Positions 1-64,000 of a stretch of 64,000 bases of DNA are shown here, piece after piece. The notes beneath the pieces were generated by a model, which did no database searches, was not told where the DNA came from, and was given only the letters and a program-made list of their open reading frames with translations. Numbering within the stretch: the first letter of the stretch is position 1; every line of letters starts with the position of its first letter. Origin of the DNA: Phoronis australis. Taxonomy: Eukaryota; Animalia; Phoronida. The position numbers and the translations under genes were made by a program. The stretch spans positions 599,387 to 663,386 of the forward strand of contig NMRA01000169.1 of NCBI GenBank assembly GCA_002633005.1, in the 5' to 3' direction.

Positions 1-2389
1 GATCTTCTGAGTGAGTTCAGAGGAGTTTAGCTACCCCCCCCCTCGGTACTGTTGTGATATCAATAAAACCACAGCTCTGCTACTGCACTTAGCCATAAAG
101 AATGGAATTCCTACCACATTTGAAATAAAACTGATTTATACACTTGCTAAGATATTTTGCAATCTGTATAGAAATTGATTTTGTGGTTTATTCAATCACT
201 TTCAAGCCATGGTGAATTAAATTCCTTTCCCCCTCCAGTTTTATGTCAGCTAATGTTGACCAATTAAAATGACTCCTTCATTGATAAGATTGCAATCTCC
301 ATTTCTCCAATTTCTTCAGCCTCCAGTTCAATGCTGGTTCCATCGGTTGCCATAGCTTCAGTTGCCCCATGCTGTTATGCCAGTGAGTTGAATTGATCAG
401 TATCAATGGCATTGGAACTAATGTCTTTATGAATGCCAGTATGACTATAGTGAATATATTCGCATTAAAATTCCATGTACTTTACATTCAATGCACGGTT
501 GGGTTCTTGCAATCAGTCGTCTTCATTCTGTTGGCAGTTGGAAGTACTGTTTGCTCAGCCATGATCCAATCTAATCCACTTCAGTGTTGACATGTTAAGA
601 AGTTGTTCAAAGCCACTCTCAGCTATAACGTGGGTTTTCTCAAGTTGGTACAAATAATTATATCAGAATATGTTTGATTAGAGCGTGCATTTGATAATAT
701 TTTTCCATTTTTTGCCAATCCCATGGCTGGCAGCTTGTGATGAAACCCACTGTTCTTCACAAATAACATCCAACCCTTGTGACTTATGTGGATTGTTCCA
801 TCCTGTCACCCCTGTGGTGCTGGCACAAATGGACCGGTCGAATCTCAAGTTCTGTGCAGCATGATAAGAGATTCAACACAACTTCACAAGAACTAACCAA
901 GTTCGCTTTTCGTAAGAGTTGAGATTTCTTGGCTGCACCATCGTGACTCATTCGAGAGACATGACCGCAGGTAAACTAAGATGATGCATGAAAAAACCGT
1001 TGATTTTGTTTTAAATCTGATTATGCACTGTAGCTTGGTAATATTCTATGCTTCTCAGGTATTTTAATGTCTTTTTGGTCACCCTTCTCTTATCTTGGAT
1101 TTGTGAGTTTTCATTGACTGACACTGACAGTTCTTAGAATTGACAGGAATTTCCTCTTTCCAGTGTTGACCCATTAAAGAACACAAAGGTTAGGCAAAGT
1201 TCACTTCAGTAAAAAATGAGGTTCATTTCTATTTACCCAGTCATACACATGTTGTAATTGTCATTATGGTCACCTGACATATTTGTGCTTGGGTTACTCA
1301 GTGTTATTCAAAAGTAATACTCAGGCTGAGCTCAGATATAGGGCTGAGTCATCCTGTGATTATGGATGTTTATATTTGTTGTTTTTGAGTCACAGTGTGA
1401 TAGACGTTTGTTATTGTCAGTGGGATCAAGTGGTCTGTGGGTGTGTGATTTAGTGAATTTACTGTGGAAGCTGACTAAAGTTACCAGTTATTTGGCATAC
1501 AAACATATTTACTAGACGGATTTTACTTGGGCAGGAATTTGTGTCTAAAAAGCCTGTGATGTTGGTTAGGAATCAGGCCTTGTGAATCGGATTGCATATT
1601 GCGAAGGAGTCCATGATGAGGAATCCTGCGGAGTCTGTGTTGAATTTTCCCTCCATTTTGCCGCAAGCCACGGATAAGAATCTCGTGAAATGGTCGAAAA
1701 TACTGCTAAGATCATGGTTAGTGAGAAAATCTAGTTTGTACTCATCGCTGTTCACCTTTGGGTTTATCAAGTTGGGAATTTTGTTTTTCGTCATAATATG
1801 AGTGAGTTTTGGTAACTTGATATTACTCGGCCAATGTTGTTCATTTCTCAAGAGCTACTTGTCACCATTCAGAGAGTTATTGAGTTTTTATGCGTCAATT
1901 GTGTTGCATACCTCAAATGTTTGTGATCCAATTGTATGCAATATGTACCAGTGGTACTCAGATACGCTACTCGATAAGCTGTTGATTGGCTGAAACAATA
2001 GGTTGGTAATGAAAGGTTGCGTAGAAGAAACATTCATGCCCTTTGAAGTGGGGTAAAAAAATGTTTACCAGCCTTGACAGGGTAGATCTTAACTCAGCAC
2101 TGGATTGTGTGATATTTTCTTTGCCTTATTCAAAAGGTTATCTGATTCCTACAATTTGCTGGGCTGCTGTTGAAAGTTTTGTATCCTAAGCTGTCCATAG
2201 TAAGTTTGTAGGTTATATCTGCTCCTGAAATTCCAAGCAAGAGATGTATATGCCAGGTAAGCTGTTTGTTTAGATGTGGTACAGGCGTGTGTAAAGCTTC
2301 TTTGATCTCCAATCTTGTGTATTTTTGTTAGCTGTCTGGCGTCTAATGGCTGATGTCCGTATACCTCAAAATACTAAATTTTGCCTACG

Positions 2390-2460
2390 GTAAACAGAAT
2401 ACGACCAGTAAACAGAATCCGACTGGTACACAGAATATGACCGGTACACAGAATATGACC
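2390..2460. repeat. 18-bp tandem repeat, ~4 copies
   Basis: gta(a/c)acagaata(c/t)gacc(a/g). Confidence 0.8.
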
Positions 2461-3385
2461 AACAGCTGAAATTTTATTTTCTTGCTTTTCGAAGTAAGAC
2501 ATAAAGCTCACCATTCAATGTTCATGCTCTGTATATTAACTATCCACCATGACACGGAATTGTGAAAACTTGTGGCACTCTCAACTATATTAGAACACCT
2601 TAAAAAATGATAAAAGAGTAATTTTGGCAATTATTTCTGTACAAAATTCTCTGATTGTCGTAACTGACATAAAAACTGAGCAAAACTGTGTGAAACATAT
2701 GAAGACCAATATTGGCATATAACTGTAGTAAAAACTAAACGTTGTGAGCATTGTTCTTTCTCAAGTTTGTGAAAGACTTGGAGTAAAGAGCACTGCTCAA
2801 AAAAAGTTGCTTCTTAATTACAATTTTACATCAAGTTTTATCTTCTTAGATTTTACACAGTTTGCACTGCTTATATAGTGGTTCTATTGAAGGAAATGTG
2901 TCGACTTTGGTTGGAAGTCTCCTGGATGGACATGTTGGGAAGCCGTGTTGTGTTATTCTCAACACAGACAACTGATCTACCCTATGTACTGTGGCCAGAA
3001 ACCCTTGCGTTCACATGAACTTGATAGACTTTTGATAGCACTATTTCTCTGTATTCTTCTTTCGTCATCGTTATTGTCATCGGTTATCATCATCTTAGCT
3101 TTATTTACCAAGTGCACTGGTTTTAGTTCTTTTCACCATTGTGGGGTGAGTCTGGGTGAAATACATTACCACCCTTTGTTGTGAACTGTTCAACTGACAT
3201 AAACTGTTAACTGCTTCCTGTTGATTACAACCAGTGACTGCCTATAAATATTTTTGATTTTCAAGTCTACTGTCGGGGGTTATCGGAAAAAAGAGGAAAT
3301 TGGGTGGTTATCGTGAATTTGAGGCTGACAGAAGTTGATTCCCTACGTGCGCGCTTGCACTTGGGGTACTTAAAAACTCTTTTGG

Positions 3386-3495
3386 GGTAATAGTTGGATA
3401 TAACAGGAGTGCATTTTGAGAACCAGTTTTCTCCACTGAATAATGGGCATTAAACCGGTTCTCAAAATGTGGGTACGCTATATGCAACTATTGCC
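3386..3495. mobile_element. ~110-bp palindromic MITE-like element, copy 1
   Basis: Arms ggtaatagttg..cattttgagaaccagttt / aaaccggttctcaaaatg..caactattgcc; related copies at 20159, 30309 and 52426. Confidence 0.7.
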
Positions 3496-6400
3496 ATCTT
3501 TTGGTGCCGTCGAGTGACCTGACGTTTGCCATTTTATGAACGGCTTTGGTATTTATACTCAAATGTTTCTGTACCAATCACACCTAAGATCCACATTTGG
3601 CTTGTATTGATCTTTACTGTTGGAAGGGAAACTTATTTCTATTTGACTTTGTTATACAATGCAAATAACTCCAAAAACAGGCAAAACGAGGAATGTCTTT
3701 AAAGTTTATGTTTGCTTCCCTGATATCGATTCGGAGAACGTTAACAATTGCCTCTGCAGTTACGATATCTGTTTTTTAAGAAAAGAAAACTCCTTGATTT
3801 TTTGTAAACATACACTTTGTTTTGACTTGTTTTGGTGTTTGTGTCCAAATGAAAATGAGGCATATCAAAAAATATTACTTCACAGGGATATTCTTGACCA
3901 GGTCGAACCTGTGCCCTTTGGACACACTTTATGATAAAAAGTGTGCCTATTTTCAAATAGCTGTGCCCTGCAGACTTGTGTATTGTAATTAAAGTGGTAA
4001 CATATGAAACAGAAATCTTAAGGGCAATTGAAATAAAAACAGAGTCATGTTTTATCTGACTGGCTCTACGTTGACTAGAATTCGGCATTTTTTGGAAGCG
4101 TTTTGGATTTTAAAAGATGCCCCTGGAGGCCGCACTGTTGCAATTTATTTGCAACTTGTAATTTTTTATGCGCTAGTGGTGCAAAGGTGCAGTCCTGGAA
4201 TATCCTGGAATATCCCTGCTTCATAACAATGTGATGTAGTGGATGGTGGTTGGACAATCACGGAAACAGTTGCTTTTGTCTTCATGTTTTAGTCATTGAA
4301 CGAGATAATGAGATTTCCATTCAGTGTGAAAGGCTGATTGGAGGTGAAAGATGAGGAAATATTGAGTACTTAATAATTGATAGAGCATTTATGATATTAG
4401 TGATAGAGCTCTGTGGGTGTGTTCACTGCAACTAGATACTGGTGTGGCACTGTTTGATGTAAGGTGATCTTGGAGTAAAATGGAGTAACCCTGGAGTAAC
4501 ATAAGATCTGACAGAGGCCATTAATAAGTAAACACAGACACCCAGTGTTTACATTATAACTGGGAACAAGTCGATACAGCCTTATGGGCTTCAGTTGCTT
4601 CACGTGGATTGGACTAAACCCAGTACTGAAAGAACTGAATTATGGGAGTAGTGTTGGTGGACTTACTAAGTTTACTCTTTCCTGTTTCCTGCACACTGGA
4701 AGATTTTCTGCAGACTGCACTAACCCTGACTAAACTGTGAGAAAGTCTCATTACTATATATACCATTTGAGTGTAGATTGACATCATCGAAGGCAGTTGA
4801 CGTCTTTCTAGCTCAAGCAAATACCATTGCCATTATTAGTCTGACTATTCCATCATTATGTCAACGAAATAGAAAACTAAACTCCATTATAGTCAGTGTA
4901 GGTGTGGGTTAAATGGAAGTATACATGGGGTTTATGGGGAGGTCAGCCATGCCAACAGGAGGCAGCACAGATGGCAGACTAACTCTTCCCTTGTCTGGGT
5001 CAACTATTTCACTACAAGTACCTTGCGTGTTTTCTACAAGAACCTTGCGGAAACACAAGATTACACAACCCTGCTCGAGATATCGTCATGCACGACGAGC
5101 AAAGCACGTGACCACGTTTACTTCCTTTGTAAGATTATTGTGTTTACGGAACTGACAGCCTTGGCAAATTACTCGACTCAGTGAATTCTCGATATCAATA
5201 TATCCGTCCACTCATTGGTGCTAATGTGCTGTAGCTCTGATATTTGAATAGAGGACATTAGACTTCCCACTTTCACAAACCGACCTAACCAATTTACGTT
5301 GTGATCTGAAAACAGTCAAGTAATCTTTAAGACCAGTAATTAGTTATGCTGACAATTCTGTCACTAAACATTCGATTGACCACTGCAAGAGGCAAGTTAT
5401 TTGTAATCTTAATGAAAAAGTCAGCACCAAGTTGATTGCACCGCTGTTATCAATCTCCTTAATCTCGAGTGATAGTAATTATTTCTTGCCTCAATTCTTG
5501 CCAGTTTTTTTCTCACATGGAGACTGTCATCTTATAGTTTGTGTTATGCGATGGAAGTGAGTTTGCCGCATTTCTAATCTCGTCAGTGTAGTACACGATA
5601 TGGCCGGTAGGTGCAATTTCATTTTCTCCTTTTTCCATGAATGATATTTTTTACTTGGCTTTGTAGCTGAAAAATATTCAAGAGACACTTTGCAAGCGGG
5701 GTGCTCACATTGCCACTCTGTAGCTCTTGTGACACTGCAGTTGACCAATTTGAGTACACGCATGCAGGGATCATTTGCGAATGTGAGTTGACTTATGATA
5801 TTGGCCACTGACTCACTGTAACATGATGGAACCCCCTCACTTTAAAGACAGGGACAAACATTCACAATAGGCCTGAGCATGGCATATATTGCAGATGTCA
5901 TTTTTCTCTGTCCTGCTTGAAAGACTGGTGTTCTGGGCTATGCATGCTTCCCCCCTCAATTCACCGTCTGTGTCTAGATTATTGAAGAAGTCCCAGTCTT
6001 CTCATTTGTGGCAGTGTCAGCCTTGTTTTGTGAAGACCTCAACACATAGCAGTCTTATTAACTCATGCTGGTGTAGTTTCTGCTTCAGTTATGGAATTTT
6101 AATTGGTCAGCTAACCTGGCCTGTGTAATATTGTGTAATCCTGTCTTGGTCCAATAGTAGGGTAGTGAAGTACATGTCTGTGGTTACTTGTGATGGCCAA
6201 TGTGGTTGCAGGTAAGGTACAGAATTTACAATGATAACATCTGGACCCACTCTAAATGGACCCACTCTAAATTGCCACAGCCGACCTAACTGTTGAGGTT
6301 GTACATTGTAAGAACTTTTTAGCATGGTCACGGATATTTTTGATGTTTGACATTTTTGTTTGAATATCTCGTAGTACAACAGTGGTAAATTACAGCATGG

Positions 6401-7778
6401 AGATCGCAAAGAATTCATAAAAAAAACAAGAAATATTGCAGCCAACGACATGTTGTATTTCATTGTTTCTCTGCTATATCTGAAATTGGCTTTGTTTAGA
6501 TTATCACATAAGCCAACATCTGTCAAAGAAACTTGACTATTTTGGCTAGAGACCAGTGTGGGGCCTTTGCAATAAAACTGATAACAGGTTCTTAGGGTAG
6601 ATGAGAAGTGGTTTCCGGGCTTGAAAAATGTTGTTATTTATTGCCTGGGATCACAGCTTGGTACTCTGACAAGCCAACTATGCATGCCTGGGACCACTAG
6701 CTCAGTACAGAAAGTGGACCACTCTCAGGCCAACCTGCAGAGCATAATGACAAGTCCAAGTACAAGTACAAAAATCACCTCCAATTTGACTATTTTAGTC
6801 CAGTTTTGTGGCATAAGCTTGGTATTAAAGATTTGTTTGAGATAAAAGGTAGATTTATAGCATTTTTTTCTTATACAATGTGTAATCATTGCTGCAAGGA
6901 GTGACCTAGTGTTGTGGCCCCGTGTAGTAGTAAACATGTGGACTTCTGTTGTGGACATTGTTGAGAAATATGTCTCTGTGTCTGCTGCCATTGTTCAGAA
7001 CATGATTTTCTGTACCTGGAAATTTTGAATCAAAGATGGCACCATCATTTCAAAGCTTTCTCTGTAATACCTAAGATAAAGCATCCTCTGTTTTGATTAA
7101 TAAATGAGTAGCTTGTTTTAATTATGCGATGAAAACCTTAATCCATTATCTCCTCTGCGATATCAAGTCGTTAGAAATAAACGTATTATCTTTTTTCTTT
7201 TCTTAACAAATGGAGAAAGGAACTATTGATAATCAATTTGACTATGAAGGTTTGCTGAGGTATACTGTACTGAGATATGATTGCCCGACTTCTTCTCAAG
7301 CACTGTGCAGTAATTATTCATAATCAATGCTGTCACAGCACGTTAGCAGTGATAACCTTTACCAACTAAATGGCCGCCTTCAGGTCTCACAGACCAACTC
7401 GTTTCTGTTTTTGTCATTTTGCTGGTGTTGAAATTGAACTTAGTTCCTCTTAAGTTCCTCAAATCTTAAGGCCAAATCGGAAATCTATTCTTCCCTGTTT
7501 GCGTCTCCGTGTGGGGGTGGCAGTCTGGCATTCATGACGTATATGAGTACATATATTAAGGAATGGGGTTACACACTGCACACACTCCAGATAGTAACAA
7601 TTGTATCTCGGCGTTTTTTTTTTTGCGATCGTCAACATTCAGCAGTTCAACCGTTCACTGCAGTTAGATGAAGAAAAATTTGTTTTTGAAGAACAGTCTG
7701 GATCCAGAATGAGTAATTGAAAACATGTTGTTCCGTAGATCTGGTAAATAAATGTTAGTGTTGTAGAGATGTCCTGTT

Positions 7779-7896
7779 CACTATCTCAAATGGATAGGAA
7801 AGTATACACTGTTATTGACAATAGTTGTACACCAGTACACTATCTCAAATGGATAGGAAAGTATACACTGTTATTGACAATAGTTGTACACCAGTA
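7779..7896. repeat. 59-bp tandem duplication
   Basis: cactatctcaaatggatagg..gttgtacaccagta x2. Confidence 0.9.
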
Positions 7897-10800
7897 GTAC
7901 TTCTTTGTAATTTACGAAGACCTTCACAGTTTTATGTTGTGTCCTGCGCTTAGCAATTAAAGAACTAATCTACGTGAATTAGGAAAATATCACAATTTTA
8001 TTAGTCGCTGTTATTTTCACAAATGGAAGAAATATAACGTTTAGTATTCATGAGCTAAGGCAATCAGGGAGCAGTGCTCAAGGACCCAGCTTCTATCTGA
8101 ATGTGTGAGAGAAATGATTCACTGAGGAGTAGACATGCTGCAGGAGACTGCTGAATGTATCAGCATACTGGCCTGTGTAAACCTGAGTGTCTCTGCAAAC
8201 ACACAGGAGTTGTAATCTTATGACTGCTTAGACTCAGTGACCACATTTTTACAAGTCACAATAGACTTGCACTTCCCAGTGTAAACAGCGAAGTATTTGT
8301 GGCTTAACACTTCAAAGTGTGTGCACAGGACATTTTTGAAGGTTCTGGGTGTTGCATTGTTGAGCCAAAGGTAAATACAAACCACTCATTGATTTTAAAT
8401 AATACTGTTGCCCACAATATATATCTTTTCAGAATTATTTGGCGGGAATAGGACAAAAAATCTATTAGGGTCAGTGCACTAGAAGGCAGTAGGATGGGAG
8501 GGAGTATTTGTGATGGACTGCTGTTATGTCTGATTGATATTGGTGTACACCTGGGGGGGCATTTTTAAATCTGCTTGCAAAAAATCAAAAGGTCTGTATC
8601 ACTACTGTTGTGTATGGTATAATATATTACAGCAGCCATAAATTAGGTCTCATCAGGTCTCTATGTACCAGCTTCCATGCAGTTCTTGTCCAGCACCTGC
8701 CAAGTGTGAACTTATCATCTCAATGCTTCTGGTCATGTTGGTGTTGGTGTTTGTGTTGTATGTAAACCCCCTCCCCCAGCTGTTATCAAGTGATAAAGTA
8801 CTTCTTTGCAGCCTTTGCCCCCAGTTGCATAGTACCCTGATACTGGAGTAGCCTGACACAGGTCTGTTGTCTGCTGTGACAGTGGAAGTGTGCTTGCTGT
8901 TCACTATTGGGAATAATAGATTATAGTGTTATCATGTACACTACATGTGGAAAGAAATTGGTCAATAAATTGCAAAACCTTACCGATTTCAGACAAAATG
9001 ATTAAGCTCTCCTGTTTTGTTATCCCAATGTCTGCAATTTTTCAAAACTTATGATAAAATTTCAAGGCACTAACTTAGGCATGGTTTGGTGGACTACAGT
9101 GGATGTCTCATATTTTCTCATTTTTCATAAATGATATTTGTACCAAAGTGATGCTCTGCCAAAATCAAAATCACATTTTGTACTATAGATACCAACGGAC
9201 AATGATTTGAAAGTTTGTGGGCAATCACAACAACGTAATTTGTCTATTATTTTTGTCCGTAATTGGTATGGTCTGATGATACGGAACAGGGAATCACTTA
9301 TGGACTTGCTGCCATGTAGATTGAGCGTTGTTTGCGTAACATGATTATTATTTTTGTTATTTATTGTTATTGTTATTGTTATTGTTCCTACACGTTTCAC
9401 ACAATGGCACGTCTCAATGTTTTAATTTAATTTGAAAAAACAGGTCCTGAAATAAAGCAAAATTAAGTTGTCGACATTAATTTCTATTATTTATGTGGTT
9501 ATACTGTAGTCAGAATGGACATCATTCATGTTGTTTTTGGCTTTTATACACATTTGTAAATTATCTCGCTTTTAATTTGTCTATTTTTTACTCGCGACGT
9601 ACTCTGCATCATGCAGGATCTATGATGCTGCAAATTGCGAACAGAATTTGAAACTCGTGTCCACAAAGTCACTCATCTTGCCTCCCAGAATTCCAAGTTG
9701 ATTACTAAAGGCGTTGGCTCTTGGACTAGTAGGAGGGTAGTATTGAATCCTAACTTATTTGCTGGCAACTTTCTACTGTTCATCAACTGGAGATTGGCTA
9801 ATGGGTGGTTTTATGTCTGCTGTCTGTTTTCATAATGGCTCTAAAGTTGACATTTATAGGTTGATTTCCTCTTCACTTGGTTTGTTTCTTTGTGTGTAGG
9901 AACAACTTGAAATTCTCGTCTATCGCTGGCTTTCAGAATCAGCACTCAGTATGGTTCAATGGCAGTTTAGACCTGCATCTGGGACACCGATGTGCTTCTG
10001 ACTGGGAGTAATATAGTCGTAGGCTTGTGATGGGTGAAAGTGCAGAGCAACAATTATTGAAAATCATTTTACTTGTTTGTAGTTGTTACTGTCTTTTAAA
10101 GGATTTGACAAGGTTTGAGGTAAAATGTTTGAAATTCATCATTTCTATTGTAAAAGATTCGTGCTTGTTTTTTTACTATTGTCGGATTTTGCCGTTTTCA
10201 TAACTGTGGCAATGTGGGTCATTCTTGTGTTCACTTGAAAATCTTCATCCACCATTCGGAATGTTAGAATGTATCTTTAGTTCAACAAACATACAAACTT
10301 TTCATATGACTCAGTGTGTTTGTGGTGCCTGTTTATATGATAACAGCCCTCCTGTCATACTCTCCTATTCACCATAAGTTTGCTGTGTAAGTGATGTGAT
10401 GGTGCATTGGTTCAATGACATTTTGTCTAGTGATTTTGGGTGAGAAAGTAACGGCCTCTGTCTTGTCTAATAGCTAAATTTAGAAAAATCAACTGAAATC
10501 TTAATTCTTGCCGGTGAGGACGTGGTCTCACCACACGTGAGTCACACTCAAGACATGTGCTAAGTATTCCAGTCAGCACTTCGTGTATCATCCTCTCCAG
10601 TCTTGTGATGTGTTTCAGTCACCCGTACATTCAGGCTCGTGGAACAGTCCAGTGACTGCACTCATAAATAGTTTGAGGGACCTCTATATCTTTTAGGAGG
10701 ACTGTGAATACTGAGCTGTCAGACCCAAAAATCAGTGGGATTACTGAGTAGACTATCTTGGAGGTTAAATAGCTTGGTCGTCACCTAAAAACAGTGGATC

Positions 10801-11908
10801 CATGCCTCTGAATCAGTCTGTGCATTGACTCTTTGTTGATGGAGTGGGGCTTAGATTCTAATTCCGTCCCCACCCGGCCCAGGTATTTACAGTATGGGTT
10901 TGAAAAAGGGACCCATTTGTTGGGAGAATCTATGAAAAGGTCAACCTTTTGTATTTTTTTCTTGAAACACCGTCCTTTTGTAGGGGTTAATTTCGTGAAC
11001 CTGACTGTTTTGTAGGGATTCTTTGAGAGCTGTCTTTAACGTAGTCAACTTGGAAGAGTACAAGAAGAGATGCCATGTTCTCCAACCAAAGCTTTAAAAA
11101 TGTCGATATATAAGGTTCATAGGGAATTTTCTCAGAATAGGCACCCATTCGTAGCAAAACTGGGCGTGAGATCAACTAATTGAGCGGCACATCCCATTTT
11201 CCTTGTTTACCCAGGCTTTGGTCAGACCTTCTGTGAGTCCCAGCCTGAAGGCCAATTGTTCACTTATTTAGCGCGCATCACGAGGAAATTTGATAAAATA
11301 GACTTTCAGCCCAGTCACTAGACCATTCCCCTGCCATGAGATTCTTTAGTATGAATCACACTGTATCATAGAGACCTGTGCTGGGTCATGCATACTGGGT
11401 TTGAAGAATGTTGTGCGATTAATGAATTCTAAACAGTCAATTATTGCTGTCTGCTAAAACAATACTTCTGGGGATGAAGTAACCTATAATATCCAGTCTG
11501 GTTTTTCGCAATGTTTGGTACGCTGAACTGTACGCATCAATTGCTGGCGAATGCAATTCCCGTAGGTTAGAGAAGCAATAGATTCTTCTCCCTAGGGATA
11601 ATGAACGTGAACAATGTATTTATTGGACACCCTTGCGTATAAGGCAATCTTTTTTGATGTTGTGTATGCTGTGCAAGAATCCATGCATGTGTGTGTGTGC
11701 ATGTTACATATCTCGATAGTTGTATCCAAGTGGGAAAGATTAAGAATTCACAACGATGTTTGAGGATAGAGTGTGACTGTATTGTTCACACACACAGGCA
11801 CACACATGCACCACCTTTCCCCCCTCACTGCTAACCGTATCAGTCGCATGTTCTTTTTTCCATTATCTCCTGTCATATTCACGTGTCCGCTTTTCTCCTT
11901 CTTTGCAG

Positions 11909-12124
11909 GAGTCTCATCAATACACGCATGAGAACATCGCTGTCTCATGAGTCATTATTCAATAGCACGTCACGCACTGTCGACCTAAGCGGCACCGACG
12001 TCGAGATCCGCCCCCTTCACAGCAGTATTCTGGGACAAGAGCACTGTTTCCAGGTGCTAACGAGTAACGGTAGCAAGTTCTACTCCTGTCGTTCCGCCGA
12101 GGAGCGAGAAAAGTGGATTGAATG
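11909..12124 (+). CDS. RASAL2: RasGAP exon (PH domain C-terminal part)
   Basis: ctttgcag| acceptor, |gtgagc donor; [41 protein letters not shown]. Confidence 0.92.
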
Positions 12125-15100
12125 GTGAGCAGTGTGGTGAATTGATATATTTGGGTCAACTGGAGGTCTATGCACCTCGAATAAAAATTAGCTCAGTTCA
12201 AACCTCACATTTGCGGCAAAATGAACTACGAGGATTTTGCTTGGTGAGGTGGTGAGACAATCATCTCACTTGTTGGCGTTCATTTACCTGATTAGTGTAA
12301 ATCTTTGCAGCGTGTGGGTGAGGTGAGATAAGTAATTAACCTATTACCTTCAGCAGTCAATTACATGTTAAGTTATTGCATTGCCTGGAAACAGTAAATT
12401 TCTAGCTGGCTTATTCTAACCGGCATGTACATAGCAGGTGCGGATCCAGAATTTTTTAAAAGGGGGTCATATCAAGAATTTTGTTTAAAGAGTGTGTCAA
12501 AGTCAACAATTTGAGAATTCTAGATTTGATAATAACTAAAATCAAGGGAAAAAGAGGAGTCTGGACCCTCTTGCGCCCCCTGAAGCCACCTATTCATGCT
12601 ACAACTGTAAGGACTGTGTGCATTTTGCTCACATCTAGTGGGTAACCTGCAATGAGCTATGAGCTGAATGTGTCTATAGTTTACCTATGCTTGCAGCTAT
12701 TTATTTGCTTTTGCCCTTAGTCAGTGTGTGGAACAGAAGACTTTCCCTCAGTTGAGATGATGGAACTTAATCAGGTTGGGCCTGATGACAACCGGTTTAT
12801 CAGCCTTCCCACATTCCGTCTAAGAAGCAAACCTTTGGTTTAGACTATCCACCGCTTTATAATTGGTCTCAACTTGTTCCTTACTCCTCCCCCTAATCTG
12901 ATACACAATTTGAGACCTCTTTCGTAAATGATAAGTGCTCTGAATAAAAAAAATGTGATGGAGGCAATGTTATAGCTACTTTAAATAAACACGTAGTCAT
13001 GACTAGAACGCAATGGCTTAGTTGACTGTGGTGGAGGAAAGCTGGCTGGTCCTAGCTGCCAGACACTGACGGAGGAGGGCTGGCTATTCATACTGCCAGA
13101 CAATGCTTTGACTAATTATGGGAATTCAAAACCATTTCAGGGCTTGGAATTTCCTCTTTTAAGAGGATTTCCTCTTTTTTATTTTCTAGTTCCTTTTTTT
13201 GTCATTTTCACTTTATTCATGCAAAAAAACGTTTAGCTATTAAATTTCACAACACAAAAAACACTTCTCTCACCTAAGCCTAGTTATTTGTGGAATTATA
13301 TGGTAATGTCACCTGGAAAATTTTCCTCTTTTTTGACATTGGTCATTCCGAGCCCTGTCACTGCGGTATTCAACATGCTGTGACTCATGCTCAAAGTTAA
13401 TTTTTTTTGTTTTTCCGCAGCCTACGTAAAACGATGCACCCAGGGCAAGAGCAGACTCGGCGTACGGACAACTCCCTCAAGCTGTGGGTGTTGGAGGCCA
13501 AGAACGTACAGCCTAAGAAGCGCTACTTCTGTGAGATATGTCTCGACCGCAATCTGTACGCACGCACCTCCACCAAACAAAAGGGGGACCTACTGTTCTG
13601 GGGAGAACACTTTGAGTTTCAGTGAGTATGCCAGATTCAGCTAGTTGAAGGTTTGTAGAGGGATACCTTTGTGGCAGCTCATATTGCTTTCCAAACTCTG
13701 TTACTTGAAAGTTTCCTAATAGATGTCTTTTTGACAGCTTTATCACTGAAACTGGAAGATCTTTTATATAGATGATTCTATAACTTTTACTTTTCATTAA
13801 CTGAGTTAGCACTGAAGGCACTCATGCATCTCTGGTGACTCTCTTTGTCAATATCCCACGAGAATATTTTATCGCGCCTGTCCAGCTGGATAACCTCAGT
13901 GCTATGAATTTTGGGGGTGTACGTTGAGCTGAATTCAAATGTCTTTCAAAATAGACTTTTTGGACATACATTGTAGTGAAGTTATTCAACATAATGTTCT
14001 CCCATAGGAGTTTAATAATCAGCTGTTATTGAAAATTTTATTGTCCTTGGTTCAACACTGCTCTTCAGTGGTGGAGTTACTAATCTCTGTAGGATGACAT
14101 TTGATTCTTTTACAGCAACCTACCTCCTGTAGACACAATCACCATTAATGTGTACAGAGAAGCTGACAAGAAGAAGAAAAAGGATAAAAATGTTTTAATA
14201 GGTGATTATACACATTTATGTAGTGTGAAGACTGTGTACCATAACCACTCCAATAACGGAACAAATCTGTTACATTTGACTGCAGTATGTGATGAACTAG
14301 CACCTATCGGCTGTTCAGTACTTCTAAGACTTGAATGGACGGACACAATATAGTAAATATAATATTCAACCAACACCGAGAATGGCTATTATAGTAACTT
14401 GAGTTGCTGGCCATAACCATCTTCAGTTCATAGAATTTTCCATTTTTTTCTGGCACACTGTTTTGTGTGTAGCGTGTACGCTCCACTCTGTTACAATTTT
14501 CGTGAACTCTATTAGAAGTAAGTGCAGTAGAGACAAAAGGTCTGTTGTCAACCCATATCCCTGTTGTCAACCCATATCCCTGTTGTCAACCCATATCCTT
14601 GTTGTCATAGCTTCATTGTGTTGCCCAGGTTACATCAACATCCCGGTGAGTGACATCAATTCTAGGCAGTTGGCTGAGCGATGGTACCCCGCCAGCTCAG
14701 GTCTCGTTGGCAAGGGAACGAAAGATGCGAAGACGGAGCAAGCGGTTGTACGTGTCAAGGCGCGTTACCAGGCGGTGGACATATTACCCATGGATCACTA
14801 TAATCCACTTGTTCAGGTACGGGAGTTTCTAAGTGCTGTATGACCTAATCAGTCATGGTCTTGCCAACATTTTTAAATGATTGAAAAATAGCATTTAAGT
14901 TTTGTTTCGTCTGAAGTTCAATGAAAAATTGTTGTAACTTTTGTCAGTAATTGAAAGCAAAATTTCTATTGAGTTTTTTGAGAAGTTTTCAATTACAGTT
15001 TGTCACAGCAATAATGTAAAGCATTTTATTAGACGAGAAAATTTTTTCACTTTTTACCTTAAAAGCATTACTGGTTCTGGTCTGTACCCCGAATCGTTTT

Positions 15101-18100
15101 GAAACACGTCAGTAAAAATTAAAAGAAAGAAGCGCCCATTTACATTAATTTCATCTTTTTCAAAACTGCAAATTCGTGCCAGCAAAAGAAAGAAATCCTG
15201 CACCACCATAATGACTTTGTTGCTCATTTTTGTTGTTTTTTTTTAGATAGTGGGCAAAAAATACCACTCCATCCCATCAGTTATGTGGGAAAAAGAAAGA
15301 CTATAACCAGCGATGCATTTTTGGCCTTATTTTGCTGATGTGGTTGTTGTTTCAGTATTTCGTAGTTGATTGTTTGTTGTTAAATTAAAAGTGTCAACTA
15401 CAGGTTTTGTTGGAAACATTTTGTCCATCAAAGATTAAACGAAACATCTCTTGCTTTTCCCAGGTTTTATTTCATTCCAGTTAATATGTTAATGCCTAAT
15501 TTCAAATCCACAGTACATAACAACAGATTACATGGAACTTGTCTCGGCCCTGGAACCAGCATTGAGTGTTAAAGCCAAAGAGGACCTAGCCACATCATTA
15601 GTCAGAATTCTCCAGAAAGTGGGCGGTGCTAAAACATTTCTGACAGACGTGGTTATGAGTGAAATCAAAAAACTAGGTCAGTGAGATTTTCCTTCACTAG
15701 TTTTTTCCCACACATGACTTCCAGTCTACTGATATGAATTCACAAAAGGATTTTTTTTCACTTCATGTAAATGTCAAAAGGCAACAAATTGAATGTAGTG
15801 AAATGTTGCAGAAAGTAGTTTTTTGTTGTAAAGTGGTGGCAACAATGAGCTCCAAATCCACCAGGTGGCGCTGGTGAAAGAGTGGTTCTACCTGAAAACG
15901 AATGTTATTGGCTAAGCACATGAGATTCTCATCTCATAGTTAACAGAGGACCTCTTTGTTTTAGCACCATCTAGTAAATATCCAGTTGTCCATTGCTATG
16001 ACGAGTCATTTGCTTTTTTGTCAACTACTTTATTAGTATTGTTCCTAAATATTCATTCTACCGCATTCAGATGTACACCATAACAACTTTTGGTCGGGCC
16101 ACTTACCATTATCAAGTCAGTGTCATCTTGTCCTCACTCAGGTTGAAAAAAGTGACACGTCACTATTGCTTCAGATGAGACTCATTGGTCTGCTTGAACA
16201 AGTGCTTAGTTATGAATCACTGATGCAATGTGGCAGTCCGAATTCTACGGGATTTAGTGTGTCCTATATGAATTTAAGCTGAATGAGTTGGCAATGATGT
16301 TGCTTTGGAAGTTACACGATGATACAATCTTGTCAGTAATGTGGACACAATGTGGTGGAACGCAAGGGCTCAATTTTTCCATTTTTTTCTGAAAGTTAAA
16401 TCGCACCAAATTAAATAATTTTTAAGCTCTATGTTATACCTACCATCAGACGGTGTTTTGAGAAATTGTGGTTTTTCAAAGTATTGTGAGAAGCCTTTGG
16501 ATAATGACAAAAGATCATCTGTGGCGATTATTTGTGTCCAAAATTGGTGAGATTTTACGGTAAAGAAATTTGTGTCAGCAGGTTTATAGCCGTGTTAAAT
16601 CCAAAGTACATCGTTTGTTTGAGACATAATATCGTAATATCTAGCAGTGAACAATGAACTAATTTCAAGCCTTTTCAGTCTCTAGTGAATTTATGATATT
16701 GATTGCAGAAAATGACAACCTGACATTCCGGGGGAACTCTGTACCAACCAAGGCCATGGAAGCCTATATGAAGCTAGTCGGTGAGAAGGTGAGTGAAGTC
16801 GAGCCATAGATTTGCAATTCGATAAAATAAAAGCTCAGACAGTGCAATTTTGTATCATTTGTGTTGTGTAACTGTCATCAAACTGGTTCTCAAAATTCAG
16901 GACTCTTGCTGGTGGCTGTTACTGCAATTCCGCTAATAAACTGCGCTTTGTCTGGTTAGGTCTGAAAAGAGCAAGGGAACATTGATTAATGTACAGGCCC
17001 CTCTTTGGGAAAACACAACATTATACTCTTTGTGGTATTAAGAACGTAATTCATTCATGAACAGCAGTAAGGGACTCTATATCTGAAACATGGAAACGAT
17101 AAAATGTAAGCTAGCGTGATTTGATAATTGTGTGGTTTGGTGTAATGTAAGGACAATAGTAACCAGTTGTGGATCGGGATTACCTCATTTACTTCCAAAT
17201 TTATCTTTGATTATCTTCTCATGCTCACATTATATGACGCATCTGCATGAGATCATCTCCATGGTTACTATCTGTAACCTTCTGCATTTCCTTTGACCTC
17301 TCCGTTTCCTCTCAGTACTTACAAGACACACTGGGTGAGTTCATCCGCGTCCTGATCGAAGCCCCCGACGAGTGCGAGGTGGACCCCAGCCGAATACAGA
17401 CAGGTGGCTCCCTCTCCAGGCATCAGACCAACTTAACCATGTATTGTGAGATGGCCTGGGCAAAAATAATCAACTCATTCTGCTACTTTCCCAGGCAAGT
17501 GGAAACAGTGAACCCACTTTGGGTTTTGATATTCACTACATTGTCATTATTATCAGTCTGCCCTGCATTGAAGAAAATAACATCGTGGTGTTTTAACTCA
17601 TCACCAATTTGCTACTGTAACAACACTCTTGGTAGTTAATTACCGTTTTGGATGAATAGTTTTTGTGGTCGGTACAGTGTTGCGGTTTTTTGCTGTTGTC
17701 CATTTTTTTATGTATTTCTTGCGATACATATATTTGAAACCCTGAGGAACCCATTACAGGTAAAAATTGACAGTGGGGTGATGATCATAGGAAGGTTGGA
17801 TGGAGCTTGCTAATGTGAACACAATATTTCATTGAATTCAGTCCTGCTGCTAGGGCTGCTTGTTCAGCTGTGTAATCCTTTAGCAACACCTCAGTTATGT
17901 CATAAAACTATGTCTGTTGACTGTTAGCTGGGGAGCCAGCTGGCTCTCTATTGTGTTGGCAGGGAATGGTTTAACTTGCCCTGCACTCGACAAATTTAAT
18001 TGGGTTTTGGCTTGAATGTTCACCTGTACTAGGTCCCTCATGGCTCTGATTTCATCTTTTATCATCGTGGAAAACGTAAGTAGACAAGCGCTTTACTTAT

Positions 18101-21100
18101 TATTTCATTGAGTAGGCTTGGATGTCATTTTTAACTGAACTTTGCCATTGCAGGGAATTATGGGAAGTGTTCTCGAGTTTTCGCCAGAAGTGTGAGGACG
18201 CTGGTCGCGAGGATGTGGCAGACAACATCATCAGTGCATGTATCTTCCTGCGTCTTCTCTGCCCCTCCATCATGTCACCCAGTTTGTTTGGGATCACACA
18301 AGGTATGAAAAGTTACCCCTGGCAGTTTATTGAGGGTGTCCGATCCATTACCAATATCCCCTATGTAGTTTCAACTCAGATAAAAGTGGTTTCGAAGATC
18401 AGATAACTTAGTTTATTATGAAGTGTTCTCGTGATCTTTTGTTAGCGCTCACAAATCAAACCAATTATGTACCACAGTTACATCCCTTGAGCACTGGAGT
18501 TACATCCCTTGTTCATTGCCCTGAAGTCATTGCTGACGTGGTAATTGCTGTGCGCTCTGGTATCGAACATTTCTGTTTACCGCTGTCTGTGCAAAAATCT
18601 TGACAAAGTACACACGACCACAGTACGAGCCAAGTTTCTAATGTTCCATCTTCTTGAACTGCATATGCGTTCTCACTAACAGAATTCTTTTGTCATGACC
18701 ATAATTTGCCTCTCATGGCTGGAATTTTTCTTTTCTTATGAACTTGTTAGCTTTGTTGTAATAAACAGTTGTTACAGACTAATGACTTATGTAAAAGAAC
18801 ATTGTCTGGAAAAGCAAAATTGTGGTCAGTTAGCAAGAAAAGAAGTGTACGGATGGAAAAAGTACAATCATATGAAGAAGATACACTTTGCAAGAAAGAT
18901 TAAATGTCGTTAGCGAAAAAAGAAATTAATGCATTCATATGAAAACAATTGCGATGAGTGAGACTGGAAATACCACAGATGAGAAAGGAATTACATTCAT
19001 AAGAAAAGGCCAGCACTGTTTTAGTGAAAATGCCTTAGTGGTTGACATAGATAGATCAGTTATTTCTGCCATCGATGACTAACAGACAAGTTGTAGTAAA
19101 GATTTCCACAACTACAGTTTGGCTGCGTTGTTTGAACTGGTATGTCAGTTTATTGATGAAACTTATTGTTCTGATGTCTATTGCAGAACTGCCAGACGAA
19201 AAGTCGTCCAGAAATCTCACTCTTATTGCCAAAACTATACAGAATCTGGCTAACTTCACCAAGTAAGTAGATCTCTTCGTGCAAAGTGGTAGCACTCATC
19301 TTTGTTTCATTCAGGTATTAAAAATTATTTTATACCCTCTCGCCGTGGGAAACCTGAAAATGATGAAAATGTTTCCCCTATGATGGAAAGCTCGTAGAAA
19401 ATGATGATGTAAAAAATTGTGGAAATATTTTGAGATAAAGAAATGATCCCCCCTCCCCTTTGAGCATTCTGTTATGTTTTGCAACAGTTGCGAAATAGGA
19501 TCACTGCAAAATATACTTTCTGGGCATCTCAAGGAAAATGAGATTATGTGGAAAATGAAAACACAATGTGAATGTTAACCGTAAAGAAGTAATTGTAATA
19601 AAATAATCGATTAAACTTCAAAAGGTATATTGAGCGCTGTATAGGCGACTATTTACCGTGGGGTATTCCGTTTCACGCAATGTTTCCATTTAATTTAGAG
19701 CATCAGTCACAAAAAATGAGTCACGAAACGAGACAAGTTGGTAGTTTGACTGTTGTCTGAAAGGAGCTCATAGGTGTTATCGTTGGCTTAACAAACCATT
19801 TCATTTAATATGTTATTTTACTTTCAAGTTAGCACTTATTGATCTGCCAATTATAGCGCGCATTATCACTTAATTGAGCTATGTTAGCACCAGCCTCTAC
19901 ACTGACTTTTCAACCATGTTTCAGTGCTTCATATTATCAAATGCAGTTTGAAGGCCTTGTCTTGATTGGTGATGGCAATGTGGATGTCTCTTCACATATA
20001 TGTACGCTTGATTCCATGGGTCCTGTCTTACTGAAAGGGGTTCGAGAACGTTCTGCTCATCTTAAAATCTCAGCGAAATTGTCAGGACAAGATTTGGCCA
20101 AAGTATGCCTCGAATGCGCCACCATCCATGGAGATGTTTTCCGATTGTACAGTGCTTTGTAATAGTCTAATATAACACGCCCGCAGTTTGAGAACCAGTT
20201 TTCTCCACTGAATAACGGTATCAACTGGTTCTTAAAATCTAGGCACATTTTATCAGACTGTTACCTAGTGCTTCATTGGTTTCCATTCACTTTTAGCCTG
20301 TTGTTTGAACATTCATTCAAAATTAGCTAGAGCTGCCTACACGTTGCAGTCTCCTAACACACTTGAATTTCTGCCTCAGGTTCGGCACCAAAGAAAGCTA
20401 TATGATCTTCATGAACGAGTTCGTTGAACGCGAGTGGGTCACAATGAAGAACTTCCTCAAGCAGATCTCAGTAAGTAGAAACATTTGTCTCACTACTTTA
20501 CACGAATACAAATTTCGAATTTTGTTTGAGCCATCTCTGGCCATAGCAGGGATATGATGTTCAGTGGATAGTAGTATCTGTTATAACGACTAGGAAGACG
20601 GAGTGTTATGCGTATGTGACTACTCTGTACATCTTTCCGTAGAAGCGCACACCACTTCGTGCATGGGGAGTGTTAATGTTGCCAGATGGTGCTTATAAAA
20701 CTACTATGCTTGTTGTTCAAACACATTGGGTTCTAGTAGTCACGCATCATTGCCCACGAAGTCCGTCATGATGGTGGACACCTGTCTGATTTCAATCGCT
20801 GTTCAGATGTGGAAAATGAGGACCACCCTTCCTTAGCCCCATCTATTGATAATAATTTAAGTCTTGGATTGTCTCTTCTTTGTCTAGAGCTCTGAGTGCA
20901 AGGGTAACCTCCTGGAGTTCGACGGTTACATCGACCTGGGCAAGGAGCTGTCTATACTACACACACAACTCAGTGAAGGGCTTTTAAAACTAGAAAAGGT
21001 GAGAAACTGGTCTATTTCCTCTGTTGGTCGAATGTACAGTGGTTTGAATAAATGGCATTGAATACTCGATGGAACATATTGATGTTACAGGTGGACGTGA

Positions 21101-24100
21101 TGTTATGATAGTCTATAGAATGATGTCCCAGGTGTCTCAATATTGTCATCTTCTGAAATATACAGCCCTGAGGTTGTCATAGCAACATGGGATTTGTTGC
21201 ATCCTGCCCACCTTTTAGCACTTTCTTTGTGTTGCGCAACTGTACAGTGTTAATTTTCAATGACAATATTTAAATCTGCTTTACTTTTCATGCTTGTTCT
21301 AAATTTGTAATAATGGTACGGTCTCACCAAGTTAGGAGAAAAGTAATTCCCAAAATTTCTCTTCTTTCATTTTTCAAAGCTTTCTGTCCATGTTGTGAAT
21401 ACCCACAGTTTTTCCAAGATGTTTTCTGTTGGTGGTTGTTGTACAAAACTTGAATATGGCAAAATAACATTTTGTTAATGCATCCTTTAAAATAATGAGA
21501 AAATAAAATTTCTCCCATCCACCATATTGTGTCATACGTTGCTGAGCTTTTACCATACACTTAGTTGTTGACAGTTTTATTTTAGTATAGTTTGCAAGGT
21601 AATATTTTGTTTGTTGTAATAATTACCATGGTAACTACAATCTCTTTCATTTAGTAACTTTCTTGTTTCCAGGGGCCCGGAGTATGAATACATAGTTGAT
21701 CATAATATATGATTTTCATGTGTTGATTATTGCTGTTTTTGTATTTTTAATTTAATTTTGCATTTATTTTCTTTGCAAAAATGAGCGTTATTATCTTGAA
21801 AATTGTCTTATTTTAGGGTGCTGCTGATAAACTGTCCAGTCTCAGCTCAATACTGGACAAGATCGCGGCTGCCAAAGACAACCCCAACGCGGGGGCCCCA
21901 CCTGTTCAACCTCCAGGTGACATCACGGCCTTGCTCAACCTCGGCCTCTCAGCCACCAACAGTATCACCGTGACAACAGATACTTCTGTATCCGGGGAGC
22001 CAGCGCGTAAGGATATTTACACCTCCGATGATTCTAGTCGCACGACGTATGCAAATCGCCAGCACGTGAATGGGATGAGTTGTGTTAAAACTAAGAGACT
22101 GGGTGTCGACCTTGCTGTGCCAGATGACTACGTGCTTTACGGTGCAATGGATGGCGCCGAAAGTCCGGGTGCTGGTCCACTACGGCGCCCACCAGAAAAC
22201 CAGCTCAATCGTACATGGCGGCAAATGGTGAGCGCCGCCGAAGTGGTCAATGGCGACTACGTCGACCTGATCACGTTCATGGACGAGGAGGCGCGACGTC
22301 GTCAAGACGATGGTGATGGGTCGCAGGTGTCCGTGGGTCAACTGTCGACGGTCGCGTCGTCCGGTTACCAGAGCTTTGGCAACTACAGCCAGTCCAGTTC
22401 ACCAGTTGACCTGGCCGGTAACCACGACGAACACGGTGACCCCCGACACAGTCCAGTTGGCTTGCAGAACATGCAACCACTCTCATTTTCAAATCCGCTG
22501 TTTCAGCACCGTGAGCAGAGCATTGTGGGAAGGCGAGATTCTGGTGAGTGGGTTTTTGGTTATTTTTCCTCAAATGCGAACAAAAAATAGTCGACGCTGG
22601 ACTTAATTAATCTTTATTTCTTCATTTCACTAAGTATAGACGGTCATCAAGTGAAATTTTGGATGGACATAACAACAAATAGTTCATCTTGTTTAAGTTC
22701 TGTACCATTGCTACTGTCAGAAAGAGGAGGCAGTGTGGCTTAGTCGGAAAAGTATCGGCTTTCTTTCGTTCGCTCGAGTCCCACTGGGACCCACTACAAG
22801 ACCTTTGAGTAGGATCTCTAGCTCGGTTTTAACTATATATTAGTAAAGCATAAAATTGGTTTCAGGTGATCAGTGTTACGAGCCCACTTGAGCGGCCTAC
22901 GTACGTTTGGTACGAGTGCCAGACCGCCTGTAATTTTTTTACTGTTATACGATGTTTCAAGAAATTATGTACATTCACAATGATGATAAAATGAAAAATA
23001 TCAATTTGGCATTAATTTTTATCTGGATTTGTGACAAGATTTTACTCTGTGTGAAATCACATTGATACGTAATTAATGACAAGCAGGGAGTTAAATAACG
23101 AGAAGCAATGGAATGAAAATTGGAGTAGCTTTAACTCTTATGATACTTATTGTCTAAAATTGTCTTCAATGCAGATTTATAAAAATGCAGTAGTATGGGT
23201 CATTGTACTATATATTTACTTCTCATTGTAGAAACATCATCAAGCTCAATAAGTGAGGATGTCTCTACCCCATCTCAGCACAACATGTCATTCGATGATG
23301 GCGACAAGCTGGATCAGCGCCGTGATTGGCTACGCCGATCGGCCAATGATAGTTCTTTGTCCGGTCTGCGGAAAGTCAGTTCTGACCAAGTTATAGGAAA
23401 ACGTTCTGAGGAGCTACAGAAAAAAACCAGTGTGGACAATTTTTTTAGCAGACCCAGTAGCGGTGGTAGTGATCAAAAGACCGTTGGTGTCAGTGGCAGT
23501 GCTTCAGGCAGTGTACGAAAAATTAGTATTGACAATGTTGGTAGGACTGTGAATATTGATACCAGTGGACGAAAAATAAGTATAGACTCCGGTGGGAAGA
23601 AAATCAGCGTCGCTGCTGGCAACAGTGGTCCGAGCGTTCAGGTGCGGTTATCGAGAACTGTTCCGGAGCGACGTGACTCTCACGAGGTGATGCTGCGGTA
23701 TGCGCAGGCTAATTCTCGTAGTGACAATGAGCTCAGTGGTCTCGTGAACAGTGGCGACACCATGAGCTCGAGCTCAAAAACACTAACTGGTGATCTCGAT
23801 CTCCGAGTCAGTCAGTCTAGTCCAAAAAATACTCGCAAGTGCAATAATGTAAACTCTTCCGCATTCAATGTCGGTCTGTCATTGTCGGAAAGCGCCCCGA
23901 GCCTGAGTTACCGCTCCAGTATTCACCGGCCGATATCCGACTACACGGATCTGTCGTCGGATGCGGCGGCAATGTCCAATAGCTCAGCGCCACCTAAGCA
24001 GTATACAACGCTCCCTTCCAGTGGCCACAGTCGAGCGGCTGCTGTTACAACTCCATCGTCAACAAATCCGCACTACTCGACCAGCGTCAGCCTGCAGACG

Positions 24101-27100
24101 ATCAACACACAGTCATTGGATGATGCTGTCAGCGCATCAACGCCACGCACGTTGTCGTCTGATAACATTCTCAGCAAAAGTCCTGATACACAGGGTTTCC
24201 TGACCAATCACGAGCGGCGACTGTCCGTGCCTCAGAACCCAGTCAGAATGGGAATCCGGTCAGTTCACATGAAAATCCAGGAACAAGATAAGGCCAAAGA
24301 AGTAAGTATTGGCAAAATAAGGCCAAAGAGTATTGGCAAAATAAGGCAAAGAAAATAAGCATTACCAAGATAATGCCAAGGAACTAAGAATTAGTAATGG
24401 CCATTGTATCTTTAGTCGGCATTGTTTTAACAGGTTTTTGTGCTGGACTGCAACTACTCTCATGGATGTGATTAATAGTTTCATTTATTTGATGTGGTTT
24501 TTCCTTTGTTTAAAAACATTTAGTGTTGTCAAATCAAATCGTCAAAACTAAAATAACAGTGGAAAAAGTTCTTCAATTTGGAACAAAAAATTGCTAAATC
24601 ACCATTTTTGTAATGTTCAAACTAAGGCATACATTACAACTAATGCTCACTATTTTACGAAATAATCTTGGGTACATGTGTACCAGACCCCAGATGCCAA
24701 CAAAATAAATATTTCTCGGGCGTTATTTTTGTCGACTAACTTGACTAAGTTAAATTCACTTGTTCGCCATATTATGACCTTAACTGATGAATGTTCAACG
24801 TAAATTATTACATTTTAAATCACTGTTTGTCGGTGAACGTGGAAAACGTTGTTGTTATAACATGCTTTGAGTTGTTTTTTTTCAGACTGAGCGAGAGTTA
24901 GAGAAGACACAGTTACAGCTGAAGGATACACAGGACCGTTTGCGAGAGGCGGAGTTACAGCTGACTGGTAAGGATAGGGAAATAGAGTGACACAGAAAGG
25001 GTTTGGCTACACTGTCGGTGAAATTATTCCAGAACCTGTGCTATCCCCCATATATGCTGTATACCGTGACTGCGATAAACATGCAGTGATCTATTCACCG
25101 ATGTTCTTTTGTTGGTAATGGCTTTGTCCAGTGGTCCATATCATTCTTGTTTTTAAAGGGTGTTAACAACATACTAAATCGTGGTTTACTCTGTTAACAT
25201 ATACCTCTAGTTTTCTGAAATGTTTGAAACAACACAATGTCTTGATACCCCTTCAACCATCTAAAGTTTGATGCGAGTGTAGAAATGTCTTAAGAAGTCG
25301 CTCAAATCAACAATCATTATTTAACAAGGCTTGAGATACAACGAGTACACTTGATTGACTTCACCAGTTCCAAATGGTCATCCAGTTAAGACAACTGGTT
25401 AGTAATACTGTACCTGTAACAAGTGCATTGATCCCCCAGACCATCCTCATGGTTAGTTCTCAATGACAACTTACAGCTTAGAAATCGTGCAGACAGACAC
25501 CTTAGCCAGTTAAACTGGTTAAACCAGTGAAGTCTGTCAAGTGCAAACATCTTGGCAGCTTTTTTGCTAAAAAGTGCTTTTAGTCTCTCAAGGAAGTGCT
25601 CGTTTATGACAGAACAAGATTTGGTTAAGACCAAATCAATATGACATAATAGGATAGTTCGCTAACCGAGCATTAGAGGGAGCTTCTAGTTGGTACACTG
25701 CTTTGAATAATGCCCTCTGTTGTTCTTCACAGCACACAAGGAGATGACAGACCGGCTGATCGACGAGTGGCGTCAGAAGCTGCACGACCGCGAGCGTGAG
25801 ATGTCCGAGCAGAAATACGAAAAGGAACTGCAGGAGCGGCAGATGAAGGATATTATACAGAGGTAGGGGCTTGCTGTCTGTTTCATTTTAAGTTGCACTG
25901 TCCGCCAGCAGGACAATAACAGTTGGACTGAGTGTGTTTTGGTGCGGGTTGCTTTAAAATATACAATACTTCTCTTTTGTCGTGCAAATTATAAGTCTGA
26001 TTTTCCGAATCATGTTGTAGTGAAAGTTGTTTCCGTGGTTGGGGTCTAATTAAAACAATGATTGCTTGCCTCAGTTACCACGTACCTACCCGTTTAAATG
26101 AAATGATTCATTTGTGACAAATGGCATCATTCATGGGGCAACGACGTGTGTAGTGAGCTTGTGTTGGTTGGTACTTTAATGATGTTCATCAACAACAAAA
26201 TGGTTTTGAATCATTTTAAGGTGACCCGCATGCAATTCATTGTGGCTACTTAACATGCACCGCCGTAAGTTACTCACTGCACTGAGTGGCATGGTCAAGT
26301 AGAAATAGTGTTAACTTTGATGTCTAAGGCAGCTGTTTCTCATTAAATTTGGGAATATTTAAACAGGCGACTGGGGTTTCAACTAGAACTAGTTGTTTGA
26401 ATGCTGTTAATGAAGATAAAAAACAGGAGCGTGGATCACTTTCACAATTTTGTTTATCAAATCACGCATCAAATTCATGCAAAACAAAGTTGTATGTTTG
26501 TATCATTTCTTCTCTGGATCATAACTCGAGAGTTGAAGCTAGTTGAGTACTCTGTGGGTGGTATACTTTAGAATTAATATATTCATCAAAGGAATGAGAG
26601 ATGGCTGCTTTATCTGTTTGCCTTTGTTCATTAGACAATAACTAGCTAAGACCTCAGTTAATAACCAATATTTTCCAACCTAATGTTCTGATAAGTCGCT
26701 AACATTTCGCCACATTGATTCCACTAACTAAAAGCAAAACACTGTCTGCTGCAACCTTGGCCAGCGATCGGTAGATCCAGAAAACTCCCAGAAGTGCAGG
26801 ATCATGAGATATTGCTATGCGTTATGGAAGAATCATGTGATCTCACTAGATTTGCTTCTGAAATTCTTGCGTCTACGGATTGCAGCCCGGTTTATATGTG
26901 AGCAGCTATCTTTCTCCCTTCCTCTGGGAATCTGCACCACTGGAATAAATGAATATTTGGTAGTTTTCTCCCCTTCATGAGTTATCTCAAGTAGTCTAAG
27001 TTAGCAAGCTTCATTGTGAAGTAGTTGAGTGATACCAGTGACTTATATTATGACCGTAAGGATGTAACTATGTTCAATATCTGTTGTCGCTAAAATATCT

Positions 27101-28737
27101 GAGTCCTGCATGACTAGACAAGGCACGCAGTACTCGCATTGCTTTATTCTGATTGGTTCATTTTCTCCACGCCGCATGTGTTGACAGTTAGTCGCGAGGT
27201 AAGCATGTCTGTAGTCATAGTGTATCTAGTAAACTTTTGCACCTAGTGAATTTTGCACCTAGCGATCCCTGCATTTCTGTCCCCTTCGGCATTTTTGATG
27301 TTCTTGTATTTAGAAAGAAGCTCTTCCAAATGTTTGTTAGCGGTAAGGTTCTCTGGCTGCATGTGAAAACTTTGATTGTTGTATGTTTGACTCTTTGTCG
27401 TATTGTATGGTATCTTGTTGTATCATGCCCGTGTCAGCTCAGATTGACGAGTTCCTGGGGCAGCTTTTGAGAGGCAGTTTATGATTTACACTCTTGCTAA
27501 ATGTAGTGAAACTGGTGGAGAACGCTACGTAATAATTAGCAGGCTTAAGCCCCTCCCATGTACTGTTTTTACATCCCTTGAATTCTCAGAAATTTCGCTT
27601 TTAAATTCCCTTGTTCGGTCACACTCTGCTTTGACCACCCACCTTTTTACAGTTTAAAATCCTTATAGATTGGCTCAAGTAAAATGGCACTTGTTCATGG
27701 AAAAATAACTTAAAACAATTGTTTTGGGCATACCTCACAGCCTTCATTCATATCCTGCTACAACTAGTGTTCTCTGTCTCATGGTTTCATTCAATCAGTA
27801 GAGGGTGCAGTGGGTGGAGGATGAAGACCAAGATAAGCTGGGCATTCACACTATTTTTAACCTGATTTGCATATTATTATGGTTACACTATTTGCTTATT
27901 ATTTCTTATCAGGGTTAGACAGTTATCTAAATAAATATTTCTGTTACCACACTTCCCAATTCATTGCTGTTGTCATTTTACTGTTCATAACCAAAAGGCA
28001 TTGCTTTCTATTTTAATACTGCTATCGCGATTTTTATTGCAATTGTCATCTCTTTTCTTATAAATAATGTCATTAATTCTGTTGGTTTATTATAACTGGT
28101 GTTATTATCCTAAGTAATGCCTTGAAGTTTATATTATTTTTTAATAGCATCATCAGGTTATTTAAAAAGCAACAAGGCTTTGAAATTTTGGGAATTTTTT
28201 ACTTATTTTCAAATTATTAACCTATTTCAAGTTGTTCACCATTCATTTAAAATAATGTTACACAACACTTAGATTTCTGAAACCTTAAAGGAACTATTGT
28301 ACAATAAAATTTGCAAAAATCGGATTCGAGAGATTTTATTCGAGGAAAAAGAAATATGATCAAATGCCCGAACTAGAACAACCCATGTGCGACTTGTTAT
28401 TTATTTTTTTATTTGTGTTTTATTCATTATTGGTATTGATATTCACTGCTGATATTCGTGAACATTGAGGTTATTTGTTATTCATTCCAGACTGGTTGGT
28501 GTGGAAGAAGAGATGAGGAAAGAACAGATCGAGATGCAGTTGGTCGTACAGCAGAAGACCAAGCTCATAGAGTCCCAGGAGCGGAGGATACAGTCGCTCG
28601 ACGCAGCCAACGCTCGTCTGCTCTCCGCACTAAGTCAGATGAGGGATAGATACGCGCAGCAGTCGAGTTCAAAGTCGACGGCCAAAATGACACTGTCGGT
28701 AACAGAAAATGGAGAATTCAAGAATAGTCAGTGTTGA
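11909..28737 (+). CDS. RASAL2: Ras GTPase-activating protein, SynGAP/DAB2IP/RASAL2 (nGAP, raskol-like) family; 16 coding exons, 5' end probably outside the window
   Basis: Phase-consistent join: 11909-12124, 13421-13621, 14116-14201, 14629-14816, 15514-15676, 16709-16788, 17316-17494, 18154-18302, 19187-19262, 20380-20470, 20888-20998, 21817-22543, 23232-24301, 24886-24967, 25733-25862, 28491-28737 (3796 nt). Family motifs: [20 protein letters not shown] (PH), [24 protein letters not shown] (C2), FRGNS (arginine finger), [61 protein letters not shown]-terminal [11 protein letters not shown]. The symbol denotes the family; exact orthology among the vertebrate paralogues is not resolvable by eye. 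Confidence 0.95.
13138..13357. mobile_element. Non-autonomous DNA transposon (CAGGG-ended TIRs)
   Basis: Terminal inverted repeats cagggcttggaat / attccgagccctg; no clear TSD. Confidence 0.55.
13421..13621 (+). CDS. RASAL2: RasGAP exon (C2 domain start)
   Basis: ttttccgcag| and |gtgagt; [41 protein letters not shown]. Confidence 0.93.
14116..14201 (+). CDS. RASAL2: RasGAP exon (C2)
   Basis: tttacag| and |gtgatt; [29 protein letters not shown]. Confidence 0.9.
14543..14607. repeat. 19-bp tandem repeat, ~3.4 copies, next to a splice acceptor
   Basis: tgttgtcaacccatatccc. Confidence 0.85.
14629..14816 (+). CDS. RASAL2: RasGAP exon (C2 end)
   Basis: ttgcccag| and |gtacgg; [26 protein letters not shown]. 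Confidence 0.9.
15514..15676 (+). CDS. RASAL2: RasGAP exon (GAP domain start; missing from the ORF track)
   Basis: ccacag| and |gtcagt; [54 protein letters not shown]. Confidence 0.92.
15858..15873 (+). promoter_or_regulatory. CTCF-like motif
   Basis: CCACCAGGTGGCGCTG matches the bilaterian CTCF core consensus; motif match only. Confidence 0.35.
16709..16788 (+). CDS. RASAL2: RasGAP exon carrying the arginine finger
   Basis: gattgcag| and |gtgagt; [26 protein letters not shown]. Confidence 0.92.
17316..17494 (+). CDS. RASAL2: RasGAP exon ending at a GC donor
   Basis: cctctcag|; [30 protein letters not shown]; ends AG|GCAAGT. Confidence 0.88.
18154..18302 (+). CDS. RASAL2: RasGAP exon (FLR motif)
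   Basis: attgcag| and |gtatga; [37 protein letters not shown]. Confidence 0.93.
19187..19262 (+). CDS. RASAL2: RasGAP exon
   Basis: attgcag| and |gtaagt; [24 protein letters not shown]. Confidence 0.93.
20159..20265. mobile_element. Palindromic MITE-like element, copy 2
   Basis: gtaatagtct..tttgagaaccagttttctccactgaataa..aactggttcttaaaa..agactgttacc. Confidence 0.65.
20380..20470 (+). CDS. RASAL2: RasGAP exon
   Basis: cctcag| and |gtaagt; [30 protein letters not shown]. Confidence 0.93.
20888..20998 (+). CDS. RASAL2: RasGAP exon (missing from the ORF track)
   Basis: tgtctag| and |gtgaga; [37 protein letters not shown]. Confidence 0.92.
21817..22543 (+). CDS. RASAL2: RasGAP exon (linker)
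   Basis: attttag| and |gtgagt; GC-rich open frame with [19 protein letters not shown] and PLSFSNPLF. Confidence 0.88.
23232..24301 (+). CDS. RASAL2: RasGAP exon (Ser/Thr-rich disordered region)
   Basis: cattgtag| and |gtaagt; 1070-nt open frame, phase-compatible with both neighbours. Confidence 0.85.
24886..24967 (+). CDS. RASAL2: RasGAP exon (coiled coil)
   Basis: tttttttcag| and |gtaagg; [27 protein letters not shown]. Confidence 0.88.
25733..25862 (+). CDS. RASAL2: RasGAP exon (coiled coil)
   Basis: cttcacag| and |gtaggg; [24 protein letters not shown]. Confidence 0.9.
28491..28737 (+). CDS. RASAL2: RasGAP terminal coding exon
   Basis: cattccag|; [39 protein letters not shown]. Confidence 0.93.
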
Positions 28738-30308
28738 GCAGGCCAGTGTTGAGCTGTAGGCTATATGTTCATCAGGTGTTTGAAGTGAGACAATAATACG
28801 CACAGTGTCTCTTGTGAATTGGAAAGCAGTTCGCAAGCGGCCCGTGTGAGTTATATTGTTGTTAATCTGGAGATTTGTGGTGACAGGTCAGTAGAGAGCA
28901 AGCCAGTTGTGCTGTTCCTCCATCTGTATGCACCAGAGAGCCCAAGTGGTTTCGATCTGAGGACAACATTATCCATATACATATTTGGTATATGTTACCA
29001 AATCATTGAGATCATTGAGAAAGTTAAGTCTTCTTTAAACTTAACGAGTCTCTCCTTCAAAATAGGGCCAGTCTTAGGAAAGTACGGGCTAGCGAATGTT
29101 CATCAAAGAAAATGAATACAAGAATCTGGTTTCAGTCAAATAATGTTTGTGAAATCATAAGATAGGCAAGTTTTATTGTTGTACAACAAAAGTTAGGAGA
29201 ATACTTGTGGAGTGGAAGAGTTTTGCAAAGCCGTGATTACTGGTCGACCTATGACCCTAATGTGGCATCTTGGCTGCATCCCTACCAGTAGATGTCTCTG
29301 ACGAGCACACTTGGTGGTACTAGCGTTGAGTGCCAATAGTTGATTTTTTATTTATAAATATAAGAAGTTCTGTACTGGAAACTTTTAGCGTCAGCGTGGT
29401 TTTACACAGAAGTTTAGTTATTCTTTCATCTTCCAGGTGTCGGTAGCTGTTATCGGTCCCATGTGACGTGTGTCATGGCTTTGTGTAACTGTTCCAAGTT
29501 GATTATTATGCAACGTCCTTGCATTAAGAAGTCAGTGAAGCCTAAAATAATAGTTGTGGCAAAAAGGTTGAAACATGACATTAAAAATACTAATTCGTGC
29601 CAAGTTGTGAAATTTGAAACAGGAAATATTTTCGTTTGTTCCATATTCATTCTATCACTGCCATGTTCAGATGATGTAATTGTTTTATTATCAGTGAGAG
29701 ACACTCAATATTCACTAGATGGCGTTGGTGTAAAGGGTCAAGGTACTATGATTTCAGTGGTGTCAAAAATGTATGCAGAACAATGTTTCATAAGGTTCTA
29801 ACCTTAAAATAAATGGAAAGTCATTCTCAGCCACCATTACTAACTATCTGAAGTATAAATCTATCAACTACAGATGGCGCTCCTTTCACACTGGTGAAGA
29901 GTTTCGCCTTTGCCATCACAGTGTGTTTGAGATTTTAAAAGAGCAGTTCTGCCATACCACCTGAATGCACTGGCTGAGCATTTAACCCTAGCGCCACCTA
30001 GTGAACTTCAAGCTCATCATTGGTAGTTTTGCTCTTGGTATTTTGTGTACTTCTGCTTAATTTTGGTTCAGAATTACACACAACTGTAAACTGGTTCTAA
30101 TTCAATCCATTATCGTAGTTGAGGAGGTTCGTCTTCCACATTTTTAAATATAAGCTGCCCAGTGGGTCATTTCGAGTATAATTATTATGACAGTCATTGT
30201 GACTGAATGTGGTGCCATCTTTTAGTAGTTGGCTAAACCATCGTGTGAATATTTAATTATTATTTAGAGTAATGGTGCTTGTGTTGTAAGATGCAATATT
30301 TATATTAA

Positions 30309-30414
30309 GGCAATAGTCACAGGGGTCCCAGATTTTGAGAACCAGTTTGATGCCCATTATTCAGGGGAGAAAACTGGTTCTCAAAATGCGGGACGCCTGT
30401 AAGTGACTATTACC
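30309..30414. mobile_element. Palindromic MITE-like element, copy 3 (inverted; in the RasGAP 3' region)
   Basis: ggcaatagtcac..ttttgagaaccagttt..aaactggttctcaaaa..gtgactattacc. Confidence 0.7.
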
Positions 30415-30426
30415 TATATTAATATC

Positions 30427-30448
30427 AATAAAGTTTGTCATAAATAAA
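30427..30448 (+). promoter_or_regulatory. Candidate polyadenylation signals (two AATAAA) for the RasGAP transcript
   Basis: Two AATAAA hexamers ~1.7 kb after the stop codon; usage not demonstrated. Confidence 0.4.
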
Positions 30449-32473
30449 ACAATGATTTGTAACTTAGAATACTTTGCAATACACAAAACTTCAGGATGAC
30501 ATTCCGCAAGACTGGTTTCTTGGGAATTAGGTCAAACCACGCAAGTCTTCACGAGATATCACCATGCATTCACTAATGAAGCGCATCTTGCGTTACTGAA
30601 TATGTCCTGGTCTTGCCTGTTCTCAGTCTAGCCAAACCTCCACCTAGTGTCTACAGTGAGTGATAGAGGGATGCAATATGTTGTCAAAACGTTCTGATGC
30701 AAATAACCTTTCTAACAGGAGTTGCAAGTTCCAAAGCTTGATAAACAGAAAATTGCAAATATTAAGTTTTACTGCAAGATTTGAAGCTTACCAGTGACAA
30801 ACAGTTGCTGTTTTTTTTTGTTGTTAACTTCAAGCAGAAAAAATGCTTAATGATTGGAACATCGTGCAACATATTTCACCAACAAAACTCGTGTGTCAAA
30901 ATCATTTTAAGTGCTAAAAAAACACAATTTACCTCAGTTTCAGGAGTGACTACATTATCAGCATCTTTGAGCCTTTCTTTGGAGTATTGCAGGTCGCAAC
31001 CGTGAATTTAATATCCTGAAAATGAGAAAATAGAAGAAAGTTTTGTAGCTCCACGGACATGAGTGTGATGTATGAACGTACCCAGCACCAGTGTGTAATG
31101 TCCACAAACACACGTTTCTTGCACAAACATGCTGTGTCCTGTGGCAAAGTGTAGAGCCTCAGCATGACCACTAACACCTCATTGCCTCGCCATTACTTAT
31201 TGTACCATAATCCATGGGAAAAGGAGGATCGATGGCCGACTGCTTTTCACACTAAACCCAATGGAGAGATTGGACGCTTTAGTTCTGTGTATTATTTATC
31301 AACTGATAAATGCTCGTATTTTATGATTCTAAATTGACAGCTGATCGACCAATTCGGCTGGTTTCTGGTGTTTTTGATATGAAATTGGGTGATTTTAAGC
31401 ACTTTAACTCCGTACTGGCCAGAATTGATGAACTTTTTCTTTTAATTTTTATTCTGTCAAATCAGATAATTGTGATAATTATAGGACATGGCAAAATTTT
31501 CATTGTGGAAAGCAGAACAAGTGACCAGTGAAACAATGGTTTATTTTTGCCATATGCAGCACAAATTCTGGTCCTTACCTAAAAGTATAATTACCAATAC
31601 AATAATAATAATTACAATAACACTTGGAATGTAGAAGTAGCTAGTTTACTGTATTCATTGTTAAGTACATTTTTGACTGATGACACATTTTATCAGCAGG
31701 AAAAGACATTCACAGAAATATTTATCAAATGTGTAACTGAAATGACGCCTTCATAAGTGAGTATTGTTTAAACTAACTTTTAACACTGTAAACTTACGTT
31801 CCATCCAAGAAACAAACTTAAGATTTTGACTTCGAATGCATGCCTCTAGAAAATTGATCTCGGCTTGGGAAATGACATCAAGGTTTGCAAGGTGCTGGCA
31901 GTCACTTAATTCCTTGAAGCCATGCGCAAAGCACAAAATGACACTGTGTCGAACCAACTTTTAGAGGCTGGTTTTGAGTGACAATATACTGCCCTGAAAT
32001 CTCTAACAATTTGACAACGAAACAATTTGATATCAATTTCATGACAGTTAGTGGTCTAAAATCAAAAGTTGATTTTTTGTGATGGAAAACGGGTTCATTG
32101 CCACTTAAAATAGAACGGACATTTTGGATGGGTTGGAGGAAACAGCTTATCTTTAATGAAATAAGTCTACTTACTCAAAAGTAAAACAAAATACTTCCAT
32201 TAGTAAATATAATTTTGATACTTTAGAAAAACAATTAATGCAGTTCAGTTGAACCAAATAGAAACACAAACAATATCAATGATGTAATAAGATACACAGT
32301 GGCTGCACCAGATTGGCATAGCCAGTTTTGCTGGGTCAACATCTCATTGGTTTGTAAGCCAGAAGTGGTCATTGAAAACTAATCGGATGTCGTATTCAGT
32401 TGACCCAGCGGAGCCAGCGAATTCAATCAAGTGAACCGTTGTGAGTGACAGAATGGTTCCAGTCATGTGATGA

Positions 32474-32688
32474 CTAATACAACACACTGCCATTGGTGGA
32501 CAGTTGACGCTGAACAGTATAGTTGTCAAATACTAAGTTTTTATCAACAGACGACGTCTTCTTTGTGCGATTACTAGCAGCAACGATGATGATGATCAGA
32601 AGAACAAGGCTGAGAACTGCCATCCAAATGATGAGTAATAACATTACGTTGTTATTGACGATGGCATCGATGCCGTCTCCCGTTTGAG
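32474..32688 (-). CDS. Gene A TM and cytoplasmic-tail exon
   Basis: catttcag|; hydrophobic ~24-aa helix followed by a basic stop-transfer segment (RTKK); TAG. Confidence 0.88.
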
Positions 32689-35600
32689 CTGAAATGAGAA
32701 TTGAGATGGGCATGAGAAAGGTTAGCGTAAAGAGAGATAGAGAAATGGATTTTCATACTGAGGTATAATGCAAGCTTTGGAAGCAGCTGTAGCTCCACCT
32801 TCAGTCACAAAAACGAACCTTATTTAGATCGCTTAGAGTTATGAAATTTGTCTGAAATCTTTCCTTTAACCAAACTAGAGGTGATTTCTGGGTTTTGGCA
32901 CAGCCGGTGTCATTCTATGTGCAGACCATTTCGATAGGATAACAAACTGTCAGTTATTTGGAAACCTAGAAATCACTTCTCATCTTAAGGTGGAAACTGA
33001 GACCGATTTTATAACGGGAATGGATCTAAAGTTTAAGTTCAATTCTTGGATGGAATGCGGGGTTATGACCACTTATAACTTTACGTTCAATTTGGGGGAT
33101 TGTTGTAGTAGAGTTGATGAATGATCACAGGCATAATGTAATTAAAACTCGCATAACAAATGCCAGTAGTCCAGTTCTTCTAGTTTGTGCATTCAGCCCT
33201 TCAGACAAGTCGGCTTTCGCAATACTCAGACGAAATCTCTTGGTTTGGTTGAATCCGACATGTGCGAGTTTCACTAAACTAGGAACAAATTTACTGTTTC
33301 ATGTTATATCGATAACTAGATACACATTGATCCCATTTACTGCCAACAGAGGGCACATCACAGGACAGAATAATCAGTGTGTATTTCCGTTGAAGCTCAA
33401 AAATCTGCAACCTTCAAAAATTTTTTTTTGTGAAAGTCACGCGACTCTTTGCGTCCGGGTTTGCAATCGCAACTAGACTCAAGAATTCTTTGTACGTAAT
33501 GGTGCCCTATAGAAAAACTATCCAACTTGTCTGGGTTATCTATATTGTCAAGGGTGTTTGAACTGAGGAAGTCAAAACGGTGTAAACTTGAGCATGAAAA
33601 ACGATATCATTGTTTTTGACGACTGAGGGGAGAGCGAGCAACAGTTTTAGGCACTAAGTATAACAGTCAAAACGAATGCAATGAAGCACTTCAGCTGAAC
33701 ATATTAATAAAGAGATTTATTAGTTACAGACTATACATGAATTACGTGGATTTCGGGAATAACCAAAAGCAGGTATTTTAAAATGTCAATTTTTCAACTT
33801 GGGGGGGTGGTTGTTAAACTGAATGTGACATTAACCCATACTAAATCTGCATACATACCCTGGTTGCCTGTGCTAACAGTGTATTCAGCCACACAGGTGT
33901 AACTTCCAGGTGTGTTCACACATGTGCCAGATTTACAAGGATTCGTCTTTGCTGCACACTCGTCAAGGTCTATAGGTAACATGGAATGAAAAAGTTCAGT
34001 GCCATGCTAAGTCCAATCAAATCAGGTCATATTTCAGTGCCATGCTGAGTACCAATCAAATCAGGACATATTTCAGTGCTATGCTGAGACCAGTCAAATC
34101 AACGCATATTTCAGTGGTAGGCTTTCAGTTTTTCCAAACAACACTACTGTGCAAATTCTATATTAACAGGAACTGACTTCAGTAATGTGAAATACATGTC
34201 GGAACATCCCTGTAATGAAGTTTAAACAGACATATGTTTAGCTAATGAAAAAAGTCATCAAAGGTTTCATATCATCCCAATGTCTAAGTTTTCAAAAAAT
34301 AACAGAAAATCGTCAAAACTTCACAACAGAAAGTCACAAAATCATACATGTCAACCATTTTTTTGTTCTAACCATAGCAATTTTTGTAAAAAACCAAAGT
34401 ACTCTTAAAACTGAGTCAAAATGTGGTCAAGAGTCAAAATCCATTGCATTGTATCTACTATATCTACTAGAGGCTCTTATATCTGACTAGTAACTATGAG
34501 TGTTGTTATACCCCTGGGAAACTCCTTTGGCCCTGTCGAGTAAGGCTCGCGATATGAGATTATTTTGACAAAAAAAATTGCCAGTAAAAGCCAAAGCAAA
34601 GATTTGATAACTTTAGTTCGAACATCGGCAAAAATGCGTATTAATTACCGAAAATACCTAGCATTTTGGTGCTACGACGTAGCACTACAGAAACAGCAAA
34701 AATACGTGGCAAATCCATAATTCCCATATTGGTTGACATGTATGCTATACAAAATAGTTTTCTTCATTTCTCCACATTTTTTTATGAAACTCAGACTAGA
34801 TGAATTGGACAAGATTTTATAAATTTCTCTATGCAAAGCCAACTCAGCCAGGTTTTCAACAATGGTATGCAAGTCAAGTTAATAAGTACATCAATTAATT
34901 ATGCGATAATATTCACAAGTGAACCTTGAGGGGTTCCACGGCACCCACCACTCTCTGGCCACTCAAGTAAAGTTGGACTTGTTCTATTACTGTCGATCAA
35001 CGGCTTACAAGAATTGACTTGGAATCCTGCCAAAAAAGCAAGCACCTCCTGCTTGGAGGTTGAAAGGGTTGAACATTGAGTCATTCCTCGATTGATATCC
35101 AACGTAGATCAAGCACAGTGATTTTGTTGTGCATAATTCATGCAGACAAGGGAGTGATTCAACTTCAACACTAAGGTTTAGTCGCTACAGTTTCGAGCCT
35201 TTCAATATTTACCTTTGCAAGCGAGTTTGTTGCTTTGCAGAGTAAACCCTGGTTTACAGGTGCAGACGAATGAACCGGCGGTATTGTTGCAGTAGTGCTG
35301 GCAGTAACCATTGAATTCGCTACATTCGTTTATGTCTGTAGAAAGATGAAATACCAGATACTATGTAGAACCATAACCACCCAAGTTATAGCAATAATAA
35401 TAACAAATAATAATAATTATTATTATCATTATTATAATAAATTATGTACTAACAATATTACCACTACAGATCCTGCTACCAGTTATAATAATGATAGATA
35501 AATCAATAACAATATTATTTAATAATTGTAAAAATATCAATAATAACAATAAATATAATGATCTAAAGATAATGATAATGTTCATGATCATGCTAATAAT

Positions 35601-38600
35601 AATAATTAAAATAACCTCCCACATAAGATAAACACAATTTCCATGCACTTCTAATTGCAGTAATTCCCACAAACTGTGTCAAGATAAAGTTAACTCTCCC
35701 CGCCCACACCCAAGCATACCTTCGCACTCTTTCTTGTTTTCCTTCAACTTGTGCCCCTTGCGACACGTACACTCGTAGCTGAAGAAGTTATCCGCACATT
35801 CTTGTTGGCAGCCACCATTATTGATGAGACACTCGTTGGTCTCTGTCAGACGAAAACATGGCAATAAAACTCAGTAAAGTTTGTTGAACATTAAACGTAT
35901 AAGCACATATAATCACATGCATTTACATAGAATTAATAGAAAACTTGTGGGTTTCTTATCTATGCTGCTGCTACAATATGGAATTCTCTTAGTCCAGAGA
36001 CGGTCCAATTCACTTAATACTTTCAAAATTAATATTAAAAAGTGGCTGTAATTTACCTAACCTTTGTATACCCTACCTGTCTTAATCAGGTCAGTTTTTT
36101 CATTGTCGTACGTACTCTCACTGGTTACAGTCATCTATTTATTTCATCTCTCTTTGTTAAATTTTCACCATTCTTTGTCATTTATTTATTTCCTTAATTC
36201 TCAACCTGCTTTAATTGTGTGTTTGTTATGTATATTTAATTGTTGTTTTATCACTTCATTGTAATATTTATTTACTGTTTTTTGTTGTTGAGGGCCCTCT
36301 TAGAAAGCATTCCTATCTTTGAAGAGGCCACCCTCATTTTAAATATCACAATAAATAAAAGTAAATAAAATAAATAAAAATGGGGCAAAATCGTTCTCTT
36401 TTGGCATAAACTCACATGAGGTTTATAGCCGTGCATGTGGAAAACAAGCATGAGGTCATACAAACCTCAGGCAGACTCCCGCTGAGCAGTTGCACGACTT
36501 CACAGGAAGTGGGGCAAAAATTCACCTAAGTTCCTTCTCATCTTGCAAAAAGTCAGTTGTGGATAACTGCTTAGTATGTCAGTCTCAGTCTTTATTAAAA
36601 CAAGCTCCAAATGTTTGTATGCGGTCTGCTTTTGCTCATGCGCTTTGGTCGATAATGGTTCATATTTTTTTACTTCCTTAGAATAAAACAAGGTTTGAAA
36701 TTAAGTTTGTGTAATTTTGTTCTTAGGAGTAATGAAAATTTACCCTTACCTGACACATCCAACAGTTTTAGAAGATTTTTTAAAAAGGCACTATTTCTTG
36801 TTTTCACCAGTTAAGAACATCGAATTAATCCCATCCATTGAAAGATATCAATAGAATAAGATTTCATAAATTTGATACAGTCCTGTGTGTATCTGTACTC
36901 GTTTATTGTCATGCAATTTTGGCACATATTTTGTTGGTGAATCACCAGAAATTCAAAAAGTATACTTAAAAATTCAATCGAATTCTGTTGATTTTAAAAT
37001 GTGATGTCACGTAGTGACAGGATGATTTGAGAATACATTTTGAGATGATAGTTAGGTTACAGTAGTTGTAAAATTAAGATTAAGAACATGTTTGTTTTCA
37101 ATCTTGATGAGAAAACAAATTAGAGACCTATGCATTGACTGATTAGCTGTTCATCTTAAAATGGTAATATTTAACGATTTTTACACTTACCATGCAAACT
37201 GGAAGACAACCAAATTGAAAACTTACTATTTAAACTCCAAATAAATGCTCTCCTAACACTTGCACGTTTCTGTGGCAATACGTTAAACAATATGACTCAA
37301 CACTACATGATGTCACAATCAGAGTTCCTTTGCCTAATACAAGGTACCTGAGAGCAGTCTAGACGGCATCATGTAATTCACTTGGAATGCACGCGAAAAC
37401 TTCCCGCGATCTCGCCAATAGCTACACAGATACACCTCAGACAACATCGTTCTTGAGACAGTTTTTCTTTACACTCACCTTTGAAGTTCCCCGAATCTCC
37501 AGCAGGTCCCTGGGGCCCTACAGGACCCTTAAGCCCTGTGTCACCCTTGTCACCTTGCGCTCCTTGGTCTCCCTTGACACCAGTGGTCCCCTGGTCACCT
37601 TGAGGACCCTGGTCACCCTGCGGGCCCTGTGGACCTGGTGGACCTTGATTGCCAACATCCCCTTTAGGACCCTGCGACCCTTGAGACCCTTGTGCTCCCT
37701 GCTGACCAGGAGGACCTAGAAGAAAAACACACACGTGCACTTGGCTAAACGTCATATTTCATTATGGTATCGCTCTTCGATTTCACACAAACAATTGCCA
37801 AAATTGGAAATTCTTCGCTTCTCAAATAGAGCTCAGTTTTTATCACATTTATTTTAAACAGTAAGAAAGGCAAATTTTTCTCAATATTTATTTTTGTTGA
37901 GAAATTAACTGCTGTTATGTAGGACCTTGTTAGTTTTGGGGAACAGTGCATAAAGTACACATAATATCTCCAAGTTTCATGTAAATCCGATCAGCTATTT
38001 CTGAGAAAGATGTTCCAAAGTTAGCCAAAAGCTGGCCATTTCCTAGGGTCCTAAATAACTTTAACATTTTCATATTCTGCATGTCTCCAAAACAGCCTGA
38101 CATAACTTTCACGACAGACAAAAAACAACATCACTGCATGAGGAGAGGCCACAAGGGGTTTGTTAAAGTGACTTAAAAGCAAATTTCTGAAATTTGGTCT
38201 TGCACTCTCACTTCACAAGTATTGAAAACAACTTAGCCACGTAATTATGAATGCATCACAGTAATTTGTATAAATTTCTCAATAACCAGCAGTTATATGT
38301 AATATTCTTGGATACCAAGCACTTTTGCTCAAGTGACATTTAATTATTTTTTAAATGTTGTGTGAAGCATAAGACCAAATTTAAGTCTTAAATAGGCCTG
38401 GAACATGATAAACAGACTAGATTGCAATACTGAAAGTGGTTCTCTACCACTGAAACATAATTCAACCTGCTCATCAGGTATTTTTAGGGTTGGTTCATAA
38501 AGATTTTTAATTTCTGTAGATATCAAAGCATTCTCTTTTGGTTTCAAATTTCAAAAAATACGATCTGTCAACTGCTCCTCGAATTTTCTCCCACAAGGCA

Positions 38601-40593
38601 AATCACATCCACTTATTTAGTATGGTAAGACATAGGCTTACTGCGGCACATTTCCCTTATATGGAAAATGTGACCTTTGACCTGAAGTGACTACAAGCAA
38701 CTGACTGTGAGCGCATGTGCGCATTTATAATAAGCGAGAGGGAGATTAGAAACTGTGGTAACTGCAGTTTTTCCTTAAAAATCGTGAATTTTGTGATTTT
38801 TTCTGGAAATTTCCCCTCAGGGAAAGTGAATTATTCTGTATTAGATGTTGCAAGACGGTACTTTCGTCAGGAATTGTTAAAAAGATATTTTTGACAAGAT
38901 TTCGCGTTCCATGCCTCTTTAAGATGTTTTTCATGAAACAGGAGCCTGTTATGTAGTATGTAAAGTCTTCAAACTGTAACTGAAGCAACAGCCTTACCTG
39001 GGGGTCCTCGTAAACCATCTGGTCCCTTGGGTCCCTGTGATCCTGGAGGACCCTGCTGACCTTGGACACCAGGAGGCCCCTGATTCCCTCTTGGACCTTG
39101 CGGACCCTTATCGCCAGTAATACCACGGTCACCTTGAGGTCCTTTGTTACCCTAGAGAAATTGAAAAAATGCTGAACTGACAGAACAGAAATCAGCCCAC
39201 CTTAGTTACAGGGTGGAGAAACAAGTCATTGCCTGAGCTTGGAATACACAGTGTCTCCGACCCTAAGTTGTGAGCCACAGTTGCTCCAGAACCTGTGCAG
39301 TCATTGGACATTGAGGTCCAGCTTGCCTTATTTTTTGGATTGGATGTAACCCATATGCGAGTTTAGGCTGTGCCTCTCAGTGCTTGGGCACCCCCTTCAA
39401 ACAGTGACCAAGGGAAACGCCGCTTTCATACCATTTTAGGGGCTTATACAGATATTTTACCTCAACATCCATGATTGACCTCGGGTGCAAGATTCCTGAT
39501 ATCAAAATTACATATGAGGGATATCATACTCATAATACTAATTAATTCACATTTCGTGTTTAAGTCCAAACTGTAAACCATTTTGATAACTAATGTAAAG
39601 TTAATATTTATTATCTTGAGCTAATATTTAAAATAAAATTAAGCTTAACTTAATACATTAATATTATGCAAAAATGCTTTACGAAGACAATGACTAAGAA
39701 GTGAAGACTGGTTCATAATTAATTAGGAGTAAAGATTTTACAGTTGAAACTAAACACAAAGTCTGACATCCAAATCATAACACCCTTCAAAGTAGAACAA
39801 AAACAAAAATCTCATTTTAAATTGCAATTCCATCATGATGTACTTTACCGGTGGTCCATTTGCACCTGGGTCTCCCTGGTCACCGGCTGGTCCTGGTGGG
39901 CCCGGTGGTCCCTGTGGTCCAGGAACAAAGTCGACGCCTGGAAGACAGGGAAGATTATAAGGCTACTCAATAGTCCTCAAGTGGAGCTAGTGAATTAATG
40001 TCCTAATTTTGACAAGAATATTTGAAATTCTTTGAATGTTTTGCAACAAAGATCACAAAGCTAGGATATGGCCCAAAGGAGTTCTCACAAACAATGATTT
40101 TTCAATATCTCACCAACTTAGAACGCGGTGTGGTGTTCAACTGAAATTTTATTTTCTAATATTCAAATAAGAGACATGTGGCATCAAATTATGGTTTACT
40201 TTACTAAGTTCAAGTTCTGCACCCTACTAGTAGTTACTATTGGAAAATATTTTGAAAAGGTGGGGGCATCCACAAGTCACAACCATGTTACAAAACCTTG
40301 AAAACAAAAGTATTGATGATTTTTTGTCCAAAATTGGTGGATATTTTACCATAAGAGATAAATAAAAATTATTAGTCTTTTACAGACCACTGGCCACGCC
40401 ACTTGACTTACAGACATGTGGCTTAGGGGGCCACACAAACTTAGAAATATTCAACCACGGCAGATCAAACTACTTGAAAATCATAGCTTAGGGGACCCAT
40501 AGAGAAACCTGAATCCAACACTTAAAACGTGTACTTACTTTGTCCATAAGATATTAACAGTCCTAGGCATAACACAACGGCGAAACCAGCCAT
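32474..40593 (-). CDS. Gene A: type I transmembrane collagen-cbEGF protein (368 aa): signal peptide, ~51 Gly-X-Y, 2 cbEGF, truncated EGF, TM, short tail
   Basis: complement join 40539-40593, 39849-39937, 38998-39151, 37479-37715, 35720-35842, 35213-35335, 33859-33969, 32474-32688 = 1107 nt, all GT-AG and phase-consistent. [24 protein letters not shown]-(GXY)n-ETNEC..-DINEC..-DLDEC..[30 protein letters not shown]..SVLY*. Confidence 0.88.
33859..33969 (-). CDS. Gene A truncated (4-Cys) cbEGF exon
   Basis: [37 protein letters not shown]; ctatag| and |gtatgt. Confidence 0.9.
33995..34116. repeat. ~39-bp tandem repeat, ~3 copies
   Basis: ttcagtgccatgct(a/g)agt.ccaatcaaatcagg.catat. Confidence 0.8.
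35213..35335 (-). CDS. Gene A cbEGF exon 2 (missing from the ORF track)
   Basis: [41 protein letters not shown]; 123 nt, phase 1-1. Confidence 0.92.
35720..35842 (-). CDS. Gene A cbEGF exon 1
   Basis: [41 protein letters not shown]; 123 nt, phase 1-1. Confidence 0.92.
37479..37715 (-). CDS. Gene A collagen exon 3 (237 nt)
   Basis: [19 protein letters not shown]; ttctag| and |gtgagt. Confidence 0.92.
38998..39151 (-). CDS. Gene A collagen exon 2 (154 nt)
   Basis: [21 protein letters not shown]; ctctag| and |gtaagg. Confidence 0.92.
39849..39937 (-). CDS. Gene A collagen exon 1
   Basis: [29 protein letters not shown]; cttccag| and |gtaaag. Confidence 0.9.
40539..40593 (-). CDS. Gene A signal-peptide exon
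   Basis: ctttcag|AATG; [18 protein letters not shown]; |gtaagt phase 1. Confidence 0.82.
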
Positions 40594-40662
40594 TCTGAAA
40601 GTGCAGAGGTTACAATCACATAAACAACACCAATGACATTCATTAGACTGCCTGAGCTATGT

Positions 40663-40818
40663 CAGTGGCGGATTTAGGGGGGGGGGGCAAGGAGGCCATG
40701 CCCCCTAAAATTTTCCCAGATTCCATTTAACAATACGAGGCTGCGAATGTCCGATGGGCAAAATCCTGGCTAACACTCTGCCCTGGCCCCCTAACTCAAA
40801 ATCCTGGATCTGCCCCTG
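40663..40818. mobile_element. Non-autonomous DNA transposon (CAG(T/G)GGCGGAT-type TIRs)
   Basis: cagtggcggatttagg / cctggatctgcccctg with G and C runs inside; a related decayed element sits at about 12435-12590. Confidence 0.6.
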
Positions 40819-41910
40819 TACGTAATGTGTCTCACTTTGGGTTTAGGTTAGTGTCAGCAATACCCTACCATTATTTGGACAATGGTCTTAAACAATATTT
40901 CTGCTCAAAATGTTTACCAAACATTGTAATTATAGTCATAGCTGAGTGTACTGTACAAATCATTCTTAAAAAAGTAATTTCAAAGTAATTTTATTGACAA
41001 ATTTGACTACATGAAATTCCATGCATCATATCATTCGGTTGACTTAGGGGATTTTTCACATGTAGGCCTACTCTTGACTTGTGGCTTTGACAGATTTCGC
41101 ATGTACTCTTGACCTGTGGCTTTGACAGATTTCCTTGTAAATCATATATTTCATTTATTTGTGGAAATGTATCACTTTTCAGGAGAAATGTTTTTGTTTC
41201 CAAGTTACTGAACTAATAAGAAAATTATATCAAATCTAACCCACTGAAGACAATAGTTAACATTAATTCTAGTTCAAAGGAGTCACAAAGGTGTGAATCT
41301 AATAGTGCTTGGCGTCTATTGAACAAGCTGTATGATATATAGTGAAATAGGTTCTTTCTGTGGTTGTCAACGCGTCTGGTATTGTAAGTTGTTGGAAGTC
41401 TTCAGAAACCGGCTAATAGATCTCTGGAAAGGCTTTCTTCAACTTCTAAATGTCACGCGCCCTGCAGTAACTGTTTACGTCACCGCCAATCTGTTCTTTT
41501 TTGTCTGCATGAAAACGTAACTGAACGCCTCTAATGTAACCATCATCTGAGTTCGAAATGACGAGCAGCCGTTATTCGGAATGAGACACTCATACCGGAC
41601 AAACAAAAAGTAACGGCAACCACCACTAGACTGACCACCACTAGACTGACCACCACGGACGGTCTTGGTCTTGCGCCATCTTCCAATAAGACAATCGCTG
41701 TGATCGAGGTGAACTCAATGCTACCACGCTTAACTGTGTCAGTGATAGTTGGCAATCCAACATACTATTTTTGGTAATGTTCACTTATTGTCATTCGCTG
41801 ACTGGTTGAGCTAGTTGGCGGTGATGTAAACAATTACTCGGGCCAGATCATTCCAAACAAGAGAGACTACCTCACCGAAGTCGTTGGTAACCACTTACTA
41901 TTTTCCTTAC

Positions 41911-42050
41911 CTCAAGCTTAGTAACAACAGAACACCTGTTTGTCAAAACTGCACAAAAATATCAACGTTTCGAGGCAACTCGAACAGTTCTTCAGACACA
42001 GTGCCTGGCCAGTTTCGTCTTCTGTTCTGGTGTCTCGTCCAGCCTCGGCT
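41911..42050 (-). other. Probable non-coding 5' UTR exon of gene A (5' boundary uncertain)
   Basis: Strong minus-strand donor GAG|GTAAGG at 41911/41910; the ATG exon at 40594 is preceded by an acceptor, so an upstream exon is expected. Confidence 0.4.
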
Positions 42051-44224
42051 TAAACCCCACCCTTGCTACTCAACTGTATTGAATACACATTCCAAATGCT
42101 TAAATTATGGACCAGTCTAAAAATTCGAACAAGCAGCAATTATGTTAAAAAGCTGTCAACGTACAAACTATTTCATTAATACATAAAATATTAATCGCAT
42201 TATTATATGAATTAAAATAAATGCGAATTCGAGGTTCAAAAATGTATAAAAAGTAGCACGATAGGTCGATTTTCATTAAATTTATCAGTCTAACGTACCT
42301 GCTAATCTTTCTGTTTGCAAGGTAATTGTGTCGTTACGTAACTCCACCCCAAAGCTGTCATTCACTTTCCTCAATAGGATATTGTTTAGTTTTCTGAAGA
42401 CTGCGTTAACGTTGGGTTGAATCACAGGGCGAGGTCGAGTTCTATCATCGGTACTGCTTGTGTCGGGAGATACACACACGTTGATCTCGGGATAGCCATA
42501 AAAAAACACGCGCAGTCGGTATTGATTTACTGGACGATTATTGAAAAACAAAACGTTAAACATTACATTCGTTGGTAAAGAGTTGTAGGCTAAATTCACA
42601 TTCTTTTTAGGAAATTGAAATTAATATTTGCCTTTTTAACGTTTTTGACACCCACGCAAAGACCCTTTAATAGACTAAGAATGCCCTGTGGTGTCGACTG
42701 TTCCGTTTTACATTATTTTCTTTTGATAAGCATCGTGTAAAAGTTTACCTAACTGTCAATCAGCAAGAACTGTGGAAACTATCACAAAAATATTCTATGT
42801 GATTACCAGGATATAGAGAGTCGTTGCGGTGCTTCCGTGCCTTCCAAAAGAAATTTCGGGATGCCTGGAAATGAATTCAGAAAACGACATCAGTCCAGAA
42901 AGACCATTTTCTGGTATTCCTCAGTGTGTTTTTATTAACAGCTATTGCATGGACAGTATTCACCATAGGGGGCTGAGGGCTATACACTTTTTTCAGTGCC
43001 GCGCGGTCCATGGTCTCAGTATGGGCGGTGCACAGCCCGCGTATTGCATGTACATAAGGCAAAGAAAAATAAAACCGATACGAATAACGTGGAATCTGTC
43101 TCATGAAAACAGACTTTTAAGGCCAAAAAGCACAATTGGTATTGGCCTCAGTCACGGAATAATTATTTTTCTTTTTTAATCATCGCTTGGTGAATCGTCG
43201 CGTTTCAAACCTTTCTTACCCTTGCTTACGTGCCTTTGTTCAGCTTTTTTAAAAAATCAAGAAACCTTGGCTGAAATTGATTAACTATTAGCCGATAAGG
43301 TGTCAAATGCCATTCTATTGTTTTATCGATATTTGGCTCGGAACCTTTTGGAGTGAAAAAAATTAGTATGTGCTCGTCTTGATAAAAAGATGTAACCAAA
43401 AGCCTCTCATGCAATAATAGGCCTACCTCATGTTATAACCCACTCGCGTTTATTGAATACTCAACAGTTGCACAGCAGCTACTTTGCAGCAAGTTATTAA
43501 TTAGTTACAGTTGACATAATTTTTGCGTCGAAATAAAATAATCAAAAATAGATCCCATTTTATGGGATTTTTAAAGTCTATGCTGCTGCGGTTGCTGAAG
43601 GTTGGCAGTCGTGGGTTATAACTTCAGAATTACATCTTATAGCCAAAACCAACTGGTAGCTAATTTTCTCCGTTTTCCGTTTCCAGGGGTATAAAAAGAG
43701 AATGATTGTTATTATTATCATTATGATTGTTGTTGTTGTTGTTGTTTTTGTTGTTAGGTGATTTGATAATATACATAATTACCATATGAATACAGTGATA
43801 GGTGCAAAGTACATGCAAAGGGGGTCACTGACCCGAGAATTCAAACAATAGGATAATGAGGACGAAGCAGTATACCTTACATAAATTAATACTTAAATAA
43901 TATTTATATGCGCTAACTGCGAAGCGATACCGAAGCTAGTTTACAGTGAAACAACCGGTGTAGGTGGGATGAAAGGTCATAAGGTCATATATATTATGAC
44001 AAAATAAACTACTAACTGCGCATATAAGAATAATTATGTAAACAATCTAGATAACCAAAATATAAAAAAACAAACTTATTTCCATGGTGGTTTATGCACA
44101 TATTGAATTTTTTAAAAAAATATTACGAAAAAATAATAAATTGTGAATATTTAGACAGGAGGAATGACAGATGTGAAAGAAATGAACTGAAAAAATAGGA
44201 TGAAGTGGTATGCTGGATGACAAA

Positions 44225-44900
44225 TAAAAAGATAAATAAATAAATTAATTACATTAAAATCGAAGTTATCACTTCTCTCATTAAGGCTGAGTAAATATTG
44301 TTTGGTTTGTCATCAAAAGTATTTAGATCTGTAATGTCTCTCAGGTGGCCAGGAAGTGAATTCCACAGAACTATATGCCGTCCATGGTACTGTGAGAATG
44401 GCGTGGTTTAAATGCTGATAAGAGTGATGAAGGAGAAAATATGGGACGTTGCCATGAACAATTTTATGAATAAGATGGAGCTTGAGTTCGTTAACAACTC
44501 GATTTTCAATATTTAGCCACCCAAGAGACTGAAAATGACAAAAACTAATGTGAGTACGAGGGTGTTAACTGAGTACATATTTAATTAATTTGTTTTGAAA
44601 CACCTGGAGCTTTTTGCGAAGACAAATTTTCAAAGTGAAAAACCAATTTGAACCCACATAATCAAATAAAGGAATTATTTACTGAATTGGACAGGGTTTT
44701 ACTGACCTAAGGTCTAAGAAATCTCTATGCTTGTACAAAAAATAGTCTGCAATTGCATTTTCTTGGCTGTCCCGTAAGAGCTCATTATCCATTTGGAGAC
44801 CAAAATAACTTAAGAATGAGCATGAAATGATTACACTGTCGTCACAAGTTACATTAAAATAAACATGGTTTGATTTACTAAAAATAATTGATTGAGTTTT
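44225..44900 (-). mobile_element. Decayed LINE (CR1/L2-like) 3' end
   Basis: Minus-strand remnants resembling the post-RT region (FLSYFGLQMDNEL; VLWNSLPGHLR) with stops and frameshifts, followed by a (TTTA)n-like tail. Confidence 0.55.
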
Positions 44901-47362
44901 ACCAACATGACGGGATAGGTTGCACGCCGTTGCAGCCATCGTTTTATCCAAGTGCAAACGGTCATAAATACAGTCATGTACAAATATATTGTCTTAGCCA
45001 TTAGAACTTTCATGATGACGAATGAATGTCACGATTTTATTTGCGTGTCAGACGGAATTACATTGCTTCGTCGTAAATGGCGTTGTACGGTATACGGCGC
45101 ATGCAAATCAAAGTTGTGAATGAAAAGTGCCATGCACTTAAAGAAGTTTGAAACAAGTGAAAGTTTGCATACGGAACCGACAGACTACAACTGAACACTG
45201 ACGTCTGTTTAACAAAACATGTAAAAAGAGTGGCTACAATACTGGCGTATTGAATGAAGTCACCTAGTATACTGGTATCCTGAATCCGCCCCATTGACGG
45301 TTACTCAGGAAACTCATATTTGAAGACTACAATTCACTTCACTCAACTTATTCTCAGCTACTTCGTGACTTTAAATGAAGATTGGGGGTGTTACGCACCA
45401 ACTATCTTCATTCACCGTGTGACAGGTAGAGAATACTGTAAAGGCGAGCGAGTAATCGCAATGAAGGCACGGCGTTTTTTATCGTGTCAGCAGGGGGCCA
45501 GGGTCGCCTCCTCCCTTTAATTCACCAATGAGCTTTTAACGGGTGATTTACTTCTAAGATTAAAATCTTGCGTTGTAGAATGTAATCTTCTGAAGCTGCC
45601 TATATTATGCTCCCCAAAAGCATTTGTAAGCCGTGCTGGAAATGGGGTAAGCGAGGGGGGGGGGGTGTCAGGGGAGTACACCCACTCTGTTTCCAGGGTG
45701 GAAACTCGGATGCTCATCTTAACATGTGGTGCCGACACCTGAAGCCAAAAGGAAACAAATTACCCAGCATTTTGGACCACGAGCCCTGTGAACGAGCGCT
45801 TAAGCCCGATTTCATGGGCTGCAAAACAAGTAGCCATCATACAATGAGTGAAAGAAGAGTTACTAAGTTGGCCTGACTTCAAGTTAAAATTAAGTATTCC
45901 AGTTATGAATCATATTCATTGCCGGTATTTTTATAAAGTTTATTTCAACATACATATAAGTAGTCATTTTATATAAACAGATATTTATATAAACAGATAC
46001 AAGTTTCCCTTCCAAACAATCTAGCACTAATGAATACTGATTAATAAAAGTTTTAACAAGTTGGAGAACCAGCAATTTTAAACTGACCACCACTGACAAA
46101 ACTCACAGCTCACCCGTGTTCATGCCACACTAGCAAATTCTTGGAAGGCTTCCCAATGGGTTAATTGTTAGAAAATTAATCTTTTATCAGCGCCCCCTGG
46201 CTTTTACAGATGAAACATGCCAAGGTAAAACAATAAAACCTAAACCTTAATCTCCACAAGCCATCCAGTTCATTCATGGAGAGTTGAATCAACCTGGAGA
46301 AACTGAATCAAAAGCATCCTTCAAAACAAGTTGCTATTCAGAAACTTGTTCAGTTTTTGTTCAAACAGTTTTGGTTAATTGAAAGCACACTTCGTATATA
46401 CATAAATAAGACCTTCAATTAATTTACAAGCCTTCTTTAATTTGGTAGATTGACATTTCCTATATTTTCAGAAATTAACCTTTCAGCACCAGAAACATTC
46501 ACATGATGGAGTTAGTATATCACAAACAAATAATTACAACAGTGTAAGCTAGAATAATAGTGTTGCTCATGTAATGGAAAGTAATGTTAAAATGGCCATC
46601 ACCTAGCCTTCCATCACAAAAAAATAACTTTGATTTAGACCACATACAGATACGAAATTGACACTTTGTCAAATTAGAGGGAATTCAAGGAATTTGAAAG
46701 AGCTGCACGTGCGAGATTGTTGGAGACCTGGCGCTATGAATTGAGTTGTCATGAGGTGTCATTTTATTGGCTGAGCATGGTCACAACAAATAACTGTCAC
46801 TGAGTTCTTTGCAAGCACTGAAATCATGTGTCATCTGAGTAAGAAATATCACGTGTCATTGGAGTAGGAAACAAGTTGAAACCAATCAAAAGTTGCTTTA
46901 AAAATAAAGATGTCTCCAGAAACATCCAATAAACCCTGTGACTGTTACAGATTAAAACATTCAAATACTCTTAACACTACTCTGTACCTAAGTACACAAA
47001 TTACAGGCACAATAAACTAGCTAAAGTGCAAACAAAAATACAAAAAAAGAATACTTCTCAAAAATTGACATTCAAAATGACAACATTTCACAAATATAAT
47101 CGATCAGCTACAGTGATGCAGATAAACTTCACAATATGATCGATTGTAACATCAAGTGTCATTGAACCGACCCAGCACATATTGATTAGTGAGGTAAGAC
47201 TTTAGAGGTAGAGAAGACTGATATTATCATAAAAGCTGTTCGTCCACATGCTTGGATTAGGAAAAGATATTTGGTTTATGACAAGTACAGATCATACAAA
47301 AAAACAATACCGACGTTCATCATTGTTATTCAGACCCCAGACATGTGTTAACACCATAACAA

Positions 47363-47516
47363 CAATATGATGACCATAGGTCTGCAATATGATGACCATA
47401 GGTCTGCAATATGATGACCATAGGTCTGCAATATGATGACCATAGGTCTGCAATATGATGACCATAGGTCTGCAATATGATGACCATAGGTCTGCAATAT
47501 GATGACCATAGGTCTG
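47363..47516. repeat. Perfect 22-bp minisatellite, 7 copies
   Basis: caatatgatgaccataggtctg x7. Confidence 0.95.
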
Positions 47517-48326
47517 CCACAGACATTGTCATATTCTATGATGACCTCACTGAATGTCATTAGCAATCTCATTTATGTTTTATCTCAATACAAACTAACA
47601 GACTTACACACAGCTGGTTATGAAACCATGCACATCTCTGACACTAATTCACAGTCAGCTTTGTTTAGTTTGGTTAATGATGTTCAGAAAATCATGAGCA
47701 GAAAGTCTACACATTTTCATCAAATACAAGATGGCATGGACAATCCCAAAGCTGCAGAACTTTCAGGAGTACAACAAAATTTGCTTAACAAAGTTGACAT
47801 AATTCCAAACACCTTTATTAACGTTGCCATGAGGCCAACACCTCCTCCGACCAAATCCAGCAGGAATTTCTGGAAAACTGCAATTACTTTTAAACATTTG
47901 CTTCTGCACACACATAGCTCCATCTGACCAACTGACCAACTGACCAAGAGATCAGAAGATTGTTTCAATTTTTTTACACAGTCTTAACAAAAACTTACGA
48001 ACCAATTGTACGTTTCAGCATGAATACCCCTTAAAACTGCGTGTAAAATCATGAACTCAGACCCAGAAAGTAATTTCTAACAGTGTAGTAGAATGTAATT
48101 TTCTGCCACTCATCAAAATTAAATATCAAAGTTTTACTATTTAACAAGCACTTTATCAGGGAAAACTTTAGGTCTCAGATAATTTCAGAAGAACTTGTCT
48201 CCTTGTATGAATGTCCCAACTCAAACATCCAATTCTCTACTCTCTATTCATCATGAAATGATAGACAAATCTTTACTATCAGATCTAGCATGCAATGGTC
48301 AGTGATTTACAAAAATGCCAATCAAC

Positions 48327-48766
48327 CTATGTGCGTGACCACACAGACAAGCTATGTGTGGGAGAGGAAGGCTCATTGGTGGGCAATGCCGGCAGCGGAG
48401 GGGCCATGAACGTCGCGGAATCCCGATCTTGGGCCAAGATCACCGGCTGTTCTGCTACAGGCTCCGACATAAACACCACTGGCTGTCTAACAGAGGGCGC
48501 TGGAGCTAACGACACCACACGCTTCACGGATGGGACCGCTTTCACCGAATAGACAGGCCTCAGCGAGGGAGTCGATTTCATGGAGCTGACATTCAGGTTT
48601 TCTCTTGTGTTGTATATGGTCTCGGCCTCTCGGTAGATGTTCTCTTTGCTCGATCGTCGCGTGCACATGATTATGATAATAATGAGAAGGACAATGGTCA
48701 ATATGCAGATCCAGATGAGAAGAGCGAGGATGACCCAACGATTGAGAAGATTGTCCATCACATTAA
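48327..48766 (-). CDS. Gene B TM and cytoplasmic-tail exon
   Basis: cttgcag|; TM helix alignable to gene A, ~110-aa tail, TAG. Confidence 0.88.
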
Positions 48767-51700
48767 CTGCAAGTGGTAGTCATAGTTGCATAATATTAGC
48801 ATATAATTAAAGCAGACACAAGCCAACATTCCGCACAAGAAGCAAACTTTTGATTTAGACCACTTACCGCTTAAAAATAATAAAACTGGTCTCAACTCAT
48901 TCCTCACTCAGATGAGAAGTGATTTTTGGGTTTTTCAAAGAACTGACAGTTCGTTATTCCTAAATAGCGACCATGTTCGGCACATAAAATGACACACCGT
49001 GACAAGACAACTTGTAGGAGCTGGTCTCCAACAATAACGAATGGTTAGTTCTTTCAAAGGCACCCTAACTTGACTGAGGTACAATTTGAAAGCAATTTTA
49101 GGATGGTGACTGGCCTGAATCAAAAGTAGGTTACTGTGACAAAAAGAGGTTATAGTTGCTATAGGTAGCAGCGGCAGTAAAATTGAACTAAATTGTTGTA
49201 AAATACACAGTCTAGTTAATCTCAAAAATGTGACTTACACTAGGTGGCATTGAGAACTAAGAATTACATTCAAAAAGAGTGCAAGTAAATTTACTAGCAT
49301 GAGAAAAAGTACTGAGTGGCGCTTCAAAATGCTGATAATTTGAAAGATGTTTTCAACTTTCATCTACTTTTTTTAAAGAAAAAAAAATTATGCTCAAAAT
49401 CGAGCACATCTGAAAACCCACAGAACATAGTGACTGTCAGACATTAAAAGCATTGATTACGTGAGTGAACCTGTACCAACAATGTATACCTCAACACGTA
49501 TTTAAATGAAAAACTAGGCAGTAGCACATCCTAATCCATCTAGTATGCCCAAAGATTTTCTCCAAATTACGTTAAACTCTCGCTAAACAATCAATGTCAT
49601 GTTACTTTGTGTACCTTTGGAGTTAAGACAGACACCTTTGGAGCCAGTTGAATTCTATAGATGCTTCCAGCTCCAACAATTGCAATCACAATCACCATTT
49701 TTGGAATAGTCCTTCATTCCACCAATGAAATTGGAAACTGAACTCTATTACCGTCGATGTGCTCGGGGCCAAACGGAGATGTACGAAAGGTCATCCATAT
49801 GGCAGCCATGCTGAGAGGAGGCAGGGGTCCCGTCTAGTCAAAAACTGATGTCAACAGACACACGATAACCAGCCCAATATTAAATGCTATAATTACCTTG
49901 AGCAGACGATGACTGTGTGTTGCTAGGTAACGTCATACATTGGTAGGACCCGCGGTTGTTGACGCACACGTTTCCTGGACAGAGGCCGGTGGATGTCACG
50001 CATTCGTCCTGATCTGAAACAGGAAGTGACATTTTAGGTCAAAGGTTAGCTACATAATTAAAAGAACGTTATGTATCAAAAAATTCCGCAGTGCCAAGAA
50101 TGTCTGTCTACGGCAGGAATCGAGTAAAATACAGCAAAGTCAGTTTTAAGGTGGGATGTGTGGTTTAAGGTTTTGTTGTTACGACAACAGTCTTGTCAGT
50201 AAAAATTAATAAGTGCCTAATCAAAATATCTTGGTGACAAGCTTCGATAGATAGCAAGTCAAGAAGGAGAGCAGTTGTAGTGATTGCGAGGACAAATAAA
50301 ACAAAACAAAAGAAAAATGTTCAGTTATGATCAATGATAAGCGTGAGTACAAACGCGAGATATAATCAAAGTGAATGTAATTCTTAATTTGTTTTAATAA
50401 CAATAATAATAATCTTTACTTTTTCTTTTGTTTCAAGTTCACAATAGAAGACTACTAAGTTTTGCTAGAGCTTAGAACACTGCTAAGAACTAAACTGCAT
50501 ACAAGAACATAAACCTGAAGAGATTTTCTACAGCTGAAGCCTGTTAGCTCAGAGCCTTCAACGCGTTTTCACTCAGGCTATTGAAACTGTCTATTGTATA
50601 TAGAGATACCTGAGCTAATGAAGGGGAAATGTAATCAGCACTTAGCAAGTCAAAGTCTTTACGTAAATAGCTGACAATTTTTTAAATATCAAAGATCGAA
50701 CTGACTTAATTTTGTTGTTGAAAACACTGTGGTCATATTCTTGAAATTTTAGGTTTAAAACTTTTTTTTTGTAAATTAGACGCCAAGTTGTTAACCACTG
50801 TTTAAGACCAAACACATAGACACCTGGTCACCTGTACAATACATCAGTCTTGGGCATGTGAGGGATTGAAGCTTAAGGCATTTGATGCGGTGACATACAG
50901 CTTTCCTGGGGCTCTAGGGGTAAAAATATACCGATTTATGTAGGTGTGTGTAGAAGGTTTCACTGGAGAATTTTACTAAATAATAATCATGTCAAAATGA
51001 TTCCCACCGCTGCACGTGAGTCTGTTTGCCTCCAGCACAAAACCTTGAGGACATTTACAGATGAAGGCGCCATACGTGTTCTCACACGTGTGACTACACA
51101 GTCCATTCAACTCATCGCACTCGTTGATGTCTGTAAAGAACATATGACATATTAATAATAAATTATTAAAAATTAATGAATTACCTGTATTTCACATGGG
51201 CAAGCTTACCAAGCGTACTTATTACAACTCCAAGAACAAAGCTGCCAGAAGTACATCTCCGTCAAAAACTAAATTTTAATTCACACTATTTACCATCATG
51301 AAATTGGTCTCACTTGGGAAATGGTCACTGAGAGGAAACCAGTTTGACGCGTGTTATCCAAAATGCGAGACTCCTGTAAGTGACTGTTACAACTTTCTTG
51401 TTCCTTCATCAGATTGATTGATTTCTGGGATTTGTTACTATTCGAAACCAGTGTCAGCAAATTGGCATGAGACGGCAGGTCATTTGGTCTCGAGCGATAA
51501 CAAACCCTCAAATTTTCCATGCCCAAATTTACTTCAACTTCCAAAAAGGCACTTGCGCATTTTTTCCTGAACTACACTTGCCAGTAATAACTATTAAGAT
51601 ACCATTATGTTTGTGCTCAAGGCTCTTTAATTTTAACTGGACGTCATGTCAACTCGTAACACTCTTTGTATATTCTATAGTTTGGATAGATGTCCCTCAA

Positions 51701-54700
51701 AGAAAAAATGTCAATTTTGAAATAGAGGTTTGCTGGGATAAGAAAAAAAATAACTATCTGAATATGTGTGTTATTTAATTAACAAATTTTCACTGTGGAA
51801 AGAGTGCAGTATTTAAAGCAACACAGCTGATGTTGGAAATGATGACAGTATCAATATTGTCAATAACAAAATTGTCAATATCAACAATATCAATATCAGA
51901 ATTGTCAAATATATCAATTCTGCCAATATCAACACTGTTAATATCAACATTGTTTATATCACCACTGCCAATATTGACACTGTCAATATCAGTGATAACA
52001 ATATCAACACTGCGAATACAAGAAACATTTATGAGAACACTGCTGATATCAACACTTTTGACATCGAACACATCAAACATCAACAGCTTACCTGTACAAG
52101 ATTTCCCATTACTGGCCAGCTGGAAGCCCTTATTACACTTGCAGTGAAAACTGGCCCAGGTGTTTACACACTCATGGTCACAGCCTCCATTGTTTACAAG
52201 ACATTCGTTCACCTCTGAAATATACCATCACCACCTTGAGTTACAGTATAGTCTTCCACATGATTACCGTTGGGCAGTTTGAAACATTCTACTGACCCTA
52301 GCTAACATTCAACAATGTGATTATCTAGTACAGAGAATGGATTATTGTTTAGAGGTAAGTCACAATTTTTCACATTTCAAAATTTTCAAGTTGTCACACG
52401 GAGTCTCAGTTCTCACAGTCTGCAGCCCACATTTTGAGCACCAGTTTTCTCCACTGAATAACGGGCAACAAACTACTTCTCAAAATGTGGGCACATTATA
52501 TCCGATTACAGCGCAAAATCCAGTGTGAAGCTTACTGCTCTGCGATCAGGTTTATCATTTTACCACAAATAAATGTATTGATCTCTAAGTTAATTCCATC
52601 AAATTGTATATTAATTCTCATCCGAATTCAAGCACCAAATTCTCCACACAACGTAATGATTTTTCTCCCAAAGTATTTTTTGAACAGAAATAATTATTCA
52701 TGAATACGTCAGTCCAGAGACTACAAACAAATGTAGGGTCTCAAAATTCACAAGGGGTCTAGGGACACAAGGGTCTAGTAACACAAGGGGTCTAGGGACA
52801 CAAGGGTCTAGGGACGCAACGGGTCTAGTTACACAAAGGGTCTAGTGACACAAGGGGTCTAGGGACACAAGATGTCTAGAGACACAAGGGATCTGGGGAC
52901 ACAAGGGTCATAACTTACATTTAAGCATGAATTCAGGTAGTTAAGTGGGATTGTGAAGCCCAACAATTGCCCTCATGCTTGCAAACACCCTAAATTTTAA
53001 TCCTGTTCCCATTCAAAAAACAAAAAATGCCTTTGTTCTTTAGCACCACCTAGTGAATTCTGATCCACCCATTAATCCATAAAACTCACCTGTGACCTTG
53101 TAAGCTGGTCCTCGTTCCCCCTTCACACCAGGATTCCCCTGCGGCCCAGTGTCTCCCTTATCACCCTTGACACCACCACTTCCAGTTGGCCCCTTGGCTC
53201 CTACCGCCCCTACATTCCCCTTCGGACCCTCTGGTCCAGGTGGTCCTTTGGGACCAGATGTTCCAGTGTCGCCTTTATCACCCTGATTTCCCTGGTCACC
53301 TTTCGGGCCAGCACTACCAGCTGTACCTGTGAAGAAAGCCAAGAAAAAAATAAGAATTTCACACTAAAACAGACCTGCACAAACCAACTGTGATCACATT
53401 TCCTCCATTGTGTTATTATAAAAGGATGTTTTCAAAGGTTTAAGTGTTAACTGACTTTCAATACATGCAATTTGCACGGAGTTTAGCGTGTGCACTCTGT
53501 GCTGACACACAAAATACCATCACTCTGACATAACCAAACGATTGTAATCAATTGTTTTGCATTACATACAATCATTGTATGACCTCAAAACATGACATCG
53601 TTCCCAAAATATAATCCATTGACCTTTGTCCATTCCAAGCATCTCCTGGAAGTTTTTTAGATGTCTCTACAAAGCTACTACCTGACTGACCAAAAGAGTA
53701 ATCGACATATGATCGAAAGTCTAAACACAACTGCCTTCCACAAATTACTAACAGCAGATGAGATTACATGAGGAAACAATTTATGGACTTTACACTTCCT
53801 CAATTTGTTGGTTTTCATGTCATTGAGGGGTGAAAACCAACACATTGACCTCCGTGAAAGTCAACAAAAGTATGAGATTAACTACTGTGCAATAGATTGG
53901 TATAAATGCCAACAATTTATGTACAGTTGAGAAACACAAATGTAATTATAAGAAACACTGACTTTAAGCACATGTTAATTGAATAAATTGTATCATCTTG
54001 CAAATTCTCTGACCATATATACAGTAAATAATTTTTGATTATTAAATAAAAAACAAAAAATAATTAAGCAAAAATTTCTTTAGTGCTCTTATTTCACTTA
54101 TAAATGATTTTCCAGTTACTGCTACATAAACATAGACTTCCCCAACACAATTGCTTTCAGTAAACACACAACACAAGCTCTGCTTACCCTTCACACCAGG
54201 TGGCCCCTGTGTCCCTTGACTTCCTTGTGGACCCTCTGGTCCTTTAGGTCCTGCATCGCCTCTCACGCCCTGCAACCCTTGCAAACCAGTATCCCCCTTG
54301 GTGCCCTGTGACCCCTTCGGACCCTGATCGCCTTTAGGGCCCTACATGAGATAGAAACCACTCAATGCTCAAATACTGTTCATGTTTTACCAGAAGCTAG
54401 TTAATGTCTTCCTAAAACCATGTCAGAGATGATGTGGTAACATCATTTCTAAAATCTCATGAACTATTTACACCAACCTCCAGCCAATTTGCATTGGCAC
54501 GATGTTTCAGCCCATCACTTTTACAGCCATCTTCAGGTGTTACAGCGTTTGTAGAAGAATGAGCACAGGAGTGTTGTACACTCATGGTGCACTTTTTTAT
54601 TTTTCTTCATGCATAAGGCTAGGATTGAAGTTGGGACCTTTATATTATCAGTGCACCACAGAGTCATCAAAGAAATGACTGGTCAAAATGTTGTGGGCTA

Positions 54701-57700
54701 GTAGTTGGACAGGTGTAAATAGATGAACAGACTTTAGAAATGATGTTAACCGCTAGTTAGCTACATAGTTAGTAGACATAACTGCATCACCCAGCGCCAA
54801 ATACATTTTGAGGACACGTAAACTGCAGAGTGGAGTCAATAAAACACAATAAAATTGTTATTTCAACTTAACGCGTTATGAAACTTTCAAGACAAGATGG
54901 ACACACATTGTCATGATACTCTAAAATGATGACATCATCCTTTGCACCAGTTATTTCCAAGGCATTTTGCATTCAGGATTTTATGTGAAAAAGCACTATT
55001 CATGAAAAGTTTTGGTTGAAACTATGCGCCACCTCTTCTCATGTCTAACATTTCAAACAAGAATCCTGAATCAGAACTGATTTGAATTTGAGTTCATCAA
55101 ATCTCCACAATGTAGCCATTACATCAATCACAGTTCGACCAAACATGTCCTAAATGGATTTGGCAATTTAATCGTCTTCCCATAGTCTGCCAATGTTGTT
55201 AACCTGTAGTTATCTCCCATATAAAATGAAGATTAGTTGGGTCAAGAACAGTAGCCAACTCACCAATTGGCGCGTTTGATAGCACTGCGGTAACTTGCCG
55301 AAAGGCAAACGTGACAGTGAAAGAGTCAAACAAGCTAAAGATTACTATAACTAAAACAAGCCAAAGTGTACTTCTTAATGAAGCTGAGAACCAAACTGAG
55401 GCTATGAGAGCCACAAACAAATATCGTTAACAACTACATCGAAGAGGTCTTGCATAATATGATAAGCTATACTGATGTCAGGCAAAGACAGATCTGAAGC
55501 TTAAACATCTAACCAAGGTCAAACTTTGGGCCAGGATTAAGTTAAGATTGTGACTTGGGGTTATGGCTAGAATTTGACTGAAGGCCATATTGCATTTAGC
55601 ACACAAAATGACAAGTAACTTTCACTTTACTGAGTCTACCCTTCTGCAACAATGATTCGCCAGCTCTTCCCAAGGTCAAGGGTCACTTCAATCTGAGAAT
55701 GCTTTTAATTTCAAGTGTTCCAATTCAAATATTGGTGTTTCTGACATCCAAAATCGNATGTTAATTGAATAAATTGTATCATCTTGCAAATTCTCTGCCC
55801 ATACATACAGTAAATAATATTTGCTTATTAAATAAAAAAACAAAAAATAATAAAGCAAAAATTTCTTTAGTGCTCTTATTTTCCAGTTTTTGCTACATAA
55901 ACACAGATTTCCCCAACACAATTGCTTTCAGTAAACACACAACACAAGCTCTGCTTACCCTTCACACCAGGTGGCCCCTGTGTCCCTTGACTTCCTTGAG
56001 GACCCTCTGGTCCTTTAGGTCCTGCATCGCCTCTCACGCCCTGCAACCCTTGCAAACCAGTATCCCCTTTGGCGCCCTGTGACCCCTTCGGACCCTGATC
56101 GCCTTTAGGGCCCTACATGAGATGGAAACCACTCAATGCTCAAATACTGTTCATGTTTTACCAGAAGCTAGTTAATGTCTTCCTAAAACCATGAAATGAT
56201 ATAGTAACATCATTTCTAAGATCTCATGAACTATTTACACCAACATACAGCCAATTTGCATTGGCACGATGTTTCAGCCGGTCACTTTTACAGCCATCTA
56301 CAGGTGTTACAGTGTTCGTAGAAGAATGAGCACAGGTGTGTTGTACACTCATGGTGCACTTTTTTATTTTTCTTCATGCATAAGGCTAGGATTGAAGTTG
56401 GGACCTTCATATTATCAGTGCACCACAGTCATCAAAGAAATGACTGTTCAAAATGTTGTGGGCTAGTAGTTGGTGTAAATAGATGAACAGACTTTAGAAA
56501 TGATGTTAACCGCTAGTTAGCTACATAGTTAGTAGACATAACTGCATTACCCAGCGCCAAATACATTTTGAGGACACGTAAACTGCAGAGTGGAGTCACT
56601 AAAACACAATAAAATTGTTATTTCAACTTAACGCGTTATGAAACTTTCAAGACAAGATGGACACACATTGTCATGATACTCTAAAATGATGACATCATCC
56701 TTTGCACCAGTTATTTCCAAGGCATTTTGCATTCAGGATTTTATGTGAAAAAGCACTATTCATGAAAAGTTTTGGTTGAAACTATGCGCCACCTCTTCTC
56801 ATGTCTAACATTTCAAACAAGAATCCTGAATCAGAACTGATTTGAATTTGAGTTCATCAAATCTCCACAATGTAGCCATTACATCAATCACAGTTCGACC
56901 AAACATGTCCTAAATGGATTTGGCAATTTAATCGTCTTCCCATAGTCTGCCAATGTTGTTAACCTGTAGTTATCTCCCATATAAAATGAAGATTAGTTGG
57001 GTCAAGAACAGTAGCCAACTCACCAATTGGCGCGTTTGATAGCACTGCGGTAACTTGCCGAAAGGCAAACGTGACAGTGAAAGAGTCAAACAAGCTAAAG
57101 ATTACTATAATAACTAAAACAAGCCAAAGTGTACTTCTTAATGAAGCTGAGAACCAAACTGAGGCTATGAGAGCCACAAACAAATATCGTTAACAACTAC
57201 ATCGAAGAGGTCTTGCATAATATGATAAGCTATACTGATGTCAGGCAAAGACAGATCTGAAGCTTAAACATCTAACCAAGGTCAAACTTTGGGCCAGGAT
57301 TAAGTTAAGATTGTGACTTGGGGTTATGGCTAGAATTTGACTGAAGGCCATATTGCATTTAGCACACAAAATGACAAGTAACTTTCACTTTACTGAGTCT
57401 ACCCTTCTGCAACAATGATTCGCCAGCTCTTCCCAAGGTCAAGGGTCACTTCAATCTGAGAATGCTTTTAATTTCAAGTGTTCCAATTCAAATATTGGTG
57501 TTTCTGACATCCAAAATCGACCAAGGCAAGTAGTTTGGGAAATTTCACAGGTTTGCAAACAAGAAGGTTCTTACCTGTGAACCAGACGGTCCATCGGGGC
57601 CTTTGTCTCCCTTGGTTCCGTTCAGCCCTGGTGGCCCAGGAGGTCCAGGAATGTACTCCACTTTGGAGGTCGTCGTTGGCGTCTCAGTTGTAGTAGGTCC

Positions 57701-60700
57701 AGCAGTTGTCGTGGGATCCTGAAAAGCTATAAAGAGAGCAATAACATTAATTTTATAAACTTCCTTCTTGTCCTTGACATTAACCAGTTGGCTGCGGAGA
57801 GAATTCAACAGTTAGTGGATGATAGAAATGTCAAACTGCCTCCATGAGACGGACGTTAATTCAAGAGAGCAAACTGACTTAATTTTTCTTTATTCTCAAA
57901 AAGAATGTTAGGTATGTTGATTATTAACTTATTTCGGGTTTTATGCCAAATTAATTCGCAAAATACAAGGCATTTTTGTAAAAAATCAAATCAGTGGTTT
58001 ATTAGTATATCACTCCATACGCGAAAACTAGGCAATTCGAAGCAAAATCTCAACAGTGTTTTTTAGGCATAATGTAAAAGTTTTTATTTGAAGCTTTAGT
58101 AAAATTCACCGTGGGAGTGGGAGGGTTATTTTCCTGTGAATGTATCTTTCTTGTAGGGGGAAATTTGACTTAAAAAACATGGTCACAGTAGACAAAGACA
58201 CAGTAGTAAGGAGCATATTTTTAGAATTTTCAATCTTTGTCCTTTCAGAAAATAAATACTGTTAATGGTTGACAAAGCATATTTTTTATATCTGACTTAC
58301 AGCTGAAGTCATTTATTAAGGTTCTAGATAACCTTCAATGATCAAGGCCCACACTTGGATGGAATGGATTTAATCTACCGAGAAAGCACAAGACCAGACC
58401 AGCCCCAGTACACCACAGTACAATACCAGACTAGCCCCAGTATACCAAAGTACAAGACCAGACTAGCCCCAGTATACCACAGTACAAGACCAGACTAGCC
58501 CCAGTATACCACAGTACAAGACCAGACCAGCCCCAGTATACCACAGTACAAGATCAAACTAGCCCCAGTATACCACAGTACAAGACCGGACCAGCCCCAG
58601 TAAGTGCCCAACAAGTGCACTTCAACTTGCAATAAAAAATGTCGTTGATGTGAGAGACAATAAGTTTCAACATACAGTATGAATTGAGCTATAACTTGCA
58701 AATACAGTAACCTTTACTCAAATTCAAACAAAATACTGGCTAAAAATAGTTGTTTCTGTCAATTTTCATATGTTCGCAGAATTGCCAAAAATGTTCAAAT
58801 TTCATTGTGAGTTTGTTGATGACATCTGTAATGTAAAGATTTCAAATTGATGTACTTGGGTAGCACATTTTCCGTTACACAAATTTGTTAAAGACACGAC
58901 ACTTCTTGTTGTAAACATTCCGTTCCTAACCTTGGAACAAAGTAATTGAGGCTCGACAGAACATTGGTGAAGTAACTGAACAAGAGACATGATTAAAAGA
59001 CATACGAAATTTCGAAACACACTTGTTTCATTCTCGAGCGTGACTTTCCCCCCATTTGTCATTCTTCGCAGTACTTCAAGCCTGCCGTGTCCCACTGTGT
59101 ATGTTACAAGCTTTTGCTCTGTGGTGGTATTAATGCGTCATTTTATCATGATGTCTCTTAGTCAGATACTTTACCAATGTTCAGTTTTGCATAAATAATG
59201 AAGTACTATTTTGTTTCTTGTTTACTGTTCTTGAAAACTTTGATAACATAAAATTTTACTGTTCCGTCATATTTTGTTCTAACTTTAAGAAACTTCAATA
59301 TAATTTGAAGCGGTCAAATTTTGGAAGGGGTAGAGCCATAGTTTTCTGAAGCATTTTGGACTCATTAGGTGTAGAACAGGAAACCCAAAACCTCTCCATA
59401 GCCCCCTGCCAGCGAGATTTCCTTTGATCTCATGCAAATACCAACTTTCCTCAGTTATCTACAGTGCCAATGAAAAACTACCATGCTGAGCATGTTAGGT
59501 TTATTGACTCAGATTACAAACCACACAGCTGCCTGGCTATACTGAAATATTGTGTCAGGTAGTTTTTGCAATTCTGTGTTTCTGAAACACAAAAATTTGT
59601 CCGTAAACAATTACGTTACAGTATCTTGATGTGACCAGTTTAACAGCACATGTATTGTTCAGTGGTGATTCCTGCAGTCAGACCAACAGATGGCGTGATA
59701 AGGGCTACTGCTAACATAACTGATATGGCTTGAGCCCATCATTAGAGGGTAATCGTACAGTAACCTGACTTGTCAGAGAACAGTCTCAGCCACATTTTGA
59801 GTTTCCGTATTCTGCCTAATGTAGTAAACTCGTGGTAACTAAAATACAGTCCAACAGGATTTGTCATTGAGAGATAACCAGCGACTGAACTGAGCACTCC
59901 AGTCAAATTTCGGAATGGGTCACCCAGCTGCCAGATTTTTAGAAGGATACGGTGGACAAGTGATATTTCTCAGAAAAGCTTGGATTGAACAGACTCGTAT
60001 TAGTAGCAAGACAATCAACCTTTGAAAAAAAGAAAAAAATTCAATTTTTGCAATTATTTCCATGCAATAAGTGAAGAATTGCCCCAAATAGGCTGATATT
60101 AAAGTTCTCTTCGCTTGGGACAGAAAATGCAAATTGACATAGAAAAAACTTTAGTTTTGGCAATACTGTGGGAACCGACTCGAGGACAACAACTACAGCC
60201 CCACAGATGGAGCAGCGGCACACTTACGTTCGATCTGAACTCCGATGTCATAGCGGTACTGCGCATCGGCGGCAGATTCTCTCAGCATGTAAATGCTACC
60301 CGTCTGAGGGACGCCAGACGCACTCACTAGGTATCTGTAGATCTTTTCATTCACCTCATTCGGTCCAACTGGTTTACGGCCAATTGGAAACGAAGACGAG
60401 TAGGATGCAAATGCCATGACATCTCCACTGAACAACAGGGTGCTTGGTAAGGGTATCTGCAATACAACACCCACTGGTCATCTAGATTCATTTATTAGAA
60501 TTCCTGATGACACAAAGGTGCCATGAAACAGCTTTTATTAGTCAAAAAGTAACTTTAGGTCCAGGCCGCAGTAAAATCTTACTAATTTAGGACACAATAA
60601 GGTGGACAGGTGAAATTTTATTATCTCATTTTTTTCACCGAACAAATACATGTTCCCTCAGTTTTAAGCTATATACTACAGCTACCACAATACAAAGTGT

Positions 60701-63700
60701 CGAGCCTTTTAAAAATGAAAAAAAGGCAATTACTTTTCTTTCAAAATTGGTGAGATATTACCACAGGGTTACAAAAATGGTCTCAGCTGGACCTCCCTCT
60801 GGTTAGGAGTGAGTTCTGGGCTTGAGAACAACCGACACAATGGTAGTGCTAGAGAGTTTGAGACCTTGAGGACAACCGACACAATGTCAGTGTACAGAGT
60901 TTGAGACCTTACTTGGCACATAAAATACCAAACTGGGTCAATCCAACTTATTAAGCCTGTTTCCAAACAATAGCATGGTGTCTATTCTTCCCAGACATCC
61001 CACCTAATCTGACTCAAATGTTGTCAACCCACAGTCTTACCCCAGACCAAGTTATCAAGGAGTTGTTGCTAGGTTTGGGTGCTGTCTGAATGCGACTTGC
61101 ACCCACATTTGATAACTAACTCCACCTTATTGAGGTAGGGTAACTACAATTGTTCTAGGGTAACTTGAGCCACTTCTAAGCACTGTGTAGATGCAAACCT
61201 GGATTGAGGCAGAAGTATCAGCTAATGGTATTCGCAGCAGATGCCATTCTCACAGAGGGACAACTTCCACCTAATTATCAGATATACATGCGTGTGAATG
61301 CTCCACTTAAAAGTGGCGTAAGTTGCACCAGTGCAAGTTGTTTTGGGGTAGGTCTGTGTGTGGACAGGACTTTAGGAACAACGAGAGACCAGTTTAATAA
61401 TAAGTTGCATGAATGAAAAGTTTTAACAGGCAGAAGGTGTCTTTTCTCCTCGTTTATAACCCTAGTCAATTTCTGGGGTCAGCTTTGCGGTGCTGCTTGT
61501 AATCACTAGAAATCAGAAGCATAAACGTCTAGGCTTTTCAGTAAATGTACAACATGAAATAAAATTGGTAATTCTTGGACAATTTTGGAACTTCAAAAAT
61601 CTATACTTATCTAGTGAAATGGACTACAAGAGCAACCCAATGCGCCTAAAACAATAATGGACGAGGAAAATCTTGTGCAAAATTAAAATGGTCAACACAA
61701 GACAGGTTCCTCCATTCAAATATCACTGCATTTTGTGAGGGCATTATCATCACTCTGATAACCAATGATGTACATAGGTCACATTGCCCCTTTACATTGC
61801 TCAAGCGGGTTACACATTAGAGATTGGAACATAACAACAAAGGAACAGCAGTTGCAATGCATGCATGGTATTTCTTTATTCTTCTGTTGTTAGTTAATTG
61901 ACTTTTGTGGTTCAAACAATGAAAAAGTTAAATTTTCGATCACGGACTTAGTTTAGTATGAAGTGTCTAAAATGGTTGGAAAAAATGTTGCCACACAAAC
62001 AGGCACGCGATTATCACTGACACCCATCTTTGTTCTCTAATCCGCGAACAAAAGGAGCCAATCATAAATGATCAGCACCTGTGGGAATTGCCTACTGTAA
62101 TCCCAATAGGTAAGAAATAGTTGCATTGAGTTTTGGGAAATGAGATGTAGTACCTTAAGACCTGTGACAGCTAGCGCCATCTGCATCAAATACTTCTATG
62201 TCAAGTTTCACCAAAATCTGTTAAACCTTTTGACAAAAATCAGCAAACAACCAACAACTTGCTCAAAACTAAAATGGCCAACAGGGGGTGCTGCAATAGT
62301 CAGATCCAGTGTTTGGAAATCAAATGGTGTCAGCACATCAATTACAAAAAACATCCCATTTCCTTTCAACTCCTGACAGCGGTTTCTAAATCAAGGCAGG
62401 TACAGATTACAATTTTGTGACCCCATGCTTGAACTGAGAAATTACCTAACATGCATTTTTTTAATTCCAAACAATTTGAAAACTTGCCAGATTTAGTACA
62501 TGATATATTAATTTATTTTAGGACTGGTGTTTTATTGCCGTCAAATCAGTTGCAAATGGGTTGATTGTCCTACTCTGCACAATAGGACTTTAGATCAGGT
62601 TCCTAGATAAACGCCTACTGAACAGAACAAACGGTCAAAATGACAATATACGAACTCAGAATTTTCAGCGAGCAGACGAAACTGACAATTCAAAATGACC
62701 CACTTACATCCATGCGGCCAAGTTTTGAAGGCGTGACACTCTGGCTGAACTTCAACTTATACTTCAAGACCGGCTGAATGTATCGCCATATCTGAATATG
62801 GAACTCCTCCAGATTTGTTACATACACTGATGCAGCCTTCAGCGTACCATATGGGAGCTCTATTTCGCTGAAGATGTAGGAGCCAGCATCACTAGTAAAT
62901 GCTTGACTAGTGCCGTCAAACGTTGCGGGATCATGGTTATACCAACTCAAAGCTGAAAAGATGAAATTTTTTTAATGACATCACTTCACAATAACTGCAG
63001 GTTTTTACAAGCCTGGGGGAACACTAATACGTGCTTAACTGGCTGACTTTGAAAACATAATTCCAGGACATCGGCAAACACTTCATGTGCCTTTTTATTG
63101 GTCTTAGACTGGAGATATTTTACCTTTTAAGCATATCCATATTTATCGTAAAAAATGGCATGAGAAGAGTGGAGGCAATAAGACCTTATGATATGCACAA
63201 TGGAACACAAAAATGCCAATAAAACCCCGTAATTATAATAATTCAAGTACTGCAGTACGATAACAACAGACATAATGAAAAGAAAAGTTCACTGATTTTA
63301 TCTTTCAAATCCGTACCTACACCAATTAGTGGCCCCTACAGCATCAGACATGACACGCAAATGCACGGACTCTTGAGGGGCCCAGGTGTAGGGACACACA
63401 CCAGAGTGGCCCCTACAGCATCAGACATGACACGCAAATGCACGGACTCTTGAGGGGCCCAGGTATAGGGACACACGCCAGAGTGGCCCCTACAGCATCA
63501 GACATGACACACAAATGCACGGACTCTTGAGGGGCCCAGGTGTAGGGATCCACGCCAGAGTCAAATATATATATAGCCGAAATGGACGAACTCTAATGAC
63601 TCAACAGCAGCGCCATTATGTCATGATCACAGACCACTGAGTGAGTAATTGATTGAGGCTGGTCATGCAGGCAAAATTGAAAGACCTTCGTAATGCTAAG

Positions 63701-63967
63701 TTGATACACATATAAACTTCAACTATAGGCACACCATAAATCGCTTTTGCATTACAATGCAGCTTCTCATTCATTCCCTAGCATACATTCACATTTGTTC
63801 AATGCTTGACTGTCTGCCAGTGTTGGTCAGGATTTGAACCTGGGTCAGTGAAGAGCTCAAACTACTGAGCTACACTGTCTTCTCGTGAAGAACAACTCAC
63901 CACTGAAAACCCCATCAGTAACAACCAGTAGTAACACAGCAATGGAAGGTAGCGTCTTGGAAAACAT
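48327..63967 (-). CDS. Gene B: type I transmembrane collagen-cbEGF protein (628 aa) with an extra N-terminal domain and Thr-rich stalk; paralogue of gene A
   Basis: complement join 63901-63967, 62708-62952, 60228-60456, 57575-57726, 54188-54341 (or the duplicate 55959-56112), 53090-53326, 52092-52214, 51008-51130, 49897-50013, 48327-48766 = 1887 nt, all GT-AG and phase-consistent. [23 protein letters not shown][27 protein letters not shown](GXY)50-EGF-EGF-truncated [31 protein letters not shown].. Confidence 0.87.
49897..50013 (-). CDS. Gene B truncated (4-Cys) cbEGF exon
   Basis: [39 protein letters not shown]; gtttcag| and |gtaatt. Confidence 0.9.
51008..51130 (-). CDS. Gene B cbEGF exon 2
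   Basis: [41 protein letters not shown]; 123 nt. Confidence 0.92.
51845..52085. repeat. Degenerate (tcaata/atatca)n low-complexity tract in an intron
   Basis: Repeated atatcaac/tgtcaata units. Confidence 0.7.
52092..52214 (-). CDS. Gene B cbEGF exon 1
   Basis: [41 protein letters not shown]; 123 nt. Confidence 0.92.
52426..52510. mobile_element. Palindromic MITE-like element, copy 4 (partial)
   Basis: cccacattttgagcaccagttttctccactgaataacgggc..ttctcaaaatgtggg. Confidence 0.65.
52748..52908. repeat. Imperfect 16-17-bp minisatellite, ~9 copies
   Basis: acacaag(g)ggtctag(g/t)(g/a). Confidence 0.85.
53090..53326 (-). CDS. Gene B collagen exon 3 (237 nt)
   Basis: [22 protein letters not shown]; ttcacag| and |gtgagt. 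Confidence 0.92.
54188..54341 (-). CDS. Gene B collagen exon 2 (154 nt)
   Basis: [24 protein letters not shown]; catgtag| and |gtaagc. Confidence 0.88.
55959..56112 (-). CDS. Gene B collagen exon 2, duplicate copy (likely alternate haplotype)
   Basis: Near-identical to 54188-54341 with intact splice sites; lies in the duplicated block after the N. Confidence 0.55.
57575..57726 (-). CDS. Gene B Thr-rich stalk and collagen exon 1
   Basis: ctctttatag| (phase 1) and |gtaaga; [50 protein letters not shown]. Confidence 0.88.
58388..58602. repeat. 32-bp minisatellite, ~6.7 copies
   Basis: acaagaccagac(c/t)agccccagtataccacagt. Confidence 0.9.
60228..60456 (-). CDS. Gene B N-terminal domain exon 2
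   Basis: tattgcag| and |gtaagt; [28 protein letters not shown]. Confidence 0.82.
62708..62952 (-). CDS. Gene B N-terminal domain exon 1
   Basis: cttttcag| and |gtaagt; [44 protein letters not shown]. Confidence 0.82.
63328..63561. repeat. 77-bp tandem repeat, 3 copies
   Basis: agtggcccctacagcatcagacatgacacgcaaatgcacggactcttgaggggcccagg.. at 63328, 63405 and 63482. Confidence 0.9.
63901..63967 (-). CDS. Gene B signal-peptide exon
   Basis: tttttag|ATG; [22 protein letters not shown]; |gtgagt phase 1. Confidence 0.8.
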
Positions 63968-64000
63968 CTAAAAATATAGGAGTCGGTGATAAAATAAATT

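Follow-up and report, generated by a model that had tools for sequence, protein, structure and literature searches.

Two neighbouring genes on the minus strand, A (628 aa) and B (368 aa), are best explained as transcribed tandem paralogues encoding predicted type I membrane proteins that combine a collagen rod with EGF domains. They lie in a 64,000-nt stretch of a contig (NMRA01000169.1) of the phoronid Phoronis australis, here called the window (Table 1). Each gene model is one open frame with GT-AG ends, and the order of parts is the same in both proteins: signal peptide, collagen rod, two full and one truncated Ca-EGF, C-terminal membrane helix and tail. The rods run without interruption for 50 triplets in A and 51 in B, with EGF1 directly after the rod in each. 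A head domain is present only in A; in B the rod starts at the end of the signal peptide. Hydropathy profiles of both proteins show a signal peptide at the N-terminus and just one strongly hydrophobic helix, C-terminal to the EGFs. The topology predicted from the sequence is thus type I, with the N-terminus outside and a single helix near the C-terminus. This topology had been overlooked in the original prediction, which dealt with the rod and exon sizes of the two genes.

In Pfam scans, PF01391 (collagen) is above cut-off on both 237-nt exons, and all six EGF exons are above cut-off for at least one of EGF_CA, FXa_inhibition and cEGF. COLFI has no match in the 13 exon stretches scanned, the remaining coding exons being signal peptide or pure Gly-X-Y, and there is no Pfam match to gC1q, NC1 or a C-propeptide in either gene model. 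The head domain of A has no Pfam family match in either of its two exons, and none of 37 candidates scored. Six matches to it among 1.84 billion representatives were rejected as repeat or low-complexity artefacts. The sole metagenome locus is a 25-residue chance match in bacterial-looking DNA.

Table 1. Exons of genes A and B and the duplicated segment, in window positions.
Feature	Position	Strand	Basis
B non-coding first exon	41911..42037	-	RNA joint 40594-41911; read ends at 42037
B start codon and predicted signal peptide	40539..40594	-	Gene model, RNA, hydropathy
B cap and triplets 1-8, straight after signal peptide	39849..39937	-	Gene model; RNA depth
B 154-nt exon, triplets 9-25	38998..39151	-	Gene model; RNA joint to next exon
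B 237-nt exon, triplets 26-51	37479..37715	-	Gene model, RNA, Pfam
B EGF1, 123 nt	35720..35842	-	RNA, Pfam
B EGF2, 123 nt	35213..35335	-	RNA, Pfam
B EGF3 truncated to 4 Cys, and linker	33859..33969	-	EGF_CA positions 2-29 of 43; RNA joint
B last exon: predicted membrane helix and ~36-aa tail	32474..32688	-	Hydropathy 3.39; RNA depth tracks other B exons
A start codon and predicted signal peptide (22 aa), phase 1	63901..63967	-	Sequence, splice sites, hydropathy
A N-terminal head domain (~158 aa), first half	62708..62952	-	Gene model; single-exon fold model, pLDDT 47
A head domain, second half	60228..60456	-	Gene model; single-exon fold model, pLDDT 46.5
A Thr-rich linker, cap and triplets 1-8	57575..57726	-	Gene model
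A 154-nt exon, triplets 9-25 (upper copy)	55959..56112	-	Gene model; DNA run X1 lists alleles of upper copy
A 237-nt exon, triplets 26-50	53090..53326	-	Gene model, Pfam; stranded RNA depth in X5, X6, X7
A EGF1, 123 nt	52092..52214	-	Pfam FXa_inhibition/cEGF/EGF
A EGF2, 123 nt	51008..51130	-	Pfam EGF_CA
A EGF3 truncated to 4 Cys, and linker	49897..50013	-	EGF_CA positions 3-29 of 43; Cys offsets
A last exon: predicted membrane helix and ~113-aa cytoplasmic tail	48327..48766	-	Hydropathy 3.5; RNA depth
Direct duplication, 1.79 kb, 96.6%; copies 53972-55756 and 55758-57519 flanking a single N at 55757	53972..57519	.	Likely assembly artefact
Second copy of A 154-nt exon, probably other haplotype set in tandem at gap	54188..54341	-	3/154 letters differ; single-copy DNA depth

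Both genes are transcribed in RNA runs X5 and X6, with B about 8-11 fold above A, and in run X7 A is transcribed while B exon depth is 0. At the level of bulk RNA, co-expression, proposed earlier as a check on co-assembly, is seen in two runs and fails in the third; the runs are of low depth, with expression in the same cell beyond their resolution. The difference in level and the missing B in X7 fit expression in separate cells as well as they fit mixed trimers. The RNA joints listed include four of the eight of gene B and none of gene A, the junction to the membrane-helix exon not being among them. From RNA depth, the 3' UTR of gene A apparently extends to about 45800. A further exon considered around 49616-49800 was rejected, because the bin covering most of it has an RNA depth of at most 0.09.

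The 154-nt exon of A occurs twice in the window, and the original prediction is silent on the second copy, which is probably haplotype overlap at an assembly gap. If it were genuine and included by splicing, the rod of A would lengthen to 67 triplets and no longer equal that of B. Both copies and their splice sites are intact and lie within the window, as this would require. However, the copies adjoin a single N, and an X1 contig over 54712-55756 has a word depth of 41.5, where single-copy contigs have 47.2 and 49.8. The X1 differences listed are all upper-copy alleles, including 54228 (44.3 of 44.3), and no go-back joint is among the joints listed (15/40), at a low RNA depth for A. A real, spliced duplicate thus appears highly improbable.

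The original prediction rested on matched lengths in diverged sequence, and these observations are borne out by the gene models. The rod of A divides into 8+17+25 triplets, with three non-Gly residues after them, and that of B into 8+17+26. Between the genes, the collagen exons of 154 nt and 237 nt agree in size and also in phase, as do the EGF1 and EGF2 exons of 123 nt, and the quoted rod caps (VDFVPGP and VEYIPGP) are present. All 16 EGF cysteines are at identical offsets from the first Gly, and the membrane-helix Trp is at offset 293 in one protein and 294 in the other. Other exons differ: the first collagen exon is 152 nt in A and 89 nt in B, EGF3 is 117 and 111 nt, and the membrane-helix exons are unequal too. 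The divergence at X and Y is also confirmed, with an in-register identity of 21/100 against 18.9 +/- 3.5 in triplet shuffles. Gly codon identity is likewise at chance level (16/50, 13.7 expected), and thus no triplet-level alignment is inferred. No homologous intron match was found by blastn of A against B, in keeping with the lack of intron similarity noted before; the four matches comprise one dispersed repeat, one between 3' regions, and two reversed between collagen exons. No weight can be placed on the 123-nt size, as within each gene EGF1 and EGF2 already share it. More generally, equal exon sizes are unable to tell co-assembly from ancestry and prove little.

A line of evidence independent of exon sizes comes from charge. 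Pairs were counted by an inter-chain salt-bridge rule, which runs from Lys at i to i+2, i+2 and i+5 (PMC11923368, as given in excerpt). The Lys-Asp/Glu counts are AAA 17, BAA 19, BBA 14, AAB 13, ABA 10, BAB 10, ABB 8 and BBB 7. With B leading and A trailing there are 11 inter-paralogue pairs, compared with at most 8 in 49 non-equivalent circular shifts (Lys only); the shuffle P for this register over three arrangements is 0.0004-0.0006, and 0.002 with shuffling within exons. As a further null, composition-matched windows were taken from unrelated collagen-like proteins (matches to the B 237-nt exon). Substituted for B, these reach 11 pairs in 3/561 and 16/895 cases; substituted for A, in 0/62 and 0/124. 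The register signal is weaker when Arg is counted too: shuffle P is 0.011-0.023, unrelated windows reach the observed level in 21/589 and 53/939 cases, and with the RNA allele one of the 49 shifts ties. Depending on the rule, therefore, shuffle P is 0.0004-0.02 (up to 0.023 with Arg) and 0.5-6% of unrelated windows are as good. Judged against shuffles, shifted registers and unrelated windows, the charge register appears to favour one specific A/B arrangement.

Six of the seven B Asp residues that are not common to A are at i+5 of an A Lys (P 0.002; 6/8 and P 0.005 with the RNA-read allele), in a sub-test picked after the data were seen. The i+5 pairs are asymmetric, with seven from A to B, one each from A to A and from B to B, and none from B to A. 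Common ancestral KGD motifs can account for 4 of the 11 pairs and for the raised ABA/BAB count of 9; retention of such motifs does not predict B Asp at i+5 of A Lys. A local slip of B against A by one triplet would explain four of the seven i+5 pairs.

Taken with the topology, these results suggest a model of optional A/B heterotrimers, with B leading and A trailing, and A homotrimers where B is missing; we put its chances at about even. Mixing of the chains would likely be made possible by their matched lengths. The membrane anchor would gather three chains in the ER, and the triple helix would zip from the EGF end, this direction being proposed because there is no C-propeptide, NC1 or C1q domain. 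Chain register would be set by the Lys-Asp/Glu pairs. At the collagen rise of 0.286 nm per residue, the trimer may form a stiff stalk of ~43 nm on a short Ca-EGF foot. As A would bring a globular head and a long tail and B neither, the A/B mix would determine how many heads and how many tails each stalk has. By analogy, the likeliest function would be tying cells to the extracellular matrix. More tentatively, and at less than even probability, A and B may exemplify a naturally occurring group of membrane collagens of type I that do without any trimerisation domain. Helix nucleation would then fall to the anchor, and the choice of partner chains would be encoded solely by the salt bridges of the rod. 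Following the duplication, lysines would have been retained in A while B acquired aspartates one triplet on, so that B fills the third interface left open by the homotrimer, tuning the heads and tails per stalk.

The original prediction of co-assembly in register is therefore upheld in part: the charge register favours an A/B mix, but an obligate trimer of the C1q or collagen IV type is disfavoured. Fixed stoichiometry would suit tandem genes with rods of equal length and complementary charges; however, A is expressed alone in X7, the 8-11 fold gap elsewhere is far from an RNA ratio of 2:1, and neither model carries an NC1, C1q or C-propeptide domain for chain selection, making this reading very unlikely. 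It is also unlikely, to a slightly lesser degree, that each rod is a molecular ruler independently spanning ~43 nm from the membrane, for example to a matrix layer or an apposed cell. From cap to membrane the ectodomains are equal within one residue despite the 6-nt difference in EGF3, as a ruler would predict, but the actual reach differs, A adding a Thr linker and head where the tip of B is bare, and charge complementarity is left unexplained.

A more serious alternative, which we regard as a real prospect short of even, is that A and B each form homotrimers of their own as type I membrane collagens, rod length being inherited from the duplication and the charge match a product of ancestry and chance. 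Inherited length would stay equal because a Gly-X-Y exon changes only in whole triplets and such changes are selected against, and vertebrate fibrillar collagens that do not co-assemble also have exon sizes in common; the 123-nt EGF exons, moreover, recur within each gene. By pair count A needs no partner (17 pairs, P 0.004), and it has eight KGD/KGE motifs of its own; B is richer in Pro at X/Y (30% against 23% in A), so each chain could fold alone. Expression of A without B and the difference in level point the same way. On the other hand, separate homotrimers do not predict the i+5 asymmetry, and chains that share a membrane and lack a selection domain would be expected to mix if co-expressed. 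Should the heterotrimer fail, the type I architecture still stands and the equality of exon sizes becomes ordinary.

The closest known counterparts are collagens with EGF domains from the brachiopod Lingula anatina, a type that has been counted in pearl oyster as well (PMC4595640, in excerpt). Common to these and A/B are a collagen domain with EGF_CA, FXa_inhibition and cEGF, the lack of COLFI, tandem duplication, and a lophotrochozoan host. According to the available text, the Lingula proteins are fibrillar collagens of the shell matrix that have at least two collagen domains (PMC9290575), whereas in A and B the rod is single, short and uninterrupted, and a membrane helix is predicted at the C-terminus. 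The available passages of both descriptions (PMC4595640, PMC9290575) make no mention of a membrane anchor or of chain composition. In a search with the B 237-nt exon, none of the matches listed (best 120 of 5084) carries EGF.

The known membrane collagens share with A/B a collagen rod on one membrane helix. However, the MACITs (XIII, XVII, XXIII and XXV), ectodysplasin A, colmedins and class A scavenger receptors are all described as type II, and MACITs fold from N to C from coiled coils (PMC7848082). Type II proteins have an N-terminal cytoplasmic domain and helix, the opposite of the signal peptide and C-terminal helix in A/B, and the MACIT triple helix is interrupted while the A/B rod is not. 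CCBE1 also combines Ca-EGF and collagen in one protein; it is secreted with EGF before collagen, whereas the order in A/B is collagen, EGF, membrane helix. That a membrane anchor is able to replace the C-propeptide in trimer formation is stated in an excerpt of PMC7015688, citing Bulleid 1997. The procollagen engineered there, with a transmembrane domain where the C-propeptide had been, is artificial; A/B would be its counterpart in nature and would have EGF domains as a spacer in addition.

Collagen VIII and CL-K1/CL-L1 form both homo- and heterotrimers. The same is true of collagen I (PMC5353611, in excerpt). All of these resemble the proposed A/B system in the optional mixing of paralogous chains, but choose their chains by terminal globular or neck domains that A and B are without. 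Similarly, C1q and collagen IV have chain-selecting gC1q or NC1 domains, for which A/B have no Pfam match, and the A/B chains are not always co-expressed (A alone in one of three RNA runs). Chain choice is usually ascribed to terminal domains, and animal membrane collagens have been reviewed as type II (PMC7848082). If the model is true, the A/B pair, with its reverse topology, short rods and complementary charges and without a selection domain, would be a small natural test system for whether a membrane anchor and salt bridges suffice for nucleation, register and chain selection. The 17 Lingula EGF-collagens are also worth re-examination for overlooked membrane anchors.

In a six-frame scan of the window, all seven Gly-X-Y runs of at least five triplets lie on the minus strand, and exons bounded by GT-AG join into two open frames, the tandem genes A and B (see table). 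Pfam EGF families are matched by 6/6 EGF exons of the two genes. The third EGF has only four cysteines in A and B alike, the last two being missing, and thus the truncation is older than the A/B duplication. As hydropathy peaks at 3.5 (A) and 3.39 (B) in the membrane helices, and basic residues follow the helix in each, both are predicted to be type I membrane proteins. Neither chain carries a C-propeptide, NC1 or C1q domain. No family or homologue was detectable for the head of A, whose strand-like pattern may resemble that of a beta-sandwich domain, so far without a name, seen in invertebrates. The cytoplasmic tails are unalike apart from membrane-near tyrosines, which are candidate sorting or phosphorylation signals. 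An RGD is found in the rod of A and, spanning triplets 15-16, in an allele of B present in two RNA runs (X5, X6) and the DNA run X1; RGD inside a folded helix is usually hidden.

Features of genes A and B and their surroundings
Feature	Position	Strand	Description
Gene A	63967-48327	-	628 aa: predicted signal peptide, ~158-aa head, Thr-rich linker, 50 triplets, three EGFs, membrane helix, ~113-aa tail
A head	60228-62952	-	
A sequon	57575-57646	-	N-glycosylation sequon, rod triplets 3-4
A 154-nt exon, upper copy	55959-56112		RGD spanning triplets 17-18
Single N	55757		
A 154-nt exon, second copy	54188-54341		
A EGF3	49897-50013	-	
A cytoplasmic tail	48327-48660	-	
A 3' UTR	45800-48330	-	apparently ~2.5 kb, from strand-specific RNA depth; poly(A) signal at 45944
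Gene B	40594-32474	-	368 aa: signal peptide, 51 triplets, three EGFs, membrane helix, ~36-aa tail
B RGD allele	39085		
B EGF3	33859-33969	-	
B cytoplasmic tail	32474-32580	-	
RasGAP gene	~11800-28734	+	multi-exon
Minisatellites	47363-47517, 58383-58602, 63328-63561		units ~22, 32, 77 bp
Dispersed repeats	52425-52505, 40660-40820, 38200-38900, 36000-36350		DNA word depth thousands to tens of thousands; RNA on both strands

Tail to tail with gene B lies a RasGAP gene of the nGAP/DAB2IP/raskol group; among 84 matches to one of its exons, molluscs are best (up to 79%), with a nemertean at 73%. The source animal is thus likely a lophotrochozoan, with none of its own proteins among those matches. 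The dispersed repeats are likely short mobile elements within introns. The 154-nt exon of A is present twice, inside a 1.79-kb, 96.6% duplication flanking the single N. Word depth of the X1 contig over 54712-55756 is 41.5, as compared to 47.2 and 49.8 for single-copy contigs, and X1 differences in this region are upper-copy alleles (among the 40/206 letter differences and 15/40 joints listed). Thus, the duplicated exon is likely two haplotypes set in tandem at the gap. X1 has zero differences from the window over 3,289 nt elsewhere; it is perhaps the source of the window, and does not count as independent.

The original prediction took conserved rod length and exon sizes in diverged paralogues as a sign of co-assembly or of a molecular ruler. 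The rods are indeed split as 8+17+25/26 triplets, with exons of 154, 237, 123 and 123 nt of equal phase, and the X/Y residues have diverged as claimed, in-register identity (21/100) being at shuffle level (18.9 +/- 3.5). Identity in EGF1+2 is 44/81. Offsets from the first glycine to the EGF cysteines are identical in 16/16 cases, and to the conserved helix Trp are 293 vs 294. The rod length match is a real feature, and with X/Y at shuffle level it indicates an old duplication in which no net length change has been retained. Exon size is weak evidence, however, since in A and B alike the EGF1 exon has the same 123 nt as the EGF2 exon, and three A/B exon pairs beyond these are unequal.

Collagen salt bridges join Lys to Asp/Glu at i+2 when they run from the leading chain to the middle one or from the middle one to the trailing one, and at i+5 when they run from the trailing chain to the leading one; their count is described as falling on chain misalignment (PMC11923368). 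In a first pass that also counted Arg, BAA and BBA (chain order leading-middle-trailing) exceeded 50/50 shifted controls; AAB and ABB were not above all 50. Lys-only counts are 17 for AAA, 19 for BAA, 14 for BBA, 7 for BBB and 8-13 for the remaining arrangements. With B leading and A trailing there are 11 inter-paralogue pairs (four B to A at i+2, seven A to B at i+5), and the other 49 shifts, one of equivalent geometry being excluded, give at most 8. Triplet shuffles attain 11 with P 0.0004-0.0006 across the three arrangements (0.002 shuffled within exons). A real-collagen null was drawn from 3,548 distinct 51-triplet windows of 87 proteins, among the 120 matches listed, keeping those of similar charge content; 11 pairs were reached by 3/561 and 16/895 windows replacing B (Lys only), and by 0/62 and 0/124 replacing A, these from just 3 and 5 proteins. 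The signal is weaker with Arg included (P 0.011-0.012; windows 21/589, 53/939). When triplet 16 of B is given the Asp allele supported by reads, P becomes 0.0014 for Lys alone and 0.023 for Lys+Arg.

Ancestry accounts for part of the charge match, as the lysines in all four pairs from B to A are shared with KGD motifs of A. Pairs at i+5 are unevenly distributed: seven run from A to B, one from A to A, one from B to B and none from B to A. Four of the seven could stem from a local one-triplet slip. In a sub-test picked post hoc, unshared B Asp residues lie at i+5 of an A lysine in 6/7 (P 0.002) or 6/8 (P 0.005) cases. The register test, uncalibrated on known paralogue pairs, gives moderate support for an A/B heterotrimer.

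Expression was followed in three stranded bulk RNA runs with the same species label, of which ~18-19% each was sampled; the depth of each exon base was calculated from bins. The 237-nt exon has depths of 57 (X5), 47 (X6) and 0 (X7) in B, and 6.7, 4.5 and 2.9 in A; three further B exons have 31-63 in the first two runs and 0 in the third, and three further A exons 1.2-3.4 in X7. Among the 15/173 joints listed, RNA joints cover at least 4/8 B introns and no A intron. Coding differences are synonymous in 14/18 examined (17 from reads, contigs or exon copies with read rows, one between exon copies). Thus, both genes are live.

There is about an even chance that A and B form heterotrimers, as an optional form; separate homotrimers are a somewhat less probable alternative. 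A occurs without B in 1/3 runs, and AAA alone exceeds shuffles (P 0.004). BBB has no more pairs than shuffles (P 0.17), though B is richer in proline, and one A added as trailing chain doubles its count. Where both are present, B is ~8-11x higher than A in bulk. For trimer formation, the membrane anchor would concentrate the chains, and the triple helix would zip outward from it, with salt bridges setting the register; a transmembrane domain is reported as able to stand in for a C-propeptide in trimer formation (PMC7015688). A would be stable by itself. Arithmetically, a 9:1 ratio in one cell with random mixing would make most trimers B3 and place nearly all A within B2A. The product would be a ~43-nm stalk with zero to three heads, for which adhesion to matrix is a guess by analogy.

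In Lingula, 17 genes are reported to combine collagen domains with EGF domains; some of these genes lie in tandem, and four are represented in the shell proteome (PMC4595640). Their enrichment is confirmed (PMC13425148), and Lingula-type EGF-collagens are described as having two or more collagen domains (PMC9290575). The text consulted in these three papers, figures apart, does not mention a membrane anchor for EGF-collagens. No description of a type I collagen-EGF protein was found in the literature searched, which lay mostly outside subscription journals. Databases may well contain proteins of the same build that lack annotation. The membrane collagens described in PMC7848082 (MACITs, ectodysplasin, colmedins and class A scavenger receptors) are type II, whereas A and B are predicted type I, a topology absent from the original prediction that would be a more secure novelty than the heterotrimer.

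What the first reader, a model, noticed from the sequence alone, without database searches (positions are those of the whole stretch)
60228..62952. Unassigned cysteine-free ~155-aa domain at the tip of the gene B collagen rod
Seen: two exons encode a Cys-free domain with alternating hydrophobic residues ([46 protein letters not shown]). It lies between the signal peptide and a mucin-like Thr/Pro stalk and is absent from gene A. Inference: a beta-sandwich or jelly-roll head that would be displayed as a trimer, analogous in function to collectin, ficolin or C1q heads but at the N-terminal end. The QIWR..YKL..GDV pattern reminds me of uncharacterised marine-invertebrate domains, but I cannot name a family.
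Basis: partly seen in the sequence, partly recalled or inferred. Interest (0 to 1): 0.7.

Follow-up and report, generated by a model that had tools for sequence, protein, structure and literature searches.

The report
Jelly-roll head on membrane-anchored collagen
Two exons that RNA reads show spliced into this animal gene encode a 158-residue outer domain with no named family; it likely folds as a jelly-roll binding module of an unnamed family also seen in bacteria, phages and other animals, and would sit three at a time on the tip of a collagen stalk predicted to be anchored in the cell membrane by its far end.

The parts
63901..63967 (-). Gene B signal-peptide exon (22 codons, ends phase 1)
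   Evidence: ATG, hydrophobic stretch, GT donor; spliced to 62952 in reads
62708..62952 (-). Head domain, first exon (residues 23-104; carries the WR and YxL motifs)
60228..60456 (-). Head domain, second exon (residues 105-181; carries the GD motif; ends phase 1)
57575..57726 (-). 26-residue Thr/Pro stalk and first 8 collagen triplets
55959..56112 (-). Collagen exon, 154 nt (copy joined to the stalk exon in reads)
54188..54341 (-). Duplicate of the 154-nt collagen exon (3 base differences); both copies together break the frame at codon 285
53090..53326 (-). Last collagen exon, 237 nt
   Evidence: Pfam Collagen E 4e-16; joint to 52214
52092..52214 (-). EGF module 1
   Evidence: Pfam FXa_inhibition/EGF_CA
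51008..51130 (-). EGF module 2 (calcium-binding type)
49897..50013 (-). EGF module 3, four cysteines only
   Evidence: joint to 48766
48327..48766 (-). Predicted membrane helix (about residues 494-517) and cytoplasmic tail of about 110 residues
   Evidence: hydropathy 3.5 over 19 residues
32475..42037 (-). Gene A, headless paralogue: 5' exon, signal peptide, 51 collagen triplets, three EGF modules, membrane helix, short tail; same collagen and EGF exon sizes (154, 237, 123, 123 nt)

Best explanation
The two exons are spliced into gene B and encode its outermost 158-residue domain, which likely folds as a jelly-roll beta-sandwich, is probably a divergent member of an unnamed domain family lying near the PHR, Cwp84 lectin-like and DUF4082 domains, and would act as a ligand-binding head (most likely for sugars or other repeated surface patterns) held three at a time on a collagen stalk predicted to be anchored by a C-terminal membrane helix. 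Shown: exon structure, splicing, domain order, absence from gene A, phase 1-1 borders. Inferred: the three chains are gathered by their membrane anchors and the collagen itself, not by the head; 150 collagen residues lift the heads about 43 nm (textbook rise per residue, recalled) above the EGF modules; the Thr-rich linker lets the heads swivel, so weak single-head binding becomes strong by avidity. Inferred history: genes A and B arose by tandem duplication and the head was gained by B or lost by A as a phase 1-1 exon cassette.
Confidence: 0.55

Rival explanations
1. The head is a C1q/TNF-type trimerising jelly roll that nucleates and caps the collagen helix from the N-terminal end.
Against: All those Foldseek rows have E above 0.05; TNF-type rows rank below Cwp84 and PHR; no C1q or TNF Pfam hit for either exon or for 11 family members. 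Gene A has the same rod without any head, and a 26-residue Thr-rich linker separates head from helix.
Confidence: 0.12
2. The head is the same jelly roll but binds a protein (matrix, neighbouring cell or a second copy of itself), making gene B an adhesion or matrix-anchoring molecule rather than a sugar or microbe sensor.
For: PHR, discoidin-receptor and neuropilin domains are among the fold matches. EGF-plus-collagen proteins occur in shell matrix in Lingula (4 of 17; PMC4595640 supplement passage). Genes A and B are expressed in the same two of three RNA runs, as for a tissue-specific structural pair.
Against: No partner is known; many of the 50 listed fold matches are carbohydrate-binding modules. 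These points do not separate the two readings well.
Confidence: 0.25
3. The domain is not related to the recovered family; the WR...Y.L...GD likeness is what any beta-rich domain would give, and its fold and origin remain open.
For: Weak profile scores, masked test not significant, two invariant glycines missing; no true relative among 1.84 billion representatives for exon 2.
Against: Co-linear 24% identity over 150 columns with an animal-type member, C-terminal likeness outside the motif, matching length and phase 1-1 borders, and the independent PHR lead.
Confidence: 0.2

Closest known systems
Cwp84 lectin-like domain (PF18560 Lectin_like; PDB 4ci7; PMC4089489)
   Different: 8% identity; attached to a cysteine protease; no Pfam hit in either exon or family member; sugar binding unproven even for Cwp84.
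PHR domain (PF08005; MYCBP2, BTBD2; PDB 3gbw, 3hwj, 3no8)
   Different: Scores below the tool's bar; no Pfam PHR hit; PHR proteins are cytoplasmic ubiquitin-ligase parts (recalled), this one follows a signal peptide.
DUF4082 (PF13313)
   Same: Atlas neighbour of the family (0.87); scores against the family as well as the window's domain does.
   Different: An 11-sequence DUF4082 profile ranks the domain among its shuffles (-0.8 bits).
Collagen-stalked recognition proteins: collectins, ficolins, C1q, and the membrane receptors MARCO, SR-A, CL-P1 (recalled)
   Same: A globular head on a collagen rod, giving three heads per trimer.
   Different: Their heads are C-terminal and of named families; the membrane ones are type II. 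Here the head is N-terminal and the predicted anchor C-terminal, behind three EGF modules.
Lophotrochozoan EGF-collagens (Lingula; PMC4595640)
   Same: Collagen joined to EGF, EGF_CA and FXa_inhibition modules; tandem duplicates reported (passages).
   Different: Described as shell-matrix collagens; the passages I saw mention neither a membrane anchor nor such a head.

Membership tests
Unnamed WR...YxLVG...GDxxG family (alignment A2, 19 sequences) | Five invariant columns (Arg, Gly, Gly-Asp, Gly) | tested here: not met
   3 of 5 kept (Arg79, Gly115, Asp116); the other two are Phe and Ala, by eye. The invariance partly reflects the scan pattern.
Unnamed WR...YxLVG...GDxxG family (alignment A2, 19 sequences) | Significant profile match | tested here: inconclusive
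   4.2 bits; 5, 55 and 224 of 2000 shuffles under three controls; top of 1226 window segments but E 1.2.
Unnamed WR...YxLVG...GDxxG family (alignment A2, 19 sequences) | Likeness to animal-type members outside the motif | tested here: inconclusive
   C-terminal third 4 of 1500 and 2 of 547 decoys; N-terminal third 596 of 1500; only two such members.
Unnamed WR...YxLVG...GDxxG family (alignment A2, 19 sequences) | Same fold as the family model | not testable with these tools
   The spliced domain cannot be folded as one chain here; exon 2 alone gave pLDDT 47.
PHR (PF08005) | Pfam profile match | tested here: inconclusive
   No hit, but each exon was scanned alone; Atlas 0.79 is a lead only.
Lectin_like (PF18560) | Pfam profile match | tested here: inconclusive
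   No hit for single exons or for 11 family members.
Lectin_like (PF18560) | Bound calcium site as in Cwp84 | not tested
   No residue-level alignment to 4ci7 was returned.
DUF4082 (PF13313) | Profile match | tested here: not met
   Spliced domain -0.8 bits against a shallow cyanobacterial profile, rank about 365 among 1000 shuffles.
C1q/TNF heads | Profile match | tested here: inconclusive
C1q/TNF heads | Head trimerises by itself | not testable with these tools
   Needs the whole domain in three copies or a bench test.
Collectins, ficolins, C1q | Secreted, head C-terminal to the collagen | tested here: not met
   Head is N-terminal; protein ends in EGF modules and a membrane helix.
Type I membrane collagen-EGF protein | Signal peptide, unbroken Gly-X-Y run, EGF modules, one C-terminal hydrophobic helix in one frame | tested here: met
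   628-residue frame, 50 triplets, Pfam hits, hydropathy; 7 of 9 joints listed in reads.

The most novel reading that the evidence does not exclude
An unnamed jelly-roll binding domain shared by bacterial surface proteins, phages, sponges and worms has been captured as a plug-in exon cassette and mounted on a reverse-polarity membrane collagen, making a new type of pattern-recognition receptor whose number of heads (one to three) is tuned by co-assembly with its more abundant headless neighbour, gene A (51 versus 50 triplets, same samples).
Probability: 0.2. Interest if true: 0.72.

Novelty: new variant of a known kind. Interest (0 to 1): 0.45.

Why it matters
The family behind this domain seems widespread (bacteria, phages, sponge and annelid clusters) yet has no Pfam hit and no solved member by sequence, so naming it and finding its ligand would annotate many orphan surface proteins. 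A head on a collagen anchored at its C-terminal end is the reverse of the familiar collagen-stalked receptors, and the neighbouring headless paralogue is a natural control for what the head adds. If the head only proves to be one more divergent galactose-binding-like sandwich in an invertebrate mosaic protein, the interest is moderate.

Tried and rejected
No whole genome is held, so other copies in this organism could not be counted. Single exons gave no meaningful hit in Pfam, NCBIfam or PHROGs, PDB sequences, plasmids or phages (17, 18, 28; the best plasmid hit lies outside any listed gene that fits), the 5.8-billion-protein word search for longer proteins (exon 2, exon 3 and the tail exon: 0 of 37, 0 of 94, 0 of 1374 candidates), or back-translated scans of genome, metagenome and viral contigs with exon 2. 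The 1.84-billion search with exon 2 returned 6 proteins, all repeat-summed artefacts; exon 3 was not run there. Exon 2 against 47 and 251 genomes gave only chance hits that do not extend into exon 3. A first DNA motif gave 11 matches in 301 cyanobacterial genomes, the same level as its backwards control. Family profiles found nothing in 251 Pseudomonadota and 121 further cyanobacterial genomes and nothing new in 251, and no PDB sequence of note. The exon-2-only model (pLDDT 47) was too poor to search. A second Atlas look-up of the window's own sequence was not possible, so exon 3 was never looked up there; no RNA holder listed; the RNA runs were added by species label. Rows left out of alignment A2: L213, L229, L185, L265 (near or exact duplicates). 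Literature: searches returned 0 papers; others returned 1, 2, 1 and 6 (listings only, none on this domain by title or abstract start); 101 and 114 led to the two papers read as passages (PMC4089489 main text; PMC4595640 main text and supplement passages). bioRxiv supplements and most subscription papers were not searchable, so a description of the family may exist there.

Full report
What is there. The window is animal DNA with introns (a marine invertebrate is my guess; no call names it, and no genome is held). On the minus strand lie two tandem genes. Gene B has ten coding exons from 63967 to 48327 that give one open frame of 628 residues: signal peptide, the domain in question (residues 24-181), a 26-residue Thr/Pro linker, 50 unbroken Gly-X-Y triplets, three EGF modules, one strongly hydrophobic helix and a tail of about 110 residues. 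The finding's coordinates are the outer edges of exons 2 and 3. RNA-seq from the same species label shows 7 of the 9 joints among the 15 listed (6 more not shown), including all three that tie the domain to the signal exon and to the collagen; counts are low (1-8 reads per run) and come from one study. Gene A has the same collagen and EGF exon sizes, 51 triplets and no head. The head exons begin and end in phase 1, so they can be added or dropped without shifting the frame; this is the only large difference between A and B.

No named family. Each exon was searched alone, because the tools take only contiguous window DNA. Pfam, NCBIfam, PHROGs, PDB sequences and the large protein collections gave no true relative. 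Half-domains lower sensitivity, so these blanks do not prove novelty. The Atlas listed PHR as the only named neighbour of exon 2 at 0.79, which is a lead only. The two exon peptides co-folded with weak support (0.57 against a best control of 0.02, with the counts given under evidence), in line with one domain split by an intron.

Finding the family. I scanned collections with a degenerate pattern for WR...YxL[VI]G...GDxxG, taken partly from the domain and partly from recall. It gave in-frame members in 1 of 8 viral loci, 12 of 57 metagenome loci and 3 new ones among 38 further viral loci. A profile of the first 11 found members without the pattern in 4 of 201 cyanobacterial genomes and 1 of 201 genomes of another phylum, and none in 251 Pseudomonadota. 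The 19 non-redundant sequences have no Pfam hit where scanned and no PDB sequence match; those with a source name are 'hypothetical protein'. Two members, L195 and L215, look like single animal exons with phase 1 borders and carry cysteines that the window's domain lacks. Prokaryotic members are stand-alone secreted-type proteins or modules beside fn3, GDSL esterase and lamin-tail domains. The Atlas shows at least 30 unnamed clusters near a cyanobacterial member, with annelid and sponge clusters among the top three.

How good is the link? By eye it is co-linear over the whole length, 36 of 150 columns identical to L195. By numbers it is weak. The profile score is 4.2 bits, reached by 5 of 2000 full shuffles but 55 of 2000 motif-keeping shuffles and 224 of 2000 with the motif masked (85). 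Outside the motif, the C-terminal third resembles the two animal-type members (4 of 1500 natural and 2 of 547 beta-rich decoys do as well), the N-terminal third does not (596 of 1500), and against all 19 members the non-motif parts are not better than 9% of decoys; DUF4082 domains score as well as the window's domain (100). Two invariant glycines are replaced. I put membership at about 65% and a jelly-roll fold at about 80%; I do not file it as a member.

How it likely works. The collagen forces three chains together; with a C-terminal membrane helix the anchors likely gather the chains. Gene A has the same rod with no head, and a flexible linker separates head from helix in B, so the head is unlikely to be the trimerising unit. 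That leaves a binding role at the tip, about 43 nm beyond the EGF modules, where three weak sites would gain avidity. A sugar or microbial pattern is my first guess (about 35%), a protein or matrix partner second (about 25%). Gene A has roughly five to ten times more junction reads than B in the same two runs and both are near zero in the third, which allows, but does not show, mixed trimers.

Comparison and verdict. It would work like a collagen-stalked receptor such as MARCO or a collectin, but fails their defining layout. Collagen-EGF fusions are in print for Lingula; an unreviewed AI note reports the same collagen-EGF-membrane layout in another genome (not checked). My nine paper searches found no description of this domain family or of such a head. 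Verdict: real, spliced, unnamed domain of a probably known fold class in an unusual architecture; function untested; interest 0.45.

Noticed in passing
window 53972-55756 and 55758-57519: A 1.79-kb tandem duplication (96.7% identical) doubles the 154-nt collagen exon. Both copies run phase 0 to 1, so using both stops the frame at codon 285: mutually exclusive exons, a segregating duplication, or two haplotypes assembled side by side.
   Followed up: partly
window about 11835-28737, + strand: A PH / RasGAP / DAB2P_C gene of the SynGAP-DAB2IP type, tail to tail with gene A.
   Followed up: partly
window 49897-50013 and 33859-33969: The third EGF module of both genes has only four cysteines and is followed by a short Ser/Thr linker to the membrane exon.
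   Followed up: no
window 32475-42037 versus 48327-63967: Gene A has 24-54 junction reads per listed joint in runs X5 and X6 and 0 in X7; gene B has 0-8 and 0-2. The two rods differ in make-up: Gln-rich Y positions in A, Lys-rich in B.
   Followed up: partly
L195:144-686, L215:209-754: Animal-looking single-exon members of the unnamed family inside metagenome contigs, each with cysteines; the family may be a mobile phase 1-1 module in invertebrates.
   Followed up: partly
L193, L209, L256: The unnamed domain sits directly before a GDSL/SGNH esterase domain in three loci (Pfam-checked for L193 and L256); esterases with accessory sandwiches (9kqz, 7tog) are among the fold matches.
   Followed up: no
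window 3387-3483, 20159-20254, 30327-30392, 52425-52502: A short dispersed repeat of 60-80 bases, very deep in DNA and RNA reads, probably a small mobile element.
   Followed up: no
window 47363-47517, 58383-58602, 63328-63561: Minisatellites with units of about 22, 32 and 77 bases.
   Followed up: no
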